Assembly (NCBI GenBank): GCA_008632985.1
Contig: QPGO01000059.1
Coordinates: 186,001 to 250,000 of the forward strand
DNA from: Psammoneis japonica
Taxonomy: Eukaryota
Reading direction: 5' to 3'
DNA length: 64,000 nt
Below the pieces are notes generated by a model. The model searched no databases. It worked only from the letters and a program-made list of their open reading frames with translations, and was not told the DNA's origin. Made by a program: the position numbers and the translations under genes. Below, one piece after another: positions 1 through 64,000 of this stretch. Within the stretch, counting starts at the first letter, position 1; each line of letters starts with the position of its first letter.

Positions 1-72
1 CGAGTCTCGAGTAAGGTACCGGTACTGTAGCTTCTTTCTAGTTAGTCTAGAGCAACTGATTTGCCCATATTA

Positions 73-1071
73 TTACTCTTGCAACTGAAACATGTACAGT
101 CTCCAGTCTCCCAAACATGTCCATACAAACTCATGTTTGTCTCGTTCCGAATACGGATCGCATCGTATCAAAATCGATAGCAAACTCTGGTCGTGTCGCG
201 CAAACATGAACCCGGCTTGATTCGGGACGTTGCTGCGTTCATCAGAAATCAAGTGATAATCTTTGGACGCCTCCATAAAGTCCATAATGAATTGAAGCGT
301 TCTTCTATTCTTCCGGACTAGCAAGAAATTGCCAGTATACTGGAGACCGTCATCGGGTAAGAGTTGTGGACACAATTTCGCGTAAATGTCACCCTTGGTC
401 CACTCGCGTTCCAAAAACTGCATTTCTTCCAAGGCCAAATCGGCGTTTCGATCCAACATGGTTTCAATCAAGAGAGGTGTCCACGAAACAAAGTCCTCAC
501 GATCGGCATCGGTAAACACTACAAAGTCCCCGTCTGCCAGCTTTTGCAACTCGTGGTATATGATTGTTGGTTTCCAAAACCAATAGCCACCGCCCCGGCG
601 AGAGGCGTGTCGAGTGTTGTTTAAAAATCGCAAATGATCCTTCCAAGAAGGATCTTGTAAAATATAAGATGGAAAGGATGTATATGCAATAATTTCATTT
701 CTGGTGAAGACTCCGCTCTTGATAACCTTGTCAACATGCTCATCAACTTCCTGCTTGTATTCGTCGTTTTGGGAACCAAACTTGGCAGTCAAGTGAAGGA
801 CTCTGTGCTGTTTTTGACCATGCGGTCGTAACCATAAACTGTATTCCGGACAACCAACGTAAAGATAGCGATTCTTCCACGTCCACAGCATCTTTTTGTG
901 AAACAACACGAGAATGGACAATTGAAAAAAGAACAACACTTTTCGTCGACTCCTCAACAGCACAAAAAGTCGCCTTGCATGTTTGCTGCGGCTTTCAACT
1001 TCAGTCTCACTTGACACCGCGACAGTCGGAGGAGTAGAGATTCGTTGTCGTACTTTGCTGGCATCGTTCAT
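73..1071 (-). CDS. Putative type II membrane glycosyltransferase-like protein (DUF1647-like)
   Basis: 332-aa ORF with an N-terminal hydrophobic anchor, GGGYWFWKPTII, a DxD motif (DAD) and C-terminal RHDQSLLS. Confidence 0.55.
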   Translation of the reverse strand: MNDASKVRQRISTPPTVAVSSETEVESRSKHARRLFVLLRSRRKVLFFFQLSILVLFHKKMLWTWKNRYLYVGCPEYSLWLRPHGQKQHRVLHLTAKFGSQNDEYKQEVDEHVDKVIKSGVFTRNEIIAYTSFPSYILQDPSWKDHLRFLNNTRHASRRGGGYWFWKPTIIYHELQKLADGDFVVFTDADREDFVSWTPLLIETMLDRNADLALEEMQFLEREWTKGDIYAKLCPQLLPDDGLQYTGNFLLVRKNRRTLQFIMDFMEASKDYHLISDERSNVPNQAGFMFARHDQSLLSILIRCDPYSERDKHEFVWTCLGDWRLYMFQLQE

Positions 1072-1491
1072 TGTTTGCTAGAATGGCAATTACGGACATG
1101 GGCAGCGATGATGCTGATGCGGTTTCAGTTTCTCGCCTTGCTCATGGTGTTCGTGCGTGACGTGCCCAACCGCGCGCTTTTTGATCTGTGTCGGAAGCAG
1201 ACAACCCGGAATCGGTTCGGATTGATGACGAACCTTGCAGTCCTCGTCTTTTTTGTTGCTCGCTGGTGATAGTGCTCTTATGATAGAGAGATGTTATTAC
1301 GCTTGTAGCTCGAGCTCACAATCAAAAACTAATGTCACCATGTCACCCACATTATGCACGGGTACAAAGAACAATGATGTGGCTTCTGGCAAGGGCAAGG
1401 AGGACCAGCACCACGAGACAGAGCACGCTTGACATGCATTCGAAAAAAATACCTGGTGGCTATATATTACCTACTCTAGAACATGCGCTAT

Positions 1492-2211
1492 CTAAACCTT
1501 ATACCCAAACTCCTTCAACAAGTCTCTGCGATTCTGAATGTCTTGTTCCGTCTCAACACCCAAAGGAGTTTGTCCGTCAATAACTCCCATTATTCCTCTC
1601 CCAGATGGTGTCTCTGCTACCACAACCTCAAGCTTGTTAGCTGTTGCACAGAAAATGCGACACACCTCGGGTACCATCTTGAGCGTATTCAGGACATGAA
1701 TAGGAAACGTTGGCTCGCCCAAAAAGAGAATGAAAGAATGGCCGCAAGCAATGTTTTGAGCATTCTTCTTGGCAAGTTCAATCAGCGCATCATCCGTTCC
1801 GGTCCACCTGACCAATCGATCGCCTGACGCTTCGCAAAATCCCAGCCCAAACTTGATTCCAGGAACGGCGCCTACCAAAGCCTCGTGGATGTCGTCGACG
1901 GTTTTGATAAAGTGTGTCATTCCGAGAATGAGATTGACGTCGTCAGGTTTGTCAATCTCGACAACGGAGTTGGTGAATGACGTCATGGACAAACCTACAA
2001 GAAAAGAAAAGATTTTTTGAGGAGCGTTGCGCAGATGAGAGCGTATGAAAACGTAATAGAAAAGGAAACGAAGACGTCGTGACAATCGCCTACCGCGTGT
2101 GGCTTTAAATGTATTGAACCTCAATCCAATAGGAGGTGAAACAACAAACGAATAAGATCTTGGGAAAAACAAGGCTGTCAAAGCGATGCCACGTAACCTC
2201 GTGCATATCAT
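1492..2211 (-). CDS. Adenosine-specific kinase family protein (PF04008-like) with N-terminal targeting peptide; probable in-frame intron 1995-2093
   Basis: Core NLILGMTHFIKTVDDIHEAL...FGLGFCEASG...GHSFILFL...PEVCRIFCATAN...GRGIMGVIDG...FGYK matches the prokaryotic family. A 99-nt GTAGGC...TTCTTGTAG segment removes a low-complexity insert, giving ...KATRGLSMTSF. Confidence 0.85.
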   Translation of the reverse strand: MICTRLRGIALTALFFPRSYSFVVSPPIGLRFNTFKATRGRRLSRRLRFLFYYVFIRSHLRNAPQKIFSFLVGLSMTSFTNSVVEIDKPDDVNLILGMTHFIKTVDDIHEALVGAVPGIKFGLGFCEASGDRLVRWTGTDDALIELAKKNAQNIACGHSFILFLGEPTFPIHVLNTLKMVPEVCRIFCATANKLEVVVAETPSGRGIMGVIDGQTPLGVETEQDIQNRRDLLKEFGYKV

Positions 2212-2506
2212 CTTGTTTCAACTGCGTTGCGGTGCTTCGTCGTTTTGGTTTTGATGATGGGGATGAGATGATGATGTTCGATGCGAACCCGTCGAAAGAG
2301 CTGACAACTCACGACTGAAGCAAGAGGGTCGGTCGTGGCATAAGACTGAAAATGAAGTATGTGGTCGCGATTCACGACCGAGATGTTTTCTCCAGTCGTG
2401 TTCGTTTCACGAGAGATTGCCGTTTGATCGCTGAAACAAAGCTCCGCACAACGCACGACCTTTGGTAGTGTCGCAATCGAGTTCCGAGTTATGTGATCAA
2501 GAAGCC

Positions 2507-3064
2507 ATGCTTTTCATGAGACTTTTATTGTCACTCCGCCTAATCATATGGACCCTACCGGTGTCGCTACAAGCTACCAGACGAGCAGCCGCCGAGGCTG
2601 ACACAACCCGGTGTGAAACGTGTGCTCTGCCTGCCGATAGTGGTCGCTGTAGGGCTCTCTTTCCGCGATGGTTCTTTTCCTCGACAACAGGATTGTGTGA
2701 ATCCTTTAGATATGGCGGATGCGAGGGTAATGACAACCGATACGAAACCAAAGAAGCCTGTGACAGCAACAAATGTCTGGCATGTCCCGACATTCAATGC
2801 ATGGTTTGTGCCCTCCCACCCGAGTCGGGTGAGTGTGAAGCTGCCATTCCCAAGTGGTACTACGACCCCACCACGCTTTCCTGTCAAGAGTTTGTCTGGG
2901 GTGGGTGCGATGGGGGTAGCAATGCCAATCGGTTTGATTCGCAAGCGGACTGCGAAGCTTTTGGTTGCCAGAGTTGCCATGGAGAGGATGAGTGCTTTTG
3001 CACATGGGGACCAATCATATGCTTCTTTGTGTGTGGAATCCGATCCATTTTCAGTGTATCCTAA
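2507..3064 (+). CDS. Secreted two-domain Kunitz/BPTI protease inhibitor, copy A
   Basis: Signal peptide plus two C-x8-C...F-x-YGGC-x-GN-x-N-R-Y/F...C-x3-C domains. Confidence 0.9.
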   Translation: MLFMRLLLSLRLIIWTLPVSLQATRRAAAEADTTRCETCALPADSGRCRALFPRWFFSSTTGLCESFRYGGCEGNDNRYETKEACDSNKCLACPDIQCMVCALPPESGECEAAIPKWYYDPTTLSCQEFVWGGCDGGSNANRFDSQADCEAFGCQSCHGEDECFCTWGPIICFFVCGIRSIFSVS

Positions 3065-3289
3065 AGTGGAACAAAGGATGATATCGTTGCATTGTAGATC
3101 ACAATGTTTTACTTCAGAAGAGTTTTATTTTCCTCCATTCACGCTTTTTAGTGCCTCAAAATCTCTAGAGCATGCACGCAGCACGAACGCCACAAGGAAA
3201 CGCTCCCCCGAATGGTTCAGAGAACAACTCATGCACTCGATTCTCATTTATGGTTCCCTAAATTGCTCAAGACGGTAGCGCTAGGACTC

Positions 3290-3910
3290 TGGGTAGGCTG
3301 TGGGAAAATATCAATATCCGACTTTACCTTGGGAGGCTTCCAACCGAACTTGACCCACAGATCAATCAAGGAAAGACTGACATTGTCGGTATCACCTATG
3401 CTGTTTCCTTCTGAGACACTGATAAGCTGCGCAATTGAGCTGCCACTTGTTCCTGGACACGAGAAGAACCTTTCTTCTCATTCCTTTTCGAACAACAACA
3501 CCAATTACAGGCTTGAACTCTCCTCCATTCCGACAGTGGAACTAGACGACATGCTTGACTATTTTCCGAAGCACGAGTTCGTAGTTAACAAGTGATGACA
3601 ACATCAAAAATGCAGTGAAACGTATGAGTGTACGACTTCGACGCTTCAATGACATCTCGTACTCGACGCAAGCGACCCAGCAAAATTGCGGAAGCACAAT
3701 TGTTGCCTGCGGAAGCATGTTGATTGAGAAACGCCGTGGTCGCCGCATCGATCTTTTTCCCGGACGAACAGGCACATGCGAGGTTTCCTTTAGCCCCAAG
3801 CCCACATTCTCCGTTTGGTCACTGTCAACGGGAGTCGCCATGTTGTCATTTGGCGCATTGGTCTTTGCCATGTGTTGTAATTTTCACGGAAAGTGCTGGC
3901 AGTTGCAGCT
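3290..3910 (+). pseudogene. Decayed gene of unknown function, copy A (copies B about 19310-19930, C about 27150-27840)
   Basis: Homologous sequence follows each Kunitz gene. Reading frames are broken at different points in each copy. Shared peptides KR.SVR.RRFNDISYSTQATQ..CG.TIV.CGS.L.EKRR and a C-terminal hydrophobic segment. Confidence 0.5.
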
Positions 3911-6900
3911 GTTGTACTCTAGGATCGCTCTCGATCGTCATCGTGTTAAAAAAAGTGAGTGGGTGGTGGATGCTCTTTGAGATGACCAAGAAGTTTTAGC
4001 AAGAACCTGGCGGTGTTCGACACCATGATTCCTTGGTTCATTTGCATCCATCAAGCTCCCAGAATTTGCCTGTGCAAAAAAAAAAAGCACAATCTGTTGA
4101 TGCTTGTGTTGAAGACACGGCAATCAGGTGCCATGCTGCCATTTTGTTGGTTGCTGCACATGCCAGAGTCTTGGCCTTGTCTTCAATTTCAAGACCAAGA
4201 CTGTCATGTGGGATGATGTTGCTGTCCCCCACACATCCAGAAGGATTGCAGAACCAGCATGAAACCAAAAGGATTGTTGGACCAGCGTGAAACCTCAAAT
4301 GTTGAACTCACCAACAGGGCTTAGCCTGTTTCTGTGCTGGTGCTGGCTGCCCCACATTGACAGACTTGTGCCATTTCAAGCAATGAACATGACAAGCACA
4401 ACTGTCAGAAGTTGGCATTGGGGTGCAATCATTTGTCTGAGAGTCAAAAAGATGACCCATTGGAGCCATTTGGTCAGCACCCCTGGCCCTCCAACTGAAC
4501 TGTGAGTCAAGCCTTGTTGTGCCAAAGCACACACCACACCTCAAGTTCTTTGTCCTGTTGCAAGGAAAGAAGTTGATGAGCTTGAAAACATTGGAGTCAT
4601 TGCTCAAGATGCCACTTCCAAGTGGGGCGCACCTTTTTTTGTTCTGACCAAAGAAAATTGCAGAGTTCATTTCTCAACCAACTTGCGGCACCTCAACTCA
4701 TGTCTCACATGCCATCATTGCCCAATGCCAAGCCCCAACAATGTGATTTGGAAGATCAACAGGCTCACATGCACCACCTGCTTTGATCTGAACCACAGCC
4801 ATTGCTGTTGACTGTGAGCTGAGCAAGCTTTGATCTGTCATCTTGCTGAGGGGCAAGAAGTGTTGCTGCCTTTGTCTCCCACAAGGAGCCATGCCTTCAA
4901 GCAAGAAAATCTTTCAAGCTTTCATGAACCAACACTGCTTCAGCAACTTGGGAGACACTGCTGCTTTCTTTGACAACATCCTTTTGTTTGCAAAGTCTCA
5001 ACCTTTGTTCAGCACCTTCAACAAATCAAGGTCAATCTTCAATGGCTGGGCACTGGACACTGGAGACAAGAACAACCTTTGAGCGCACATTGAAAGAACT
5101 TTTTTCACTGCTCCTGAGGTTGACTTCTTGGGTCATCATGTCACAAGGAAGGGATTCACACCTCAGAAGCAAAAGACTGTTCCTGTGCTTTGTTCTGCAT
5201 CTCTAAAAAACAGAAACCAGCTCAGATCATTCAAAGGATTTGTGGATTTCTACAAAAAATTTTGGCGCCTCTTGCAAGCTGCGTTGTCTCTCCCCAGATC
5301 AAGCTTCCATGAACTGAGGTTGAAGAACAAGCCTTCCAAGCCATTGAGAAAGGCATTGCTTGCGCCAGACATTCTTGTTGCATTTTCCAGATTTAAACAA
5401 GACTTTTTTTTCTTTCCAGTGTGTGCAACTGTCAACTTGTTGGCACCATCTTGACCCAGGTGCTTTTCAATGGCAAGTGGTCCATTGCATTCCACAGCTG
5501 CAAGTCACAGCTGTCTCAAGTGCAGTGCAGCTGTGCGCCAATGTGGGGAAGGAGCTGCTGCCTGCCATTAAGACAATGAATGCTTTTTTTCTCATGGCAT
5601 TTCACTTGGACACCAGCAAGGGCATGTCACGAATGACCACGAAAACTTGACCTTCAACAAGCTCAAGTCACAGAGCATGTCAAACATTGGCGCCCATTGT
5701 TGGAAGAGTGTGGCTGTGCTTTTGAACATCATCCTGGCAAGGACAACACCACTGCCAACTTTTTGAGAGCCATCGTCTGAGATGACCAATGTCTGCCAAC
5801 ATCTTTGAAGAAGCCGTGACTTTGGAGTTCAACTGAAAATGAGTTTCCAGTCACCTGTGACTGTGCTGCAGAGCATCAAGAAGCTGCTGGCAAGTCTCTT
5901 CAGCTCAGCAAGAAAGCCTCTTCCATGCGTGCAAACCACAAGTTTCAAAAACATCAAACCGCTCTGTTGAGTGACAAGATTGTCCTTCTGTTTGCTTTGT
6001 CTCTGGCTGTGTTGTTGCGTTGGCATCACAATTCTTTCTGCAATTTTAGAGCCAGCTGCACCCACACTGCTCTTGCTCCCCACTTCTGCACTTGGAATGT
6101 GCAAGAGCTGGTCCACCGTTTTGTCCATGAGCACCAGATTTGTCAGAAACAGAAATGCACCATGAAAAAGTGTGGCAAACAGCTGCCACCAGATGTCACA
6201 CATGAGCCATGGCAAGTTGTGCAAGCCAATCTCTTTGGCCCCTGGACATTTGCTGACATTGGTGGCATTGTCCAGTTTGTCAAGGCCATCTCTGTGATCG
6301 ACGTCGCCGATGCTTGCTGGGGATCTCAAACTGTCATCACACAGCTCCAAAACCTCCATGAGCCAAAAACATCTCATTGACCACAGATTGTGCATGGTTC
6401 TGTCATCATCTGTGATCTGAGTCAGTTGTTTGTGACAACAGATTGGAGCTCATGTGCTTGAGTTCACAGACCAGCTCAACAGAGGTGGGAAGTTGAGCTC
6501 CCAAGCCAGCAACAATTGAGAGTCCTCAAGCCAGTGCAGTTGTTGAGCACATCCACCAAGTCATCAGCAACTCCACACAATCAACAGACATTGGCTCTCA
6601 ACCTTTTGATTGCTCAACTGTTGACAGCATGCTTCAACCCGTGGTGCTGGCTCTCTGCGTGCTGGTGCTTTTGCCAGCACAATGCAGCCTTTGTGCCAGC
6701 CCCTCTGCTCACATCAGAGTGCACAATGTCACAACATCTGCATGTGTGATAAAAACACATTGCCACATTGTAAAACCCACTTGTCTGCACATGACGGTTT
6801 TTGTCATTTAGCCAATCATTGGTCTCCTGCTGTTCTTCATGTTTGAACACAGATGTTTTTTAATTTTTGTGCTCTGCCTTTTTCGCAACAACTGACAATC

Positions 6901-7554
6901 TTTAATGACAAGCCAAACATTGCAATTGCGTGCAATGCAATTTTCATCATGTAAAGTGTGCGCCAATCATTTGGTCAATGATTGTGCTCCAATTTGCCTG
7001 GTCGTCCGCATCGTCCTCTTCATTCCATGTGTCTTGTCTGCTCTCTTGCAAGAATTTCAAATGTGCCACTGCCGCGTTGGATGTTTCCTTTTCACCGTTC
7101 CAAAAAAGCCACACTGCATGTCTTGCATTTGGGTGAACATCATCGAGAGGAAGAGGTCCCTTGAAACGCCGAATTGCATCGCTGCTCCCCTCTTGATGTC
7201 GTGTCGTTGGCTTCTTTTTCTCTTTCTTCATTTTGCCCATCCTGTTTTTCTCTTCCTTCTTCATCTTGATGCCACCTGTTTTCACCGTCTCTGGCGTCTT
7301 TCCATCCGAATCATTCTTTTTCATCAATCCTGTTGCCGTCGCCTTCATTGTCTCTTGTTGTTGTTTTTTTTTCTGTTGTGTGTCACTTTGTTTTGGATCC
7401 ATGTTTCTGACTTCTCTCCATGCCATCTCTGCTTCCGAGTGTTTCTTTGTGATTGTTTGCATGCGTCACTTGAAGGCACCCACGTGTTCTTCATGTGCCT
7501 TGACGTGCATGCAGAAATCCATGTTGTTTTCCAGCACATGCACCCTTTCTCCTG

Positions 7555-8619
7555 ATGCTGTTTTGCACAATGTTTTCTTCCATCAATTCTGCACTCCGCA
7601 TTGACCTTTCCCGGTGCAATCTCACGCAGGATTTCCCTGGGAGAAGTTGCACACGCGTCTGGTGGGTTTTTGTGTTTAAAACTCCAAATCCCACCAGGTG
7701 CGCATGTGACTTCTCGCATGCACCACTCTGGCACATTTCTGCAGAAACCAGATTTTTTGGTGTTGGAACAGCAACCATGGCGCCGCGTGACCTGTCGGTC
7801 GCCTCTCTGTTGCAAGACAACAATGATTCCCACCTCGAGGAGGCCGCATTTGAATCTCTCTTTGCCAATGGTTTTGGAGTGATCAATGGCAATGAGCAGA
7901 GCTGTGTCAAAGCGAAAATCGAGACGGTGAAATCCAAGGTTCAGTTCCACCGCGATTCCACTTGTGATCCCTCTCCAAATTGGATCGCGCTTGCCTGTGT
8001 GTGGCAAAAGTCAAAGGGCAGACCTCATTTTTTTGCAGAGCCAATGGCTGTGAACTGCATTGTTGCAAAGGAACTTGGGTGCAAGAGCTTGCTGCACTTT
8101 CTTTCCACAAAAGGATGGAGCCATTCCAGTCAAGGCACCAAACATCCTCATGTGTTGGAGCATCGCCGTGCTCCCAAAGCAGAGGACATGAAAGTCGTCG
8201 GCGACAAGGCAAAATCAACAGACATTGCAACCAACATGATGGCAAAGATTTCCATGTTGTGCAAGCTTCTCCATGATCCTGGATTGTGTGACCCAAAGGG
8301 AGAGCCACTTGTCAAGCACATTGAGCTGAGAAGTTTTGAAGGGAAGGTTTTGCATTGCGCGCAATGCCTTCACATTGGTTTTTTGATTCTTCGTGACAAG
8401 ATTCCACTGCACGCACCTGAAAGGAGTGGTGATTGCGATTGTTGGCTTTGCTCCCTGTTCGGCGAATGTGACGAGACATCGACTTGCATCAATTTTTTGG
8501 AGAATTTCCTGGCTCTTGGTCACTGTGAGATGACCAAAGACGAATGCCCTGTGTCCTTCCCTGAATTCGTAAAGTCGTTGTTCCACCAACACAAAAATTC
8601 TTGGGCAAAGCCCATGTGA
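7555..8619 (+). pseudogene. Cargo ORF of the TIR element, unknown function (TpA-mutated)
   Basis: 354-aa ORF inside the TIRs, with no Tyr and excess Cys/His. The real start is probably the ATG near 7777. Confidence 0.45.
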
Positions 8620-8896
8620 CCAGCGATGCTCGATGTCGAGCGAGAACAAATGCGTGCAACACACGTCAATGAGACTCTTTTAAGATGTGTGAAAATTGAT
8701 CGTGTGGTTTCTGCCGCTGACGATTCTGGCAAAAGCAAGGCCACAAGGGATCATTTTGAGGCTATGTGGAAAGCCAGGCTTCGTGACTTTGCCGCTCAGT
8801 GCAAGAAGAAAGAAGCTGGCAATGCAATTCCATCCATTGCAAAAAATGCTCGGAAACAAAAAAATCCAAATGGCATGAATCCATCACATTGTTTGT

Positions 8897-11800
8897 TTGA
8901 TTGTTTGTCCTCCTCTTCTCATCTCCAATTCTTCCATTCTTCTTGCCACCTTTTTAGCTGCCTCCCTTTGCTCCTCAAGCCCCAGTCTCAAAAACCCCAA
9001 AGATGGCGAACCTTCTGATGTTTCTCAGAACAAATCGCTGATTCTCCAAGATGTGCCGACTCTCAAGGAACAATTTGAATGTTTCCAAACAAAGTGGTCG
9101 ACCCTCGGTGCAACTTGTCAGTCATCTCCTCCTCCGCCAGACAATTTCACAAAAGAAGAGCTTGTGAAAGTGTTTCCTGAACCATCTCCGTTTGCGATTC
9201 CGGGTGAGGTGAAGTCACAACATTCTCACCTTGTTGTCTTTGAGGAAACCCCCATTTCCGGTTCCTTTGAGGGGAGCTGTGTCAAGCACCAGTCATTCCA
9301 CAGCATCTCCGATTTCTGCTTGGTGAATCACCTCCGCAAGTTTGTGCATGGATTTGAAAACGGCGTGGCTCCCAACAATCCGACGCAAGAGTTGATGGTT
9401 GCGATCATTTGCCCAACCCAGTCAACCTCTCACGGACAAGATGCATCAGAAATGCTTTTTTGGATTGCGACTCAGTGTGTCGTCGACACTCCGTGCAGTG
9501 TTGGAACATGGCGAGCCGAACGAAAAAAGGGATGGACCAGAATGCAAGTTGCGCTGTTGGATCTGTTTTGGTTGTTGTGGCCAGAATTACGAAGTCGTGG
9601 ACGGTGAGTTGGCTGAAGCAGGACCTGCTCACAAGCCTGGTGCCATCTTTGGCAGGGACAAGTGGGAGAAGCTTCCAAAGGATGTGCAGCTGATGATGGC
9701 CTCAATCTTGGACGCTGCGCAACTCTGTGAGGACAAAATCAATCTTGTTGCTTTGAAAGAAATGCGTTCCTTCTATGACCCGCACCATGATGGTCTTTTC
9801 GTGGCTGAGCTCTGCAAGATGGTTGGAGCCAAGCATTTTAGAAAGGAAGGCATGGAAATTCAAGAGAAGTGCATCTCGTCGTCCGGCGAAAAATCCGTTA
9901 ATTCGAACACCGAGCTGCACATTGACAAAGAGGATTGTGACATGGATGGGTGCACCAAGACTGGTGCTCCTTGCTTGTCACTGCGAGACGCTGTTGGTCG
10001 CTCTTGGTCGTTGAAGGTTGTCACTGCATCCAAAGGTGATGCTGGAAACTGTGTCAGTTCGGCACATGGGCATGCCGAGCTCCGATCGCGTGTGCATGGT
10101 CATTTTGCAAAACTTGATCTGTCACATGCTGCAGAAATGATGAGACACCGTGGCCCTTGTCGTCCTCCGTCGGGCAAGCTGACCCACAGAAACATCAAAG
10201 ATTTTTTCCTTGACCCTCACTCTGTGTGGGTGGAAGAGGAAATTGGCAAGCCAAATCTTCCGTCTGACACAGTTGAATGTCCCGTTGTTGTCATGCCGAG
10301 GAAACGTCTTCCGTTTCTTGCCATCATGAAGGACTTTAATTTCTCGTGCGGTTGTTTGGCAATCATCGACAACCTTGATGAGGTTGGTGCACACAATTGC
10401 TTTCGTTGCGCCGTTGTGGCTGGGCATCAAACCAGATTCTCCCGTTTTTGCTGCTTGTTGTGCAACACAGATGCTGTGAAGCGTCCTTTTGTGGCTGGCG
10501 ATTGTGTCCTTCATTGCTTCAGAGAAGCTGCAAGGCCATTCAGCAGCATTGCGGGGGATCGCAATGACCGACGCATGCAGAGCCCGGGACTCGATTTCGA
10601 GGAGGTTCATGTGGCAGAGTGCAGGACAAAACTTGACGGTTTGATGGACTTGCTTGTTGGCGGACTGGTTGTCATCATGGGCTGGATCAATGACAATGTT
10701 GGCAAGCCAACGTTTGACCACAAGGTGATCGAGGACATGTTTAAAACCGTGGTCAAAACATGGGATCATGCGGGCGCTGATTGTGGAGAGTTCAGATGCA
10801 TGAACTCTGCACAGGTGTTGATGCTGTGTGGCACAGGGATCCATGCTCACCCTGACCTTCTTAATCTTGTCTGTCCGGCAGCCAAGTTGGGAGCGGTGAA
10901 GCAAATGGAGGAAATGAAGGTCCCGGTGGAGGAGCGCGATTTACTCTTGGAACGGACAGCGGGTGATTTTGATTTGGAAGACTGTGGAAAGAATGGCCCA
11001 GTGTCTTCACTGTGTGACCTGAGTGCAGCTCGTGAAAAGATGGGAATCTGCGATGTCTTTTGTTGTGGACAGCATCCATTGCTCTTGTTCTCTGATGGGC
11101 AATCAATGATCAAGCAGTTTGGAAGGTGTGAATGGGAGCGCCAGCCCCACTCGTGTCGATTGATGAAGTTCGAGCCGAACTGGAACGGCAAAGAGAGGTC
11201 ATTTTTTCATGGCAATCACATTTGTTTTTTGTCTGATTTTGCTGACATTGTCACATTGAATTCTCGTTCTAACAGGAAGAAGGCCGCCGGTGATTTGTTG
11301 TCATTTGCAATGAACAAAAGTGACGATTGCAAGGAGGAGTCAATTGACGAGAACACAAGCGAACTTCCAACTGCTTGCATGGGTGAAGAGGACAAAAGCG
11401 AAGAGCCTGTTGACGATGAGCACAACCAAGTTGCACATTGCTCTGAGGGTGAAGAGGACCACAGCGACTTGGGAGATTGTTTCACAAGTGACAAAACTGA
11501 CGGGGAAACACACGATGCACTGTGGTTGGGGATGACCCGTCCACTCAATGCAAGGCATCTATCTTCTCAAGAATTGTGCTCTGAGAAGGGGGTGGCCTCA
11601 GTGTCACCTGACCAACACAGGCGAGACGAGGCATGCGCAATGGCATTTGAGGAAACTGACAAAACAATCACAAACGTCGTTCCAACAGTTTCTCTCCAAG
11701 ACAGCCATCCTGATCTGCACTTAAATTGCAGTGTGAAAGCAAGAGATTTCGTCAAGAGAGTCAAGCAGCAGTTTGAGAAAATTGTTGATTTTGACAATCA

Positions 11801-12269
11801 TGGGTTCGACCAAATCATGTTGGACTGCTGCTGGATGCCAGATGGAGAGTGGCGCGATTCTCGTTTTGGGACGACTCAATTTTTCCAGAATCCAATTGAT
11901 CTTCGGGCCTTGCTCTCCAAAAACGGAGAAGGGGGGGACACAGTGATTCCCTTTGCTCTTGCAACCTTCTTCCAATTGTCGGCTGTGTTCGACATGTGCA
12001 CAATGGACAATGATGCTGCAAAGAGCCGTGCAAGCACATTCTTTGCAAGTGACCTCATGACCCAAGAACAACTAGAACGGTGGTTGGGAAAGCCTTCCGA
12101 TCAGGAAGAAGCTCATCTTGGAGTTTCAGAAGAAGACATCAGAACGAAAGCAATGGAAGGTGCTCGTGCCGCACTGCTTCACGTGTGCCACAATGACTTT
12201 GCCAATTCTGAAAGGATCAAATTCATCATGTTTGCAAGAAAGAGCCAGGAAATCACTGTGAGTGAATGA
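8897..12269 (+). pseudogene. Large multidomain cargo gene of the TIR element; possible HxD dioxygenase-like region and C-terminal SAM-methyltransferase-like domain
   Basis: Overlapping 236-aa and 956-aa ORFs (probable frameshift at about 9400-9600). Motifs LHIDKED (about 9915), ALWLGM (about 11517) and FDQIMLDCCWMP (11805-11840). Domain calls are by eye only. Confidence 0.45.
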
Positions 12270-12292
12270 CAGATTGATGCGCGCATCCCATT

Positions 12293-15200
12293 TTAGAAAC
12301 AAGTCTGACCAACACTTCCTTCTGTCCTGTGCAGCCCAAACAAATGGGGCCTTTTCTTGCACTTCTGCCACTCCTGGACATTCTTCATAAACCAAAACAT
12401 TGTCCCCAATTGCTTCGATGGGGACAACCCGCAACTCAGGTGAGTGCTGAGTCTTCTCAGGCATTGAGAGCCAGTTGTTTCATTTGTGATCAAGCTGCCA
12501 GCGACTGTCCAAGTCTGTGTGCTGATGCCATTGCCTCACAGTTCTCTGGTCAGCTTGACAAGCAGTTGGATGGACCACTGCAAAAATTGATCCTGGGTCT
12601 TCCTGTTCAAAGAAACACAGCAAACGGGAGGGAAACTGTTGGCTGCCCTTTCGTGTGCCAAAGGTCACATGGGCACAGTCATGCCATGGGCCTTCGCTTT
12701 TGTAATTGGGGTGCGCACGGTGCGCATCCCTTCCGTTTGCATTGTAAAACTCTGTCTTGCAAGTCAGATGTGTGTTTTCATCATCTTCACCAACACAATC
12801 CTCCCACTTTTCTGACATGAAGTTTGGCAACACAGGATGAACTTGGCAACGAGTGTGCAAGCTGTTCCACTCAAACGTCACAGCGCGGATCCCTCAGTTG
12901 CAGGTGAGAGTGAACACACTTCCTCCCAGCGTGTGATTGTCCATCCTGACTCTTGATGTTTCCTTTTTCCCAGTTGGCAAAATCCAACTGTCAGCTGAAA
13001 TTGTGGCGTTGAGCCTCATTTGGTCCTCCGTGCGTGACACGACCTGCTTCAGAAAACTGCCGAGGTTGCATTGTTGTGTGGCAGATGATGGCAGCTTGAA
13101 AAAGTCTTTCAAGAGACACTCCCCCAAGCCTGCGTCAAAGTTCATCGCATGTCGGCAACAATGAAGAAACGCCAGGAGATGGAGTGTTTCATGAAGCTTT
13201 TGAAACTTCCGCCCGCATCCTTCTGTTCGCGGGACGAATTGCACTGTCCGGTCAATGAGGAGACGGATTTTCTTGTTTATTTTCTGAACAGATGAGCTGG
13301 GAGTTGCGCTTGTGATGGGTGGATCGCCTGGCCTGTGCCATGCGTGGAAGACAAGAAGATCCTCGAGCAATTGAATGAATTGCCGGACGCTGCAGTTGAG
13401 TCTTTTTCCCTTGCATTTTTTCTTTTTTTGGTTGTCGTCACCATCCTCTGCCTCGCTCTCCTCTTTCTCATCCTAATTTTCGTCCCAGTCACCCTCTTTG
13501 GACTCCTCCGACCTTTCATCGTCAGAGTCCAAGTGCTCACCAGGTTGGTGGCAACTCTCAAAGTTTGCTTTGGGCATCTTGCGATTCTCTGGAACAATGG
13601 GTTCATCTGCGTCCTCGTCAAGGAAGCATGACTCACATGCGTTTCGTCCCTCGCTGGTTGACAGGAGAAGGTAGAAAACAAAAGCCATTCCAGCCCAGTG
13701 GTGAGAGTTGAGGAAGGTGAGCAACGTTGCTCCTCCTTTGAAGTTTGTTTGCAAAAAGGATGTTTTGCAAGTTGACCGGTGATTGCTGAAAATCCTTTCC
13801 ACTGTGCTGTCCACCTCACTTGCGACCACAGGTGTCATGCTGTCTACAAATGAATTGATCACCCTTTTCAAGGTGCCGTTTTCAAAGAGATGCATCATGT
13901 CGCTTGCTGTTGCAAGGGCAACGCCATGTGGTTGTGCGCCAAAGTCTGCCTCAAAAAGACAGTTGGCAGGTGCGTTGTGTTGCTCAAGGTGATGCAAGAT
14001 GCCCAACCAGTGCTTCCTTTTTCTTGGTCTGATCTGTTGTCATCGTTGGCCTCAGTTTGCACTTGTTGGAGATCCAGTCCTCAGACAAACTCACATTCAA
14101 TCCATGGGTCGTCCAGTTTGTTGAAGCCAGTGAGGCAAAAACGACAGCAATGTTGACGACAGTTGTGACCTCCGCATCGTCCGACAAGACAGTCACCACT
14201 TTTTGCATCTCCCATGATCAGAACGATCAGTGGGATTGCGTGGAGGTGTCGCATCTCATCCCCTCATCGCACGCATGTTTTCATGCCTCCTTTTCTCATG
14301 ACTTCCAAAAGTGGCTCCAAAATGACATGCAAGCAAGTGTGGCAGTCTCTTGACGAGCGTCCCTTCTCCGCCTTGCGATTGTTTGAGAAATTTTTTGCTG
14401 CAGATGACGACATCTTTTCCAAATCAGGGAGATGACCAATTGGTTTCCAGACACTCTTGTCCGACCATTTGTTGAAGGCAACATGCGCAGAGGTCATGAT
14501 CACTGGCACTCCGCAATGTGATCCCATCCCTTGTGTCCCACCAGTCTTGTCGAGGCAAATGACATTGCACTCGAGAAATTGTTTCTCCGGGTCAGTTGTC
14601 CGTTCTTCGTAACTGCGCCTGAACCACTCACCCGCCAAAAGGCACTTGTCATCCTGTCCCTTCGCTTTGCACTTCCCAAAAGGATTGTCTGGATCGGCCA
14701 CATTCTCTCTGCTGCACCACAGGTGAGGATCGAGCAAAAACAGTTCCCAAACCTTTGTGAAATCCCATCTTGGCACTGACACTCGTTTTGGCAAACCGGT
14801 TTTGAAATTTTTGGTTTCTAGAGTGACAGGAATAGACTCGCTGGGTGGAAGAGGGAAATGCTCAGTCAAGGTGCACATCAACTCTTTTCTCCTTGGCAGA
14901 ACTGTGCCAAGCTCAATGTTGCTGTTCCCAGCGTGCCTCTCAATGAAATCAACAATGCAGTTGCACAATTCCAGGGGAGCACCACGTGTGTCCATGAGCT
15001 TCTTGCACAACTCTGCGCAAGCTCCGTCAAGATTTGTCAAAGAGGGAGCAGAAGCCAAGGCCTCTTCTGCAGGAGTGTGATTCCTGATCCCCAAACGTTG
15101 ATCCTCATCGTGAACATCCTCTTCCTCCTCCATTGTCACATCCAACACTGCAGCAAAGGATTGACCACCGCCAACATCCAAATCGTTCATTGCCAAAAGT

Positions 15201-15478
15201 TCAACTCCATGCATGCTGTGGTTTGATGAAATGGAGGACATGTCATCCATTCCATGCGGAGCGTCATCCGGGGAGGGGAACAAGGGGCTGCTGCTCGGAT
15301 CACTCGTTGAAGATCTTGGGAATCTGCTGTGAGCAGATCGCCTCGGATGGGGTTCGTCATCATCAGAGGACGAAGAGGAAGAACCACCACTTTCTTTGGG
15401 TGGCCCCTCCATTGTGGCAGGAATGTCACTTTGATCTGGGATCAGATCTTGGGTTTGCAGCTCTTGGCGTGATTCCAC
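12293..15478 (-). pseudogene. Plavaka-like transposase, broken by stops and frameshifts
   Basis: Collinear motifs ICLDKTG, WKPIGHLPDL, IMGDAKSGD, SDMMHLFENG, FQKLHETLH, NFDAGLGE..LKDFFK and RAHPNYKSEGPWHD. Confidence 0.75.
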
Positions 15479-16259
15479 ATGATGACATCACTCGTGCACA
15501 GTGCGTGATGGCTTGATTCGCACGATCCACAATGCGAACGCACGATCGATTTGATGCGATCCAAATGCGAACGAATGGGGATTTTGGCAAGATTCCCCAT
15601 TTGCACGATCCCACTTTCTCTGCTCTAAACTAGCTCACAATTTTCACAACGACAAAGTCGCAACACATCTTCTTTTTCAGCACCTGGCACATGCATGGGG
15701 CACAGCAATTGGGCAACTGAGTGACTTGTTGGTGAGTGTCTCCAATGGCAGGCCATTCGCAAAAAACTTTTGCCACACCCGGGACAGAGAAGAGGGTTTC
15801 CGTCCATTGTCAATCAGACAATGTTGACAGGGCCTTCATCAAGACTCATGCTTGTCGTCCTTGTCTTGTGGATGAGAAGGGAAAAGAAGAACAACACGCA
15901 AAAAATGGCGGGAAATTGGCAAACATCACATCATCTTCCAGATTTGGATGATTCTTGTGGGCATGACGTGTCTGCATTTTAATTTTTTATCTGGCATTTA
16001 CAATGAATGTTGTGCTTTTTATTTGCTGTCAAAATGCAGGACATCATCTCCGTTGAAATGCAATGACAGCCATGTCAAAAAGCAAGTTGGACTGTTCGTT
16101 GTTGTGTGCAAACACATTTTCAAATTTCAGTGTTGCTGACAACAATTTGTGCAATGTCACAGAGAAAAACAGAGTGGCTGGCTGTCTCAACACGACCCAA
16201 ATGATGGTTGCACTGTTGAACAGCAACACTCCTCTCATCGTTGTCGTGAAAAGATCAAG

Positions 16260-17566
16260 ATGTCGTCTCCAGCACCACCAGCAAAGAAGAGAAAGAAAAA
16301 TGAGACGATCAAGCCAATGAGCCCGAGACTTCAGGCAGTGTTGAAGAGAACAGGTGCGCAGGCAGCGTGTGGTGCATTGAAATCAGAAGAAGAGAAGGTG
16401 GCCCCAGAAATGATCTCTTTCCACAGGTGAAGTTTCTCAGTCCGTCAGAATTGGCAAGCAATGGGAGCGTCTCAATGTTTGTCAAGAAACAGATTGCTGG
16501 TGGCAACATGGACACTTCAAATTGGTCAGGAACTTGGGAGGAATGGGCAAAAAAGGCGGCAAAAAGGCAAGTTGACAATCGCAGAAACACGGTGTGTTCA
16601 GCCATTGGGGCAGAGGCAATGGCCTGCAAGCCAAGTGACCAATGTGTGTGATTCGAGAGTTGTGTGCATCTCACAAGAAGATGACGGTGATGCTTTGTCT
16701 GTGCAGGCGTTGTCACCAAGGAAGAGGGAAAGGAAAAAGAAAAGAAACTCAAGGCGGCAGTCAGGAGGAAAAAGCAAGGCAGGAAAAAGTCAAGCTGTGA
16801 CAAGAATGAAAAGAAAGATGTCCCGTTTGTGCCGACATGGGATCTGTTCAGCCTGGACACTGTCGCCGGTGGCAAACGAAGGAACAAGCAGGCACACAAG
16901 TGGTTCTGTGATCACATCCTGCCTCAAACCAAGCAAAAGCAGGCATGGAGCAGCGCCATCAAAACTGGGAACGCACAGGTCTCACAGTTGTTTGCGGTTG
17001 GTGACGAAGCTTTGGCGCTGTTGGCCATGGAGAATTGTTGGCAGGTGTGGGCATGCAGGAACAAGGAGGAGGCGGTGGAAGAATTGGGTGAGGAAATGGA
17101 GCCCGAAGAAACAAGGCCTGCCCCTCGGTGCACGAAGCCAAAGAAACAACGAGTGTCTTGGGGAGACGACGGAATCAATCGGTTCAACGATTTGTGCAAA
17201 GAGGTGACGAAAGATGGAGACTCCAAGGAGGGTAAGGAGTTTGAAAAGTGGCATGCGGAGATCAAGAAAAGCGAGCACGAGAAGTCCGGAGAAGCAAAAA
17301 AGAAGAAGAAGAAAGCACCGACCGGTGACACGGATGAGGTGAAGGCAATGAACAGCCCAATGGTGGAGAGCAGCAGGGATGACAACAGCAACAACAATGA
17401 GCAGGAGGAAGGCGCAAAAGGCAAAATGAATGATGGAGGAGACGAGTCCGATGGAGACCAGTCCGATGATGATCGTCAGCTTGGTTCAAGAGAGTTGCAG
17501 CAAGAAAATGTGTGCACAGTTGACATGGCACTCGGTCATTGCACTGCAGACGTAACAAGGGATTGA
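16260..17566 (+). pseudogene. Accessory ORF of the TIR element, divergently oriented from the transposase
   Basis: Basic N-terminus (PAKKRKK), motifs GDEALALLAMENCW and SWGDDGINRFNDLCKEV, acidic tail. Split across frames. Confidence 0.55.
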
Positions 17567-18223
17567 CTTGACCGATGAAATGCTTTTCTTGTTTAAAATG
17601 ATGTTTGCGAAAATCAACAAACCAAGGATTGTGTGGCAATGCAATCACGCGTTGGCATGTGGCAACAAGGTGGGGGCAGACACAGCGATGTGGGCGCAGT
17701 GAAAAACAGCACACATGATTCTTGGCAAGTCACTGCAACATTGGTGTGGCAAACTTGCAACCAGAGGTTGGCCTGTCATTGTGTGACAATAATTTTTTGC
17801 AATGTTTCGACAAATTGTCATCATGCAAATCTGCACATTTTTGACATTTCGTGCACTCTGATGCAGCTGGTTTTTGGTCATGACACATCTGGCCAATTGG
17901 AAGTTTGTCAACAAGTGTTGCACTCAAAATGTCCTGTGCAACAACACACATGAAAATGCCGGCCACTTGCCTTGTGGCTGCAAAGCTGGCAACCAAGTTT
18001 GCACAACCACCAAGGACGACGTCCAATGCAAGCAAGTTCTTGAACCCTGAGGAGGGTCCTTTTCACATTGTTCGCAATCATGCCAATGGCACAGTCACCA
18101 TCCAGTGCTCTCCTGACGTTGCTGAATGGATGGACGTCTGTCGACTTCACCCTGTCTTCTATCTGCTGCTCTAGAGCTACCACTAGCTAGAGAGTAGAGA
18201 GCCTGCCCAGTTGGGGAAGCGAG

Positions 18224-18413
18224 TGCCGTGGGGGTGTGTGTGTCTTCTGTGTGCGTGTTCTGTCCGTACGGTCTCTCAAGTGATTTTCAAGAAGATGTTT
18301 CTCCGTGTACACGTGTTTTCAATAAGTCATTTCAATGTAATAAGTAATAAGTCTTTTCAATGACTTATTAATGTATCAGGGTTCGGTTTCTGATCACGTA
18401 AGTACGTTCTACA
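18224..18413 (+). repeat. Putative 3' LTR of Gypsy copy 1
   Basis: Follows GGGGAAGCGAG, starts TG and ends TTCTACA (end approximate). Homologous to 26121-26301. Contains the inverted repeat AATAAGTCATT...AATGACTTATT. Confidence 0.65.
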
Positions 18414-18567
18414 CATGATGTAGCTCTGGAGGTCATCTTCTGTGTCCATCTCGTCTCACAAATCAAATTCGAGCATCTCTAACAATAACAACTCTACATT
18501 ATCAACTATCACTTGGCGCCATTGGGCAGTGTCATAATCGAGTTCTGAGTCATGTGATCAAGAAGCC

Positions 18568-19101
18568 ATGTTATTCAAGCAACTTTTATTGCCACTTCTT
18601 CTAATTTTATTATGGACCCTACCGGTGTCGCTACAAGCTACCATCCGAGCAGTCGCCGAGGCTGACACAACCCAGTGTGAAACTTGTGCTCTGCCCGCCA
18701 ATAGTGGTCGCTGTAGGGCTTATTTTCCGCTGTGGTTCTTTTCCTCGACAACTGGATTGTGTGAATCCTTTGTATATGGCGGATGCGGGGGTAATGACAA
18801 CAAGTACGAAACCAAAGAAGCCTGTGAAAGCAACAATTGTCTAGCATGTCCTGACATTCATTGCATGGTGTGTGCCTTCCCTCCCAAGTCGGGTGATTGT
18901 GAAGCTGCCATTTCCAAATGGTACTACAACCCCAACACGCTTTCCTGTCAGGAGTTTCTCTGGGGCGGGTGCGAAGCGGGGAGCAATGCCAATCGGTTTG
19001 ATTCGCAAGCAGACTGCGAAGCTTTTGGTTGCAGGAGTTGCAATCCAGAGATTCAGTGCTTTTGCACACGGGGACCAATCATCAAAATCCAGTCCATTTA
19101 G
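18568..19101 (+). CDS. Secreted two-domain Kunitz/BPTI protease inhibitor, copy B
   Basis: Signal peptide plus two Kunitz domains; close paralog of copies A and C. Confidence 0.9.
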   Translation: MLFKQLLLPLLLILLWTLPVSLQATIRAVAEADTTQCETCALPANSGRCRAYFPLWFFSSTTGLCESFVYGGCGGNDNKYETKEACESNNCLACPDIHCMVCAFPPKSGDCEAAISKWYYNPNTLSCQEFLWGGCEAGSNANRFDSQADCEAFGCRSCNPEIQCFCTRGPIIKIQSI

Positions 19102-20053
19102 CGTTGCATTGTAGATTACAATCTTTTTAGTTCAGAAGAGTTTTATTTTCCCTTCATGCACCCTTTTTAGTGCCTCAAACACTCAAGAGCATGCAAGTAG
19201 CACGAAAGCAACACGGAAAACTGCCCTTACGCTCCCCTTTATAGTTCAGAGAACAACTCATGCACGGGACTCTTGATAATTCTTCCCCAAAAAGGTCAAG
19301 GCGGTAGCACTAGGACTCTGGGTATGCGGCAAAATACAGTGTAAATATTCGACTTTCCTTGGGAGGCTTCTTCCAACCGAACTTGACGCGCAGAGCAATC
19401 AAGAAAAGATTGACATTGTCGATATCACCCATGCTGTTTCGTTTTGACGCTGATAAGCTGCACGATCGGGCAGCTGCTTGTCCCTGCATACGAGGAGGGC
19501 CTTCTTCCCGTTCCTTGTCGAGCAATAACACCAATTACAGGCTTGACATCCTCTTCATTCCGGACAGTAGACGACATGCTTGACTATTTCCCGAAGCACG
19601 ACTTCGCAGTTTACAAGTGAAGACAATATAAAAAATGTAGTCAAACGTGTGCGTGTACGACCTAGACGCTTCAATGACATCTCGTACTCGACGCAAGCGA
19701 CCCAGGAAAAGTGCGGAGGCACAATTGTTGGCTGCGGAAGCACATTGCTTGAGAAACGCCGTCTCCACCTCGATCGTTTCCCGGACGAATAGGTGCATGC
19801 GAGGTTTCCTTCAGCCCCAAGCCCGTATTCTCCGTTTGGTCACTGTCAGTGGAAGTCGCCATGTTGACATTTGGCGTATTGGTCCTTGCATCGTATTGTG
19901 AATCTTCACAGATAGTGCTGGTAGTGGCTGCTGTCTGTAATATGATCACTCCGGATCCACATCGTGTTAAGAAGTTTTTGCAAGAACCTGGCGGTGTTCG
20001 ACACCATGATTCTCCCGTTCATTTGCATCCATCAAGATTTATCGACCGCTAGA

Positions 20054-20908
20054 CTAAGGTTTACAACGGTTTCTGCGTTTGGACCGTTTTGATGGTCGCT
20101 CCCACCACGCCACGTAGGCACTTGAGGGCTTTGTATACTCCTTTTCTTCAAAGTCGCTGTCGAGTCGTCCCCGTTGACGTGCTTTTAAAAAAAGCGCAAG
20201 TTGCTTCTTTTGTCTCTTGTCCAGACGTGGCGGTCCACGAATCTGGAGTTGGTCACTAGCATCTTGATGGTTGCTACTGCCACCATAGCCTTGGCTGTGC
20301 AAGTTTGACACATAGTCCGCGACAAAAGATGAATCGCTCAGTTCTAACGAAGCGCCGCTGTTGTCTCTCTGAATGAATGCTCGTCTCATGGTCTCTGCCA
20401 AGACTTTTCTATGCCATGTCTGTTCTCGACGGGGATGGTAATGTTGGTGGTCACGTCGGATACGCTGGAACAATTCAACATCGTTTGTCACAATACACAG
20501 GGATGACCACTTTTCATCAGAACAAATTCGACTGGATTCCTTGACAATGACATCGTCAGCCGTTTGACTCAAGCCTGCAAAAACCACGGCCAATTGTGAA
20601 TTGTACACAAACGCTTGTCGCTCCGTCCCGTGATCCAATACCAAAACAATGTTTAAACACTTCGACATGTGCATGGAGAAATCCTTCAACTTGTGAAGCA
20701 GTTGAGCTTGAGACCATTCGAAATTGTTAGCTCCACGAACGTTATTACCGTCAACAAGCAGTACGGAGGGACAACTCTTGTCTGTGTTGTGTTGCTGTAC
20801 CCAATCATGAAAGATTTGGTTGTTTGTCTTTTTTGATGTCTTCATCAAAAGAAGACAAGCACTCTCAACCGTCATTAAAAAGAGCGCAAGAAGAAGTGTC
20901 GTTAGCAT
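20054..20908 (-). CDS. NYN/YacP-like PIN-fold nuclease, internally deleted copy
   Basis: LLVDGNNVRG, LVLDHG, QTADDVIV and IVTNDVEL. Lacks about 70 aa present in the 27934-29037 copy. Confidence 0.7.
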   Translation of the reverse strand: MLTTLLLALFLMTVESACLLLMKTSKKTNNQIFHDWVQQHNTDKSCPSVLLVDGNNVRGANNFEWSQAQLLHKLKDFSMHMSKCLNIVLVLDHGTERQAFVYNSQLAVVFAGLSQTADDVIVKESSRICSDEKWSSLCIVTNDVELFQRIRRDHQHYHPRREQTWHRKVLAETMRRAFIQRDNSGASLELSDSSFVADYVSNLHSQGYGGSSNHQDASDQLQIRGPPRLDKRQKKQLALFLKARQRGRLDSDFEEKEYTKPSSAYVAWWERPSKRSKRRNRCKP

Positions 20909-21067
20909 TGTGAGGAAACAACTGTCCTGTCGGGCGCAAGGAAAGCAGCAGCAGAATGACCGTAACTGTTGCTGCAGTTAAACGCAATGGGAAATGCAGC
21001 AGCAACGGCGAACGCTGGCATGCCATGGCGTTGATGGGCACATCCGCGCTTGATTCCAAAATTGCAA

Positions 21068-22817
21068 TACCCAGGCTATCCAGCAGTTCCTCCCAGCCAG
21101 AAGAAGAAGAGAAAAGGAAAAGAAAGCAAAAAATAGCCATTGATGTAGTTTTGATACGGGGCGCTGTAGTGCCGCAGCACGCAGTGCAGACGGACGCATG
21201 CAGGTGCAGACGCGCCACGTCCCGGCGACAATTACAAGTGGTGGAGGCAGGCCGTTGAGGAACTCGGGAGCGGCAGGCAGGGTGCGTTAGGCACGTCGAA
21301 TTCGGTACGAAGTGTCATGCGTTTATTTATGCACGCAGAAGGATGTGGATCGCCAACGCCTGGAACACAGCACACAGCAGTCAGCACACCTCCATCAGTT
21401 GTTTGCACACCCTTGGAGCTGCACCCAGAATTGGGTGTGTGTTGTGCTCTCCAGAGCAAAGACCAGAGAAGGGCTGTTCATGCGAAAGCCACTGGGCAAG
21501 GACCTGTGAAAATGCAAGGTCCCAGAAAGCTGCGAAGCCTTGACAAGACTCATGAAGGAGAGAAGCGCCACCCATTTCTCTCAGCAACAATGCGCAGAAG
21601 TGTCAACGCAGTGTGCAAACACAAGATTGGGGTGCCCAACCACTGTGCAACCATCCAGCAAAACCAACCATAAAAATGCAACAATTTCGTAAAATCAAAA
21701 ATTTTGATTGGACCAGCACATTGCGCAGAAATCTGCGCACACACGTCACACAACGTCGAATGGATTTCAACCAACAAACCAAGAGTGCGTGAATGCAAAT
21801 GTTGCACAAAACGGAGCAACAGAGAAAAAAATGGATTTGCAACAACAAACAAAGAAGGCAGACGAGCCAAAGAAAACTGAAGAGGACAAGAAAAGGGTGC
21901 AGACAGATGCAGAACTGTTTCAGTCAGCAACGAACAAAGAAGACGGGGAGAAGATTGCGGCGGAAGAAGCAAGAGCGGCGTTCGAGCTTGCTTCAGGAAA
22001 TTGTGATGTCTCTCATCTGCACTTGTGCCAGACAACACGAGAGTGGACGGTTGTCATGTGGAAGCAACGGCTGTGCCCAGGGATGATTCAACCATGGAGG
22101 AGCTAAAGGCAGCGTGGGCGGCAGCACCACCACAGACTGGTGGGAGATTTTTCACCGAGGAGGAGCTGGAAGAAGCAGGAGCAATGGAGCAGGAGAAGGA
22201 GCAAGCAAGGATCCTACGGAACAAGTGTGGACAGAAATGATGGAATGGGTGCAAGTTTCAACCAACCATTCAGCAAAGACAACCGCGTCAGTGCGCAAAT
22301 TTCACACACTCAGACTTTCACTTGAGCCACCGTGGATCGAGCATGGACAGAAACAATGGAATGGGCACAAGCTGCGACCAACTGTTTGGCAAAGACAACC
22401 GCATCAACACGCAAATTTCGCACACTTTCACTTTCACTTGAGCCACCGCACCTCGAATTAGACAACATCAATGTGCACAGATGAACTCGTGAAACCTCAC
22501 AGAAGACAGAACGGTCAGAAGCAAAACAACCAGCACCGTGCACTGCTCTGGCCCCAATGCATGTTAGTCAGGTCACGTGGGTCGCGCAGAAGTGCGCACC
22601 GTGCAGGTGGCACCCTGTTTCGAAAAAACAACCATTGTGTGCTACAATTGGTTTGGACGCCCGGCGCAAAACTCACTTGACAGGTAAAAAAATGCAGCAA
22701 AATGATTGGTGCAAGCAATCATCACGCCTCTGTTTTCTGACAGTGGCGAGCGCGGCAATCCAAAATCTTTTGGTTTCAGACTTCGATGCAGAGAGTTCCA
22801 CCTGAGAGAGGAGGAAC
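21068..22817 (+). mobile_element. Insertion containing a Helitron-like helicase C-terminal fragment
   Basis: Absent from the homologous position in the third repeat unit (about 29200-29210). Encodes NWVCVVLSRAKTREGLFMRKPL, the PIF1-like motif YVxLSR with Y to C. Hairpin GTTCCACCT-GAGAG-AGGAGGAAC at the right end. Confidence 0.6.
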
Positions 22818-24270
22818 CAATTCCTCCAACAACGTTTGACTCGTCCGACTCTGTTCCTGGTTGTGCGGTGCCAAAGCATGTGCACCACATCTCAAGCTCT
22901 TTGTTCTGTTGCAAGGAAAGAAGTCAATGAGCTTGAAAACATTGGAGTCATTGCTTGAGATGCCACTTGCGATTGGCTGGGGTGCCACACCTTGTTTGTT
23001 CCTGCCAAAGAAAAATGGCAGAGCTCAACTTGTGGCACCTCGACTTCTTGTGTCTCACACGACATCCTCCTTGCCCAGCGCCAAACCCTGGTGATGTGTT
23101 TTGGAAGATCAACCTGCTCACATGCACCACTTGCTTTGATCTCAACCATGTCCATTGTTGTTTTGTGCTTGACCACAAGCTGAGCATGCTTTGTTCTGTC
23201 ATCTTGCTGCGGGGCAAGTGTGTTGCCACCTTTCTCTCTCCTCCCACAAGGAGCCATGTCCTTTTGTTTGCAAAACCACAACCTTTGTTTGGCACCTTTG
23301 ATGAATCAAGATCATCAAATGTTGGCACCCATTGCTGTTGGAAGAGCATGGCTGTGCTTTTGAACATTGTCCTGGCAAGGACAGCGCCATTGCCAACTTT
23401 TTGAGCAACCAATGGCACCATGACTGATGTCTCTCTGGCAACAATTTTGAAGAAGCCCCAAACTTTGGAGCTTTCTGAACATCAGTTTCCAGTCATCTGT
23501 GACTGCGCTGCAGAGAGCATCAAGCTGCCAACAAGTCTCCTCAGCTTTGTGAGAAAGCCCTCCATGCACACAAGCCATGAGTTGCAAAAACATCATGTCA
23601 CTCCATGGAGTGACAAGAATGTCCTTCCACTGGCTCCATTTCCAGCTGTGTTGCACTGGCATGACAGCTCTCTCTGCCATTCTGGAGCCAAGAAGAATTG
23701 CACCCACCTTGCTCTTGCCACCCACTTCTGCACTCAGAGTGTGAAAGCAAGAATCCAGTCATCTGTGACTGTGCTGCAAAGAGCCAAGCTGCTGTCAAGT
23801 CTCTTCAACTTTGTGAGAAAGCCCTCCATGTGTGCAAGCCATGAGTTTCAAAACCATCAAATTGCTCTGTGGAATGACAAGATTGTCCTTCCACTGGCTC
23901 TGTTTCCAGCTGTGTTGCACTGGTGCCACAACTCTCTCTGCCATCCTGGAGCCAATGATTGCACCCACCTTGCTCTTGCTGCCCACTTCTGCACTTGGAA
24001 TGTGCAAGAGCTGGTCTGCTGTTTCATCTGCGAGCTCCAGATTTGTCAAAAACAGAAATGCACCATGAAAAAGTGCAGCAGACTGCCGCCACCAGATGTC
24101 ACTCATGAGCTGTGTGGCAAGTCATGTTGTGTGGGCATTGACCACTTCTTTGTCAAGGCTGTCACTGTCATTGGTGTTGGCACCACTCATTGGGGATCAA
24201 ACTCTCATTGCACAGCTCCAAAACCTCGAAGAACATCTCATTGATTGAGGGTCATGCACGGTTTTGTCAT

Positions 24271-24666
24271 GACGGGTTCCAGTCCTAGGTGGGACTTTTT
24301 GTGACATTGGGCCCGTAGAATTCTACGTGCGAGCTCCGTAGTGAAATTATTAAGCAATGAATATATGAATGATCGCCAACAGAAAAAGAGGCAATTTTGC
24401 GAACGTATCTCCTCCTCCACACTTGAAGTACATTCTTTACAGTATGCCCGGGTATATTCTTTAGACATTAAAGAATATACCCAGCGCATTTTTATTGACA
24501 TAAGTGCAGATAACAGAAAGCCTTTGGCTTCGCAAAACAGGCAGTGTGGAACAATTTTTTATAATAGAACACGTAGAAATGTACGTGCGAAACATACGAC
24601 GGATGATAAAACATAATTATGTCACAGTTCAGCAGTACGAGGTCCCACCTAGAGCTGGAACACGTC
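24271..24666 (+). mobile_element. 396-bp MITE, copy A (TpA intact)
   Basis: TIRs GACGGGTTCCAGTCCTAGGTGGGAC and GTCCCACCTAGAGCTGGAACACGTC; 4-bp TSD TCAT/TCAT. Absent from Gypsy copy 1 at about 6405. Confidence 0.9.
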
Positions 24667-24893
24667 TCATCTCATCCACAGCCCAAATCAGTTGTTTGTG
24701 GCAATGGATTGGAGCTCACGTCTGAGTTCACAGACCTGCTCAACAGCCACAGAGTTGAGTCCAAGTGCCTGCAACAATTGATGGCTCAACTGTTGACAGC
24801 ATGCTTCAGCAATCTGTTGCTTGGGCCCTGTGTGCCAGCGTGAAGGCGGTGCACCAGCCATTGTGTCTGCCCCACTGCTCAGCTGGTTGCTTG

Positions 24894-25793
24894 CCAGACT
24901 CAGGCGGTGTGCACAAGAGCAAAAAAGTGCTGTTTTTGCATGAAATGCACAGCCCAAACTTGTGACACAATTGGCTGATGGCAAAAAAGCACAGACAACA
25001 ACATGTCAAGACAGGAAAACATGCAGAGAAAGGTGTTGTGCGTGTGCCTGCATCAGTGTTTCTGAAGATTTATCAGGTTCGTCATTGCGAAATGGTGCCA
25101 CAAGATGAAAGCTCAATTTTTCCTTGAGAGCAACTTGTGCTCACATCCATGCACTTGCACAAAACACACACGAGTGTTCTTTCACACAAATGCGATCATG
25201 CAACATGAATCATGCCAAACAACTCTTGTGACACAGGCTCGCAATTGTGACTCAATGGCTTTGTCTGCATGTGCGTTGAGCAATGAACTGTGTGACAGTC
25301 TGGTCAAGAAAATTGTTGGTGCCACAACGGCGTTAACTTTGGACCCTTTCATGCTGTTTTCTCAATGTCAATGACTGAGAATCCTGCACCAGTCGACAAT
25401 TGGGAAATGGCTCGCGTGACAAAGGAAAAGAGATGGTCTTCCTCAGCATCAAGCCGGGGGCAAAGCAAGGCTGGCTGTTGCCTGTGAAAGCTGCAGTCAC
25501 CATGGTGAAGTGCAAATGTGTGCCACAGACTGCAACAATTGTTTTTCATCATGCACGGCTAATTTGTCAACTGTGTCGAATGACGCGGTCCTCATGGTGC
25601 CCTTCGATTTTTTTATGAGGCCAAAAAGGGGGGCCACCATGGCTGCTGAAAGCCATGGCTGTTTTTGTTTCTGTTTTTCTTGTTCATTGGAGCTGAAGTG
25701 ATGAGCACAATGTTTGCAACTCAAACATTTTTGACATCATGAAAAGCTTTAATTTTTCGCGAAAACGGGCATGTGCGTGCCACCCAAGTCTGG
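24894..25793. mobile_element. About 900-bp non-autonomous TIR element (possibly hAT-derived)
   Basis: Imperfect TIRs CCAGACTCAGGCGGTGTGCACA and TGTGCGTGCCACCCAAGTCTGG interrupt the Gypsy integrase QLVF codons. No clean TSD. Confidence 0.6.
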
Positions 25794-26440
25794 TTTTCAG
25801 TTGTGACATGGTCATTTCCATGACGCATCTGACCAGCTGGAAATTTGTCAACAAGCATTGCACTCAAAATGTCCCATGCAACAATGCGTGTGAAAATGCC
25901 GGCCGCTTGCCCCGTGGCTCTGCAAAGTCGTCGACGAGGTCTGCTCAACCACCCCGCCCAGAGTGTCCAGCCAACGCATGTTGAGCCCTGGGGAGGGTCC
26001 TTTTCACATGATGGTGCAGTCACCATCCAGTGCTCTCCTGATGTTGCTGAACGGACCGACGTCCGTCGACCTCACCCTGTCTTCTAGCCAGAGCCTGCCC
26101 AGTTTAGTTGGAAAAGCGAGTGCCCCGTGGGGGGTGTGTGTCTGTCCGTGTGCGTGTTCTGTCCGTGTTTCCCAGTGATTTTCAGAATGTTTCTCCGTGT
26201 TTTCAATAAGTCATTTGCGTGTAATAAGTCTTTTCAATGACTTATTATGTGTCATGGTTCGGTTTCTGATCACTTCTAAGTAGGCCCTACTACGTTCTAC
26301 ATGAGTCATTCATTCTACGAGACCTGGAGATCGGTCTCACAAATTCGAGCATTTAACAGAACAACTACTACATTATCAGCTATCACTTGGCGCCATTGGG
26401 CAGTGTCACAATCGAGTTCGAATTATGTGATCAAGAAGCC

Positions 26441-26971
26441 ATGCTTTTCGTGCAACTTTTATTACCACTCTTTCTAATTTTATGGACCCTACCGGTGTCG
26501 CTACAAGCCACCATCCGAGCAGTCGCCGAGGCTGACACAACCCAGTGTGCGACGTGTGCTCTGCCCGCCGAAAGTGGTCTCTGTCTTGCTAATTTTCGGG
26601 CTTGGTTCTTTTCCTCGACAACAGGATTGTGTGAATCTTTTGTATATGGCGGATGCGGCGGTAATGAGAACCGATACGAAACCAAAGAAGCCTGTAAAAG
26701 CAACAATTGTCTAGCATGTCCCGACATTCATTGCATGGTGTGTGCCCTCCCTCCCCAAAGGGGTTTTTGCAAAGCTTACAAACCCAAGTGGTACTACGAC
26801 CCCACCACGCTTTCCTGTCAAGAGTTTGTCTGGGGCGGGTGCGAAGTTGGGAGCAATGCCAATCGGTTTGATTCGCAAGCAGACTGCGAAGCTTTTGGTT
26901 GCAGGAGTTGCAATCCAGAGATTCAGTGCTTTTGCACACGGGGACCAATCGTCAAAATCCAGTCCATTTAG
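26441..26971 (+). CDS. Secreted two-domain Kunitz/BPTI protease inhibitor, copy C
   Basis: Signal peptide plus two Kunitz domains. Confidence 0.9.
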
Positions 26972-27933
26972 CGTTGCATTGTAGATTACAATCGTTTTAG
27001 TTCAGAAGAGTTTTATTTTCCCTTTTTGCACCCTTTTTAGTGCCTCGAAAGCAACACGGAAACCGCTCTTACGCTCCCCTGCACAATTCATAGAACAACT
27101 CATGCACGGGACTCTTGATCATTCTTCCCCCAATTGGTCAAGGGGGTAGAGCTAGGACTCTGGGTACGCGGCAAACTACAGTACGAATATTCGACTTTTC
27201 CTTGGGGTGCTTCCAACCGAACTTGACGCACAGGGCAAACAAGTCGATATCACCCGCGCTGTTTCATTATGACGACACTGACAAGCTGCACAATCGAGCA
27301 ACAGTTTGTTCCCGGATACAAGAAGAGCCTTTCTTCCCGTTCCTTTTCGAGCAAGAAAACCACTTACAGGCTTGAACGCGTCTTCATTCTGGAGAGTAGC
27401 TTGACTATTTATCGAAGCATGAGTTCGCAGTTTACACTTGATGACACTCTCAAAAATATTGAGTAAACGGAACTTCCTCGTGGTTCACGCCCGCCCCAGT
27501 TTCGCTAATCAAAACGAAAGCCACAGCTGACTTTGTTAAACGTGTGAGTGTATGTTTCAGACGCTTCAATCATATCTCGTCCTCGTACTTGACACAAGCG
27601 ACCCAGCAGCTGTGCGGACGCAAAATAATTGATGGCTGTGGAAGCACATTACTTGAGAAACGCCGTCTCCACCTCGAACGTTTCCCGGACGAATAGGTGC
27701 ATGCGAGGTTTCCTTCAGCTCCCAAGCCCGTATTCTCCGTTAGGTCACTGTTAGAGGGAGTCGCCGTGTTGTCATTTGGCGCATTGGTCCTCACCTCGTA
27801 TCGTGAATTTTCACAGATAGTGCTGGTAGTGGCTGCTGTTGTACTCTCTCGGATCGCTCTCGATCGTACAGAGAACTTTTTGCAAGAACCTGGCGGTGTT
27901 CGACACCATAATTCTTCCGTTCATTTTCATCCA

Positions 27934-29037
27934 TCAAGATTTATCGACCGCTAGGCTAAGGTTACAACGGTTTCTGCGTTTGGACCGTTTTGATGGTCGC
28001 TCCCACCACGCCACGTAGGCACTTGAGGGCTTCGTATACTCCTTTTCTTTAAAGTCGCTGTCGAGTCGTCCCCGTTGACGTGCTTTTAAAAAAAGCGCAA
28101 GTTGCTTCTTTTGTCTCTTGTCCAGACGTGGCGGTCCACGAATCTGGAGTTGGTCACTAGCATCTTGATGGTTGCTACTGCCACGATAGCCATGGCTGTA
28201 CAAGTTTGAAACATAGTCCGCGACAAAAGAAGAATCGCTCAGTTCCAACGAAGCGCCGCTGTCGTCTCTCTGAATGAATGCTCGTCTCATGGTCTCTGCC
28301 AAGACTATTCTATGCCATGTCTGTTCTCGACGGGGATGGTATCGTGGGTGGTGGCGTAATCTTGCATGGCGACTCACTTGCACTTGAACCTCCTCCAATG
28401 CCTCTTGCGCGGCTTGCAGAAAAGCATCACTCATAATAACGTCTGCGCTATTCGTTTGATTCAGCATGGATACAAATTTTGTCGAGCTCATGAACAACGG
28501 TGAGTCTCGGGTTTTTGCCTTTGCCTTGTTGTTGTCAAGGATGGAACCACTTCCTCGTACAGCCTCACGTCGGATACGCTGCAACAACTCCACGTCGTTT
28601 GTCACAATACCCAGAGATGACCACTTTGCATCCGAACAAATTCGACTGGATTCCTTGACAATGACATCGTCAGCCGTTTGACTCAAGCCTGCAAATACCA
28701 CGACCAATTGTGAATTGTATACAAACGCTTGTCGCTCTGTCCCGTGATCCAATACCAAAACAATGTTTAAACACTTCGACATGTGCATGGAGAAATCCTT
28801 CAAAATGTGAAGCAGTTGAGCTTGAGACCATTCGAAATTGTTGGCTCCACGAACATTATTACCGTCAACAAGCAGTACTAAGGGACTCTTTTCCGTGTTG
28901 TGCTGCTGTACCCAATCATGAAAGATTTCATTGTTCGTCTTTTTTGCCGTCTTGTGCAGCAGCGGCGGAACACCCATCAAAAGAAGACAAGCACTCTCAA
29001 TCGTCATGATAAAGAGCACAAAAAGCATCGTTCTCAT
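27934..29037 (-). CDS. NYN/YacP-like PIN-fold nuclease with N-terminal signal peptide
   Basis: 367-aa ORF with acidic motifs VDGNN, LDHG, TADD and VTND. Confidence 0.75.
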   Translation of the reverse strand: MRTMLFVLFIMTIESACLLLMGVPPLLHKTAKKTNNEIFHDWVQQHNTEKSPLVLLVDGNNVRGANNFEWSQAQLLHILKDFSMHMSKCLNIVLVLDHGTERQAFVYNSQLVVVFAGLSQTADDVIVKESSRICSDAKWSSLGIVTNDVELLQRIRREAVRGSGSILDNNKAKAKTRDSPLFMSSTKFVSMLNQTNSADVIMSDAFLQAAQEALEEVQVQVSRHARLRHHPRYHPRREQTWHRIVLAETMRRAFIQRDDSGASLELSDSSFVADYVSNLYSHGYRGSSNHQDASDQLQIRGPPRLDKRQKKQLALFLKARQRGRLDSDFKEKEYTKPSSAYVAWWERPSKRSKRRNRCNLSLAVDKS

Positions 29038-30175
29038 TGCGATGAAACAACTTTTTTATCGGGCGCAAGGAAAGAAGTTGTAGAAGGAACGTAGTTGTTG
29101 CTGTAGTTCGACGCAATGGGAAACGTATAGCAGCAACGGCAACGGCTGGCATGTCATGGCGTTGATGCGTGCAACGTGCAACGGCGCTTGATTCCAAAAT
29201 TTCAAATTCCTCCATCCAACAACGTTTGACTCATTCGACTCGTTTCCAAATCCGACCCCCCGCAACTCTTGCACATCATGTGGAATGTTTCCAGGCTTCC
29301 AACGGCGATGATGAAGGCACTTGGAAAGGGCTACCTACAATGAAGACAGCACAAAAAAGAGATAAACCACATTACTACAGTGACCAGTGCCTTGGAAAAG
29401 GGCACAACCGGAAGCTTCGTTTCAACCCAGGTTGTTTCGACGTTTGTCTCACCCGAATGCCAAGCTCTTGCTCAAACTGTTGTGCAAAGGCCAAGTTGAT
29501 GTGTGGAATCCTCTGGCGGGTGTAGAGGAATGGCAGTTTGGTATCCAAACCATGTTGCATATAAAGACTCGAGAAAATTGATTTCTATTCTTTCATTTGC
29601 AGCTGAGAATATAGCAAACGCACGGGATTGCATTTCTTAACATGAGTACTCCTAAATCTAAATGTTCCAGGTACAGATGGCACGCAATCGAGCGGAAGCC
29701 ACAACTACTATACCTATAAACATGGGCCGTAGTGCGCATGCAAGCAGCACAGGTTTGACTTGTGACCAAATTAGTTTCAGATCGCGAACGAGTGAGAGAA
29801 CTGGAGAGAGCAACGCACTTTCGTTTTGATCGCAAACCTGAAGCGAGACAAGCGCGATACGAAAACATGCATGCAAGACTAGCAAGAAATAATGCGCAAC
29901 GGGTATCTATATTATTATGTATCATGTATCTTTTCTAAAAATCCGCTCTTGTCGACGCATTACAAAAAACTCGTCCAAGCCCATCCATCAAGAGCGATCG
30001 ATGGCTTTGTCGTTTTGGTTTGCATTGTTGTTGTTTTTGCATGGCTTTTCTCAATTTGTTCGAATCAAGTTGTGGTTGTTGTTTTTGGTACATGGGTGGT
30101 GATTCATCAAAGACCGCCACGACTCGTGGTGAATTTTGTAGTCTTGTTGCTTCTTCTTGTTCATCATCATTGCCA

Positions 30176-30667
30176 TCATGGCATCACTTGCTGCCAAGGC
30201 AATGGCTTGATTTCGTTGTGACGTTGTCGTAGTTCTGATATTTTTCGCAAGGCTTCGACATTGACTTTACCGTAACGTTTGATTTGTCGTTCTTGTTCTT
30301 GCAATACCGCGTGAATGGCATTGAATCGAGTTTTATTGCAAGACTGTCCCTCTTTGTAATTTCTCATGCCCTTTTCCAATCCTCGTGTACAAACGCATGT
30401 TGCATCATCTTTAGTAGAGGAAGCACGCACAATGGTTTCCAGATTGGCTTGCTTGATTGCGGCGTATTCGGATTTATCATACCAACATTCCTTCTTTTTG
30501 TAAAGAGTATGTTTTGACTTGATGACATCGACTGTGTTTTGAAAGGAAACCGAACGGCGTTTCGTGACTGGAATCATTACTTCGACCGATTCTTCGTCGT
30601 TGTGCGAAGAAAAGGAGTAGGTGCGTGCCATGCTGACGGCATCAATGTGAAAAGCTCGTGGAGGCAT
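30176..30667 (-). CDS. Diatom-type hypothetical protein
   Basis: Motifs RRSVSF...ECWY...CTRGLE...AVLQEQERQ, shared with 46780-47538. Likely start MPPRAF. Confidence 0.65.
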   Translation of the reverse strand: MPPRAFHIDAVSMARTYSFSSHNDEESVEVMIPVTKRRSVSFQNTVDVIKSKHTLYKKKECWYDKSEYAAIKQANLETIVRASSTKDDATCVCTRGLEKGMRNYKEGQSCNKTRFNAIHAVLQEQERQIKRYGKVNVEALRKISELRQRHNEIKPLPWQQVMP

Positions 30668-31295
30668 GATGAGAATTATGTAAAACAAAGAAGAAGAGAG
30701 AGAGAGTCTTGATGTGCAGCTTGTTGTTGGCAAGGAGGTATGCTTCTCTCTTGACAGATTGTTCTTTTTTGTTGTTCGCCGCAAGGAGATTGTGAAGAGG
30801 AATTCAAGTGGTTGAAGGATGGGAGTTCGCGTGTCGGAGGCAAGTTGACGCTTCCCGCCAAGATCGGCGAGCGACCCTATCATAGGAATTCCTACATAAT
30901 TGAAGATTGTATTTGAATTGGTACGATTCAAATCCATTCTTGGAACCGAAGTGTCCTTATCAGTCACGAGACGAATCTTTCGGATCCATTCGTTCAAGAT
31001 TGGTACTACTCTCAGTATTCTCGTACAGCAAACGTGACGCAATACCGTATTCGTGAACGCTGGGAAGTGAAAAATTTCGCGCACCTCTGCCGTTGAGTCG
31101 CGCATCGAAATGGCCTGTCCATCACACCCATCGGGAGCACACGCGTCCACACAAAATCGAAAAAACCCCCGACGTTGTTTGTGTTTATCGTCGTTCTTAT
31201 TCGAATTCGTTCTCATACTCATCTTCTTTTCTCTGTCGCTAATAACAAAGACAACAACAGCCATTCTACCCTAACTTTGCAACATCAACAAAACC

Positions 31296-32201
31296 ATGTC
31301 TCGCTCACCAACAATTTTCTCTCGATTACGCCAAGGCCTCGCCTTGGCACTCCGCGAAACGGGTCAGGCCTTGGATCGGGTCGGTTTGCGTGGTCTCGAA
31401 CACTCGTTACAGAGACAAGCACCGACACCGATTGGCAATGATTATCCGTACAAATTTCAAGATCACTTGTCACGACATCGCAATGTCTTTCCCTTGTTGC
31501 ATCGGGGAAGTCCCAAAATTCATCCTCAAGTCGCCTACGTTGCACCGTGTTCAACTCTGATTGGGTCGGTACAAATTGGTGCCAATAGCTCTATTTGGTA
31601 CAAGGCGATTTTGCGTGGTGATTCTTGTGTCAATGGGAGAAATCATTCTCAACAAGAAGAAGAACCATGGGAATTGGAAGAAGAGTTTGATTTTGATGAG
31701 CCACTGAACAATCGTGGTGGAGGTATTTTTATCGGCGAGGATTCCAACATTCAAGACGGATGCATCGTCACGTCTCGTCAAGATCATACACAAATTGGCA
31801 AGGGTGTCACGGTGGGACATTTGGCACAAGTTCATTCGGCAACCATTCAAGATTATTCACTCATTGGAATGGGAAGTATTGTTTTGGAGGGTGCAGTCGT
31901 TGAAACGGAAGCCTTTGTGGCGGCGGGTGCCGTGGTGGGACCCAACACGACGGTTCCGTCGCACGAATTGTGGGTTGGACAACCGGCACGAAAGCTAAGG
32001 AACTTGACGGAAAAGGAAATTCAACATTTGCATTATCAATCGAGTGAATACGTCAAGGTGGCCAAGGGACAGACACAAGTCATGGAGTTGGGTGGAAACA
32101 TGCCGGAATCGCTCTTGGAGCACTTGTCACTACCGGCTGGTGCTGACAATAATTCTGAATTACAGCATGTCCTGTTGCAACGGATCAGAGAGAAGAAGTA
32201 A
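31296..32201 (+). CDS. Gamma carbonic anhydrase, mitochondrial complex-I-associated type
   Basis: GLALALRETGQALDRVG, SRHR, hexapeptide repeats, SSIW..AILRGD, SNIQDG, VTVGH and LWVGQPARKLR. Confidence 0.9.
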   Translation: MSRSPTIFSRLRQGLALALRETGQALDRVGLRGLEHSLQRQAPTPIGNDYPYKFQDHLSRHRNVFPLLHRGSPKIHPQVAYVAPCSTLIGSVQIGANSSIWYKAILRGDSCVNGRNHSQQEEEPWELEEEFDFDEPLNNRGGGIFIGEDSNIQDGCIVTSRQDHTQIGKGVTVGHLAQVHSATIQDYSLIGMGSIVLEGAVVETEAFVAAGAVVGPNTTVPSHELWVGQPARKLRNLTEKEIQHLHYQSSEYVKVAKGQTQVMELGGNMPESLLEHLSLPAGADNNSELQHVLLQRIREKK

Positions 32202-32419
32202 AAAGAAGCAACAAGAGGAAACACAACAAAAGAATCACTCAGTCCGAGTAAGGAAGATACAGAGTCGGCAAGAGAAGAAGATGACGAAAGAGTCCCAGAG
32301 CGTATGGCTAGTAAAGCGGCATGATTGAGTTCTATACTGATTTGTCTTCAGGCTACTACTTAGAGATTCTTGTGCAGCAACGCTGCGTCTTTATATTCGC
32401 CATGTCATGACATTCGGGA

Positions 32420-32710
32420 AAAGAAATTGGGCAGTTGCATTACCAATGTAGTGAATACGTCAAGGTGGGAGGCACCATGCCGGAATCATCGCTCTTGGAG
32501 TGCTTGTCACTGCCGGCTGGTGAGTACTGAATTACCTTGTGATCGTGTTGCAAAGATCAGAGAGAAGGAAAAGCAGAGATGCAAAAGCAGCCACAACGAG
32601 ATGAATCACTCAGTCCGAGTAAGAAACATAGGGCCCTACAGAGTCCGAAGAGCGTATGGCTAGTAAAGCGGCATGATTGAGTCTATACTGATATTCTTTC
32701 AGGCTACTAC
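32420..32710 (+). repeat. Degenerate duplicate of the gamma-CA 3' end and 3' flank
   Basis: GTGAATACGTCAAGGTGG and GAGCGTATGGCTAGTAAAGCGGCATGATTGAGT recur from 32043-32360. Confidence 0.75.
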
Positions 32711-32721
32711 TACTACTATTT

Positions 32722-33330
32722 CGGGATACTTGTACAGTAACGACCAAAGTCATAACAACTACACAAATTCGTCATTCATTAATTTTTCATTGCCTGGCTG
32801 TGTTCCTTCTTGTGACATGACCACCGATGGCGTTGACACTCTCTGCCACAATACAGGTCGAGCTTGCAAGGGCACATCTTTTTCGCACCAGTAGTCTCGT
32901 GGCACACTATGCAACGCTTTTCTTCGATATAGTACTTTCTGAGTAGTTCATAGACCGGTTTGTGAGCTTTTGAACGTTGGAAGGTCAAGTGGCTGAAACA
33001 CAAATCCATCGGCGTGCCCAGATACTTGTACAGCAACGACTGCGTCTTCACATTTGCAATGCCATAACAACTACATGAATTCAGCATTCATTACTTGTTC
33101 GTTTCCTTGTTGTGTTCCTTCTTGTGGTAAGACCACCGATGACGTTGGCACTCTCTGCCACAGTACAGGTCAAGCTTATACAAGGGCACATCTTTTTCGC
33201 ACCAGTCTCGTGGCACACTATGCAAAACTTTTCCTCGATACAGTGTAACACTTTCTGAAAGCTCGTAGACCGGTTTGTGAGCTTTGGAACTTGTCCTTCA
33301 GACACATACCATCGGCGTTCTCAGATACTT
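32722..33330 (-). repeat. Two tandem ~300-bp partial copies of the MYND-finger 3' end of the adjacent gene
   Basis: GATACTTGTACAG(T/C)AACGAC marks units at about 32726, 33021 and 33323. The peptide CIVCHE.GAKK.CPC recurs. Confidence 0.8.
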
Positions 33331-33393
33331 GTACAGCAACGACTGCGTCTTCACGTTCGCAGTGCCATAACAACCACATGACTTCACCATTCA

Positions 33394-34593
33394 TTACTTG
33401 TTCATTGCCTTGTTATTGTGTTCCTTCTTGTGGTAAGACCACCGACGACGTTGACACTCTCTGCCACAATACAGGTCTAGCTTGCAAGGACAACTCTTTT
33501 TCGCACCAGTCTCGTGGCACACTATGCAACGCTTTTCTTCGATATAGTACTTTCTGAGTAGTTCATAGACAGGTTTGTGAGCTTTTGAACGTTCGAAGGA
33601 CAAGTGGCTGAAACACAAATCCATCGGCGTGCTCCCATCCTTTCCTCTTACATCCAATGGAGCGCCAGCTCGATAGAGCATTTCAATAATTTCCGTATGG
33701 CATTGAACTACAGCAAAGTGAAGCGGTGTCCCTCCAATTTTGCTGTCTCTGAGACTTGGGTCCGCCCCGAGCTCTAGAAGCACACGAACGCACTCTGAGT
33801 GGCCGTGTTGAGCTGCCAACAATAACGGCGGTGAATTCGTACCATTGCCGCTCGACTCTTGGCTCTTTTTCCACTCGGGTCGAGCCTTGTGGACACCATC
33901 CACAAAGCAACCCAGCTCTGCCAATGCTCGAACCACATTGTGCTGTCCATCCGTGGCGGCGTGTGTAAGGAGAATTCGGCGCTCGGCGAAATCGAGAACG
34001 TCTTGTCGAGGTTTTCTCGAGGCAACTTCTCGAATCATGTCCGTGTCATTAGCCTTACAGGCATTGTTCAGATTGGTCCTCCATCCCCAGAGCTGAGTGG
34101 AACGGTAACCATACTTGAGTTCGTTCTTGGTTGGTCCCCGCACATACCAAGAATACGGAAAGTCCTCATCGGGGTGGTCCAATTTTGGATCCCATCCGTC
34201 GGGAAAGGATTCCTTTTTCTCATTCACATATGCTACTTTTTTGTTTCCAATCCGTTGTGCAGTGCTGATGCAGACCTTGCGGAGCCGTTCCTCGTCCTCT
34301 TGATGTCTCATAGCTTTTTCCATTCTCCTAACGCGTTTGGTATCTTGCTTGCCCGTCGTTTTGGGGCAAAAGAATTCACGATTGGCCCAGACCACCATTG
34401 CATCTGCAGTGTTGAGCTCTTTGATTCCCATTCGCTTCAAATAATGCCGTGCCCTGTTCATCAAGCCTTGGTTCTTGAAATAGATTCTGGTTGGACGTGC
34501 TGGGATGACAGTGATCCCAGGCATGCACCCATCTGCCGGAGAAAGGCATGCCCGAGTGATGGCACCTAGTGGCACTGGGAGCTCGTCATCCAT
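33394..34593 (-). CDS. Ankyrin-repeat and MYND zinc finger protein
   Basis: PLLLAAQHGHSECVRVLLELGAD and GGTPLHFAV ankyrin repeats; CIVC...CPCK...YCGRECQRRRW..HKKEH MYND finger. Confidence 0.85.
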   Translation of the reverse strand: MDDELPVPLGAITRACLSPADGCMPGITVIPARPTRIYFKNQGLMNRARHYLKRMGIKELNTADAMVVWANREFFCPKTTGKQDTKRVRRMEKAMRHQEDEERLRKVCISTAQRIGNKKVAYVNEKKESFPDGWDPKLDHPDEDFPYSWYVRGPTKNELKYGYRSTQLWGWRTNLNNACKANDTDMIREVASRKPRQDVLDFAERRILLTHAATDGQHNVVRALAELGCFVDGVHKARPEWKKSQESSGNGTNSPPLLLAAQHGHSECVRVLLELGADPSLRDSKIGGTPLHFAVVQCHTEIIEMLYRAGAPLDVRGKDGSTPMDLCFSHLSFERSKAHKPVYELLRKYYIEEKRCIVCHETGAKKSCPCKLDLYCGRECQRRRWSYHKKEHNNKAMNK

Positions 34594-35319
34594 TCTTTCA
34601 CGGGGGCATTCTTAATGCACAAGGCCAACCTCATTCCAATGCGTTGTTCCGCCTCCTCTTTGGATTCAATCTTCGTTTCGGGTTCTTCAATCTGTATTGA
34701 GAAACACATGCAACAACAATGTGACTTCCATCATAATCATACTCAGACCATACGTCTGCGAGAAATTTTGATATTTAAATCTGTAGCTACAGGAAGTGCC
34801 TTGACTTTTGCCATGGCCTCCTTTGTCACCTTTAGAGGCGCCACGGCCTTGACTGCGGATCCGTCCGCCATGCGATTCAGCTTTTCTCGAGCTGAATCCA
34901 TCATGTGTGCCGCGGCTCGAGCCATAAACTCATTCTGTCGTACAAGTCATTATCAAACTCCATGTTTGTCAAAGCAAAACGTTATACTTAGGAAGCAAGA
35001 GATGCGAGATTAGCGCTTGATGTCTTGTTGCACTCGCAGATTTCAGATTTCCGACGCGATATCTTTTCCAAAGATCTTCACGGAACGCAGACACACGAAC
35101 GTACAAATCTATGCGCCATAGTCAAGTAGTCAACATCAATGAGACGGGAGTGGGTTGTTACTACTTCGTTTGAATTCGGCGACAAAGTACAGTTAAAGAG
35201 GGAGAAATAAAAATATTAGACTAAAAAGTCGCAACTAGAGCCCTACAACATAAACTCATCTTGAACGAGCCACAACCCACAATCTCCCATCGCTGTCCTT
35301 TCGGGTGCCCTCCTCTCCA

Positions 35320-35530
35320 TAGAGAGAGGAACAGGTAAAGCACCATGACGCAGCTATCGATCAAAAAGTTGCAGTTGCACCACCCCACTTGAAACAACAT
35401 CATCCGTACAGAGATACGCAGAAGAGATAGAGAGAGGAACAGGAACAGCTCCACGACGCAACTACCCAACAGAAAGATACAGTTGCACAACCCCATTGAA
35501 ACAACATCCTCCATATAGAGACACGCATAG
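35320..35530. repeat. Two-copy ~110-bp tandem repeat
   Basis: AGAGAGAGGAACAGG...CAGTTGCAC..CCCC..TTGAAACAACATC..CC occurs twice. Confidence 0.7.
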
Positions 35531-35535
35531 AGGCT

Positions 35536-37556
35536 TTACGCAGCGGCACTGCAATCCGCGTCGGCGCAGTGGCGGTACTCAGTGTGAGCAATCATTTCCA
35601 TGGCAGTCTCGACGCCGACCAGCAAACGAAGAAGCTTTCGACCACGTTTTTGGGCGCCATCGTCGTATGGATGCTTCGTGATTCCATTCCAAACACACTC
35701 TACCATTCTGAGAAAGAGCTCGTCGTCTTCCACACTACACCATCCAATCGATTCCATCGCGTAGTAAAACGCATCGCATCCACTTTTAAACAGCCCGGTC
35801 GAGTCTTGGTATTTCTCGATCGCCTTTACCGTGTATTCCAGAATGGTGGATGCAATGCCCGGCCGCTTCTCGTCTGCAAAGAATGAGAAAAGGTCCACTG
35901 CGACTCTTTGGAGTCTCTCTTCCGTGTAATCTGGCTGCATCAAACCACGAATGACTGCTTCAAGGCCGCCCTTTTCAACGATGCGACTCGCATTTTTCTC
36001 TCCGTTGCCAGGGCGTAAGCTTAGAAATAGAATCGGGAAAGAACCAAGTAGAACTCTGAACCATGACCAAGCTGCTTCATAGTATTGATGACAACCTCGA
36101 ATAATCCTGCGTCAACAAGAGGCTCGGGAACTTCATAGTGGACAAGACAGGACGCAATATTTTTTGCCGCCATGAAAGCCGTCATGGACGTTTGTGGATC
36201 GCGGAGTGCGTCTAGCTGAGACACAAGGTATGGCATCGAAAGTGTAGACATCATTTCCTTCGACCTTTCCGGCCCCACCAGGATATCAAGTACTGATCTA
36301 GCCATGTAATCAACGTCATCGTGAGTCCAATGCTCGGGTAAAGAGTCCGAGATGCACTTCACAATCCTGGCAGAGAGCGTTTCATCTTCGAAGGAGAAAC
36401 CCGGTGTCTTCAAGGCATAATATATTACATTGCAAGCAGATACAAAGATTGAAGCTAGATGTGGGTGACCTTCCATAGCTTTGACCGAGCTTTCAATCAT
36501 AATCGGTGCATTCTCCGCAACGATAGATTTTTCCATGCTGAACAGTGCGAGAACCAATTCATGCACCGATTCGTCGGTAGGAAAATGATTCATAACGCGA
36601 ACGAGACCTTGGACACCGCTCTTTTTAAGGGCTTGCTCAATGCGGCGCAGCGTGCTGTGCTCGTCCTCGTGGATAGCGATGCATTTACCAAGGATAGCGC
36701 AGAGGAATTTGTAGAAAGCCGCATCTTGTCCGTCTTGTGTTGTGGCAGCAACGACAGCTTCTATCAAACCAATGTTTACCAGAGGCTCCACTTGTTCTGA
36801 TACTTCGATACCGTAAGCTATCTCCGCCGCCGCGCAGCATGCGAGGATTGGAGTGCTGGAAGAATCGCGGAGTTGCTTCAACTTGAGAACAAGATTCGGA
36901 ACCGTAGCAAGGCAAGTCAGCAATTTACGACCAATCTCGAACTTTTTTTTCGAACTCGAATGCTTTGAAAGGCCGTAGGAAATGCAGTCCATACACTGCT
37001 GGACGAGCTCCTTGTCTTGAAGAGCAAAGTTGATTGCGTTCAGCGCGCGATTGAGAACCCTGTAGCCAGCCTCGAATAAAACGGCCGAGTCTTTCAGCAT
37101 TTCCATGGCTTGCACGGTCTTTGCTATGATGGAGGTTGCACAATCAATGCTTGCCGCTTTGTTGATTCCAGTACAACAGTGCTGTAGCAGCTCTACTGTA
37201 CCGATCAGTAGATCCTCGTGGACTGGACTTGAATCCATGAGACCAATGATGTTCTCGAGGACGCCCATTTCAAGGATTTCGTCCGCGCATTCCGCCCCGT
37301 CATCCATGAATCGAGCAAGGATCGAGCACAGTGTCATGTAAAAGAGACGAGGCTGTCCTTTTTGTTTCAACGCGGCGACGGCGGCTTGGAGCAACCCGGC
37401 TTCGACGAGCGGCTTGGTTGGAACTCCCCCTTTCCTGACGGCATCCAAAATGTCATTCGCCGCCTTGAAAGCTTCCAAGGCGTTTGATGGATGACGGAGG
37501 GCTTCCACTGCAGAGAAGAGGGCCATCGTTGCAACGTTTGGAGTCGCCGTCGTCAT
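35536..37556 (-). CDS. ARM-like helical repeat protein (three internal ~210-aa repeats), frameshift near 36030; possibly a pseudogene
   Basis: Repeating LxxLR.P...AF.AA..I...PLV.AGL.EAVV units continue from ORF 36021-37631 into ORF 35536-35943 in another frame. Confidence 0.65.
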
Positions 37557-38367
37557 TGCTTTTTTTCCCGCGGTGCGGCGTGTTGCAAAAGAAGTGATTG
37601 TTCCACGTGCGCGCACCCGTCGCGCGTTCACCCCGCCAGCTCGTGACTCAGACTCGATTCACGAGTTGCTCAGTTGCTTGAGGCCGAAGCACCTCGCGTC
37701 GCCGCCGCCGCCATGAGCCATGATGCAAACTGCAGTTCATCGTTCACTCTCTCTTTCTGTGAGTCTGAACGGCACGAACGAATCGCAATTAAGATTTGTC
37801 AAGCCATGAAAAAAGGGGGGCTCTCCTTCTCTCTCGGCTTGCCTTCGGCTCTCATTTCAGAGTGCAGTTTTGCGGTTGGCGAAACACAGGGACGATTGAC
37901 GGCCAGACGCATGTTTGGCGGGAAACGCAACGATTTTTTGTGGTTTATTTTCACAAGATCTGTCGGCGGGACAATGACTCTCGCAACCATGACAACCGAT
38001 GCCATGTGCATCATGAACAAGTGTCATCCCAGTGAATGCTTTGGCCCGACCCCACCATCTGGAGCCCATCAATTTTCGTATCTGCAGGCATTTGACTTTT
38101 GCTGCACTGCGCCTGGTTGTCTACTCTAGCTACTAGGGCCCTAGAGTAGAGCAGGCAGGACGCAGGTCCAAAAATCTTCTGTGGAAAGCACAGCAAACCA
38201 GTCCTTTATTTTTTGAGATGACGTGCTCGCGCATTCGCGCGCATCTGAATGCGAACCCAACAGTTGGATGCGAACCATCTTTTGAAAAAGATCCAACGTC
38301 GACCACCCAAATTCAAAAATTTTGTTGTTCTCTCGCACATCGAAGATACAAAAGAAAAACGAAAACC

Positions 38368-41218
38368 ATGACGACGGTTCAGCTTGTACCAGAGCCTTTA
38401 GATCCCTGCAGTTCGTGTTCTCTTGTCGAAATTGAAGATCTTGTGGATACCGGAGCGGGAACATCAAGCAAGACAATATCAAATCCTTCTTCAAGTCGTC
38501 GCAAAAATCCTTCTTCAGAACAGCCGTCGTTTCTTGCAGCTTACAATAAGCATGTTCAAGAGCGTGCCGGAATGGCAGAAGGATTCGGCGTGGCACCGAA
38601 ACCTCTTAGTTCTGCTCAAGCCGAACAACTCATATCGGAGCTGTTGGAGGCAAGCGATGAGCGTGTCGCCGAAACGCTCGTGGAGATTCTCGCTACGCGT
38701 GTTTCGCCGGGTGTCGACGAAGCTGCGGCTGTAAAGGCCAAATTTCTCACAGACGTTGCTACCCAACAAGTGACTTTGACGTGCCTTTCCCGTGAACGCT
38801 CCATTGAGCTTTTGGGGACCATGCAGGGTGGATACAATGTCGAGCCCTTGATTCAGTTACTGCAAGATAACGACACCAAAATATCAAGCTTGGCAACTGA
38901 CCAGCTCAAGCATACGCTTTTCGTTTTTGACGCCTTTTCTAAAATCGAAGAGCTCCATCAATCCGGTGTTGCTGCTGCCACAACGTTGCTCGAGTCTTGG
39001 GCAGCCGCAGAATGGTTTACCGAGCAACGACCCAAGGTTCCCGACAAGATCACGGTGACCGTATTCAAGGTCGTCGGAGAAACAAATACCGACGATCTCA
39101 GTCCGGCTCCCGATGCATGGAGCCGTCCTGACATTCCACTTCACGCCGTTTCCATGCTAAAGAACAAGCGACCTGGCTTGGAACCGCTGGTGGACGGGTC
39201 TGTGGGTCCGTTGGCACAGATTGCATCCCTCAAAAAGAAAGGCTTTCCTTTGGCCTATACCGGCGAAGTCGTTGGAACAGGATCGTCTCGTAAGTCAGCT
39301 ACCAACTCAATTTTGTGGCACATGGGAGAAGACATACCTTACGTTCCAAACATTAAACGTGGTGGTGTTTGCCTCGGAGGTAAGATTGCTCCCATCTTTT
39401 TCAATACCATGGAAGATTCTGGCGCCCTTCCCATTGAGCTTGACGTATCATCGTTGCACATGGGGGATATCATTGATATTTATCCATACCAAGGAAAGGT
39501 GTGCAAGCATAATACGGAAGAAGTTTTGACTAGTTTCGAGTTAAAGACGAATGTACTCATGGACGAAGTCAGAGCTGGAGGCCGGATCCCTCTAATTGTG
39601 GGACGCAATCTTGCCGTCAAGGCACGCAAGGCACTCGGTATGGACACTGCTATTGACGACATCTTTCAGCTCCCACTTCCTCCAGAACACGTGCCAAAAG
39701 GCTGGACGCTAGCACAGAAAATGGTTGGCAAAGCCTGTGGGCTAGATGGAGTAGCACCGGGACAATATTGCGAACCAGCAATGTCTACAGTAGGCTCTCA
39801 AGACACGACAGGCCCCATGACGAGGGACGAGTTGCGCTCCTTGGCATGCATCAAATTTTCGGCAGATCTTGTGATGCAATCTTTTTGTCACACTGCTGCG
39901 TACCCTAAACCAGTCGATGTTGAGATGCACGAGACCTTACCAGAGTTTTTCCGGAGTCGAGGAGGAATAGCCTTGAAACCTGGCGATGGAATTATCCATG
40001 CCTGGATCAATCGTATGGTGCTCCCAGATGCCGTCGGTACAGGCGGTGACTCGCATACACGCTTTCCCATTGGTATTTCGTTTCCAGCCGGTTCAGGGTT
40101 GGTCGCCTTCGCCGCGGCAACTGGTATCATGCCCCTGGACATGCCTGAAAGTGTCTTGGTTCGATTCACGGGCGACATGCAGCCTGGAATCACTCTTCGC
40201 GATTTGGTACAGGCGATCCCTTACACTGCAATTCAGAAGGGACTGCTGACCGTGGAAAAGGAAGGCAAGAAGAACATTTTTTCCGGTCGCATTTTGGAAA
40301 TTGAAGGAATGTCCCACTTGCAGTGTGAACAAGCGTTCGAGTTTGCGGCAGCGGCGGCAGAACGCTCAGCGGCTGCCTGTACCGTCAAACTGGACAAAGA
40401 ACCAGTAGTCGAATTCGTAACGTCGAATGTCGTCCTACTCAAATGGATGATCTCCAACGGCTATGGTGACGCGACTACGCTCAAGAAACGCATCGCTCAA
40501 ATGCAGGAATGGCTGGACAACCCGGTGTTGCTGGAGGCCGACCCGGATGCTGAGTATGCAGCGGTCATCGAAATCAACATGGACGAGTTAAAGGAACCTG
40601 TGTTGGCGCTGCCGAATGACCCGGATGCCTGTGCGTTGTTGTCGGATGTTGCGGGTACTTCGGTGGATGAGGTATTTGTAGGAAGCTGCATGACGAATAT
40701 TACTCATTTCCGAGCTGTGGTATGTATTCTCTTGTGACCCCTGACTCTCCATTATATAGGCCACTCACCGCTTTCTACTATTCTCTTTCTTTGTCTGCTG
40801 GTCGCAGGGTAAGCTTGTCGCGACCGAGAAAAAGCATGTCCCAACAAGGTTATGGTTGACGCCGCCGACAAAGATGGATAACACACAGTTGAGAAAGGAA
40901 GGCTATTATGGATCGTTCTGTGTTGCTGGGGCCCGTACCGAGCTTCCAGGTTGCTCTCTCTGTATGGGGAATCAAGCTCGTGTCTCCACCGGAGCGACGG
41001 TCGTTTCAACCAGTACAAGGAATTTTCCAAATCGACTCGGCCAGGCAACCAACGTCTACCTTGCGAGTGCTGAACTTGCTGCAGTCACGTCCATTCTAGG
41101 GAGGCTCCCTACTTTGGATGAGTACTTGCAGTATGTGGAAAAGGTTGGCCAAAATAAGTCAGATTCAGACCAGTATCTTCGCTTTGATCGCATGCCTAAG
41201 TTCAGTCAGGCTGCTTGA
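38368..41218 (+). CDS. acnB: Aconitate hydratase 2 (bacterial-type aconitase B); intron 40720-40807
   Basis: RVSPGVDEAA, GETNTDDLSPAPDAWSRPDIPLHA, GSSRKSATNS, GSQDTTGPMTRDEL, GGDSHTRFP, GSCMTNI, GCSLCMGNQARV and STSTRNFPNRLG. Splicing GTATGT...CAG gives HFRAV/GKL. Confidence 0.95.
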
Positions 41219-41438
41219 GATCGGAATCTTGGTGTTAACAACTTGGAGGAACCGACATGAATTTGTTGTTGTGGATAAATATTAAACTTATATCGATGAA
41301 TTGGCTTTTCAGAACATATGTCGCTTTATCACAGAATCTGAATTCAGCTGGCTCAAAGTGACAACAGGTTCGGTAGGAGGTGGAATCAAAGAAGTTCGAT
41401 GTTGTTCATTTATTTCTCCTGTTATGATCCTCACTGCC

Positions 41439-41602
41439 TCGACGAAATGTTATAGCTAAATTACTAAGAGTTTTTTCGACGGCCTTGGAATCAACACATT
41501 GATTTGAGCGATTGCGATGTTCGACGAAATGTTATAGCTAAATTACTAAGAGTTTTTTCGACGGCCTTGGAATCAACACATTGATTTGAGCGATTGCGAT
41601 GT
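41439..41602. repeat. Perfect 82-bp tandem duplication
   Basis: TCGACGAAATGTTATAGC...GATTGCGATGT at 41439-41520 and 41521-41602. Confidence 0.95.
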
Positions 41603-42031
41603 TGTTGCTCGTCATGCACAGTACCTCCGAAACAGAAGCTCAAAAAAGACATCATCTTGAACGAACCGAGCACGCTGAGGACCTATCCTGAGGTGACAGC
41701 AATTCCTGTTATCCTCGCAGAGATGACTCCAAAGTTCACCACTCCCAGAGTACAGAGTAGCTCGACGGTCGTTGAAGGCACCTGTCGGCACCATTCCCTG
41801 GGCCAACATTCCAAACAACCCAGCTCATGCCATCCGATGCATATTTTGCAAACGTAACCGGTTTGATAAACACCAAATTTTCGTTAGGCAAATTGAGAGA
41901 ACTGTTTACGACAAGCAGGAGGATGATATGACGTGAATCTTTACTGTGGTATTATTCGTAAATTTGCTCAAATAGTCGAGGAACATGTATTTCAATCTAG
42001 ATCCCACATTACTAAAGAATCGGAAGGCAAG

Positions 42032-44614
42032 CTAATTCAAAGGTGATACATCGTTGATAACACCCGCGATGATTCCTTGAAGTGTCTCCGATGGATTCAT
42101 CGCCCGCATCGCCTTGTCGTATTCAAAATGATAATATCCGCCAAGCTCGACTCCACTTCCCTGGCTGTTGTCTATTTCGCCCAGAATCTTGTCACGAGCG
42201 GCCTGGAGTTGCTCACACAGCGGACGATAATGCTCGTCTTCTTGGGCAAGAAACTCGGCCCAGTGCAACGCAATGTAGAAGTTCGTGTCACGATTGTCGA
42301 TCTCGTGCACACGTCTTTCAGGTAGCTCGTGTTTCTCCATCACAACACCTATCGCCTTGTAGAGACAGTCTCCCAGGAGCTGTAATTTTTCGTTATGAGT
42401 GCGGCTACCAAGCCTTGTACAGGCTTCAGCAAAAGCCTGGTATTCGCCTAAGCTGTTCCAACGAAGGTGGTCGCACTTGATAAACTGCTGCACGTGCTTC
42501 GGAGCTGAGCCTCCCGCGCCAGTCTCGTAGAGCATTCCTCCTTGCAACAAAGAGACGATAGAGAGGACTTTTGCAGACGTCCCAAGTTCCAAGATCGGAA
42601 AGAGATCAGTCAAATAATCTCGAAGCACATTCCCAGTGACGGAGATGGTATCGAGACCTGCAGTCGCACGCTCCATAGACTCTCGAATTGCGTGCGTTGG
42701 TTTCATCACTTCAAGATCCAGTCCTTGCGTGTCATGATCCTCCAAGTATGCCTTCACCTTTTCCAAAAGGCAAGCATCGTGACCTCTTTCTGGGTCCAGC
42801 CAAAAGATTGCCTTTGCGCCCGTTTCTTTGGCGCGAGTCACTGCCAGCTTGACCCAGTCCTGAATTGCCTCGACCTTGGTTTGGCACATTCTCCAAATGT
42901 CCCCTTCCTTCACTTTGTGCTCTAGATACACCTTGTCGGTGTTCTTGTCACGAACGCGAACAACTCCAGGTACGGGGATCTCGAAAGTCTTGTCGTGGGA
43001 TCCGTATTCCTCTGCTTTCATCGCCATGAGACCCACATTGGACACGTTACCTAATGATACGAAACGAAAAACAAAACATTGGTCATTTTTCATTTTCATT
43101 GCTAAGACAAGTGCGCAGCATGATCCTTACCCATGGTGGCACAGTCAAACTGTCCATTAGCCTTCACATACGATATCATCTCTTGGTACATGGTGGCATA
43201 GCTCCTGTCAGGGATGAGGCATTTTACATCCTCAAGCCGACCGAGCTTGTTCCACATTTTTCCGCCATCACGAACCACAATTGGCATCGAATTATCAATG
43301 ATAACGTCGGAAGGGACGTGAAGGTTTGTGATTCCTTTGTCAGAATCAACCATGGCAATCCATGGCCTTTCCGAGTAACAGGACTCAAAGTCCTCGAGGA
43401 TCTCCGCTGCTCTTTCTTTGGATAGCTTCTTCTCAACTGATCCCAATATACTCTTAAGCCCATTATTAGGATCAGCACCAATCTCTTCAAATAGCTTTTC
43501 GTTCTTGTCCCATGCCGTCTTGAAGAAGGTCTTGACACAATGCCCAAAGATGATTGGGTCGCTGACTTTCATCATGGTAGCCTTGAGATGCAAACTGAGC
43601 AAAATGTTGGTGTCCATGGCATCTTTCATTTCACTGTAATAATAATAAACGAAACAACACGCGGGAATAAGTAACGAGCAACAATAATGACGTCAAAGTA
43701 CACGGTATAAATTGAGAAACCCACCTCTCATAGTAGCGCCGCAACTCCTCAACATCCATAAAGGAGCCATCAATAACTTCTCCCGCCTGCAAGTCAATAT
43801 TTTCCTTTAGAACCTCCACTTTGCCGTCTTCTTCACGTACAAGCTCAATGGCTACGGATGTTGCTTCGTCCACCACTGCGGTCTTTTCGCTCTCGTAGAA
43901 GTCTCCCTTGGTCATGTGAGCAACATGGGTACGACTCGCTTTGCTCCATAGCTTCATCAAGCGACTGGGATTCTTCTGAGCATCACGCTTGACCACCTTG
44001 GAAGCGTGTCGATCGCTGTTTCCTTGACGAATGACGGGGTTGACGGCACTTCCCAAGACTTTGGAGTCGTAGCGATGCTTGATTGAAACCTCTTCTTGGG
44101 TTTCGGGTTCCTGAGGGTAAAGCGGGATATTAAACCCTTTGACGCGGAGTTCTTGGATGCATGCTTGAAGCTGAGGGATACTAGCAGAAATATTTGGTAG
44201 TTTCAAAATCGTAATGGTTTCATCTGGCGTTCGGCAAAGATCTCCGAGATACTGAAGATTGTCAGGAACGCGTTGTTGTTCCTTCAAATACTCTGGAAAA
44301 GCAGCCAGAACACGACCAGCCAGCGATATGTCACAGGGAACGACATCAACGCCCGCGAGAGATGAAAATGCCGTGAATATCGGTAACAGATTGTAGGTAG
44401 CCAAGGCCTAGAAAGAGTTGACGATGGTGCGATGAGAAGCGTTGATGTGTAAGATACCACATAGGCATGAAATTTCAGCAAAACAATTCGCGTAAATCGA
44501 ACAGGTACGTACTGGCGCTTCATCAGTTTCTGTATAAATAATCCTTGCCATAGCACCAGGTAGTGGCGCGTGTGGATGGTTGGATGTCGGCGGTAAAGGA
44601 ACCGTCGTCGTCAT
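42032..44614 (-). CDS. idh: Monomeric NADP-dependent isocitrate dehydrogenase; introns 44408-44512, 43634-43724 and 43051-43130
   Basis: IIYTETDEAP/ALAT, KLPNISASIPQL, GSAVNPVIRQGNSDR, SLHLKATMMKVSDPIIFGH, KAEEYGSHDKTF, TGNVLRDYLTDLFPILELGTSAK and ETGAGGSAPKHVQQ. All three GT-AG introns restore the frame. Confidence 0.95.
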
Positions 44615-44759
44615 GGTGAGTATCTTTTGGGTTCTCGAAGAACAAAATCAAAATTGTGAGAGTTCTCGTTTCTGCGTTCAAATCTTTGAGTGGATGCAGA
44701 TCCGCATTCGCGCGCTTTTCGCGCACACTTCAACGCGAACTCAATGGGTGGCTGTTTAG

Positions 44760-46490
44760 GCATTTGACATTCAAAGCACTGTGAAACCCAAGGAAGAGGA
44801 TTTTTTGCTCAAAGCACTGTGAAAGCCTTTTGGTTGGCCACTGTGTCATGTTGTGCCCTTAAGAACTCCCGGCAGCTTTCATCAATCACTGGGCTCGTCC
44901 CTGGTTGTTGTTGCTTCTTGTGCTGCTCAGGCTGCCTTTGCGAAAGCAACTGCCTGCATCTTGCATCAGAGCAGCTCAGTTCTGTGCATGTGCGGCAGCA
45001 GCTTTGAATCACTTGAATGAAATTTTAGCTCCCTTTTGTCAATCTTGCATGACCTCAAATGCCACTCAGATTCTGTCCAGCCCGGCAGACAATCTTTTGG
45101 ACGAAACACCCTGAAATTTTGGCTCCCTTTTGTCAACCTCACATGACCTCAAAGGCCACCTAGATTCCCTCCAGCCTGGCAGGCAATCTTTTAGATAAAA
45201 CACTCACAAAATCCTTCTGGACAAGAGTCCATTTTGTTGCAATGACAAAAACAACAACTTTGAAGCTCCTGCTGCGCGCCAATGTGTCAAAAAACTGTCT
45301 CGCTGTTTGGAGCACCAGCTGCACACATTTGGCACCCACCCCAAGGAGGCGAAAAGTTGGTGCTCTTGCTCCACATGAAATGGGCCTGGTTTTGCTGGCC
45401 ATGAGGAGTGCACTGTGCTCAAAGAATGAGTGTGCAAACAAAAGCAGAACAAACCACAAACAGCGGAAATTGTGAGACTGAAGTTTGTTCTGCAACTGTG
45501 GGATTCTTTGGAGCTCTCAATGATGGCTCAAAGAATTTGTGATTTGTGCTGCTCCTGCAGAAAACAAAGCCCCCCTTTTGGAGAATCCAATCATGATGCA
45601 ACAAATTGTCCAGATGTGATCAACATTGACACCTCATGTGTCAACTTTGTTTGTTGATTGTGGTTGTAATTTTAGATGTCCAATCAATTCTGTGTGATTG
45701 GTCTGACCTGCACACGCATCCACGACTGTCGCGCAATTGACGCGCACACAAAACAACAAAATGTGCAATCATGTGGGAGTGTGATGGCATTTTTCATCCC
45801 AAGGGTTCTGCAAGAACATTGTTCATTAAAATGTGAGCATTGGCTGCAAGTGCTTGTAGAGATCAAAAGTGCCAGTTGTTGAAGCACTGTTGTGTTGTCA
45901 CCGAGTGAAGTCTCGCCCAACACATGTGACTTGCACAGCAGGGCAACTTGGCTCTGGCTGCTTTTGCGCACTGTGGTCACATCCATCTTAAACCTGCCAA
46001 TTGTCTTTTAGAGCTTGAGTGTTCTCTGGACAGCTGTGGCAGGTGTGGAAATGCTGTCGAAGTCAGTGTGTGCTGTGGCAAACACAAAACTTCGCAGCTG
46101 TCATCTCACACACACAAAAGTGTGTTGTGCCGGCTGGCGAGCATCCTCCACTTGGGGTCATGAGCATGACTCATGCAGTGTGAGCTGCTGCTGTGGCAAT
46201 GTGCACTCAGTTGCAAAAATGTCATTGCCTTCTTGCTGGCAATGACATTGCATTTGAGCCATTTTTTTCTCATGCTCAGTCTTGTTGCAAAAGAGACTCG
46301 GCTGCTTTCAAACGCTGCTGGCAGCATCAAAAATACACGCCAAAGATGGAGCTTCAAAATGATGTCCCTGCCCACGACACTCTCTTCACATTTCTCAAGT
46401 GGAGCCGCACATGAGCAAGTCTGAGGACAAGAAGTCCACATTTTCAAATTTGGTGTGTGCAAAAGCTCCTGCACATCTGGAACTGAAACT
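44760..46490. mobile_element. Decayed TpA-depleted block, probably transposon-derived (family not identified)
   Basis: Same TA-poor, TG/CA-rich composition as the other blocks. Internal short duplication at about 45020-45200. No intact ORF. Confidence 0.5.
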
Positions 46491-46779
46491 AATTCGCGCG
46501 AAGCTCAACGGGTTTATAAAGACATTAACTCATGAAGCTATGAATTATTCAGCCGTTACGATGACACAAACATATATATATTCACTATCATATACTTACT
46601 AATAGTTTACCGTTATGGGAAATTTATCCTTGTATACAAATCATTCTTATTCTTATTCGTACTCGTAATCAGCGATGAATTTGGTCCCACAAAAAATGTG
46701 AACAAAAATCCATTGCCTCCGACGTCGCAGTGAATTGAGCACATAATCTCACCGATTGTGACTTACACATAACACCAAG

Positions 46780-47538
46780 ATGATTCATCCTGTCAGTAGT
46801 CAAGAGCAGTATTTCTTTGTCCCAACGGTCCCAACTCAGACCATGTGGGAGGAACAGAAGAAAATGCCAAAGAAGCGAGTTACATTCTCAACCACTCTCG
46901 AGGTTGCGTGCTACGAGGAGGAACCCAGAACCAAGGTGAACAAGAAAAAGAAGTGGTACAGAAAGAAGGACTTTAACCGCTTCAGAGCTGAGAACCTTGA
47001 TATTGTCACAGCGGCGAGAGACAAAGGTAACGTGGATGAGTCAGTTCATACCGTTCGCGGGTTGGAGAGATCTATCTACTTCACTCCTGAGAAGAGACGC
47101 CAAGAACGAATGAGACTGATTCACACCGTCCTCCAAGAGCAAAACTACCAAAGACAAGAAGGACTCAACGATCCAACGTCTCTTCGCAATATCTCGTGCA
47201 CGTACTCTCAATGGGAGAGGGATCAAGCTCTTCGTATGGCTGCCGTCGACGCTTTCTTTGCTGCCCTTTTGTGCGAAGACGTTGCTAACTACACCTACAG
47301 CAACACTCGAACAGTCGCAGTCTTTGATCCATCTAGAAAGATGGAGCCACAGGTAACATACCCTGTACCAAAGCCCGTTCTTGCGTCGGTGGCTAATTCG
47401 ATGAAGAAGCGTCCACGCGCCGACATGCATATGAGAACAAGATGCGGAGCGCCACCGAGAAATATGGCACCCTTCTTGGGCACCAAAAGGCCACGAGATA
47501 GCAGCCGCCTTTATTGGCACTCTGTGGCGACCTTTTAG
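46780..47538 (+). CDS. Diatom-type hypothetical protein
   Basis: KKRVTFS...KWY...RGLE...VLQEQ..Q...NDP..L motif set. Confidence 0.75.
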   Translation: MIHPVSSQEQYFFVPTVPTQTMWEEQKKMPKKRVTFSTTLEVACYEEEPRTKVNKKKKWYRKKDFNRFRAENLDIVTAARDKGNVDESVHTVRGLERSIYFTPEKRRQERMRLIHTVLQEQNYQRQEGLNDPTSLRNISCTYSQWERDQALRMAAVDAFFAALLCEDVANYTYSNTRTVAVFDPSRKMEPQVTYPVPKPVLASVANSMKKRPRADMHMRTRCGAPPRNMAPFLGTKRPRDSSRLYWHSVATF

Positions 47539-48019
47539 AAGTCTGCATGTCCCTACACAATAATGCAATGCAATAAATTCATATGATAGAGCAGTTTTGA
47601 CGCAACTTCTTTTCATTGTACTATTGCTTCTACTTTTTTTAAAAGTTCATGGTAGTACTGTGTACAGCAACTACTGAACAACTACTTCTACTAATCCACA
47701 CTTTCAGTAGGGCTTAGATTACCGGTAGGTGGAAGCACAACGTATTTCCTACCAATGCCGCCATGAAGTGAACCGGAAGTTTGGCGGGGGAAAAGAGTGG
47801 CGAAAAATGCTCAGAGAGAATCACGCGGGATGATTCGTCTCGCTCGCCAAACGCTGACTTTTAGTCGAGATAGTCAATTTTGTCGGCATCAAGTTTTGAA
47901 CGCCAGCTCGTGCGATATTTTTAGAACAACGGTCAGTATGAGTAACACAAGAGAACCGACACCAACAAACAACCCAAAGACGCAAGCGTTTTGAAGAAAA
48001 CTACGTACTTCTGTCAACC

Positions 48020-51000
48020 ATGATTGGCGTTGAGGCGACATTACGTGCAATCAAGCAGTCCCGCAATGAGAATGGAGGACGATTGCCGCCGGTGACTGCT
48101 TTTCAGCAGCTGCGAAGCGCCGTTGAAACCCAGAGCCCCTGGAACAAGCAACTGACGACACTTGTTGCAGATTTTCTTTTTGACATTCTTTATACTCCTT
48201 CAAACGAGGAGCTATTGGTGCAAGTACTTGAACTGATCAATGTTTCTTTCGGTCGGTGGTCTGATGACTTGCTGCATTCAGCGTGTACCAACCTTGGTGA
48301 CGATAGCAACTGCAGTTTTGTTGATGCAGTGTACCGCATCGTGATGTCTCATGGCAGCAACAGCCGTATTGGAGGTCACTGTATTCTGATTTTGTCTAGA
48401 TGGCTTCAAACAAAGGGGAGAATTGAATGGTATACTACGATCAGCAATTCAACTGAGAACCTTTCACCTGCTTGGGTGCCACGCAGGACAGAGCTGGAGC
48501 AAACGGCGTTGATCGCAAAGAATCTATTCATGAGGTATGTGAAAGTATTGAAAAGTTCTTGTATTTTAGGTATTTTTGTCTCACCTTTTATATTTCTTGA
48601 CGATAGTCCAACCAATAAAATTTCGTCGCCGTCTCATTTATCATCGACAATTCAGTATGAGATTCGAGTCGCGTCCATTCAATTTCTGGCGAATATGCTG
48701 AAGCAGAATGTTTCGGGCTGGCTTCATCGATCGCTCTCTGAACAGTCGTCTACAGACACGTTTCAGGACTTCTGTAATCGCTTGATGGTAGAATCGTCCA
48801 AGTTAAATGATTCTTCCCTTCCGGCTTCGTCGTGTCGATTGGGACTTGCCTGTTTGAGGATGCAATGCCTCATTCATCACCAATATCACGAGCCCCTTCC
48901 TGATCTCGCCAGGCTAATACGTTCAACACCTATTGTAGAGAATATCATAAAGGTTGCATTTCCTACTGAAATGTCAACACCACGAGGCCCGAGATGGACC
49001 TATGAAGCGTGTGATAGCTGTGTTCGAGAATGCTGCCGGGAAGTTATCAAGGTTTGGGGTTTGGCCTGCGAAGGAGAAGCATGGACGTCGTTTTGTCAAG
49101 TGAAGCATTTGTGGCAGACTTTTGCCCATGAAACATGGAAGAACGTTGTTTTGGGCGAAGAAAAGGTTGTGAAGTTTGAAATGTCTCTCCCGTCGCTCTT
49201 ATTACTACAGCGGGTGATCGACAGAGCCACGTTCAGTGATACGCTCACATCATCTCTCTCCCGTTTGGGAAATGGCGAGCCTCCGTATCAACAGCTCCTT
49301 TCGTCTCTGTCGCTATGTCATCATGTAAGAGGATTGGGCATAAATGCCATTAAGAACTCTACCATTTCGTGAGACTCACACGTTTGCGTTTGTTCAGGAG
49401 AGCTTTGTTATTTCAGCATCATCACTTGCTATCTTTGGCGGATTGTTATGTGATCGGCCGAATTCCCCATTCAAGGATGAGCTATCGCAAAAGTTATGGA
49501 AGACTGTAGAAGACACAGAGAGCGATTGCTACGTGGAGATATTTTTGGAACTACTCGGCAAATTATATTCAGAAGACAGGTGCGAATCCCAGCTGCTATG
49601 CATATGCAACATCGTACAATCCCTGGCTGCATCAACAGCTTGCTGCTGTGGGTTCTTGGCCCGAAACTCCGCAGATACATTATTATCGTGTCTAGGCAGA
49701 TTCTTATCATCCGGCAACAATGACGCGACGTCATCACAGAACCCAAGCCAGGCGTCCGTATTCGAAGAGGACACTCCCAAAATGGGGAATCTGGAGAATG
49801 AGAAAACGTTCTTCAGCGTGGTAAAGTCGCATGATAAGCACTTTTCAGAGCTCAACGGGGCTATTCAGATCTCAGTTGCCACGATTCTAGCGCGCCTGGG
49901 GTGGTGCACTGTAGACCCATCCAGTGAGCATTTGTCGCTACTCCAAGGCAATATTCGAACTGCAGTGACAGAGTGTGTCCTAGAACTATCATCGTGCATC
50001 AGCCGGCAGGAGATCTCGCATAATCAAATGAGAAGATTCGTTACTCTCGGGTGGTTTCTTGCTTCCTGCAGTCAAGATATGGAGGGGCTGGTCTCATCCG
50101 TTCTGGTAGCCTCAGAGGTAAACCGCGCACAAGAAACGCAGAGGCAGCGCGAGGAGTTGTCAACATGTCAGAGAGAGTTGGCGGCGATGACTGAAAAAGC
50201 AAGCAGACTAGAAGAAGAGCGAAATGATTGCTTGGACGAGTTAACATCGCAGCGGCTCCTAAACGAAAAAGAACTCAATCGGGTCCGTATAAAAGTCTCG
50301 AACGATGCGTCGAGGGTGGTTCAGATGCACGCCGCTGAACGTTCGAAAGCGCACGACCACGCTTCTGAATGTATGCGCCGATTGGCAGAGGCGGAGAAGA
50401 AACAGAGAGAAGCCGAGAACGCTGTAGAAGCATCCCAGGCCTGTCAAGACCTAATGCGGTCTGAGCTATCCGAAGCAACCGAAAAGGCGGTTGCACTTCA
50501 AAGTGAATTGGACGTACAGAAATGCAGAGTGAGCGAAATCGAAACCCAAAGCCTCCAGTCATCTCGCGATTTGAAGCTCGCCACAGAAGAAAACAACAAA
50601 GTGAAGGAAATGCTCCAGCAGAAAGAGCAAGAAGTTGCCAATGCATCGTGCGCTGTTTCCAAGGCGCAGAGTACATCTAAGATATCAATCACGACCTTGA
50701 AGAGACGTACTCAAACTTGGTGGCGTTGGTTCGTGTATACGAGGACAAAGAGAAAGAGGCAGAAACTATAAAGCAAGAACATGAAAAGGCCATGTCCAAG
50801 GTAATGAAGAAACTCCAATCTGAAAAGAGTCGAAACGGAATGCTGGAGGACAGCGAAGATCGTCTTCAGCGAGAGAATGATCGCTTACTCAAGAAGCTTG
50901 GGAGAGCCAAGGAGAAGCTCGAGGAGGAACGCCGGGACCGCTACGAAGAATCGGAGAGAAGGAAGCGAAGCGGTCCCGTCTCATACATTAACCAGCTTCA

Positions 51001-51124
51001 CGACGAGTCCATGGAGAGAGACAGAAGTAGAAGAAAGAACAGATCAGCCTATGCCGGGAAGGAAAATTCGTACCAGGAGTCGTCAATGTCGTCGTCTTCA
51101 CGAAGACGAAAGCATTTATATTGA
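48020..51124 (+). CDS. Large protein with helical N-terminus and C-terminal coiled coil; probable introns 48535-48606 and 49325-49397, apparent frameshift near 50675
   Basis: Three consecutive long ORFs joined by GT-AG introns; heptad-rich E/K/R/Q tail. Confidence 0.65.
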
Positions 51125-51157
51125 TAAGGAATTACTCTAGGGCCTAGCCGTTAAGAT

Positions 51158-53002
51158 TCACAGTCTAAGCTGTCTTCTTTCCAGGAACGACAGATGCTCG
51201 GGATTGTTTGCTTCTCCCTCGTACTCATCTTGTTTTCCTGCCAGAGTCATGCGCCACTTTCGATCAATCTCGTACAGATCCAACGTTGTTGTATCCGGTA
51301 ATGTTAAAAAGGTCAGGATACACGCCACAAAACTAGCGTAGCCACTCCAAAAAAAAAGGCATCTGGCGTCTTGGACATGTGAAAACACCACGGCCGCCAA
51401 GAGAGCTCCCGCCTTGCCACATGCTGCGGCAATTCCGTGACACATGGTTCTCATCTCGGTGGGAAATACTTCGGCAGGAATCAAAAAGGTCGTTGCATTC
51501 GGTCCGACTTGTCCAAAAAAGGAGCTACCCAAATAAAAGCAAACCAACCAACCGGAGGATAGCGTCTCATGAAAGAATCCGCAACAACAAAATAGAAAAC
51601 CCGTCAAGAGGAATCCGTATAGCTGCAATCTGACACGTCCCACTCGCGGATGATCCAGCAAGACGGCCGCACAGAGGTACCCCAAGAGAGCTACAAAGGC
51701 ATTCAAGGCCAAGGCTGCACTCAATTCCAAGAGCGTCGTTTCATTTCCCGTGAGGGCCAACAAAAAGTCAGACTGAAACAACTTGTTTCCATAAAAGGCG
51801 ATATCCCAAAGCAGCCACGACATGCTTGTGCCAAAAAGTCTCCAACCATAATTTCGAAAAAGTAGCATGGTAGCTATGAGCAACAAAAGGGTAGCTTACA
51901 GTGAGAACATGTAAGGTATGGACGCTATGGCATTACCAATGTACAACTCACGTGATTCCAAAAGATCTTTGTTGATTGTGCCAAGTTGAAGATTGGAGTA
52001 GTCGAACCATGATTGCTCCGGTGTTTCAGCACATGTATCCGACTTGGCATCTCGATTCAATCGTTCACGCCGTTCCTTGTCGTCTTTCCACACCTGGCTT
52101 TCCGTCAAGTGTTGAATCCGACTCACCAGAACAAAGGCGATAATCATTGCTCCAACGGCATATGTCACTCTCCATACACTTAGTAGTGTGGAGGATGAGT
52201 AGAAATCATCATTTGTATTACCAAAGACATTGGCAAGCCACAACAGCACCGTAAGGGAAATTGTATTTGCAAAGATACCAAGTCCTTGCATTGTGAATAC
52301 CAACTGCACTCGTTTGCCTCGTCCAAACTGTTCGTCTTCAACAACAACTTCTTCTGATCCCAATTCTTGTAACGATTGTTGTTTATTATCCATAGATTGA
52401 CTTATTTCGCTCGAGACTTGTACTTGTCTTCCTTGCTCTTCTTCTCGTTTCAATTCCAAGGCCATTTTTCGTTTCATGACACCCATGGCTCGTTCACTCG
52501 CCGACGATGCGGACAGAGGATATTCACCACCGACACCAATTCCAAACACAAACAGCAAGCAACTCATAGACACGACAAGTAGCGGTGCATTATTGGTCAT
52601 GACGAGAGAAACAAACAAGAGTCCGCAAGCTCCAAAGCTCATAAAGGAGGCAGTCGTGATGCTCCCACATCGACGTCCGAGCGTGTTGGCAAGCGTACCG
52701 ACTGCCAGCATACCAAAAATGACACCCAACACCACACTAAACGATAGGGACTTGAGTAAAGTAGAGGAACATGTTTCCTCCATCACAAAGCACTCTGGAT
52801 AAAGATAATCCCAAATCGGACGAAGCGTGCCAATGGAGAATAGCATGTACGATTCTCCAAACAATCCCATGCCGGGCCACGCACTTTCGTTCCACCATTG
52901 TTTCAAAAAGGAACATTTTGATGTTCTATTACTATCATGCGTATTCAATAAGGGGTCTGAACGGCCATTGTCCTTGCTGGTTTGTAGTTCTAGCGGCCGC
53001 AT
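51158..53002 (-). CDS. MFS inorganic phosphate:H+ symporter (Pho84/PHT1-like); intron 51874-51951
   Basis: GMGLFGESY, GIGVGGEYPLSA, VFTMQGLG, SWLLWDIAFYGNKLFQ and GPNATTFLIPAEVFPT. Confidence 0.9.
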
Positions 53003-53195
53003 CTTGTGTCATTGTGTTATCGCAAAAGAAGAAAAAATGAGAGAAACGATCGACGAAATTGAAAATGATTATCTTCATGAGGGGATACAATTTCATGATA
53101 GTTACATCCTAATGAATGAATGTTGATTCAGAAATATCGTCTGTTCATTTCTCGGCGACTGTGCTCCAGGTCAATTCAATCAGTCCATCCGTCCG

Positions 53196-54157
53196 TCAAC
53201 CAATCACGGGCGCGGTCTCTCCGATTGAGGGAGTCACGAATTGACAGTACATCTTGCTGCAACTCACAAGTTTTGATGAAAAAATGACCACTTGAACGTT
53301 TGAACAATCCCTTACCGCAAAAAGACTAATACAAACGGTGGATGTAGCGCTCTGAGAATGGCACGACGCAGCGTGCATGCTGAAGAGCCAGTTTTTTGCC
53401 CGCGAAAACCCAAAGTTCATCAGAGTTGATTTTTCCATGCGGCATTTCATCGTCTCTTTGGAATGTACTCTAGGTACTGTACAGACTGAGAATCCAAGTG
53501 ATTGAAAGGCGTGATACCTTGAATTGCTTGACGATGAGAGACACTTGCGCATGATGAAATCCCCAGCCAACCCCCAAGGTTTGGATTCAAGCTGATGAAG
53601 AGCTTCTTGCCGGTAGTGTTGCATTTCGACCCGGAAAGCAGATGGTGAACTGAAAGTTCTTTTGTTCATCAAATCTAGTTTTGTTTAAATGATACGAAAC
53701 GAAAAAATTAACTTTGCTCCAATGCATTCTCGGCTCGAGCTTCTGCGACCATACGAGGCACATCCAATTTGTTGTCTTGCACAAGGCGAGAGAGCTCGTT
53801 GGCTGTTGCGGATAAGACTTGCAAAAAGTGTAGCGTATCAATATCGTCATTATTCTCCTGCTGCAGAATGCGATCGCAAGTACGCATGACACAAGGACTC
53901 ACACCCGGCCCCACAGGCAATTGTTGTAACCACTCAATGTCGTCGGGTAGTGATGTTGCATCGTACACCTGAATGTCTTCTCGAGACGGAACCCCCTCAT
54001 AGGACGTTAGTTTGATAATTTGGTCCGCTACAGCAATGGCCTTGGGATCTACAAAGCACGCGAGCAGCTTTTTGGTGGAGATTTTGCCGAAGTTTCGGAA
54101 GCACGTGTAGAATGCCCGCTTCAGCGAAGCATCCATCTTGAGGTACAGCCCGCTCAT
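53196..54157 (-). pseudogene. Fragmented ORFs of unknown function
   Basis: 149-aa and 158-aa same-strand ORFs with protein-like composition, interrupted near 53700. Confidence 0.3.
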
Positions 54158-54459
54158 TTCGTTACAAATCGGTATAAGTTGAGGAGAAAGTAATAGGAAC
54201 AGATCGACAGCATAAGAATTAGCCCCGATGGTGATTAACGCAACGCAGTCGAAACAAAAGCCGACAACATCGTCGATTATTTATGTACAGGTTAGTGAGT
54301 GTAAGCGAGTCGCGATCACGAGTCATCGGCAGTCACGATTGGCGGCTGGCGGACCACATCGCAATCTGCGGACCAACACGCGCACTTGAAAGTAAGCCGA
54401 ATCATCTACTAAAAATGTAAACTATTACACCACAGGCACTTGAAAGAGAGAGAGGAGAC

Positions 54460-55500
54460 TCAGCGTTTTTTGTCGCTCATGGCGCAAGCATTCAATAATT
54501 CCGTGGAGTACTTGAGTGATTCCTGAATTTTGGAATAACCCTCAGAATCCATGACGGCCTTTTTGTTGTCCAGAAAGACCTGCACTGCAGCATCCTTGAG
54601 CGTGGTGCAGTCCAAACGATCCGCCTCTACAAAGAGATCAGCGGCAACATCTGCCGCAACGCCCGATGCAATGATTTCTGCCTCCGCCAAAGCCTTGAGA
54701 GCCAGGATTTCAAACCGGTTTGCAACTTCGATAATGCCAATGGCACGCGATTTGAGATCCATGGTGTCTGGAAGGGTATCAGAATAGATAAAATGTAACA
54801 TAGCCTCGAATAAGCTTGGGTCAACACCATCAATTTGGACGACCTCGTTTTTCTGTGCGTCCTCGGCAAAGTTCGCGAGGAGAGGAGCGCGGACTTCCAG
54901 AACACACAAATGGGCTTGAAATGTTTGATCCCCGACTTTGAACGTAACGTCCGAGCGACTTCCATTTTGAAGCATTTTTAGCAGATCAAGATGAAGCGAC
55001 TTTTCGGGAAGTTGGGCTTTCGGCGGCACTTCGTACTCTCTGATTTTCTGGTGCACCTGAATGTCGACTTTCACCTCAAGTGCTCCATCCATAAGAAACG
55101 AGTGATTGCAGTCGAGTACTTCCTCTCGGGACTCAAAATTGTCCAAACAGAAAGAGGGAAAGCTTCTCGAAAAAGTATGGTCGATCGGTTCGAGCGCCCA
55201 TTCACCGAATCGAAACCCGCACCTAGCTTTCACATGGGTTGCATCGGATGTCCTTCGCATAATCAAATAAAGAGTCACGTTCTCATCGACCTCGTCATCA
55301 GAATATGAAGTCCTGCCCGGGTGAAGTTCCAATTGCCACCAATACCCATAGCATTTGAACTCCGGAGAACCGGTGGTTTCGTCACAGTTCTCGAAATCGC
55401 GGAAACGACAAACAATCGTGTGCTTCTCTGACAGCGTCGTTCCGCCGTCAACTACTCCAACAATTTTGTCTTCTATCTCGACCTTGCGCTTCTTTGGCAT
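54460..55500 (-). CDS. MATH-BTB/POZ (SPOP-like) protein
   Basis: SPEFKCYGYWWQLELHPG (MATH) and SDVTFKVGDQTFQAHLCVLEVRAPLL...FEAMLHFIYSD (BTB). Confidence 0.9.
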   Translation of the reverse strand: MPKKRKVEIEDKIVGVVDGGTTLSEKHTIVCRFRDFENCDETTGSPEFKCYGYWWQLELHPGRTSYSDDEVDENVTLYLIMRRTSDATHVKARCGFRFGEWALEPIDHTFSRSFPSFCLDNFESREEVLDCNHSFLMDGALEVKVDIQVHQKIREYEVPPKAQLPEKSLHLDLLKMLQNGSRSDVTFKVGDQTFQAHLCVLEVRAPLLANFAEDAQKNEVVQIDGVDPSLFEAMLHFIYSDTLPDTMDLKSRAIGIIEVANRFEILALKALAEAEIIASGVAADVAADLFVEADRLDCTTLKDAAVQVFLDNKKAVMDSEGYSKIQESLKYSTELLNACAMSDKKR

Positions 55501-58500
55501 TTTCTAAGAGTACTCCTATCTTTATTGTGTCGACCTTCTAAACTGTTATCTGGTAGGGCCCTATGTATGGATATGGCAACAGCGACGACGCGAACGCGAA
55601 CGCGAACACCCTGGGCCCATGCGCGCTGGCTGCGCACGTTTGTTTCGCTCGCTGCTATGAGACCCAGGCCTTAAGTAACTTCAAACTGGCATGGCCGGCG
55701 CGCTCCGGATGAGCGTACAGACCATCCCCGTGGTGACAACATAACACGGAGAAATTGTCAAAAACCAGCCGGAGCCGACGATGACATTGACGCGGTAGAT
55801 AAGGTGTCTAAACATTCGTCGTTTCTTGGACCATTACAACAGAAGCTCTATTAGACCCTCATTGATATACAGTTGTAATCATCCATTCGGAGAGGTACAT
55901 TTTGGCGAGAAATGTTGAAACATGCCGTTTCGCTTTGTCTTGACGCCATGTTGCATGCAGACGACGCATCAACTCACCATTTGCCGGATTTTCGGCACCC
56001 ACTGAGTTAAAGTCCGAGTTTATAAAAAGGCAAGTAAATAAAAAGTCAAAATTGTGTTACCAATATGTCCAAGGCTCACCACTTGTTGTCTCACTCAACT
56101 TTCTTGCCGCCGCAGCCAATTCTTGTTGTCTTTCCTAGCATGAGCACATGAACGAATCCAACGTCGTCGTCATATCATCTATCCCATTTGATCAATGGTA
56201 TTGAACAGACGAATATTTATAAGACTTTGATAAAGCAACTATAATGCATTCAGCCAAGCATTCTTGAATGGGAGAGAGTCGGGCGAATTGGAGTGAAAAT
56301 GAAGAATGATGCTGGCGTACGGTTCAACAAAAAAGCAGTCAAACAACGTTGACAAAATTATTCTGATGATGTTATTCTATAGGATGATAAATATTAGTGA
56401 ATAGAGCTCCTCCCTGGCTTGTATCTACTCTAGATTGATCGCAAAGACACAAATGTCAAATGTGAAAACAGAAGTGTGTTGCTTGTGTTGAGTTTTTATG
56501 GACTACTTGGCCTATCTATAGCATGAAAGAGGTCAAATATAGTTGTCACGAGGCCAGCCATGGATTAGAGAATAGAATATAGCCATGAAATAGGTCTTGT
56601 GTTGATGTTATCATCTAATCTCGGTGTCGAGAAAGGATCAATTTCCCTTCACGTACGGTGAGTCACGTGTCTTGAATCCCGCATGACCCACTCGACTCGA
56701 ATTTTTTGGAAGAATTAGCTAGACTTTGACCCCCGCTAGAGCCACAAAATACAAAAGATATGAGCATCATCGGTCTCATACTCTTTAAACCGATGTCTTG
56801 CGAGAATGTAATAGGTATGTATTGTTCATGGTATCTGGCATTTCAAAATAGAACTAACTTTTCGTGGAGCACCTTCATTGCACGGGCAAGTGCGAGAGTC
56901 AACATTCAGTGATTGGCAAACAACTAACGTCCACCCCCATTCTAGGCCCCCAAAAGGGTGCTGAACTACGTATCTGTATACTGTTAGTCGATCGAGGTGG
57001 GTATTTGGTTAAAAACGGGGGGTTAATTTTTACACGTGGCATCATGGAGCTGGGACGGAAAGCTGCGGCATCCGATGCATGATGACCCACTCTGTGCCAA
57101 CGTGATCGATGCATCTTCTCATCCAGCGGGCATTTTTTCGCCTGGTGTGGGCAGAAGGTTTTGATTGACTCGACTCGAGCGAAGCAAGAGTCGGCTCGCA
57201 AAAGCAACCCAGCCAGATGTTAAAGTGGGGAGACCTGACACTCTGCACAAAAACACCCATGACCAAAGGCAAGGCAGCTGCACACAAGGACAAGGAACAA
57301 CATGTGAGACAAAGTGCAACATGCAGACAAGGGCTTGTGCAGAAACAGATTGTGTGGCCACTTCACCAGTGGCTGCAAGAGGCACAGAGCAAGAAGAAGA
57401 AAAGCCAGAGGGGGGCACAAGAGCCACACACACAGAGGAGAGTGGTGGTGTGTGCTTTGCCTTGAAGAACCTGGTGGAAGAGGCAAAGAAAATGCCAGAA
57501 GGGGGAAATTGTGAGACTGCTTTGGCGAAGCTGAGATCTGCCTCACAAAGAACTGTTTCGGTGCACAGCAGTCGATGGCACACCATGAGAGAAGTCAAGA
57601 AGCCACGCACACAGACAAAAAGAAGCAAGTCAACTTGGCACAGCAGCCTTGGCCAGGGTGGTGGCTCAACAATGCATGCAGTCACCTGCAAGGCGCCAAG
57701 TGACACAGAAAAGCAACTTGGATTTGAAAGTGGGGCAAGCTGATGATTTTTCACAAGCATGGCCATCCAAAGGCCAGCTGCGCCAAAGGACAAGGAACAA
57801 TTTGTGGGGCAAAGTGTGGTGTGCAGACAAAAGAAGTTTGTGCAGAAGCAGCGTGTCCAGTTGCTGTGCTGATGGCTGCAAGAGGCAGAGCAAAAGAAGC
57901 CAGGGTGGCACTGTGCACCAGCTCCCACAGAGAGCCCCCCTGTGTCTTTTGAAGAAACACAGGCAGCAGAGGGGATGAACAAGGTGCCAAAAGGGAAAAT
58001 TGTGAGGCTGCTTTGGGTGCCAAAAGCAAGAAGTTGAGATGCTCTGCAGTGCAACTCAGCAAGAGCTCATTGCCACCCCAATGGGCCAGCCAAGCGTGTG
58101 TTGTCCATGACCAAGCAGCACCCTGCAAAGTGTTTTCAGCCCCACTTTTTGGGGTGTGGCCCAGGTTGTTGTTGAGAGCTGCCTCACAAAAAACTGCTTC
58201 AGCGCTTGTTGCTGAATCTCCAAGCACATGAAAGCACTGAAGTTTGCCAAAGATGCCATTGAGAGAGTGCAAGCATGATTTGCAGCTTTGGCACAGAGCT
58301 CCCAGCACAATGCTTTTCGGAGAGGCACCAAGATCATGAACAAGAGCAGCAGCAGCAGCAGCAGCAGCAGAAATCAGCTCTGTGTGTTGGAGCAGCAGCA
58401 AGCAGCCAGAGCAACAAAAAAAAGAAAAGATGAAAAGAGCAGAAGTTCACAGCAGGCAAGCAGCATCCTCTGAGGTGGCCAGAAACGATCTCCAGTGCGT

Positions 58501-59518
58501 GCCGTGGGGAGCACAAGACAGGCAGCATCAGAAGCAGGGAGAGAAAACAAAGGCTTGCTTTTGTGAGGATGGCATGACGAGCATGGTCAAGAAGCCACAC
58601 ACAGAGAAGCAAGAAGCCAACTTTGTGCAGCCTTGCAGCTTTGGTGCCAGGCGGCGGCTCAACAGTGCACATCATCATGCACGGCTGCTCTGCTCTTGCA
58701 AGGCACCAAGAAGAGCAGCAGCGGTGCTGGCCAGCTCCCATCTGCAAGACCTTGGTCTCTTGCATTGCCAACTTAGAGCACTTTGTGGCAGAGTTGAAAA
58801 TCAAAATGCTTTGATCAGTGTGTGCAGCATGGTGGCAGGAAGGAAGTGGGCAAAAGAAGATGAGCTGCTTGGGGTGGGCGAGGAGACAAGCTGAAACAGC
58901 GGGGCAAGCAACAGCTGACAACAGCAATTCTTTGTGCTCACAATGCCTTCACTTCACATTTTCTGTGTTCACTGCCCTGGTTGCTTGCGTTAGACTGGTG
59001 ACATTTGTGCCACAAGACAGTCATTCCGTGCGCGCTTCACAATGGCGGTTTAAAGCTGTGTTTGACTGACTTGATTAAAATGACAAAGGGGCAATGTGTG
59101 ATGACTCTTAAAACTGCCCTGTTTGGCAAGTGACAAATTCGCCTTCATGTGCGGCATGACCTTGAAAACAGCGCGGGAACAGTGTGCGACGAATGGTCAG
59201 TGGCCGTTTCCACCTGCAGTGCAGCTGCAAAAAACTGACTGTGCCACCACAAATGGAGGTCAAAATGAACAACACTGCACCAATCCTCATCACATTGATG
59301 CACAAATGGATCCTGAGCAGCTTTGTTGCTGCAGTCCATGGATCCATTGACTTGGCTCCTCATGGCTCTCCTCTGTTTCTCCAGTGCCTCTCATTGAACT
59401 CTTCTTGCTTTTGAAAATTTCAACTGGTTTCTCCTTGTTGCACTGACCACAAGTGAAGACAACATGGTCAACAGACATGATGGAGCACATTTTTCTGTCT
59501 TCGGAGGCTTCTTTGGTG

Positions 59519-59914
59519 GACGCGTTCCAGCTCTGGGTGGGACCTCGTGCTGCTGAAGTGTGGCATCAACAGTTTTTTGGATCGCGCTGCATGTCACACA
59601 TGCAGATGGCCAAGTGTGACATTCTACAAAATTGTTTCATGCTCCCTGTTTTGCAAAGCCAAAGCCTTTCTATTTTCAACATTTGTGAGAATGAAAATGT
59701 GCTGGGCATGTTCTTTGTTGTCTGCAGAACATGCCCGGGCAAACTGTTGATGATGTGCCACAAGTGCGTGGGAGGAGATGCGTTCATAAAATTGCCTCTT
59801 TTTCTGTTGGCAATCATTTGCATTTTCATTGCTTGACAAATTGCTGTGCAGCTTGCACGCAGAATTCTGTGGGCTAAATGTCACACGGAGTCCCACCTGG
59901 GGCTGGAGCCGGTC
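59519..59914 (-). mobile_element. 396-bp MITE, copy B (TpA-converted)
   Basis: Reverse-complement homolog of 24271-24666 with the same length and TIRs. Flanks GGTG/GGCG. Confidence 0.9.
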
Positions 59915-61021
59915 GGCGGTGCCATGGCGCATCTTTTGTGTCGTGTCGATGCGATGTGGGGATCCCACGCAGGATTCAGCACCAACTCCACATGTGTGAC
60001 ATGGAGGGCCTTAAATCACAACCATCCTGTCAGCCTTGCTCATTGGACATTTTGGCCCGTGCACCAAAACTCATCGACCATCTGGGTTTGAAAAAGCGGA
60101 ACATTTTTTTTCTGACAAGTTCAATGAGATCTTTCACAAACACACAAAAGTGCAAAATGCACATGCATTGTGTCATCTTCACAGATGCAGTTCTCAGCTG
60201 GGCCTTGAGCTGCACTCTGCTCTGCTTGAGCATTTTACTTTTGCAGCAATTCGTTTGCTTTGAGCCTTGACAAAGTGCATTCAAAGGCACCGACCGCACA
60301 ATGGCGAGTTTGTGTTTCAACCCACTGCGTGTTTGCAAGTGGAGCCAGCACCAGCAACATGGGTGGCATTTTTTTGTTCAGAAACCAAGCCACCACGCAT
60401 TGACACATGATTTTGCCTGTTGCATGTTTCAGCAAAATTTGCTTGAACATGGCAGGTTTCAGCAATTGCTGAAACATGACAGGTTTCAGCAGCAGATCTC
60501 CTGAAACATTCAGCAGGTTTCAGAAATTGCTGAAACATGCATCATTGGTGATGCATGACTCAGATTTTGCTGAAACATGCAGCAAACACAAGACTGAAGT
60601 GCGCTTTTTTATTCATGAGTGCCAACAACACTCACAGCTGAGGTTCGCTCATTTCCATTGAAATCACGTGATGTCACGCATTTCAGCAGATTGCCCGGAT
60701 GGTGCAGTGTGAATTGCTTGTGCCCCAAAACTTCAACTTCAACTTCAACTTTGCCATTTGCTCAGTCACAAGTTGTCAATCCCTTTCCTGCATGGCAAGC
60801 ATGCAGACAAAGCCACGCAGGAATGCTGTGGAATCTTTGAGTCATGCATGCGCTCCTTTTTTTCACTCGATCAACCCAGTCAACAGCAAAGCAACGAGGT
60901 CACTGTGCATGTTTGCAGCAAGTGTCACTTGGTTGCATTTGTGAAGCTCGCAATGACCATTCTTGTGCTCATGAAATCAACCAGTGTTTGATCGCAACAT
61001 GTTGACAAAGACCCCAAGAAG

Positions 61022-61630
61022 CATGGCAAAACCCTCACTGTGGTCCCTTTTGTCACAAACCCCACTGGCAACAATGAGGCCTCCATCAAGCTGCCTCATG
61101 AAGCACCAGACAAGTTTTTTCTTGCAGACAGTGGAGTGGAAATGGTGCTTGTCTTTCATGAGGGCATTGAGTTGCCTCTCTTTTCATCCTCCACCATGGT
61201 GAGAGATGAAAAGGGCAAGGACTGGCTGCACAACTGCTGTTGCATCTGCATGAGTCTCGCTGAGCCAGGAGGCATGGGATTTGTTCTTGACAGCACCACC
61301 TGGTGTTCAAGCAAAGATTGGTGTGACAAGCTGGGATGCTCTCAAGAAGAGCATCTCAAAATCAACAAAGATGCAGTAAATCTGATTGCAGAGGTGGCAT
61401 CAGAGTGTCCTGAGCTGACTGTCATCACGAGTGGCGCGATTGCTGTTGAGGAGAGAACAACTTCCGAGCAGGCCAAAGCATTCCATGCAGCTCAGATTCA
61501 AATTCTCAAGGATGCCAGTGTTCACATGGTTGGAGGATGCACTTTGAATTGTGCCAAAGAAGCCATTGGCATTGTTCTTGCTGCCCGGTGTGCCAGTGTT
61601 CTTTCTGTCATTTCATTCACAGTCAACATG
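61022..61630 (+). pseudogene. Homocysteine S-methyltransferase family pseudogene (truncated, hypermutated)
   Basis: FLADSGVEMVLVFHEGIELPLF...GFVLDSTTW.SSKDW..KLG.S...INKDAV...EAIGIVLAA...VISFTV matches PF02574-type proteins. Confidence 0.8.
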
Positions 61631-61739
61631 TTGTGGGGGGACACAATTTTCCATCACATCATTTCCACATGAAAGGGAAAATGGATGTTGTGCAGTTAAG
61701 TGCAGTTGTGTGAGCAAGGGGCAGTTGTCGTGCACAATT

Positions 61740-62300
61740 TTTGCAGGCTGTGCACATGAAATTTGAATTGATTCTGGTGCCATGTTCCACCTTTTTGTGT
61801 TCAGAGATGCACCCAACCGCTCCTCTTGGGTTCCCTCGAAGCACCATTCTGTTGAATGTCTCAGCATGCTGCTCAGGCATCTCCTCCCTCTCAGTGGTCT
61901 TCAGTTTAGCTTCAAGCAGCCGCTCCATTGACTGGATCAGCATTTTGTGCTCACCCACGTCCCAATTGTCCATGTGCGTGCTGAGAAAAGTTCTGACATC
62001 TTTGGCTCCTTTTGTGTTGTGGTCCCACTGCAAAACAACCATTTGATGTGCTGTGAATCTTTCCAAGTTCCACTTCTGCATTGTGACTCCATGCAGCAGC
62101 TCTGCCAACATTGTGACAAACCATTTGCCAACCAAATCATTTGGCACATTGCATTGTTGCCATGGGTGGGGCACTGGCCAGTGCCGGTGCTCTTGCCACA
62201 TCTCTTGTCGTCCAACATTCCACCATCCAGTTTGGTGCTGTCACTGAGATGACATGTCTTGCCATGTGTCTTGCATGTGATCCATTCTGCATCTGAATTG
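61740..62300 (-). mobile_element. Non-LTR retrotransposon fragment (CRE-like, region upstream of RT)
   Basis: VGKWFV..LAELLHGV...KWN.ER...VVLQ...GAKDVR..L...W..G...FNRMVLRG.PRGAV pattern. Confidence 0.55.
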
Positions 62301-64000
62301 AAGTTGTTGGGTGTGTCATTGGTGTTGTCAGTTGATGGGGCAATGGCTCCATCCGAGCCCTGTCTGTCCTCCAACTGTGCACTGTCCCTTGTGGCAGTGT
62401 CAACCTCCTCATTGGTTCCACCCTCATCAGCACCCGTCTCTTGATTGTTGGGTGCAATGTTTTCTTTGTTGGCTTTGGGTCTGGCCTTGTTTTTGTTTTG
62501 TTTGTGGTGGCATCAGGGGTGTCGTTGATGAATTGACAAACTTTTGGCTGAAGCGGAGCACCTGTGGAGAAACACATCACAATGACAAAGAGCCAAAAGT
62601 TGGATTTCCTGAAGATGAGTGTTTTTCAGCAATGATGGCAGATTGGTTCACAATTGCAGGGAACAAGAGGAAGTGAAAATGACTGATGCTTGGTCAAGAC
62701 TTGATGGCAGCAAATGAATTCAATGGCAACAAACAGTGACTTGTGAGCTGATCTGCCACATTGCAATTGAACACCCTCCATCAAAGCTGCTTCCATGCTG
62801 TCAACAAGGGCCCAGCTGGCCTTGATGGAAAGAGCCACAAAGGCACTTTGAGACCAAAATCAATGCTCCAGCAGGCCCATGAGATTTCACTGTTGTTCAT
62901 TGTGCCTTGTTGGTTTGCTGGCTCTCTGCTCTCTGTGCATGCACTCTAGAGCAGTGATGAGTGGAGTTCCATGTTGCAAGTCTCAAGGAAACATCCATTG
63001 AGAACAGCCTTTCTGTCTTTGCTGCTGTGGAAGGCTTTCTTGTTGAGAGTCTCTGCTGCATCATTTTTTGGTGTTGCCACAGCATTTGGGCATTTTTTGC
63101 CCAACCAGCTTTGAACAAACTGTGCTCTCCATTTTGAGCCACTTCTGCATCTTGCAATTTTGCTTCTTGCAATGATTTTTGTCCTTCCTTGTTGAAAATG
63201 ACTCCTTGTGCATCAACAACAGACTGCACATTTTCTTGTGCACTGCTTCCCATGGCAGCAGCTTCTGTGGTGCAAGTCCTCCTTGCATTCTCAACTCTGC
63301 AACTGCTTCCACTGCTGTGCACCACTGTTGCAGCTGCGCCAGCAATTCACACATTTGGGCTCTTGACAAGCTTGAAACAATTGCGGAGATTTGGCCAAAT
63401 CATTTCCAAACAACAGCGCCTCAACATTCATTGCTTTTGCATTTGCACCTGGCTTCTCACATCATTGCTCATGCCACTCAGGTGCCTTGTTGGTGTTCTT
63501 AGGATCAGCCCACTGACCAAATTTTGCTGCACACATTGCACCACCTTTCACTGAACTTTGAATTGTTTCCTTCACTGTTGTCACCTCCACAATGCTCTTC
63601 TGGGTGCTGAAATGCCTTGTGTCTTTTCTTGTGATGGCTGCAGCACTTGGTGTCATCGGCGCCTGACAAGCAAACACTTCCTTTGTTTCATCTCCTGGAT
63701 CTGAGGTGCCATGCATGGCCCTCCACAACTGTGCCATGCCTTCTTGCATCTTCTTGAGCTCTGGTGATTTCCTTTGATCGTCTGTTCAACAATGAGTGCC
63801 AACAAGTTGAGTTCTTTTTATTTTTCACCAACACAGTCACAACCAGCTCATTCTTTTCAACTTTGAAGCTGGCGGCGAGTTGTGCTTGATCTTAAAACTG
63901 GTGCCCAGTTGCTCAAATGACTTGCTTGGTCAAACTGTCCTCCCGATGGAGATTTTTCCCAGCAGAGCAAATCTCAGCTTCACACACTGGCCCCATCAAT

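Follow-up and report, generated by a model that had tools for sequence, protein, structure and literature searches.

TpA-depleted blocks in a diatom genome: probable targeted A:T-to-G:C hypermutation of silenced DNA

Four sharp-edged blocks in the 64-kb stretch of diatom DNA analyzed here (the window) have lost nearly all of their TA dinucleotides. This is probably the trace of a hypermutation that changes A:T to G:C at TA steps of silenced DNA on both strands, most likely through adenine deamination, and it carries the same signature as a process described in Bigelowiella natans. The blocks would be old silenced mobile and junk DNA, including a Plavaka-like DNA transposon with a cargo gene, its deletion derivative, pieces of captured genes and small elements with inverted repeats. 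A process with local targeting would turn the A:T pairs of TpA into G:C in place on the chromosome, striking each strand independently so that every TA becomes TG or CA, and ending a few to about 300 bases from the block edge; duplication as such would not be the trigger. In the most likely chemistry, an enzyme would deaminate the adenine of 5’-TA-3’ in DNA to inosine, which is copied as G, a top-strand event giving TA>TG and a bottom-strand event TA>CA. No in-frame stop would ever be created, and open reading frames would therefore stay open while losing Tyr and other TA-containing codons.

Composition and limits of the blocks

Block limits (Table 1) were drawn from per-kb dinucleotide tables and a 200-nt segmentation of the window, with the TG and CA bases read from the assembly sequence. 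The TA-poor stretches run from about 3761 or 3951 to 18160, 21329–26084, 44622–46489 and 57032–64000 (the window end), in agreement with an earlier note on this DNA that had placed them at 4.0–18.2, 21.3–26.1, 44.8–46.5 and 57.0–64.0 kb. The right edge of block 1 falls at the same homologous position as the block 2 edge. Pooled, the blocks (27,454 nt) contain 101 TA, an observed/expected ratio (o/e) of 0.06, against 1,419 TA (o/e 0.56) in the remaining 36,546 nt. TG (2,933) and CA (2,837) each reach an o/e of 1.68 inside, compared with 1.16 and 1.21 outside, while AA (1.30), TT (1.25) and AT (0.82) stay common. These figures bear out what the earlier note had described: TA loss with excess TG and CA in the blocks, ordinary TA in the neighboring 36.5 kb, and an interval free of TA at 9901–10335, where the nearest TAs lie at 9899 and 10337. 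Its suggestion of Pol-eta-type synthesis (WA>WG) is disfavored, as AA is not depleted. Composition also excludes GC-biased gene conversion: G+C is 48.4% in the blocks vs 47.1%, and AA, TT and AT are unaffected.

The blocks are CG-poor as well (o/e 0.44 vs 1.00 elsewhere), a feature absent from the earlier note. This loss is patchier, with values of 0.1–0.75 per kb, and at several edges it begins 100–170 bp inside the TA-depleted zone; at 9–12 kb, CG o/e is 0.6–0.7 while TA o/e is 0.04–0.07. From these patterns, TA loss appears to have been faster than CpG decay. The CpG loss would be a separate, slower process whose ordinary cause would be 5-methylcytosine deamination in methylated repeats. 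Such deamination resembles the TA change in yielding TG and CA (from CG) in these same blocks, but it is unable to remove TA, and it is slower and patchier than the TA loss seen here.

Table 1. Coordinates of blocks, genes and comparison sequences in the window
Feature	Position	Strand	Basis or remark
TA-depleted block 1	3761..18160	.	TA positions; 14.4 kb; sharp right edge at 18160
Dead gene, unannotated family	7834..12266	+	pieces 7834–8517, 9116–9364, ORF 9396–12266 (957 codons); tblastn
Plavaka-like DDE transposase relic	14267..15487	-	PF18759, E 1.3e-4, 21.8 bits, under curated cut-off 26.3
Control host unit, normal TA (Kunitz-domain gene and NYN-domain gene)	18161..21328	.	one of three paralogous copies
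TA-depleted block 2, left part	21329..24270	.	paralogous to 4519–6519 of block 1
TA-normal 396-bp element, terminal inverted repeats, 32 TA	24271..24666	+	sequence; empty site in block 1 paralog near 6400
TA-depleted block 2, right part	24667..26084	.	final 270 bp paralogous to 17879–18160
TA-depleted block 3	44622..46489	.	1.9 kb, flanked by host genes
TA-depleted block 4	57032..64000	.	reaches window end
Old TA-depleted copy of 396-bp inverted-repeat element	59519..59914	-	comparison with TA-normal copy
Homocysteine S-methyltransferase-like gene fragment, block 4	60992..61669	+	S-methyl_trans 27.6 bits, above cut-off 22; 0 Tyr/226 codons

Direction, strands and sequence context

Three kinds of comparison give the direction of change: a single pair of element copies, one flank of 290 bp with just 5 TA sites, and the alignments of two proteins. 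The TA-normal island that breaks block 2 is a 396-bp element that entered after the block duplication and was spared by the TA loss around it. At its 32 TA sites, the old copy reads CA (14), TG (10), AA (4), GA (2) and TT (1) and keeps a single TA; 31 are thus lost, with CA or TG in the place of 24. Of the 64 A/T bases in TpA, 24 underwent A>G or T>C, compared with 16 of the 168 A/T bases outside TpA (Fisher p 2.5e-6), a TpA-context excess of the kind the earlier note implied, here for this one pair. That a TA-rich element sits unmutated inside block 2 suggests either that the process is episodic or that it does not act on all DNA of the domain.

The second comparison comes from the host unit beside the blocks (18161–21328), whose other two copies lie at 2461–3760 and 26085–29205. 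The leftmost 290 bp of block 1 (3761–4055) form the terminal part of a host-gene paralog that the TA loss has invaded: comparing copy 1 with copies 2 and 3, all 5 ancestral TAs are lost there, while 9 of 12 CG survive and the remaining 182 sites show 13 changes. Farther from block 1, the same paralog keeps 2 of 2 TA and 8 of 8 CG. Polarized by these TA-normal relatives, the change from TA to TG or CA appears to have happened in place, and the earlier note’s view of a region-limited A:T>G:C change on double-stranded chromosomal DNA is upheld within what sequence by itself can reveal. The host-unit copies are 80–97% identical with TA o/e of 0.4–0.64; because these duplicates keep normal TA right beside the blocks, duplication itself is evidently not recognized. 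The label ‘reverse RIP’ used earlier thus survives for the direction, A:T>G:C at TA, and fails for the trigger.

Paralogous block copies differ as TG vs CA at 49 sites, against at most 4 for any other double difference in every pair; conversion must accordingly be later than the chromosomal duplication, and the hits on the paralogs appear independent. Divergence at sites other than YR is 7–15% in blocks, similar to the 5–11% of host paralogs. The order of TG and CA along a strand is random (runs test z -1.7 to +0.7 in 5 blocks, no strand runs), so that both products are interleaved on one strand, as had been claimed.

These comparisons also bear on the idea that nothing mutated in place: that the elements were TA-poor on arrival, that TA was selected away, or that ADAR-type RNA editing was fixed via reverse transcription. 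TA is indeed scarce outside the blocks too, and ADARs prefer a 5’ U. Against this stand the TA-normal element copy, the loss running across 290 bp of host paralog and the TG vs CA sites between block paralogs. Selection against TA is implausible for dead, broken genes, and one edited RNA strand copied back cannot change neighboring sites on both strands. The affected sequences are moreover diverse: besides the host flank, the relic of a DNA transposon, a fragment of a non-transposon gene and a small non-coding element with inverted repeats have all been hit. We regard this explanation as very improbable, already largely refuted by the element pair, the block paralogs and the host flank.

Survival of TA depends on its neighbors (chi-square 167, p 3e-31). 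Relative to non-block DNA, remaining TA density is 0.68 for TTAA, 0.35 for CTAA/TTAG and 0 for both ATAT and GTAC: RTAY is wiped out completely, YTAR largely escapes and TTAA is nearly immune. Blocks 1 and 2 hold no RTAY, with 874 sites one transition away, and 35 YTAR, with 881 such sites. As transitions at other C/G sites amount to 2–3% per lineage since the paralog split, 17–30 RTAY regenerations are expected where none is present (P≤2.6e-8), which suggests that the process kept running or recurring long after its first sweep. The product excess is greatest for TGC/GCA, at most a lead toward adenine deamination.

Genes in the blocks and the nature of the lesion

The blocks contain 127 stop-to-stop ORFs of at least 90 aa, of which 83 were compared with Pfam at E≤0.01 and 35 of these again at E≤1. 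The only matches were the Plavaka-like transposase, S-methyl_trans and a weak GATase_6 (E 0.0024); among these 83 ORFs there was no reverse transcriptase, integrase or helicase at those thresholds, and the Pfam scan found no protein family in block 3 ORFs. The 956-aa ORF with 2 Tyr reported earlier at 9399 is recovered as 957 codons from stop to stop (0.2% Tyr). It belongs to a family for which we found 94 homolog clusters, with 2.5–5.0% Tyr in the 15 best and a median of 3.0% over all 94. At 17 consensus-Tyr columns it keeps no Tyr and reads Cys (TGY) at 7, His (CAY) at 4, Phe at 5 and Val at 1; the S-methyltransferase-like fragment keeps none at 6 (4 Cys, 1 Phe, 1 Ala). Together, these two unrelated genes have 23 such columns with 0 Tyr, 11 Cys (TGY) and 4 His (CAY). 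The earlier claim that conserved Tyr positions read Cys or His therefore stands for these two genes and is not confirmed for reverse transcriptase, integrase and helicase, which the Pfam comparison of 83 ORFs did not find.

The 957-codon ORF is part of a broken gene whose upstream pieces are collinear with the relative P0122 (tblastn). Pfam gave no match for its family (12 relatives scanned, then 30), and a Foldseek search with the family fold returned nothing (best E 0.27). Relatives are predicted by VIA-align matches to combine a TET/JBP-like dioxygenase with a glycosylase-fold domain. The full-length relative P0123 (pLDDT 85) matched TET2 (Z 9.5, 206 residues aligned), NgTET1 (8.9), CcTet (7.2) and CMD1 (6.8), and its second domain matched phage PaMx11 gp46/PUGT (Z 7.4), a 5-phosphomethyl-deoxyuridine glycinyltransferase; most of these scores fall in the range that the tool describes as common (typical best Z 7–8). 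All 26 relatives compared have HxD, and among them the distal His of an iron triad was not found as a conserved residue. The window copy keeps HID, reads GCTKT for GYTKT and ASK for NSR, and has lost catalytic residues through non-TA changes. Block 1 thus houses a dead transposon gene from a family whose predicted fold joins a TET/JBP-like dioxygenase to a thymidine-hypermodification domain of phage type.

This family raises the possibility of real mutation of the same targets by thymine chemistry. A TET/JBP-type dioxygenase would oxidize the T of TpA in silenced DNA, and the resulting 5-hydroxymethyluracil (5hmU) or 5-formyluracil, maybe further modified, would mispair with G or be misrepaired, giving T>C on either strand and so TA to CA or TG. 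The predicted TET-like and PUGT-like folds and the conserved HxD fit such a route. Base J takes the place of T ahead of A in the telomere repeats of trypanosomes, and 5-formyluracil causes T>C, but 5hmU is only weakly mutagenic. The available text of one study has 5hmU from a TET/JBP homolog marking and silencing transposons in dinoflagellates, yet repeats dense in 5hmU are mostly less diverged there, not more (PMC11572971); in fungi, TET/JBP genes are reported to be carried by transposons, Plavaka elements included (Kojima 2025, PMC12730594). Further points against the route are the common level of most Z scores, the Foldseek result, the absence of a conserved distal His among the relatives and the fact that the window copy is dead, and a transposon’s own gene would be an odd cause of damage that also strikes unrelated blocks. 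We consider thymine oxidation unlikely, and any tie between this gene family and the TA mutation is a candidate. Evidence in the window is compatible with either chemistry; adenine deamination is favored, as pure transitions and the 5’-T requirement fit it. TadA/ADAT enzymes target A34, which directly follows the invariant U33, and ADARs likewise favor a U on the 5’ side.

Another reading, to which we give little credence, is that the true DNA has TA (and CG) and that a bulky or unusual modification at palindromic steps in heterochromatin fools a signal-based basecaller; reads from the two strands would disagree (TG vs CA) and the consensus would take one per site. This artefact would reproduce the random interleaving, the TG/CA discordance among paralogs, the context rule and the sharp edges, the TG and CA bases rest on the assembly sequence, and a family resembling thymidine-hypermodification genes is present in block 1. 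However, the ORFs of host genes in the window are long and clean, as in an 839-aa aconitase, so the assembly is not raw and error-rich. The blocks are old by other measures, including non-YR divergence, broken genes and catalytic losses outside TA, and public relatives of the 957-codon ORF likewise read Cys or His at consensus-Tyr columns (P0193, CCCHFCHIYF; P0170, FYCCHFYCICA). In B. natans, moreover, the signature is reported to have arisen de novo in lines sequenced with Illumina, and only in some of them (10.64898/2026.01.13.699255).

Relation to known systems

In common with the targeted TpA hypermutation proposed here, RIP in ascomycete fungi makes transitions at specific dinucleotides in chromosomal DNA, on either strand, is aimed at mobile DNA, reaches saturation, leaks a few hundred bases into flanks and leaves a diagnostic dinucleotide skew. 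In RIP, duplication is the trigger, and the C>T changes, mainly at CpA, generate TpA and stop codons. Here, in contrast, A:T>G:C at TpA destroys TpA, in-frame stops are impossible, and adjacent host duplicates stay untouched. ADAR hyper-editing and AID/APOBEC, which act on the DNA of viruses or retroelements, likewise deaminate bases enzymatically in invading nucleic acid, and ADAR makes A>G with a 5’ U preference. The ADAR substrate is double-stranded RNA and the APOBEC substrate base is C, whereas the changes here affect chromosomal DNA, on both strands, in non-retro elements and a host flank. The TET/JBP transposon systems (PMC12730594, PMC11572971), in their available text, tie a thymine- or cytosine-oxidizing enzyme to transposon silencing, and here a Plavaka-like transposase lies beside a gene of predicted TET-like fold. 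They differ in their fungal or dinoflagellate hosts; the family in this diatom has no Pfam match and carries the extra PUGT-like glycosylase-fold domain.

The closest precedent, judging from its available text, is a preprint on B. natans (Mettrop et al., bioRxiv 10.64898/2026.01.13.699255, 2026), which also mentions the ADAR 5’ U preference in its Discussion. Of the 231 mutations that mutation-accumulation lines showed in two viral inserts, 230 were A>G or T>C, all of these on TpA; the genome has 124 TpA-poor, CpA+TpG-rich clusters, and TpA-poor CDS are enriched in transposon Pfams (10.64898/2026.01.13.699255). From the preprint’s figures we computed 231/(8,469 TA × 3,132 generations), about 9e-6 per TA per generation, a rate at which saturation would be reachable well ahead of CpG decay. 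As here, TpA alone is struck, to TpG and CpA on either strand, within discrete non-host regions (integrated NCLDV and virophage DNA), with such clusters as a long-term trace and transposon domains among the TpA-poor CDS; and as the process is not constitutive there, so a young insert is unmutated inside a block here. The host there is a chlorarachniophyte (rhizarian), not a diatom (stramenopile). Rho is 0.45 for its viral region, while depletion here is near saturation. Its inserts are viral, whereas no viral genes were detected in the blocks, which hold the relic of a DNA transposon along with gene fragments and small inverted-repeat elements. CpG is lost in the blocks, and the word CpG is absent from the available preprint text. 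The rate was measured there by mutation accumulation, and the present evidence is comparison within one window. The earlier note knew of no published description for diatoms; our literature search found no report of TpA-erasing hypermutation in diatoms either, although the phenomenon itself is known from B. natans (10.64898/2026.01.13.699255).

The term ‘defense’ is an interpretation, as the data show targeting and damage, not benefit. We read the diatom blocks as the product of the same kind of process as in B. natans, now in a new lineage, to which this window would add a tetranucleotide rule, the behavior at edges and evidence against a duplication trigger.

TA depletion in blocks of mobile DNA

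The window is gene-dense nuclear diatom DNA. The best relatives of its aconitase B gene are diatom proteins of 65–75% identity from genera including Phaeodactylum, Seminavis, Cyclotella, Epithemia and Thalassiosira, with no nearer relative on record, and further host genes encode adenosine kinase, a monomeric isocitrate dehydrogenase, an ankyrin/MYND protein, a sugar transporter and a BTB/MATH protein. A host unit of a Kunitz/BPTI gene and a NYN_YacP-like gene is tandemly triplicated (copies 1–3) and alternates with TA-depleted blocks. Its copy 1 is truncated at 4055.

We delimited the blocks from per-kb dinucleotide tables and a 200-nt segmentation and found four, of 1.9 to 14.4 kb. The pooled blocks (27,454 nt) hold 101 TA dinucleotides, an observed/expected ratio (o/e) of 0.06, with TG and CA both at 1.68; AA (1.30), TT (1.25) and AT (0.82) are ordinary. 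The 36,546 nt outside them hold 1,419 TA (o/e 0.56), with TG at 1.16 and CA at 1.21. An earlier note on this DNA had described such TA-poor blocks rich in TG and CA, and these figures confirm it. The edges at 18160, 21328, 46515 and 57031 are sharp, passing from one TA per 6–15 bases to none over hundreds of bases; the only graded edge is the left one of block 1. In blocks 1 and 2 the positions at which the TA-poor state stops are homologous. A TA-poor stretch at 37.2–38.1 kb that our threshold also flagged is merely G+C-rich host sequence with a CG o/e of 1.15. GC-biased conversion was discarded as an explanation because G+C is unchanged in the blocks. The signature is read from assembled sequence, and the assembly is the main risk to our verdict.

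Features of the window, with coordinates and strand where assigned
Feature	Coordinates	Strand	Remarks
TA-depleted block 1	about 3761/3951-18160
TA-depleted block 2	21329-26084		broken by TA-normal island 24271-24666
TA-depleted block 3	44622-46489
TA-depleted block 4	57032 to window end
396-bp element, TA-normal copy	24271-24666		in block 2
396-bp element, old copy	59519-59914	-	in block 4
Kunitz/NYN host unit, copies 1, 2 and 3	2461-4055, 18522-21067, 26396-29205	Kunitz/BPTI gene +, NYN_YacP-like gene -
Cargo gene (dead) of Plavaka-like element	7834-12266	+	family of 94 clusters, without Pfam match
957-codon ORF	9396-12266		part of cargo gene
Plavaka-like transposase relic	14267-15487	-	Pfam E 1.3e-4, below curated cut-off
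Homocysteine S-methyltransferase-like fragment	60992-61669		in block 4; Pfam; 107 relatives
GATase_6	in blocks		weak Pfam match
Aconitase B gene	38218-40737
Ankyrin/MYND ORF	33394-34593	-
Repeat array	32745-33642		three ~305-bp units, 83-95% identical; immediately upstream of and overlapping the ankyrin/MYND ORF
Perfect tandem duplication	41439-41603		two adjoining 83-bp copies, 100% identical; TA-normal intergenic or genic DNA

Direction, order and place of the changes

Four independent comparisons of homologous sequence show TA to have been the starting state. A 396-bp terminal-inverted-repeat element with 32 TA forms the TA-normal island in block 2, and because block 1 has an empty site at the paralogous place, the element was inserted into block 2 later. 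Where this copy has its 32 TA, the old copy in block 4 reads 1 TA, 14 CA, 10 TG, 4 AA, 2 GA and 1 TT; transitions to CA or TG thus account for 24 of the 31 changed sites, and changes to AA or TT are in the minority. Between the two copies, A>G or T>C changes affect 24 of 64 A/T bases within TpA versus 16 of 168 other A/T bases (p 2.5e-6). A possible dependence of conversion direction on flanking bases was dropped, 32 sites being too few.

Copy 1 of the host unit ends where block 1 starts, and its final 290 bp have lost all five TA common to copies 2 and 3 (3 CA, 1 TG, 1 AA), with 9 of 12 CG intact and differences at 13 of 182 other sites. The preceding 160 bp keep both TA and all eight CG. In the 957-codon ORF, Tyr makes up 0.2% of residues versus a median of 3.0% in 94 homolog clusters recovered by a full HMMER scan; none of 17 consensus-Tyr columns is kept (7 Cys as TGY, 4 His as CAY, 5 Phe and 1 Val), and conserved residues other than Tyr are mostly retained. 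The methyltransferase-like fragment has no Tyr in 226 codons and reads 4 Cys, 1 Phe and 1 Ala at its six consensus-Tyr columns. The earlier claim that conserved Tyr positions had turned into Cys or His therefore holds in both genes, with TGY or CAY at 15 of 23 columns pooled and Phe at 6.

The blocks are poor in CG as well, which the earlier note had not mentioned: o/e is 0.44 versus 1.00 elsewhere, unevenly (0.1–0.75 per kb), and of 18 CG sites in the 396-bp element the old copy keeps 6 and has CA or TG at 10. In this the blocks resemble methylation-driven CpG decay, and the absence of all eight conserved Arg from the methyltransferase-like fragment is what decay of CGN codons predicts. TA loss is the faster and more complete process. 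At 9–12 kb CG o/e is 0.6–0.7 but TA o/e only 0.04–0.07, and the leak zone at the end of copy 1 lost 5 of 5 TA and 3 of 12 CG. At three edges dense CG runs 100–170 bp into the TA-poor zone (44603-44736, 57035-57197 and 21334-21357), so the domain of TA loss is slightly wider than that of CpG loss, by about one nucleosome length. Because of this difference in pace and of the dense CG inside the edges, we treat CpG decay as a probably separate, ordinary process of presumed methylated repeats. Most CpG contexts in the blocks stand at about 40–70% of the non-block expectation, and GCGC is spared (about 70 seen versus 66.8 expected).

Blocks 1 and 2 are alike at the left (4519-6519 and 22868-24781) and at the right end (17879-18160 and 25819-26095) and are arrayed in tandem with the Kunitz/NYN unit; we conclude that a chromosomal duplication of block 1 gave rise to block 2, in shortened form. 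The block paralogs show 49 double differences of TG against CA and at most 4 of any other kind in any one pair, as expected if palindromic TA (or CG) was converted independently in each copy. With YR-step differences excluded they diverge by 7–15%, much like the host paralogs (5–11%), so most conversion followed the duplication and took place on the chromosome. TG and CA follow one another as if at random (runs-test z from -1.7 to +0.7 in all five block segments), and the strands were therefore hit site by site rather than in long single-strand tracts; strand-coordinated or processive editing was rejected, as there are no runs of TG or CA.

The term 'reverse RIP', which the earlier note proposed, is a fair image of the chemistry: fungal RIP makes C>T changes (CpA>TpA) and raises TpA, and the process seen here destroys it. 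It is wrong on the trigger. RIP is set off by duplication and mutates both copies, whereas the three Kunitz/NYN units, which adjoin the blocks and are 80–97% identical over 0.3–1.7 kb, retain a TA o/e of 0.4–0.64, and duplication is thus not the trigger.

Block contents and a candidate base-modification gene

The blocks contain 127 stop-to-stop ORFs of at least 90 aa. We compared 83 of these with Pfam, 35 of them again at E<=1, and found none of the reverse transcriptase, integrase and helicase domains that the earlier note had named; hypermutation may be hiding them. The transposase relic, the methyltransferase-like fragment and the weak GATase_6 were all that these scans matched. What the blocks contain looks transposon-like or falls into no class, and captured gene fragments lie among it. 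No viral genes were identified in the blocks, and an IMG/VR scan with P0122, a protein relative of the cargo gene, gave no relative. Two metagenome scans, with the window ORF and with the relative P0177, confirmed none, and a word-based homolog search with the 957-aa ORF returned zero matches. Every organism-named relative of the methyltransferase-like fragment is bacterial (e.g. Bradyrhizobium, 30–40% identity), and by this distribution the fragment may derive from a horizontally acquired gene. A PDB sequence search with it found nothing.

The long ORF of block 1 and the pieces upstream of it (7834-8517 and 9116-9364) are collinear with P0122 and make up the dead cargo gene of a Plavaka-like element. 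Its family has no Pfam match and, by family profile, no PDB match. Two intact relatives gave confident predicted folds (P0129, pLDDT 85.6 and pTM 0.82; P0123, pLDDT 85.0 and pTM 0.79), and Foldseek returned no match for the fold in the PDB (best E 0.27). With VIA-align, P0123 residues 159–431 were nearest to TET enzymes, then to AlkB-type and other 2OG oxygenases: TET2 (Z 9.5, rmsd 4.6, 206 aligned), NgTET1 (Z 8.9, rmsd 3.8, 167 aligned), CcTet (Z 7.2, rmsd 5.0, 184 aligned) and CMD1 (Z 6.8, rmsd 4.7, 196 aligned). Residues 434–760 were nearest to gp46/PUGT of phage PaMx11 (Z 7.4), a 5-phosphomethyl-deoxyuridine glycinyltransferase, and then to helix-hairpin-helix glycosylases. For both domains the Z values are barely above the tool's 'common' level.

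TET/JBP dioxygenases have an HxD...H iron triad and an Arg that binds 2-oxoglutarate. All 26 of 26 relatives have HxD and an Arg (NSR), but two alignments showed no conserved distal His; the window copy keeps HID and has GCTKT in place of GYTKT and ASK in place of NSR. Judged from the predicted folds, members of the family may modify thymine, as enzymes carried by eukaryotic transposons that join a TET/JBP-like dioxygenase to a PUGT-like glycosylase-fold domain. In fungi, transposons that carry TET/JBP genes, Plavaka elements among them, are known from the accessible part of one report (PMC12730594); our literature search found no such report for diatoms.

Precedent, context rule and possible mechanism

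The only region-limited TpA hypermutation found in our literature search is that of Bigelowiella natans, and no diatom report was found. According to the accessible text of a 2026 preprint (10.64898/2026.01.13.699255), two viral inserts in B. natans mutate about 1000 times faster than the remaining genome, A>G and T>C account for 230 of 231 changes, each of the 230 on TpA, 124 TpA-poor clusters rich in CpA and TpG occur genome-wide, and TpA-poor coding sequences are enriched in transposon domains. Hypermutation was seen in only 11 of 15 mutation-accumulation lines, and an ADAT2-like deaminase is the proposed agent. Diatoms, stramenopiles and CpG are absent from that text. The window is alike in that changes are nearly all A>G or T>C (24/31 changed TA; 15/23 Tyr columns), that they fall on TpA and not on other A/T (p 2.5e-6), with AA, TT and AT undepleted, and that they lie in discrete, sharp-edged, mobile-like regions, here without identified viral genes, in which low TA (o/e 0.06) goes with high TG and CA (1.68) in four blocks of 1.9–14.4 kb. 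From the preprint's numbers we calculate about 9e-6 changes per TA per generation and saturation in the order of 1e5 generations; this rate runs well ahead of CpG decay and matches the order of events in the window. The window is a diatom, saturated case of a kind of system known from this single preprint.

A basecalling artefact caused by base modification would mimic nearly all of the window-level features. Yet host ORFs are clean, the blocks bear other signs of age and the B. natans precedent is Illumina-based. Further public members of the cargo family, P0193 (CCCHFCHIYF), P0170, P0177 and P0158, also have Cys or His at consensus-Tyr columns, so hypermutated copies exist in other loci or organisms and already stand as database 'proteins'. 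We consider such an artefact unlikely.

The 101 surviving TA are evenly spread and biased in context (chi-square 167, p 3e-31). Relative to non-block density, residual TA is 0.68 for TTAA, 0.35 for CTAA/TTAG, 0.13 for CTAG, 0.125 for GTAA/TTAC, 0.075 for ATAA/TTAT, 0.045 for CTAC/GTAG, 0.041 for ATAG/CTAT, 0.012 for ATAC/GTAT and 0 for ATAT and GTAC. Blocks 1 and 2 together contain no RTAY (R, A or G; Y, C or T) despite 874 sites that are one ordinary transition away, and 35 YTAR with 881 such sites. Other C/G sites underwent transitions at about 2–3% per lineage since copies 2 and 3 split; the three-way parsimony spectrum behind this figure took in non-homologous sequence left of copy 1 and was used solely for these rates. 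At 2–3%, 17–30 new RTAY are expected and none was seen (P<=2.6e-8). The purge therefore stopped only recently, if at all, and YTAR resists it. The nested 396-bp element of block 2, which retains every TA, speaks against a persistent purge; a very recent insertion could account for this, as could an episodic process like that of B. natans or one that targets particular sequences and not all of the domain.

As far as the assembled sequence can be trusted, these comparisons show an in-place, TA-specific A:T>G:C change on both strands that is region-limited, context-dependent, long-lasting and independent of duplication. The earlier interpretation stands as to the region-limited, in-place change on both strands, and is not supported as to its reverse transcriptase, integrase and helicase, a RIP-like trigger and its Pol-eta candidate; the WA>WG bias of Pol-eta is disfavoured because AA is not depleted in the blocks. 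The agent would be an enzyme led to silenced DNA by a chromatin or RNA mark. For its chemistry we tentatively favour adenine deamination to inosine, at just under an even chance, because the changes are pure transitions, highly efficient and in need of a 5'-T. TadA/ADAT enzymes act after the invariant U33, partly on a UAC context. The product excess is greatest for TGC/GCA, which is a lead only. The main rival, oxidation or hypermodification of thymine by a TET/JBP-type enzyme, seems unlikely to us, although the cargo gene of block 1 adds interest to it and dinoflagellate transposons carry 5hmU, according to the accessible part of a published report (PMC11572971).

Whatever the agent, TA>TG/CA removes TAA and TAG, and by the genetic code no in-frame stop can arise from it because TAA>TGA is already a stop. 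Stop trinucleotides in the blocks, on both strands, number 106 TAA, 51 TAG and 1,332 TGA. ORFs stay open yet lose Tyr; ATA, TTA, CTA and GTA codons and codon junctions are altered, and TATA-like and AATAAA-like signals are destroyed. The removal of stops with none created accounts for the many long ORFs in all block frames.

To our knowledge RIP, which is confined to fungi, has long stood alone among eukaryotes as a well-described genome defence by mutation. We can imagine, with somewhat less than even confidence, that diatoms and chlorarachniophytes share an old, dedicated DNA-editing defence that knows silenced invaders by a mark other than duplication and erases TpA continuously to saturation, with RTAY erased and YTAR, most of all TTAA, spared. 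If true, it would be an A:T>G:C counterpart of RIP: genes, TATA-type and AATAAA-type signals and TAA/TAG stops would be disabled, stop codons would never be made, and long 'ghost' ORFs would be left. In a bolder version, the editing may be tied to thymine modification by TET/JBP-plus-PUGT-like enzymes like that of the block 1 transposon. A TpA-directed counterpart has been reported, in the accessible preprint text, for viral inserts of one rhizarian alga at moderate depth (10.64898/2026.01.13.699255); what is new from the window is a set of descriptive rules and a candidate gene family. The sequence rule, the edge relative to CpG loss, the independence of duplication and the candidate base-modification family are handles for finding the enzyme, and an A:T>G:C editor with a TA rule in double-stranded chromatin is of interest for base editing. 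Repeat annotation, divergence-based dating of transposons and gene prediction, which stop-free dead ORFs mislead, are all affected; Tyr-free 'proteins' from such ORFs will enter databases, and the Cys/His columns of the relatives suggest that they are already there. The process may be widespread across the stramenopile-alveolate-rhizarian supergroup, in which case it would shape how repeats look in the genomes of major primary producers of the ocean.

Follow-up and report, generated by a model that had tools for sequence, protein, structure and literature searches.

The window analysed here, a stretch of 64,000 nucleotides from Psammoneis japonica (contig QPGO01000059.1 of assembly GCA_008632985.1, positions 186,001 to 250,000 of the forward strand), holds tandem gene units together with blocks from which the dinucleotide TA has been almost erased (Table 1). 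Composition is given throughout as the observed/expected ratio (O/E) of TA and CG dinucleotides. A TA-free run at 3997-18160, bordered by gene units with a TA O/E of 0.50-0.55, contains an older host block interrupted by a transposon with terminal inverted repeats (the TIR element); a paralogue of that block, host copy 2, lies further along the window. The segment of about 914 bp found only in that second copy was either inserted there or deleted from copy 1, and the block that runs off the end of the window includes, besides MITE B, a dead piece of a homocysteine S-methyltransferase-type gene.

Table 1. Features of the window, with TA and CG given as O/E (observed/expected counts where available)
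Feature	Position	Strand	TA	CG	Remarks
Older host block, left part (earlier label "Gypsy")	4055..6711	.	6/184.4 = 0.03	24/147.7 = 0.16	Homologous to 22743-24881
Target-site duplication CA, left copy	6710..6711	.			Single CA at the paralogue's empty site
TIR DNA transposon, dead member of a many-copy family	6712..17863	.	44/744.8 = 0.06	397/649.5 = 0.61	11,152 bp
Left terminal inverted repeat	6712..6744	+			First 13 bases perfect
Open frame in TIR element, 957 aa	9396..12269	+			2 Tyr in 958 residues
407-aa frame in TIR element	14264..15487	-			Weak Plavaka-transposase match
Right terminal inverted repeat	17831..17863	-
Target-site duplication CA, right copy	17864..17865	.
Host block, right margin	17864..18160	.	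0/18.9	0.39	Homologous to 25818-26085
Separate repeated element beside host copy 2	21329..22867	.	0.09	0.66	Depth ~2,000
Paralogous host block (copy 2)	22868..24890	.	0 (without MITE)	0.14 (without MITE)	MITE A inside
MITE A, unmutated	24271..24666	+	32/33.7 = 0.95	18/17.0 = 1.06	Duplicated target TCAT; host copy 1 has the empty site near 6407-6421
Extra segment, ~914 bp, host copy 2 only	24891..25804	.	0.07	0.49
Right margin of host copy 2	25818..26085	.	0/12.8	0.72
Further TA-erased block	45027..46490	.	0.10	0.32
TA-erased, CG-poor block, runs off window	57032..64000	.	0.04	0.23-0.29	57032-59518: TA 0.04, CG 0.29; 59915-64000: TA 0.04, CG 0.23
MITE B, same family as MITE A, converted	59519..59914	-	0.15	0.49	Flanks GGTG / GGCG

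The TIR element carries CATCAGAGTGCAC at both ends, inverted at 13 of 13 bases and imperfectly over about 30 bp, and is flanked on each side by CA, so that it has the terminal inverted repeats and target duplication of a Plavaka/KDZ-type transposon. Its 407-aa frame, itself hypermutated, scores 21.8 bits against PF18759 (cut-off 26.3; E 1.3e-4; 116 of 325 profile positions); for the 957-aa frame neither a family assignment nor relatives were found. Tyrosine makes up 0-0.2% of the element's ORFs and His plus Cys 8-12%, compared with 1.4-3.3% Tyr in host genes. When 8,016 contigs of one DNA sample were aligned to the window, the summed depth over the element reached 4,140-28,426 per bin, against 92-314 in bins without such repeats; it was higher at both ends of the element, and a joint running from 12550 to 15819 points to deletion derivatives within the family. 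The empty site is preserved in the paralogous host block at 24880/24881, where CTGCTCA/GCTGGTT corresponds to CTGCTCA, the element and then CAGCTGGTT at the filled site. The TIR element is therefore younger than the block that it interrupts, as a first-pass annotation of this DNA had proposed; the two strings which that annotation quoted from the element, TCCGATCGCG at 10081 and CGTCCTCCGTCGG at 10161, each occur once, at those positions.

The same annotation called the host block a Gypsy element, a label that we cannot support. None of 28 ORFs of at least 60 aa from 4055-6711 and 17864-18520 matches a reverse transcriptase, RNase H or integrase family (E ≤1), and no flanking pair of LTR-like direct repeats was found, although heavy mutation could hide a Ty3/Gypsy origin. 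In the other TA-free blocks, none of 96 ORFs of at least 75 aa matches these three families. Transversions separate the two host copies at 72 of 1,152 aligned sites, and the flanking gene units at 127 of 2,762 (units B and C) and 96 of 1,437 (A and B); the host block thus matches the duplication in age, and the insert came later. Between the host copies 30 TG/CA sites in the 1,152 aligned bases are discordant, a number that can be fitted either with TA erasure before the duplication or without it.

Composition separates the two dinucleotides sharply. Among the 128 windows of 500 bp, TA O/E is below 0.2 in 53, between 0.2 and 0.3 in none and at least 0.3 in 75, a bimodal distribution, whereas the CG O/E of the 53 TA-erased windows is graded (3, 7, 8, 3, 9, 6, 7, 7, 2 and 0 windows per 0.1 bin from 0 to 1.0, then 1 at 1.0-1.5). 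TA-erased blocks as a whole range from 0.00 to 0.15 in TA and from 0.14 to 0.72 in CG; gene DNA stands at 0.53-0.58 and 1.00-1.01. At the boundary of the TIR element CG density jumps abruptly while TA stays flat, and the contrast between element and host is strong for CG (binomial p = 3e-14) and not significant for TA (p = 0.21). As TpA falls to 0-0.1 in TA-erased DNA, CpA/TpG rises to an O/E of 1.5-2.0, and in each erased block the excess of TG+CA approximates the summed deficits of TA and CG: 207 against 219 in host copy 1, 143 against 145 in host copy 2, 517 against 620 in the TIR element, and 182 against 189 and 346 against 319 in two further TA-erased blocks. The compositional claims of the first-pass annotation stand with these figures: the TIR element is nearly without TA and still rich in CG, the host and 57-64 kb blocks are poor in both, MITE A keeps both, and both losses end in TG/CA.

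As the probable explanation, taken as a whole, we propose that two distinct mutational processes have acted on silent diatom DNA, both ending in TG/CA. The first would be a TpA-specific A:T-to-G:C hypermutation with the signature found in mutation-accumulation lines of Bigelowiella natans; over the lifetime of these elements it would be switch-like, a block being either untouched or deprived of about 90-100% of its TA. The second would be a slower, graded decay of CpG to TpG/CpA that continues long after TA is gone, most likely the spontaneous deamination of 5-methylcytosine on methylated transposons. A Plavaka-like TIR element entered an older block that predates the local tandem duplication, and this copy would have lost its TA after insertion; it is now TA-erased and has lost only some 28-39% of its CG, compared with about 80-85% in the host. 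The nesting, the compositions, the directions of both changes, the bimodality of TA against the gradation of CG and the differing flank biases described below are established directly.

In the MITE pair the starting state is known, MITE A supplying it for MITE B. Among 31 aligned TA of MITE A, 24 have become TG/CA in MITE B, 1 is kept and 6 are otherwise changed; for 18 aligned CG the figures are 10, 6 and 2. Conversion thus reached 24 of 25 TA and 10 of 16 CG (Fisher p = 0.009). Taken with the compositions, this sets TA erasure apart from CpG decay and makes it the first of the two to saturate. The earlier claim had been that TA loss is separable from CpG loss and quicker; that it is separable and more complete holds for blocks, windows and the MITE pair alike, whereas "quicker" comes down to an ordering drawn from a handful of nestings, with no measured rate. 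MITE A itself lies untouched within the TA-erased host copy 2. It may simply be very young; its intact state inside an erased block may also mean that the TA process is episodic or element-targeted, in which case "rate" may be the wrong description.

The nesting had further been read as a clock. It gives only the order of events, since stretches of equal age span CG O/E values of 0.14-0.72: the margins of the two host copies are as old as their cores, yet they stand at 0.39 and 0.72 against 0.14-0.16, so that age by itself does not set CG O/E. Of the CG sites of margin 2, 8 of 11 are TG/CA in margin 1, and in the reverse direction 2 of 5. This two- to five-fold spread is an argument for the view that elapsed time is not what separates insert and host in CG, the TIR element being simply less methylated or having had fewer CG to begin with, which would leave the nesting silent on speed. 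The TG+CA balance of the TIR element likewise suggests a starting CG O/E nearer 0.85 than 1.0, and the nestings number only four, one of them, the 914-bp segment, of uncertain polarity. We nevertheless think this view unlikely. In all four nestings the insert is richer in CG than its host (TIR element 0.61 against 0.16 in host copy 1; MITE A 1.06 and the 914-bp segment 0.49 against 0.14 in host copy 2; MITE B 0.49 against 0.23-0.29 in the 57-64 kb block), and the MITE pair, in which the start is controlled, still shows the disparity. CG retention also tracks a second proxy of age, the existence of close copies: the TIR element and 21329-22867 are covered by many contigs at 80% likeness or more, and the host by about two contig-depths. 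Finally, among 33 listed places in the TIR element where every aligned contig differs from the window, 12 have TG/CA in the window against CG in the family, and 1 has the reverse. With at least 12 such private CG losses relative to the family majority, CpG decay of this copy evidently went on after insertion.

Those same 33 places include only 1-3 differences related to TA, which brings up the possibility that the family spread in an already TA-erased state, dead copies being moved in trans by an intact master, so that the TA-poor condition was inherited and predates the insertion. The large size of the family and its deletion derivatives favour such a history, as do fragments of other copies, which, where readable (a few loose ends and inserted letters), are without TA. 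Because the family is of high copy number and its readable copies are TA-free, the nesting bounds CG loss and not TA loss. We judge inheritance improbable, about on a par with the preceding alternative. Among 969 differing places 760 are transitions, in nearly equal classes (T>C 216, A>G 170, C>T 177, G>A 197), as would be expected from independent choices between TG and CA at ancestral TA; CG polymorphism alone should give a strong excess of C>T and G>A, an argument that takes these totals only. MITE A and MITE B show erasure in place, and, with ORFs nearly free of Tyr, an erased copy would be unable to supply its own transposase.

A single mutator with two substrates, such as a deaminase that works efficiently on A in TpA and several-fold less well on C or 5mC in CpG, would produce one process at two speeds. 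Both depletions are restricted to the same blocks, CG below 0.5 coinciding with TA of at least 0.3 in just 1 of 128 windows, which lies across MITE A; log-losses stand in similar ratios in MITE B (about 3.3) and the TIR element (about 4.5); and the preprint on B. natans cites ADAT2 enzymes with editing activity on A as well as C in DNA (Mettrop et al., bioRxiv 10.64898/2026.01.13.699255). TA in mixed context also declines approximately in step with CG, from 2.21 per kb in CG-retaining blocks to 0.65 in CG-poor ones (p = 0.001). We give this alternative still less weight than the two before it. The flank biases are opposite: the context RTAY accounts for 31% of TA in genes and for 0 of 44 and 1 of 32 surviving TA in the TIR element and the CG-poor blocks, respectively, whereas RCGY is relatively spared, being enriched among surviving CG of the CG-poor blocks (33% against 22%, p = 0.005). 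CG, moreover, steps at the TIR boundary where TA is flat, TA-erased margins still hold CG at 0.39-0.72, and in the hypermutable regions of B. natans 230 of 231 mutations ran from A/T to G/C (bioRxiv 10.64898/2026.01.13.699255). That the TA-free state is an artefact of assembly or base calling, for example a modified base misread at TpA, is very improbable even though the single DNA run used may be the assembly's own source and hence not independent: contigs of run X1 agree with the TA-free host at every letter of 4002-4706 and 4678-6108 and depart from it at 1 letter in 6084-6740 and 1 in 22791-23999, the lack of Tyr in the ORFs and the TG/CA mass balance give a consistent picture, and the same signature was called from Illumina reads of the B. 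natans lines (bioRxiv 10.64898/2026.01.13.699255).

To return to two processes, TA loss is graded by its flanks: RTAY is gone, mixed contexts drop to about 10% and later to about 3%, YTAR settles at roughly one third (1.98 per kb in CG-retaining and 1.87 in CG-poor blocks, no change) and TTAA is almost immune. Outside RTAY, TA decays about as slowly as CG. Such graded dependence fits an enzyme, most simply, we suspect, a DNA adenine deaminase with a preference for 5'-TAY-3' on either strand. A more ambitious reading, which we offer tentatively and consider rather less likely than its opposite, is that diatoms possess a regulated, TpA-directed DNA adenine-editing defence that strikes newly silenced DNA in bursts, independently of cytosine methylation and at a step upstream of it. 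Fast on TAY, slow on TAR and with TTAA immune, its context-graded kinetics would form, with the slower CpG decay, a two-hand molecular clock, by which, if this were true, any insertion in a diatom genome could be dated from its own sequence.

The CpG half of the explanation resembles methylation-driven decay, in that CG goes to TG/CA in repeats only (10 of 18 sites in the MITE pair and the private losses of the TIR element), genes keep CG near 1.0, and the loss comes in degrees and grows with time, all of this seen here at the level of sequence. CpG methylation in diatoms is reported to depend on DNMT5a (Hoguin et al. 2023, PMC9998398). Deamination of 5mC alone would leave the TA loss, the Tyr-free ORFs and the size of the TG/CA excess unexplained.

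Repeat-induced point mutation (RIP) of Neurospora and other ascomycetes is a repeat-targeted process of dinucleotide-specific transitions that inactivates mobile elements and makes TpA from CpA. The likeness lies in transitions that are concentrated on repeats, specific for a dinucleotide and inactivating for mobile elements; the chemistry and polarity are opposite, TpA being destroyed here and CpA/TpG enriched, where C-to-T change at CpA in fungi yields an excess of TpA. Nor does the trigger agree. Gene units A, B and C, 76-90% identical over alignments of 1.1-1.8 kb, keep TA at 0.50-0.55, and between B and C TA is conserved at 41 of 57 sites and CG, similarly, at 42 of 55. Tandem gene units of 1.5-3 kb are thus unaffected while the dead piece of a host-type gene is hit, so that duplication sensing is not indicated. 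ADAR and ADAT enzymes share the A-to-I(G) chemistry and, according to the preprint (bioRxiv 10.64898/2026.01.13.699255), a preference for a 5' U/T neighbour; they are known to act on RNA (tRNA, dsRNA), with DNA editing reported for a few ADAT2 enzymes only.

The closest counterpart is the TpA process described in 2026 for integrated giant-virus and virophage DNA of Bigelowiella natans (Mettrop et al., bioRxiv 10.64898/2026.01.13.699255). The process itself is thus already described, and that in P. japonica bears the same signature. In the preprint, the 230 A>G/T>C mutations of the two viral regions all lie on TpA, and from its figures (211 mutations, 6,169 TpA, 3,132 generations) we compute about 1e-5 per TpA per generation. 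As there, TpA changes to TpG/CpA exclusively (24 of 31 sites in the MITE pair, with the mass balance and Tyr-poor ORFs in accord), TA depletion is coupled to CA+TG enrichment, and the process is restricted to silent, foreign DNA, genes being spared. In B. natans it is apparently not constitutive, some lines only having been affected, and the same may hold here, where an untouched MITE sits in an erased block. The host differs, a diatom (stramenopile) rather than a chlorarachniophyte, and so do the targets: in P. japonica the process has struck transposons, MITEs and a dead piece of a host gene. It has also come close to saturation there (TA O/E 0-0.1, against 0.45 in the B. natans virus region). 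For B. natans the measurement is per generation; here one window yields, from its sequence, an ordering relative to a graded CpG decay that co-occurs with TA loss, and the portion of the preprint consulted mentions neither CpG nor diatoms (0 occurrences each). What the window adds is a younger transposon set in older dead DNA, and with it a TA-erasing mutation distinct from ordinary CpG decay and finishing sooner.

Two processes have reshaped the repeats of this window, and TpA erasure (TA to TG or CA) is distinct from CpG decay (CG to TG or CA) and saturates first. The first-pass annotation had noted that the nested TIR element is nearly devoid of TA but rich in CG and that its host is poor in both, and had concluded that TA loss is separable from, and quicker than, CpG loss. 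Observed/expected (O/E) counts confirm the observation (see table); the interpretation is partly supported, since five lines of evidence mark TA loss as distinct and first to saturate, but nesting gives an order of events and not a calibrated clock. The contrast between element and host lies in CG (p = 3e-14), that in TA not being significant (p = 0.21). Across the left boundary of the element TA is flat, and CG density changes abruptly over roughly 100 bp; per kilobase, CG O/E within the element is 0.44-0.77 (last 152 bp left out).

Features of the window, with TA and CG observed/expected ratios (O/E) where counted
Feature	Position	Strand	TA O/E	CG O/E	Remark
Gene unit A	2461-4055				TA-free block after it, before unit B
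TIR element	6712-17863		0.06 (44/744.8)	0.61 (397/649.5)	
957-aa frame	9396-12269	+			open within the dead TIR element
Host 1			0.03	0.16	older DNA around the TIR element
Gene unit B	17879-21328				TA-free DNA on both sides
Segment	21329-22867		0.09	0.66	
Host 2 core			0.00	0.14	paralogous host copy
MITE A	24271-24666		0.95	1.06	unmutated copy
Extra segment of block 2 (914 bp)	24891-25804		0.07	0.49	
Gene unit C	25819-29205				preceded by TA-free block
Aconitase B	38137-40737				intron-poor gene, non-repeat DNA
Perfect tandem duplication, 83 bp	41439-41603				100% identity; gene DNA between aconitase and isocitrate dehydrogenase genes
Monomeric isocitrate dehydrogenase	42032-44407	-			intron-poor gene, non-repeat DNA
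45-kb block			0.10	0.32	
Block piece	57.0-59.5 kb		0.04	0.29	
MITE B	59519-59914	-	0.15	0.49	converted copy, within 57-64 kb block
Block piece	59.9-64 kb		0.04	0.23	
Imperfect palindrome	60416-60584				70-75% self-complementary over ~170 bp, within erased block
Homocysteine S-methyltransferase frame	60992-61669	+			within TA-erased 57-64 kb block

Scanned at 1 kb, gene DNA has a TA O/E of about 0.4-0.7 and a CG O/E of about 1.0; in four blocks (4-18 kb, 21.3-26.1 kb, 45-46.5 kb, 57-64 kb) TA O/E is 0.00-0.12 and TG/CA O/E 1.4-2.1. The distribution of TA O/E over 128 500-bp windows is bimodal (53 below 0.2, none at 0.2-0.3, 75 at 0.3 or above), and among the 53 TA-erased windows CG O/E spreads evenly from 0 to 0.9; low CG with TA kept occurs in a single one of the 128, which straddles MITE A. 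No half-erased element was found within the window. A candidate intermediate at 21068-22742 (TA 0.20) resolved into two parts, 261 bp of normal DNA with TA 0.79 and an erased element with TA 0.09, and 37501-38000 (TA 0.08, CG 1.25) was rejected as erasure because the 1-kb window 37001-38000 has a gene-like TG/CA O/E of 1.10/1.23. With MITE A as the starting state, 24 of 31 TAs became TG or CA in MITE B, leaving one survivor, as against 10 of 18 CGs, leaving six (Fisher p = 0.009). Inserts exceed their hosts in CG in all four nestings, two of which have empty sites, one a target duplication only and one an uncertain polarity. The two copies of the MITE B target duplication read GGTG and GGCG, so CpG decay followed that insertion. 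It also continued in this TIR copy after separation from its family, since 12 of the 33 listed places at which every contig differs from the window have TG or CA here against CG in the family, and one has the reverse.

Survivors of the two processes differ in their flanks (R, A or G; Y, C or T). From genes to CG-retaining erased elements to CG-poor blocks, RTAY goes from 11.6 per kb to 0 in 13.6 kb to 1 in 12.3 kb, the mixed TA class from 20.4 to 2.21 to 0.65 per kb (p = 0.001), and YTAR from 5.7 to 1.98 to 1.87 per kb. Surviving TAs across all erased blocks of the window are chiefly TTAA, TTAG/CTAA and GTAA/TTAC; TTAA, at about three quarters of its gene density, supplies 24 of 93 survivors versus 44 of 1,359 gene TAs, and ATAT, GTAC and GTAT supply 0 of 93 versus 319 of 1,359. 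In the younger elements even the most resistant TA class, with about 35% kept, has lost a larger share than CG (61-66% kept), which supports the earlier reading, and the mixed class, which falls roughly in step with CG, qualifies the statement that TA is fast. Surviving CGs of the CG-poor blocks (4055-6711, 22868-24890, 45027-46490 and 57032-64000) are enriched in RCGY and depleted in YCGR relative to genes (RCGY 33% versus 22%; 54/30/78 versus 452/491/1079; p = 0.005); those of the TIR element show no difference in flanks from genes (p = 0.34). To us the opposite flank bias of CG and TA survivors is the strongest argument that the window offers for two different chemistries. If TA erasure is indeed separate, its flank rule, by which RTAY disappears and TTAA is spared, would serve together with the reversed CG bias as a fingerprint for candidate enzymes.

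As to strand, a single-strand TAY model predicts the direction at 6 of 9 mixed-context sites of the MITE pair, a small sample, and strand-coordinated clustering of TG versus CA in 200-bp bins shows no over-dispersion (chi-square/df 0.56-1.36 in blocks versus 1.16-1.23 in genes). An internal tandem repeat of host 2 (first copy 23488-23747, second 23754-24008) has nine TG/CA-discordant sites, where the first copy always has CA and the second TG; this 0:9 split (two-sided p about 0.004; other pairs are symmetric) hints at strand-coordinated conversion. Outside TA and CG sites MITE B differs from MITE A by 12 T>C/A>G versus 3 C>T/G>A changes, and in the TIR copy, too, several of the private A>G changes are at an A with C or T next. 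Adenines outside TpA may be a weak off-target substrate of the process.

The supposition that both processes converge on TG/CA is borne out quantitatively. With gene DNA as the assumed starting point, the surplus of TG+CA matches the summed deficits of TA and CG to within about 10% in six blocks; for the TIR element and shorter pieces the two agree to within 16-29% (blocks, 207 versus 219, 143 versus 145, 182 versus 189, 346 versus 319 and 114 versus 102; TIR element, 517 versus 620). The last pair suggests that the TIR element started with a CG O/E near 0.85, in which case it has lost about 28-39% of its CG. TA makes up some 40-60% of the combined deficit in erased blocks. Diatom transposons are methylated in a DNMT5a-dependent manner, according to the accessible part of one report (PMC9998398); if TA erasure is separate and saturates early, methylation should not be taken as the only source of the TG/CA excess in diatom repeats.

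That the TIR element is necessarily younger than its host is solid. Its termini are inverted copies of CATCAGAGTGCAC (13/13 perfect, imperfect over about 30 bp), with CA on each side. Block 1 (4055-6711 and 17864-18160) and block 2 (22743-24881 and 25818-26085) are homologous; at the insertion point block 2 reads CTGCTCA directly followed by GCTGGTT, and block 1 reads CTGCTCA, the element and then CAGCTGGTT. Block 1 is the filled site and block 2 the empty one. MITE A, in turn, is flanked by a TCAT duplication, and block 1 preserves its empty site. Transversions separate the host copies at 72 of 1,152 aligned sites and the flanking gene units at 127 of 2,762 (B/C) and 96 of 1,437 (A/B), divergences which indicate that the host block already lay within the unit at duplication and that the TIR element came later. 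The name Gypsy given to the host is unsupported: no retroelement family matches any of its 28 ORFs, or any of 96 ORFs in other TA-free blocks, and a search for an LTR pair found none.

The TIR element itself yields a single Plavaka-transposase match, below threshold, and has no second copy within the window. No Pfam family matches its 957-aa frame, for which no relatives appeared at E <= 1e-5 among proteins of 526-1675 aa, and none of 32 pattern matches to it in metagenome contigs was confirmed; because in-frame stops cannot arise from TA-to-TG/CA changes, long frames outlast hypermutation and prove no function. The family is abundant: 8,016 contigs of one DNA sample matched the window, with a summed contig depth, which is not copy number, of 4,140-28,426 per bin versus 92-314 in other bins without such repeats. 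Depth at both ends (6668-7334 and 15339-18006) is several-fold above the middle, and a contig joins 12550 to 15819, a deletion-derivative joint; shorter derivatives are thus probably numerous. Contigs of the same DNA sample also bear out the lack of TA in the host, differing at 0, 0 and 1 positions along 4002-6740 and at 1 along 22791-23999. The assembly may itself derive from this sample, and the match therefore rules out an error of the consensus but falls short of independent proof.

How far nesting can date these events is limited. The few fragments available from other TIR-family copies contain no TA, and at 969 differing places the four transition classes are nearly equal (216, 170, 177 and 197), totals that would fit independent choices of TG or CA among copies. 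Given an abundant family with TA-free fragments elsewhere, nesting bounds the onset of CG loss in this copy and not the time of its TA loss; that the TA loss followed insertion is a premise we infer. CG loss is uneven at equal age, as the paralogous right margins (17864-18160 and 25818-26085) have no TA, versus 18.9 and 12.8 expected, and CG O/E values of 0.39 and 0.72. Between the host copies, 1,152 aligned bases hold 30 sites discordant for TG/CA, 26 at which CG survives in a single copy and 3 at which both copies have it; these counts fit TA erasure before and after the tandem duplication alike, within counting error. Should TA erasure be separate and early, TA state (on or off, then slow contexts) and CG retention would together give an internal order of insertions and help to date transposon bursts in diatoms.

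The process needs more than duplication to set it off. The tandem array comprises three gene units, with Kunitz domains on the + strand and an NYN-domain frame on the - strand, which are 76-90% identical and not hypermutated (TA O/E 0.50-0.55), TA and CG being equally conserved between copies. Erased DNA would also hold more than transposons, for the frame at 60992-61669, which scores 27.6 bits against the homocysteine S-methyltransferase family (cut-off 22 bits), looks like a dead fragment of an enzyme gene of host type. Among the intact genes, the isocitrate dehydrogenase has MMETSP transcripts and Thalassiosira as its closest named relatives, which we take to point to a diatom or something closely related.

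We found no description of TpA erasure in diatoms in the literature searched, the sole relevant match being a preprint on mutation-accumulation lines of Bigelowiella natans, which show the same signature (Mettrop et al., bioRxiv 10.64898/2026.01.13.699255). As described in the accessible portion of that preprint, two integrated viral regions took 231 of 302 mutations, A>G/T>C made up 230 of these, every one on TpA, and the rate there was about 6e-7 per site per generation versus 3.5e-10 elsewhere; an ADAT2-like deaminase was proposed. That portion mentions neither diatoms nor CpG, and the ordering of TpA erasure relative to CpG decay is new here. From its figures (211 mutations, 6,169 TpA, 3,132 generations) we calculate about 1e-5 per TpA per generation, a half-life of about 6e4 generations, which would make TA erasure effectively instantaneous relative to any CpG decay, in agreement with the bimodality in the window. 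If our reading is correct, a process documented so far in a rhizarian alga, by one preprint of 2026, reaches a second, ecologically dominant lineage. The two systems may also share a selectivity: only some B. natans lines were reported to be hit, and MITE A keeps all 32 of its TAs within the core of an erased block, so that here, too, the process is probably episodic or aimed at particular elements, although MITE A may simply be very young.

Follow-up and report, generated by a model that had tools for sequence, protein, structure and literature searches.

RIP, the dinucleotide-specific transition hypermutation of mobile DNA in ascomycetes, changes C to T, gives rise to TpA and to stop codons, and recognizes homology; it acts on both strands and can spill into neighboring sequence. 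The process we describe here, in a diatom, shares the dinucleotide specificity, the mobile targets, the use of both strands, and the capacity to spill over, but it removes TpA rather than raising it through C>T, makes no stops, and leaves duplicated host blocks unhit. Its closest known counterpart, of which it is a variant, comes from Bigelowiella natans and is described in a single preprint (Mettrop et al., bioRxiv 10.64898/2026.01.13.699255). According to the main text of that preprint, two viral inserts yielded 231 such mutations, of which 230 were A>G or T>C, with every one at TpA; TA-depleted windows were enriched for transposon domains; the ongoing rate was ~1,000-fold over background, in only some lines; and ADAT2 was proposed as the enzyme without a test. 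Common to the two cases, as far as the preprint's main text describes them, are A>G/T>C changes at TpA only, on both strands and at the DNA level, within local domains of foreign-type DNA. The differences are of three kinds: B. natans is a rhizarian with de novo mutations in viral inserts, whereas here the mutations are fixed in copies of an LTR retrotransposon and a small element of a diatom; TpA persists in B. natans (Rho 0.45), whereas here its loss is near total (observed/expected 0–0.1 over the relics); and a 3′ pyrimidine preference, a timing from LTR pairs, and the loss of TA ahead of CpG are features of the present case that do not appear in the preprint's main text. Our literature searches, with subscription journals mostly outside their scope, turned up no diatom report of TpA hypermutation.

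How does this locus compare? The window—the whole 64,000-nt stretch of DNA analyzed—comprises positions 186,001–250,000 of Psammoneis japonica contig QPGO01000059.1 (forward strand; GCA_008632985.1) and is part of the 91.4-Mb, 597-contig assembly that we searched. TpA stands at 0–0.1 of expectation over ~29 kb of the window, in a mosaic with stretches of higher TpA; most of the remainder lies at 0.3–0.8 of expectation and holds aconitase, IDH, and other host genes. A host stretch near 37201–38101 is TA-poor too, with CpG retained. The features discussed below are the following, in window coordinates:

3951–18150, no strand: TpA-empty domain containing relic 1
21301–26200, no strand: TpA-empty domain containing relic 2, broken by a TA-intact element
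4050–6642, plus strand: Gypsy relic 1 (RT, RNase H, and integrase region), with 68% identity to the open-frame copy on C199
17882–18528, plus strand: 3′ end and LTR remnant of the same Gypsy family
22884–24100, plus strand: Gypsy relic 2, with an internal deletion and a 264-nt tandem duplication (segment B, 23338–23735; segment C, 23754–24100)
25803–26402, plus strand: 3′ end of relic 2 with an LTR remnant, its right junction the same as at 18528
24271–24666, plus strand: small high-copy element within the erased domain, itself TA-intact with 32 TA
18522–21067, no strand: control, a duplicated host-type block with TA kept (copies at 2461–4055 and 26396–29205)
6021–6029, plus strand: segment A, TGG CAT CAC in the integrase H2C2 region, His for the Tyr of relatives
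23657–23665, plus strand: segment B, TGG CAT GAC, His at the same codon as A, covered by a public-run contig
23921–23929, plus strand: segment C, TGG TGC CAC, Cys at the codon shared with A and B, covered by the same contig
6165–6176, plus strand: KKCG in A (KxYG in relatives), TG state
24068–24079, plus strand: KKCS in C, TG state, direction as in A

The relics belong to a family whose members elsewhere in the genome carry the hallmarks of Ty3/Gypsy elements. In the C199 copy, LTRs of 318 nt flank an open frame of 1,425 codons, where Pfam places RT, RNase H, H2C2, and rve in Gypsy order, and six window pieces align with this copy (4050–6642, 17882–18528, 22884–23263, 23338–23735, 23754–24100, and 25803–26402). 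Window pieces align with the relative L006, in which Pfam finds RVT_1 at 81–239, RT_RNaseH at 302–427, Integrase_H2C2 at 518–573, and rve at 593–689; searched directly, segments A, B, and C gave no Pfam domain match. The relatives share with Ty3/Gypsy the order of RT, RNase H, and integrase in one frame, with H2C2 and rve, and LTRs of ~290–320 nt with short target duplications: LTR pairs are present in 16 of 17 relatives, and short flanking duplications are visible in most. Unlike intact Ty3/Gypsy elements, the window copies are broken relics with only 3′ LTR remnants left. The remnant at 17882–18528 is probably part of relic 1, separated from it by ~11 kb of inserted TA-empty DNA. Because the LTR remnants ending at 18528 and 26402 have the same right junction and then run into the same duplicated host block, relics 1 and 2 probably represent one insertion, locally duplicated. 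Distances at quiet sites (0.09 for B–C, 0.13 for A–B, and 0.14 for A–C) suggest that A was split from B and C by the local duplication, and B from C by the later 264-nt tandem duplication.

What residue did the ancestral element encode where the segments now differ? The three codons are as the initial annotation described them and lie in register across the homologous segments, and KKCG and KKCS likewise occur where it placed them. One contig from a public DNA run, which may derive from the source sample, covers 22800–24011 with a single different letter, making assembly artefacts unlikely for the codons in B and C. Copies on C301 and C297, assembled separately, have the same state at 79/79 TA-derived and 103/103 CG-derived sites; together with the public-run contig, this agreement rules out read errors and identifies the letters as fixed mutations. 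At the codon in question the open-frame copy reads TGG TAT CAC, with KQYG at the later motif. Among 36 homologues from outside this genome, the W-x-H residue is Tyr in 33 and His, Phe, and Met in one each, while the KxYG residue is Tyr in 34 and Phe and Lys in one each; intact relatives with Arg or Cys, which would have spoken against a Tyr ancestor, were found at neither site (0/36), and His appeared once, at W-x-H. Tyr is thus the conserved, ancestral residue, and since Arg is absent the source dinucleotide at these codons was TA, as proposed, and CG is excluded. Two details of the original reading need amendment. CA and TG are indeed each one transition from TA, but CAT and TGC also differ at the third base—TAT in the open-frame copy, TAC in the sister family—so that at least one additional, non-TpA transition is required. 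And KKYG is not what the open-frame copy reads: it has KQYG, and KK is confined to an older subfamily comprising the window copies and three others. Across mapped copies the codon is CAT in A and B and TGC or TGT in C and in the copies C69, C10, and C111; in 15 young sister copies the homologous codon is TAC in 4, TGC in 8, CAC in 2, and CAT in 1. A single codon is weak evidence, and the signal is the population of sites; the codon is a clean illustration of the process rather than a new kind of evidence.

We therefore turn to that population, beginning with the comparison of Tyr>Cys/His and Arg>Cys/His replacements that the initial annotation had proposed. The contrast is weak among the window copies, with both classes close to saturation (Tyr 37/42, Arg encoded by CGY 31/46), and strong in younger ones: between C69 and C199, which are 93% identical, 41/48 Tyr and 9/80 Arg codons are replaced, and in the 15 young sister copies (an alignment that excludes L060–L062) the figures are 369/781 and 58/1,158 cells. 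The order of decay is that TA is lost first and CpG afterwards. In-frame stops number only 8, in 5 of the 15 sister copies. No Tyr>Cys/His excess appears in the 36 homologues from other organisms, which are called open proteins and so are uninformative on how widely the process is spread. These counts bear on the proposal that the codon was once Arg (CGY) and that ordinary decay of methylated CpG produced both His and Cys. CpG is nearly erased in the window copies too, as their Arg replacements show, and DNMT5-dependent CG methylation of transposons is described in a diatom (PMC9998398). Yet no homologue has Arg at either site, TAT survives in the open-frame copy and TAC in four sister copies, and in partly hit patches TA loss runs ~40-fold above CpG loss; an Arg origin is refuted for the W-x-H and KxYG codons, and we regard it as extremely improbable.

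How specific is the change? In partly hit patches of the 15 copies, 228 of 942 TA sites are hit, compared with 15 of 2,414 CpG sites, and the other contexts of A are nearly untouched (AA 1/2,906, CA 3/1,883, GA 5/2,668; 9/7,457 in all). Pol eta has a WA motif, and an error-prone polymerase of this type, acting during mismatch repair at methyl-CpG, might be invoked because CpG loss climbs with TA loss across copies. Such a polymerase should also turn AA into AG, a component that is missing (the single change among 2,906 sites) where 24% of TA is hit; transversions are almost absent, and in partly hit patches CpG is changed too rarely to seed the TA changes. A WA-type polymerase is accordingly largely refuted and very unlikely as the source.

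The sequence around the dinucleotide and the strand of the change are also informative. Per strand, TA is hit at a rate of 0.25 when the next base is C or T, 0.12 when it is G, and 0.10 when it is A. RTAY is hit most and resolves into 281 TG and 318 CA, YTAY into 441 and 181, and RTAR into 65 and 98; YTAR is spared most (84/443 hit). The codon discussed above, G-TA-T, is an RTAY site that resolves about equally each way, so Tyr is expected to become either Cys or His. Hits fall on both strands, as had been claimed: TG and CA are both present in 169 of 310 TA columns of the 15 sister copies. Neighboring hits show no strand runs (of 263 adjacent pairs, 149 share a strand, against an expected 136; z = 1.6), with z of 1.6, 1.1, and −0.4 at three distances, and no nucleosome-scale or 10-bp periodicity (best power 4.37; null 95% value 6.65). 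Sister copies share the direction of change above the prediction of a four-class context model (3,226 vs. 2,826), an excess that could reflect finer context or shared descent. Patches measure 1–3 kb and vary between copies, and the final 1 kb is almost unhit in most; in C199, a TA-empty zone covers flanking DNA and the 5′ LTR and stops at the inner boundary of that LTR.

The lack of strand runs counts to some degree against deamination, as a processive single-strand deaminase might leave them. By analogy with CpG decay, the palindromic, strand-independent, and domain-limited hits, free of strand runs, would fit a base mark at TpA on silent DNA—a 5hmU-like oxidized thymine or a methylated adenine—that miscodes to give T>C or A>G, and 5hmU is described in dinoflagellate DNA (PMC11071213). 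The 3′ pyrimidine preference, however, is read on the A side, and Tet_JBP had no match in the genome, although the control search was silent too, so that absence is not implied. We consider such a mark unlikely.

When did the mutations arise? The two LTRs of an element are identical at insertion, and differences between them therefore date from afterwards. Seventeen elements were tried and 16 aligned (all but L052), over 4,576 nt; their LTR pairs differ by 100 TA/TG or TA/CA changes, 18 CA/TG doubles (8 of them in C69), 10 CpG changes, 6 other transitions, and 7 transversions. The CA/TG doubles are the proper proof of independent, opposite-strand hits on once-identical DNA. In the 15 sister copies, excluding three columns with TA in fewer than four LTRs, LTR hits are confined to the 5′ LTR at 59 sites and to the 3′ LTR at 22, and fall in both LTRs alike at 17 and oppositely at 9; in the nine least-hit copies, a subset picked after the counts were known, 35 sites are hit in one LTR, 2 oppositely, and none alike. 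TpA>TpG/CpA hypermutation is thereby shown to act on chromosomal DNA after insertion. Editing of the element's transcript before reverse transcription might come to mind in a genome whose second A_deamin gene belongs to a family common to diatoms. ADAR-type editing of retroelement RNA would mark one strand and leave the LTRs alike, but the LTRs of one element differ from each other, each copy is hit on both strands, and the hits extend to a non-retro element and to flanking DNA. RNA editing is refuted as the main route, and we hold it to be highly improbable.

Were the three window segments themselves hit independently after duplication, as the initial annotation inferred from the His/Cys difference? 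For this codon the claim is plausible but unproven. TA sites were polarized against natural copies of a subfamily other than that of the window copies. At such sites the window paralogues agree at 42 and disagree at 9, compared with 135 and 93 for A against four unrelated copies (p = 0.002, for pairs that share sequences and so are not independent), and this higher agreement implies that most TA was gone before the duplications. CA/TG flips at non-TA reference sites give a background of 19/209, or 8/136 under a strict definition (two more copies agreeing); discordance at TA sites (9/51) exceeds the strict background with p = 0.02, and with p = 0.07 when the named codon is left out (7/48). A mixture estimate leaves 17–34% of TA still open at duplication, by which any one discordant site has somewhere between an even and a good chance of recording independent hits. 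For this codon only, a single TA>CA hit may instead have preceded the duplications, after which segment C went from CA to TG, either by way of a regenerated TA or CG or by conversion with another copy. CAT stands in both A and B, yet B is more similar to C than to A; most hits are common to the paralogues, background flips amount to 6–9%, and the third base of C differs too, matching the copy on C111. The excess of discordance at TA sites weighs against this sequence of events, as does the discordance of B and C at 3 of 8 TA sites, and we think it a minority possibility.

What directs the hits to particular stretches? Duplication alone does not: the duplicated host blocks, 76–97% identical, retain TA, so that even linked duplicates as alike as 97% are spared. 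The very high-copy element at 24271–24666 is also unhit, which timing could explain as well, and its inverted copy at 59519–59914 has 4 TA; the non-retro element pair of the window has undergone the same TpA change, one copy keeping 24 TA and the other 2. We infer that silent chromatin domains, rather than any sensing of sequence homology, would target the process. The sequence of events that we favor, and consider moderately probable as a whole, is as follows. An old Gypsy-type LTR retrotransposon with Tyr at the codon would have inserted and undergone a local segmental and then a 264-nt tandem duplication. After insertion, as shown above, TpA on chromosomal DNA is changed to TpG or CpA, that is, A>G at 5′-TA on either strand, in patches of ~1–3 kb, with a preference for TA before C or T and far ahead of CpG decay. 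Because the TpA change is unable to generate stop codons, any disabling of elements would come from missense load and from damage to promoters.

As to chemistry, a host enzyme of TadA/ADAT or ADAR fold might deaminate adenine to hypoxanthine, which would be fixed as G at replication; we put this step, within the favored sequence of events, at about an even chance. Candidate genes in the genome include a TadA-like (on C38), an ADAT2-like (on C26), two A_deamin (on C40 and C79), a dCMP-deaminase, a RibD-like, and other deaminases, with the TadA-like, ADAT2-like, dCMP-deaminase, and RibD-like names presumptive and based partly on sequence motifs. All are of common or universal types, which counts against the enzyme step. 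The A_deamin gene on C79 has 270 homologues, of which the named ones come from centric and pennate diatoms, and A_deamin is the sole domain among the 120 homologues listed; a protein atlas returned only generic A_deamin clusters for the second A_deamin family. TadA/ADAT2 and the derived base editors offer a parallel in A>G change with a TA preference: wild-type TadA is described as modifying UACG, a substrate resembling the TAY preferred here, and evolved forms as preferring TA (PMC12265680). They differ in that the natural substrate of TadA is tRNA and in that evolved editors are far less strict for TA than the process here, TadA7.10 and 8e being described as editing A whatever its neighbors, with no more than a slight bias (PMC10085711).

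What might this mean for diatoms? We tentatively propose, at somewhat less than even confidence, that they possess a natural DNA adenine base editor as a transposon defense, in which a host deaminase (ADAT2-like or the diatom-conserved second A_deamin) would be drawn to silent chromatin and convert 5′-TAY to TGY on double-stranded DNA—an inverse RIP shared with a rhizarian and possibly old in SAR. The mutations have practical consequences for the annotation of such genomes: LTR-based ages are inflated, as 118 of the 141 differences within LTR pairs are TA/TG, TA/CA, or CA/TG, and the loss of TAA and TAG leads to long false ORFs. Targeted A>G genome defense has been in print once, in a preprint that deals with the viral inserts of a single alga; a second SAR lineage, with transposons as targets and with the LTR timing and motif in hand, makes the search for the enzyme testable in transformable diatoms.

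Which sequences in the window retain TpA? The host-type and other features that bear on this question are as follows.

2461-4055, 18522-21067 and 26396-29205: host-type block, three copies
9396-12269: stop-free frame of 957 codons, within DNA stripped of TpA
14264-15487: weak match to a Plavaka transposase
24271-24666 and 59519-59914: small inverted-repeat element, two copies
38137-40737: bacterial-type aconitase B
42032-44407: monomeric isocitrate dehydrogenase

TpA is intact in all three copies of the host-type block, which has a weak NYN_YacP match, and these copies directly adjoin erased relics. The isocitrate dehydrogenase and aconitase B genes, which are neighbours of each other, likewise have normal TpA content. 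The small inverted-repeat element, whose summed contig depth is very high (10^4-10^5 versus about 70), keeps 32 TpA in one copy and 4 in the other. Because missing TAA and TAG promote stop-free frames, the 957-codon frame may not be a gene; a Pfam search with it returned no match.

We also examined 15 young copies of a sister family of the window's Gypsy-type relics (L045-L059). At column 232 of the 5' LTR, in the context CAATATTA, TpA was changed in 14 of 15 5' LTRs (CA in 9, TG in 5, with 1 misaligned), and the 3' LTRs were changed at this column in 7 of 15. Hits (TpA changed to TG or CA) present on one side only numbered 59 in the 5' LTR versus 22 in the 3' LTR. A hot spot associated with the promoter may be indicated here. 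Non-TA variants common to several copies define overlapping groups that shift along the element, which suggests recombination between copies.

Among the deaminase genes of the host assembly are the following, on two contigs.

Contig C79, L067:313-1785: zinc deaminase domain and 2OG-Fe(II) dioxygenase, single-frame fusion
Contig C40, L077:1112-2649: adenosine-deaminase-type (A_deamin) gene
Contig C79, L078:503-2216: A_deamin gene

The fusion probably functions in small-molecule metabolism. The C79 A_deamin gene belongs to a stand-alone family common to many diatoms, on which a literature search found no papers; its product is a candidate enzyme for the TpA hypermutation, for which we infer adenine deamination.

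Follow-up and report, generated by a model that had tools for sequence, protein, structure and literature searches.

What became of the TpA dinucleotides at this locus? Roughly two fifths of the 64,000-nucleotide stretch that we analysed (the window) is nearly devoid of TA, yet inside one such block sits a short transposable element that is full of it, and a second copy of the same element, in another block, has hardly any. The question is whether these two copies, A and B, are the before and after of a mutational process that rewrites TA and, if so, in which direction it runs, where it acts and when it acted on each copy.

The copies themselves are easily described. Both are insertions of one non-autonomous DNA transposon, 396 bp long and very abundant, in the nuclear genome of a diatom or close relative, and they are identical at 76% of positions (301 of 395 aligned columns). 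A 25-bp pattern for the terminal inverted repeat (TIR) matches four times in 64 kb, where chance predicts no match, and the four matches are the termini of A and B; the two ends of A are 88% complementary. Terminal repeats, a target-site duplication (TSD) in both copies, the length of 396 bp, the lack of coding capacity and numerous copies with differing flanks mark the element as a MITE, and copy A has a foldback with z = -6.5. An earlier note on this DNA had recognised two members of one MITE family here, with a perfect TSD at copy A, and we read the sequence in the same way (TCAT/TCAT; Table 1). It also held that A and B are relatives rather than parent and daughter, which the 36 transversions between them bear out, and that termini with a 4-bp TSD do not name the superfamily; no autonomous partner turned up within the 64-kb window.

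Table 1. Features of the window, with positions counted from its first nucleotide
Feature	Position	Strand	Remarks
Largest TA-free block	3998–18159		50 TA in 14.2 kb
Converted 957-codon ORF	9396–12266	+	Second outgroup test; relatives predicted to fold like TET/JBP dioxygenases
Converted ORF, weak Plavaka (KDZ-type) transposase match	14267–15487	-	E = 1.3e-4, 21.8 bits; Pfam cut-off 26.3
TA-free block, left host of copy A	21329–24270		8 TA in 2.9 kb; internal 264-bp tandem units; no coding homology found
TSD of copy A, left (TCAT)	24267–24270	+	Sequence reading
MITE copy A, unconverted	24271–24666	+	32 TA, 18 CG; TA o/e 0.95, CpG o/e 1.06
5' TIR of copy A, 25 bp	24271–24295	+	0 mismatches to TIR pattern
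3' TIR of copy A	24642–24666	-	TIR pattern match and repeat comparison
TSD of copy A, right (TCAT)	24667–24670	+	Sequence reading
TA-free block, right host of copy A	24667–26084		5 TA in 1.4 kb
Small TA-poor block	45027–46489		10 TA in 1.5 kb; 94-bp tandem units
TA-free, CpG-poor block hosting copy B	57032–64000		Continues past the window end
TSD of copy B, in element orientation	59915–59918 (CGCC) / 59515–59518 (CACC)		One CpG-type mismatch
MITE copy B, converted	59519–59914	-	4 TA, 11 CG; TA o/e 0.15, CpG o/e 0.49
Truncated homocysteine S-methyltransferase relic	61073–61624	+	N-terminal 193 aa only; inside the block hosting copy B

Further copies were sampled from the contigs of a single sequencing run (X1, probably the same sample as the assembly). 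In that run 2315 contigs are at least 80% alike to the copy A stretch, 291 of them at least 99% alike, and the summed word depth over copy A is 20,000–284,000 against 57–355 on its flanks. The loose ends of the other copies start at 24270/24271, with low agreement in the flanks. A precise empty site of copy A was not seen in this one sample, where the junction contigs stand at unique-DNA depth; a joint from 24227 to 24723 (skipping 495 bp, side 24) was considered for the part and rejected as an imprecise join from a paralogue. A metagenome scan with a degenerate terminal-repeat pattern turned up no member of the family, its 120 single matches being attributable to chance.

Laid side by side, A is the unconverted copy and B the converted one, just as the earlier note had it, and all nine of the example changes it quoted are present in the alignment. 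Of the 32 TA in A, B has lost 31. At these 32 places B reads CA 14 times, TG 10 times, AA four times, GA twice, TT once and TA once; 24 have gone to CA or TG, none to CG. The reverse case, a TA in B at a CA or TG of A, occurs twice against these 24 (p = 1e-5). Among the 12 substitution classes between A and B, T>C (25) and A>G (15), read from A to B, have the most changes, and A-to-G changes counted on both strands fall on 24 of 64 adenines that follow a T and on 16 of the 168 that do not (Fisher p = 2.5e-6). GC content is 48% in B against 41% in A. We found no strand-coordinated conversion runs in copy B: its 24 sites form 13 runs, with about 12.7 expected by chance.

The direction of change is from TA to CA or TG, as the earlier note had claimed, and three independent comparisons (family copies, outgroup tyrosine columns and pairs of paralogues) agree on it. 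Across the family there are 104 variant places, 28 with A>G and 29 with T>C, the remainder being largely CpG-type and background change. Among the best-supported 40 of the 104, below which the opposite direction may hide at lower share, all 23 A>G or T>C changes inside the element lie in a TA of copy A, where TA accounts for 64 of 232 A/T positions. Three TA in these best 40 show both outcomes, with depth-weighted contig shares (not copy counts) of 0.37 and 0.60 at 24364/5, 0.57 and 0.33 at 24429/30, and 0.41 and 0.44 at 24455/6. At one and the same TA some copies have CA and others have TG, and so TA is the common ancestor of both. The earlier note had offered a family consensus of TG/CA as the sign of a reversed polarity. 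C or G is indeed the majority at several sites (86% G at 24349, 75% C at 24406), because most family copies are converted; the test is too simple for a family in which one TA has both outcomes.

Proteins tell the same story. At 14 columns with a conserved tyrosine (five in the methyltransferase relic, nine in the 957-codon ORF) the window reads Cys (TGY) eight times, His (CAY) three times, Phe three times and Tyr never; in control columns Phe is kept in seven of 13, Trp in five of six and Cys in four of four. The methyltransferase relic has zero tyrosines, its conserved Tyr columns reading Cys. The 957-residue ORF has two, and 92 of its 94 relatives have at least 0.5% Tyr. (Two relatives, P0300 and P0307, are Tyr-free.) TA-free paralogues show 10 double differences of CA versus TG over 306 bp and 11 over 261 bp, against three over 2414 bp and six over 1525 bp between ordinary gene duplicates. 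The 11 in 261 bp separate adjacent 264-bp tandem units, which were therefore converted after the tandem arose.

Conversion is confined to discrete blocks. Together they make up about 27 kb (42% of the 64 kb), with a TA o/e of 0.05 versus 0.54 elsewhere. Passing from normal to converted DNA, TA falls from 38.0 to 3.5 per kb and CG from 55.5 to 25.3, a combined loss of 64.7 that is matched by the 62.5 gained in CA plus TG (148.4 to 210.9). TA density is bimodal, every 500-bp bin having an o/e of at most 0.18 or at least 0.31, and the borders are sharp. Ordinary CpG decay is seen in the same blocks as TA loss, with a CpG o/e of 0.4–0.8 at 7001–18000. The left host block of copy A carries a repeat family also found at 5900–6210; in the largest block, homology to the neighbouring tandem gene copies ends at about 4056, and the flanking gene DNA at about 3850–4056 has only a few TA sites at which any leakage of conversion could show. 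Tandem gene duplicates that are 90% alike over 2.4 kb have retained their TA (88 and 100, of which 61 are shared), and so being duplicated does not by itself set conversion off.

Into one of these blocks came copy A. Its island of TA is sharply bounded: there is zero TA from 22685 to 24286 (1601 bp) and, past 24650, the next is at 25071, the flanks having 0 TA in 1500 bp on the left and 5 TA in 1418 bp on the right. Since both TA and CpG of copy A are intact inside TA-free DNA, it inserted after its host block had been converted, and here we concur with the earlier note. Copy A is also young by a second clock, its CpG o/e of 1.06 comparing with 0.18 and 0.49 in the flanks. Where we part company with the note is over the host, which it took to be a Gypsy element. 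Ty3/Gypsy domains (reverse transcriptase, integrase, gag) were matched by none of the 72 ORFs of at least 110 aa in the TA-free blocks (Pfam, E <=0.01), a search in which heavy conversion may mask weak similarity; no LTR-like long direct repeats bracketing the blocks were found, and the ORF beside copy A (23405–24241) has no homologue at E <=0.001. No viral hallmark domain was found among the 72 ORFs, and for the bulk of the block DNA no origin can be recognised.

Not every TA is equally exposed. RTAY sites survive at 0.3% (1 against 428), sites of mixed context at 7.5% and YTAR sites at 33% (51 against 212; Fisher p = 5e-22). Within the best-supported 40 of the 104 family variants, 10 of 11 sites with one favoured strand changed as predicted (p = 0.012), and all three sites with both directions are RTAY. 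The A-versus-B pair alone does not follow the flank rule (top-favoured sites, 2 TG to 1 CA; bottom-favoured, 3 CA to 3 TG), nor is the rule significant in tyrosine codons (p = 0.24). A preference for 5'-TAY, with TTAA largely spared, is supported but not proven, and the surviving TA could in part be new mutations instead of resistant sites.

What kind of process would leave such traces? Judging from the sequence patterns, we think it likely that a TpA hypermutation acting on DNA explains both the A/B pair and the converted blocks. Silent DNA, at least one gene relic as well as transposons and unclassified repeats, would be hypermutated at the DNA level, each TpA becoming TpG by A to G, or CpA by T to C, which would be that event read from the opposite strand. 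A single hit would abolish the TpA and leave the site immune, so that CG would never be made. The favoured target would be the A of 5'-TAY, equivalent to the T of 5'-RTA, and with that preference RTAY would be wiped out and YTAR, above all TTAA, would often survive. Ordinary CpG decay would proceed in parallel within the converted blocks. Copy B and most family members would have passed through conversion; copy A, as a later insertion into an already converted block, would retain the family's original TA-rich sequence. Of this picture, the data show the polarity, the specificity for one dinucleotide, the confinement to certain regions and the relative timing of copy A, whereas the chemistry is inferred.

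Several known systems resemble this one in part. Fungal RIP, too, is a hypermutation by transitions at particular dinucleotides; it inactivates mobile DNA, whose composition becomes skewed in blocks with sharp edges. RIP, however, makes TpA from CpA and TpG by C to T and lowers GC, whereas here TpA is destroyed, GC is raised, and TAA and TAG stops are removed instead of created; RIP is triggered by duplication, and the 2.4-kb duplicates are spared. We reject fungal RIP as the process on the grounds of its opposite polarity and of homology alone being no trigger. CpG decay through deamination of 5-methylcytosine shares a self-complementary YpR step, TpG/CpA products and confinement to silenced DNA, but it affects C:G pairs, is unsaturated where TA loss is complete and cannot turn Tyr into Cys or His. 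ADAR and APOBEC acting on retroelements give deaminase-driven hypermutation of mobile elements, as may be the case here, and ADAR also favours a 5' U; they work on RNA or single-stranded cDNA and on one strand, whereas here a DNA transposon is affected and both outcomes are interleaved. A Rhizoctonia paper, in its accessible part, deals with ordinary transition bias and RIP indices, and no description of diatom repeats losing TpA came up in our literature search.

The chlorarachniophyte Bigelowiella natans offers another comparison, for which we draw on the accessible part of a preprint. In its mutation-accumulation lines, two silent viral inserts gathered 231 mutations, of which 230 were TpA to TpG/CpA, arising de novo; the hypermutation was active in only some asexually propagated lines (11 of 15), so that a sexual cycle, which the earlier note had named as a possible tie, is not required; and low-TpA coding sequences were enriched in transposase and reverse-transcriptase domains (Mettrop et al. 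2026, 10.64898/2026.01.13.699255). The likeness extends to the type and place of change (A>G/T>C at TpA, giving TpG/CpA), to discrete silent regions lying beside normal DNA and to the long-term loss of TpA with gain of CpA and TpG; intermittent activity of that sort would suit an unconverted newcomer such as copy A. The differences are as instructive. The lineage here is a diatom-like ochrophyte, and TpA loss has gone to saturation, with a TA o/e of 0.05 across 27 kb where a B. natans viral insert has 0.45. The targets recognised in the window are a gene relic, a MITE and a block resembling a transposon, with no viral hallmark found, and CpG decay accompanies TpA loss, unlike in B. natans. The flank preference (TAY favoured, TTAA spared) has no mention in the accessible part of the preprint. 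B. natans provides de novo mutation in real time, whereas our evidence is comparative. On the matter of lineage, aconitase B is 65–70% identical to that of 12 named diatoms.

Other readings of the pair deserve a hearing. Suppose the polarity were reversed, the family being TA-poor and the lineage of copy A having gained TA through C-to-T change, as in fungal RIP. The C or G majorities at single sites (0.86, 0.75), and the naive consensus built on them, would concur. The reading must then contend with CA and TG derivatives of one and the same TA, with YTAR-type TA that vary too (24351, 24462), with the 291 contigs at least 99% alike to A, with outgroup-polarised changes from Tyr to Cys or His in this very window, with a supposed ancestor whose TA o/e of 0.15 compares with 0.54 in ordinary window DNA, and with the CpG that A has retained; we give it hardly any credence, and as far as the window allows it is already refuted. 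Nor do we believe in an artefact of assembly or base calling at modified bases in repeats, a similarly faint prospect. The library type of the sole run is off record and the run is probably the assembly's own sample, but contigs at word depth 57–65 reproduce the junctions of copy A and its TA-free flank with 1 and 0 differences, and exact 31-mers at that depth mean accurate reads. A systematic miscall, moreover, would give one outcome per motif, not CA here and TG there, and would not spare copy A.

The tempo of the process invites more debate. A slow, continuous TpA mutation bias in heterochromatin, akin to CpG decay and with the degree of conversion measuring age, would fit the CpG decay that accompanies TA loss in every block and the spread of contigs over all likeness classes (291, 555, 865 and 604), and would require of copy A only youth. 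It sits badly with the bimodal TA density and with the region 7001–18000, which despite its mild CpG decay is as TA-free as blocks with a CpG o/e of about 0.1, so that TA loss saturates long before CpG loss. In B. natans, too, the rate is some 1000-fold above background, in 11 of 15 lines only (10.64898/2026.01.13.699255, accessible part). We consider a slow bias improbable. Still more so is a scheme in which mobile or foreign DNA is edited on entry or transposition, as APOBEC edits cDNA, and copy A escaped. Conversion borders do coincide with structural borders (the exact ends of copy A, the end of gene homology at about 4056), and the 90%-alike gene duplicates keep their TA. Against this, the 264-bp units were converted after they had become a tandem, a truncated gene relic of cellular type was converted as well, and in B. 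natans resident single-copy inserts were mutated in place (10.64898/2026.01.13.699255, accessible part).

On the chemistry of the hypermutation we are more tentative. Our leading guess, rather short of a firm opinion, is by analogy with the proposal made for Bigelowiella natans: adenine in DNA may be deaminated to hypoxanthine by a deaminase directed to silenced chromatin. The known neighbour preferences of ADAR (3' G) and of eukaryotic ADAT2/3 substrates do not match 5'-TAY. The same phenomenon might have another chemistry, which we hold to be possible though unlikely: a dioxygenase of TET/JBP type would oxidise the T of 5'-RTA in silenced DNA, and the resulting 5-hydroxymethyl- or 5-formyluracil would mispair with G or be misrepaired, giving T to C. 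With A>G and T>C being one event on two strands, the sequence reads alike under both chemistries. What brings such an enzyme to mind is that the window holds a converted copy of a gene, the 957-codon ORF, whose intact relatives are predicted to be TET/JBP-like. A structure model of those relatives (pLDDT 86, pTM 0.81) matches TET2 (Z 9.0; rmsd 4.6 across 207 aligned residues), then NgTET1 (Z 8.9) and CcTet (Z 7.6), with FTO, CMD1 and AlkB homologues lower in the match list, though Z scores of 7–9 lie only slightly above the level reached by unmatched models. The relatives conserve an HxD motif, and their C-terminal domain is, in the model, weakly like a phage enzyme acting on 5-hydroxymethyl-dU derivatives (Z 7.4). 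They gave no Pfam Tet_JBP match and no Foldseek match at E <=0.001, and the TET/JBP-like gene of the window is transposon-borne and itself destroyed. Hydroxylation of thymine at TpA has precedents in the base J of kinetoplastid telomeres and the hydroxymethyluracil of dinoflagellates, but base J follows a pyrimidine, not a purine. As far as the accessible literature goes, hydroxymethyluracil was not found for diatoms, most of the work being on dinoflagellates, and a dinoflagellate review does not, in its accessible part, state a TpA preference.

To our knowledge, no natural rewriting of chromosomal A:T pairs at one dinucleotide was known before the 2026 preprint. That earlier case concerns one chlorarachniophyte, with viral inserts that are, by the accessible account, only half depleted. 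With a diatom-like alga, a further major branch of SAR, its second, now shows the signature of TpA loss, complete over 42% of 64 kb and falling on a gene relic and unclassified repeats as well as DNA transposons. Copies A and B give it a dated before-and-after pair of one element, and the preference for TAY with TTAA spared is a first sequence rule that any candidate enzyme must reproduce. There are practical consequences as well. Converted elements lack TAA and TAG stops and codons for tyrosine, and gene finders will for that reason report long ORFs there that are false; repeat libraries built on majority consensus will reconstruct a wrong, TA-poor ancestor. Finally, a long shot: in place of adenine deamination, TET/JBP-type enzymes, carried on KDZ-like transposons together with a domain similar to enzymes that process hydroxymethyl-dU, may oxidise thymine at TpA, with conversion as a side effect or as the very aim. 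If so, silent DNA would first be marked on thymine, much as with base J, and the erosion of TA to CA and TG would be the scar that this mark leaves in the sequence; diatom-like algae would then have a new system of DNA modification, tied to a RIP-like outcome.

The density of TA across the window is bimodal. Five TA-poor blocks, 27.0 kb in all, have an observed/expected ratio (o/e) for TA of 0.05, against 0.54 in the remaining 36.7 kb. Per kb, these blocks have 34.5 fewer TA and 30.2 fewer CG than the other DNA and 62.5 more CA+TG, a near-exact balance. The changes are TpA-specific transitions at the level of DNA, one per dinucleotide, with the strand varying site by site and both strands used, and they are restricted to silent blocks. 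TA is lost just as fully under mild CpG decay (7001-18000, CpG o/e 0.4-0.8) as under severe. Block borders match structural borders, for example the ends of the MITE we call copy A and the point near 4056 where homology stops. With TAA and TAG erased, long false ORFs abound on both strands of the blocks, each with 0-2 tyrosines. Adjoining converted sub-blocks (4001-7000, 23001-24000, 57501-64000) range in CpG o/e from 0.03 to 0.8 with TA uniformly near zero, a spread that suggests nested elements differing in methylation history or age. In two places of the largest block TA survives in small clusters, with 6 within about 200 bp (6750-6952) and 4 within 40 bp (15980-16020); these may mark short insertions of younger age or contexts that resist conversion.

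Positions of the features discussed, in window coordinates
Feature	Position	Strand	Remark
Tandem unit, copy	2456-4080		
Converted block	3998-18159		largest
957-codon ORF	9396-12266	+	
Plavaka/KDZ transposase match	14267-15487	-	
Tandem unit, copy	18517-20994		
Converted block	21329-24270		
MITE copy A	24271-24666	+	396 bp
Converted block	24667-26084		
Tandem unit, copy	26390-29123		
NYN/YacP-like ORF	27934-29055	-	
306-bp tandem repeats	32745-33642		
Ankyrin/MYND ORF	33394-34611	-	
Aconitase B	38137-40737	+	
Isocitrate dehydrogenase	42032-43126	-	
Converted block	45027-46489		
Converted block	57032-64000		
MITE copy B	59519-59914	-	396 bp
Methyltransferase relic	61073-61624	+	

Copies A and B can be aligned over their full length, with 76% identity (301/395 columns). 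Both have terminal inverted repeats of 25 bp, and a degenerate pattern of these repeats matches only the four A and B termini in the 64-kb window, where chance would give none; no third copy was found there. A perfect 4-bp target duplication, TCAT, surrounds copy A, and that around copy B (CGCC/CACC) has a single CpG-type mismatch. As single-stranded DNA, the MITE is a foldback (z = -6.5). Copy A has 32 TA and copy B 4; the B dinucleotides aligned with these 32 TA are CA (14), TG (10), AA (4), GA (2), TT (1) and TA (1), with no CG among them, and the nine TA changes quoted in the earlier note are all visible in this alignment. Counting both strands, A-to-G changes affect 24/64 adenines preceded by T and 16/168 others (p = 2.5e-6); the opposite case stands at 2 versus 24. 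CpG numbers 18 in A and 11 in B, which reads CA or TG at 10 of A's CG. CA and TG outcomes are interleaved along copy B (13 runs over 24 sites), with no sign among those sites of long single-strand conversion tracts.

The same differences could have arisen had copy A gained TA, as in RIP, a possibility the earlier note rightly saw. Three independent tests argue against this and for a polarity of TA to CA/TG. The MITE family was sampled through one public sample, by aligning contigs of sequencing run X1 (likeness at least 80%) to 23871-25066, where 2315 aligned. Among 104 variant places in the family copies, 28 are A>G and 29 T>C; within the 40 listed, 23 of 23 A>G or T>C changes inside the MITE sit in a TA of copy A, although TA accounts for just 64 of its 232 A/T positions. 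Both derivatives are frequent in the family at three TA (C/G shares 0.37/0.60, 0.57/0.33 and 0.41/0.44); a single step leads from TA to CA or to TG, but two separate CA from TG. A family consensus of TG/CA, once put forward as the sign of TA gain, would misfire, since C or G is in the majority at several sites because most copies are converted.

Proteins tell the direction too. A homocysteine S-methyltransferase relic in the block hosting copy B, truncated to its N-terminal 193 residues, has 107 homologues (best E = 3e-29), and a 957-codon ORF in the largest block has 94 relatives (best E = 2e-73). In 14 columns where homologues conserve tyrosine, the window has Cys (TGY) in 8, His (CAY) in 3, Phe in 3 and Tyr in none, with Phe, Trp and Cys columns mostly retained. 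Arginine, too, is scarce: the relic has 3, the mean being 11.2, and Cys or His stands in its place, so CpG decay is polarised as well. Between converted paralogues, CA stands against TG at 10 sites over 306 bp and at 11 over 261 bp; for ordinary duplicated genes the counts are 3 over 2414 bp and 6 over 1525 bp. Adjacent 264-bp tandem units were among the converted paralogues compared, and their CA-versus-TG differences mean that conversion occurred in place, once the copies existed.

Copy A is a sharp TA island, with 1601 bp upstream of its first TA and 421 bp downstream of its last devoid of TA. Its TA o/e is 0.95 and its CpG o/e 1.06, against 0.0/0.05 and 0.18/0.49 in the flanks, and 291 of the 2315 contigs are at least 99% alike to the 23871-25066 stretch. 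Intact dinucleotides in depleted flanks, together with these near-identical contigs, show that copy A inserted recently into DNA converted earlier, the order of events already proposed from the sequence. It represents the active form of the family, which is still rich in TA. Copy B is converted, as are most family copies (TA keeps 3-15% of depth at three fully listed sites). The family is not immune to conversion, so copy A either arrived later than the last round or has not been in place long enough for a continuous process to reach it. Fast rounds fit better than slow decay with the bimodal landscape and with saturation whatever the CpG state. In run X1, summed word depth is 20,000-284,000 over the MITE and 57-355 on its flanks, and loose contig ends with unrelated flanks begin at 24270/24271; summed depth is not copy number, so family size is put no closer than hundreds to thousands of copies. 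It is a typical MITE. Its superfamily still cannot be named: the window yielded no autonomous partner, and a metagenome scan with the terminal-repeat pattern gave 120 chance matches and 0 relatives.

The host of copy A had been called a Gypsy element. That label is not supported, with reverse transcriptase, integrase or gag matched by 0 of 72 block ORFs of at least 110 aa and no LTR-like repeats bracketing the blocks; nor was a homologue found for the ORF adjoining copy A. The recognisable targets are the MITE, a Plavaka/KDZ-type transposase match (weak, under the Pfam cut-off), the methyltransferase relic and the 957-codon ORF. The few named homologues among the relic's listed matches are bacterial, at 29-38% identity; the relic is a fragment that was captured or else an acquired gene that was silenced. 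Tandem gene copies 90% alike over 2.4 kb retain TA (88 and 100, 61 shared), so duplication of sequence alone is not the trigger. One unit, in which an ORF has a weak NYN/YacP-like domain, occurs in three tandem copies, 85-90% alike and unconverted, with TA-free blocks between them. Elsewhere, tandem repeats of about 306 bp (at least 3 units, 65-95% alike) partly overlap the 3' part of a stop-to-stop ORF with ankyrin and MYND-finger matches. A bacterial-type aconitase B and a monomeric isocitrate dehydrogenase, each a long unbroken ORF, lie on opposite strands with 1.3 kb between them. The aconitase is 65-70% identical to those of 12 named diatoms, themselves 71-94% identical to one another, and no near-identical protein was found in the collection searched.

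TA survival depends on its flanks. Comparing converted with normal DNA, 0.3% of RTAY survives (1 versus 428), 7.5% of mixed contexts and 33% of YTAR (51 versus 212), with TTAA the most resistant (24 versus 48); by trinucleotide, survival is 3-4% for TAY, 10% for TAG and 23% for TAA. Such a pattern is expected if the A of 5'-TAY is preferred alike on the two strands, a rule we regard as supported but not proven because some of the remaining TA may have arisen by new mutation. Among the listed variants, family sites with one favoured strand changed in the predicted direction in 10 of 11 cases (p = 0.012), and the three sites with both directions are all RTAY (3/3). After a pyrimidine, 7 tyrosine codons turned into Cys and 1 into His, and after a purine they split 2:2; this contrast is not significant, and the rule is not visible in the A/B pair alone.

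What chemistry could do this? Adenine deamination, in which A would become hypoxanthine and be read as G, is our tentative choice. Thymine oxidation we think rather unlikely, and the remaining probability belongs to chemistry not yet considered. Sequence cannot tell deamination from oxidation because they are the same change viewed from opposite strands. The circumstantial case for oxidation comes from a structure model of an unconverted relative of the 957-codon ORF (44 sequences; pLDDT 86, pTM 0.81), whose best matches are TET2 (Z 9.0), Naegleria TET1 (NgTET1, Z 8.9) and Coprinopsis Tet (CcTet, Z 7.6), ranking ahead of FTO, CMD1 and AlkB homologues, although these Z values are just modestly over background. 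HxD is conserved among the relatives, and the model's helical C-terminal domain bears a weak likeness to a phage 5-phosphomethyl-dU transferase, which acts on a hydroxymethyl-dU derivative, and AGOG DNA glycosylases. Against this, Foldseek and Pfam left a TET/JBP-like identity unconfirmed, with a Pfam domain in 0 of the 16 relatives scanned (94 are in the representative library). Two of the 94, P0300 and P0307, have almost no tyrosine: one, of 247 aa, has 1 Tyr and 14 Cys, and the other, of 219 aa, has 0 Tyr and 16 His. Both resemble gene calls made on copies converted at TpA. A base-calling artefact is unlikely because exact 31-mer contigs at a depth of about 60 (run X1, library type unrecorded) recover the copy A junctions and TA-free flank.

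The 957-codon ORF lies 2 kb from the weak Plavaka/KDZ match. KDZ transposons carrying TET/JBP genes are known from basidiomycete fungi. If real, the two would make a KDZ-TET/JBP transposon outside fungi, and such a pair in a diatom-like alga deserves attention on its own.

We found no account in the literature of TpA loss in diatom repeats. Compared with fungal RIP, the process is reversed in direction, and it lacks RIP's defining features. The precedent lies in the chlorarachniophyte Bigelowiella natans. As described in the main text of a 2026 preprint, two integrated viral regions took 231 of 302 nuclear point mutations in mutation-accumulation lines, 230 of the 231 being A>G or T>C, all on TpA, at a rate about 1000-fold over background and in only 11 of 15 lines (10.64898/2026.01.13.699255). 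The genome has clustered windows poor in TpA and rich in CpA+TpG, and its low-TpA coding sequences are enriched in transposase and reverse-transcriptase domains. Its authors propose, without biochemical proof, an ADAT2-like DNA adenine deaminase; that main text mentions neither diatoms, stramenopiles nor trinucleotide context (10.64898/2026.01.13.699255). On this account the two systems have products, dinucleotide, regional confinement and footprint in common. Our window is not from B. natans, given its diatom-like aconitase B and a TA share of 3.8% of dinucleotides in its ordinary DNA, against 6.0% in that species (10.64898/2026.01.13.699255). It differs in lineage, in being saturated and in having a DNA transposon family and a gene relic among its targets. 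The window is thus a second case of a process described once, in B. natans, and it also brings a rule for flanking bases and a dated pair of copies from before and after conversion.
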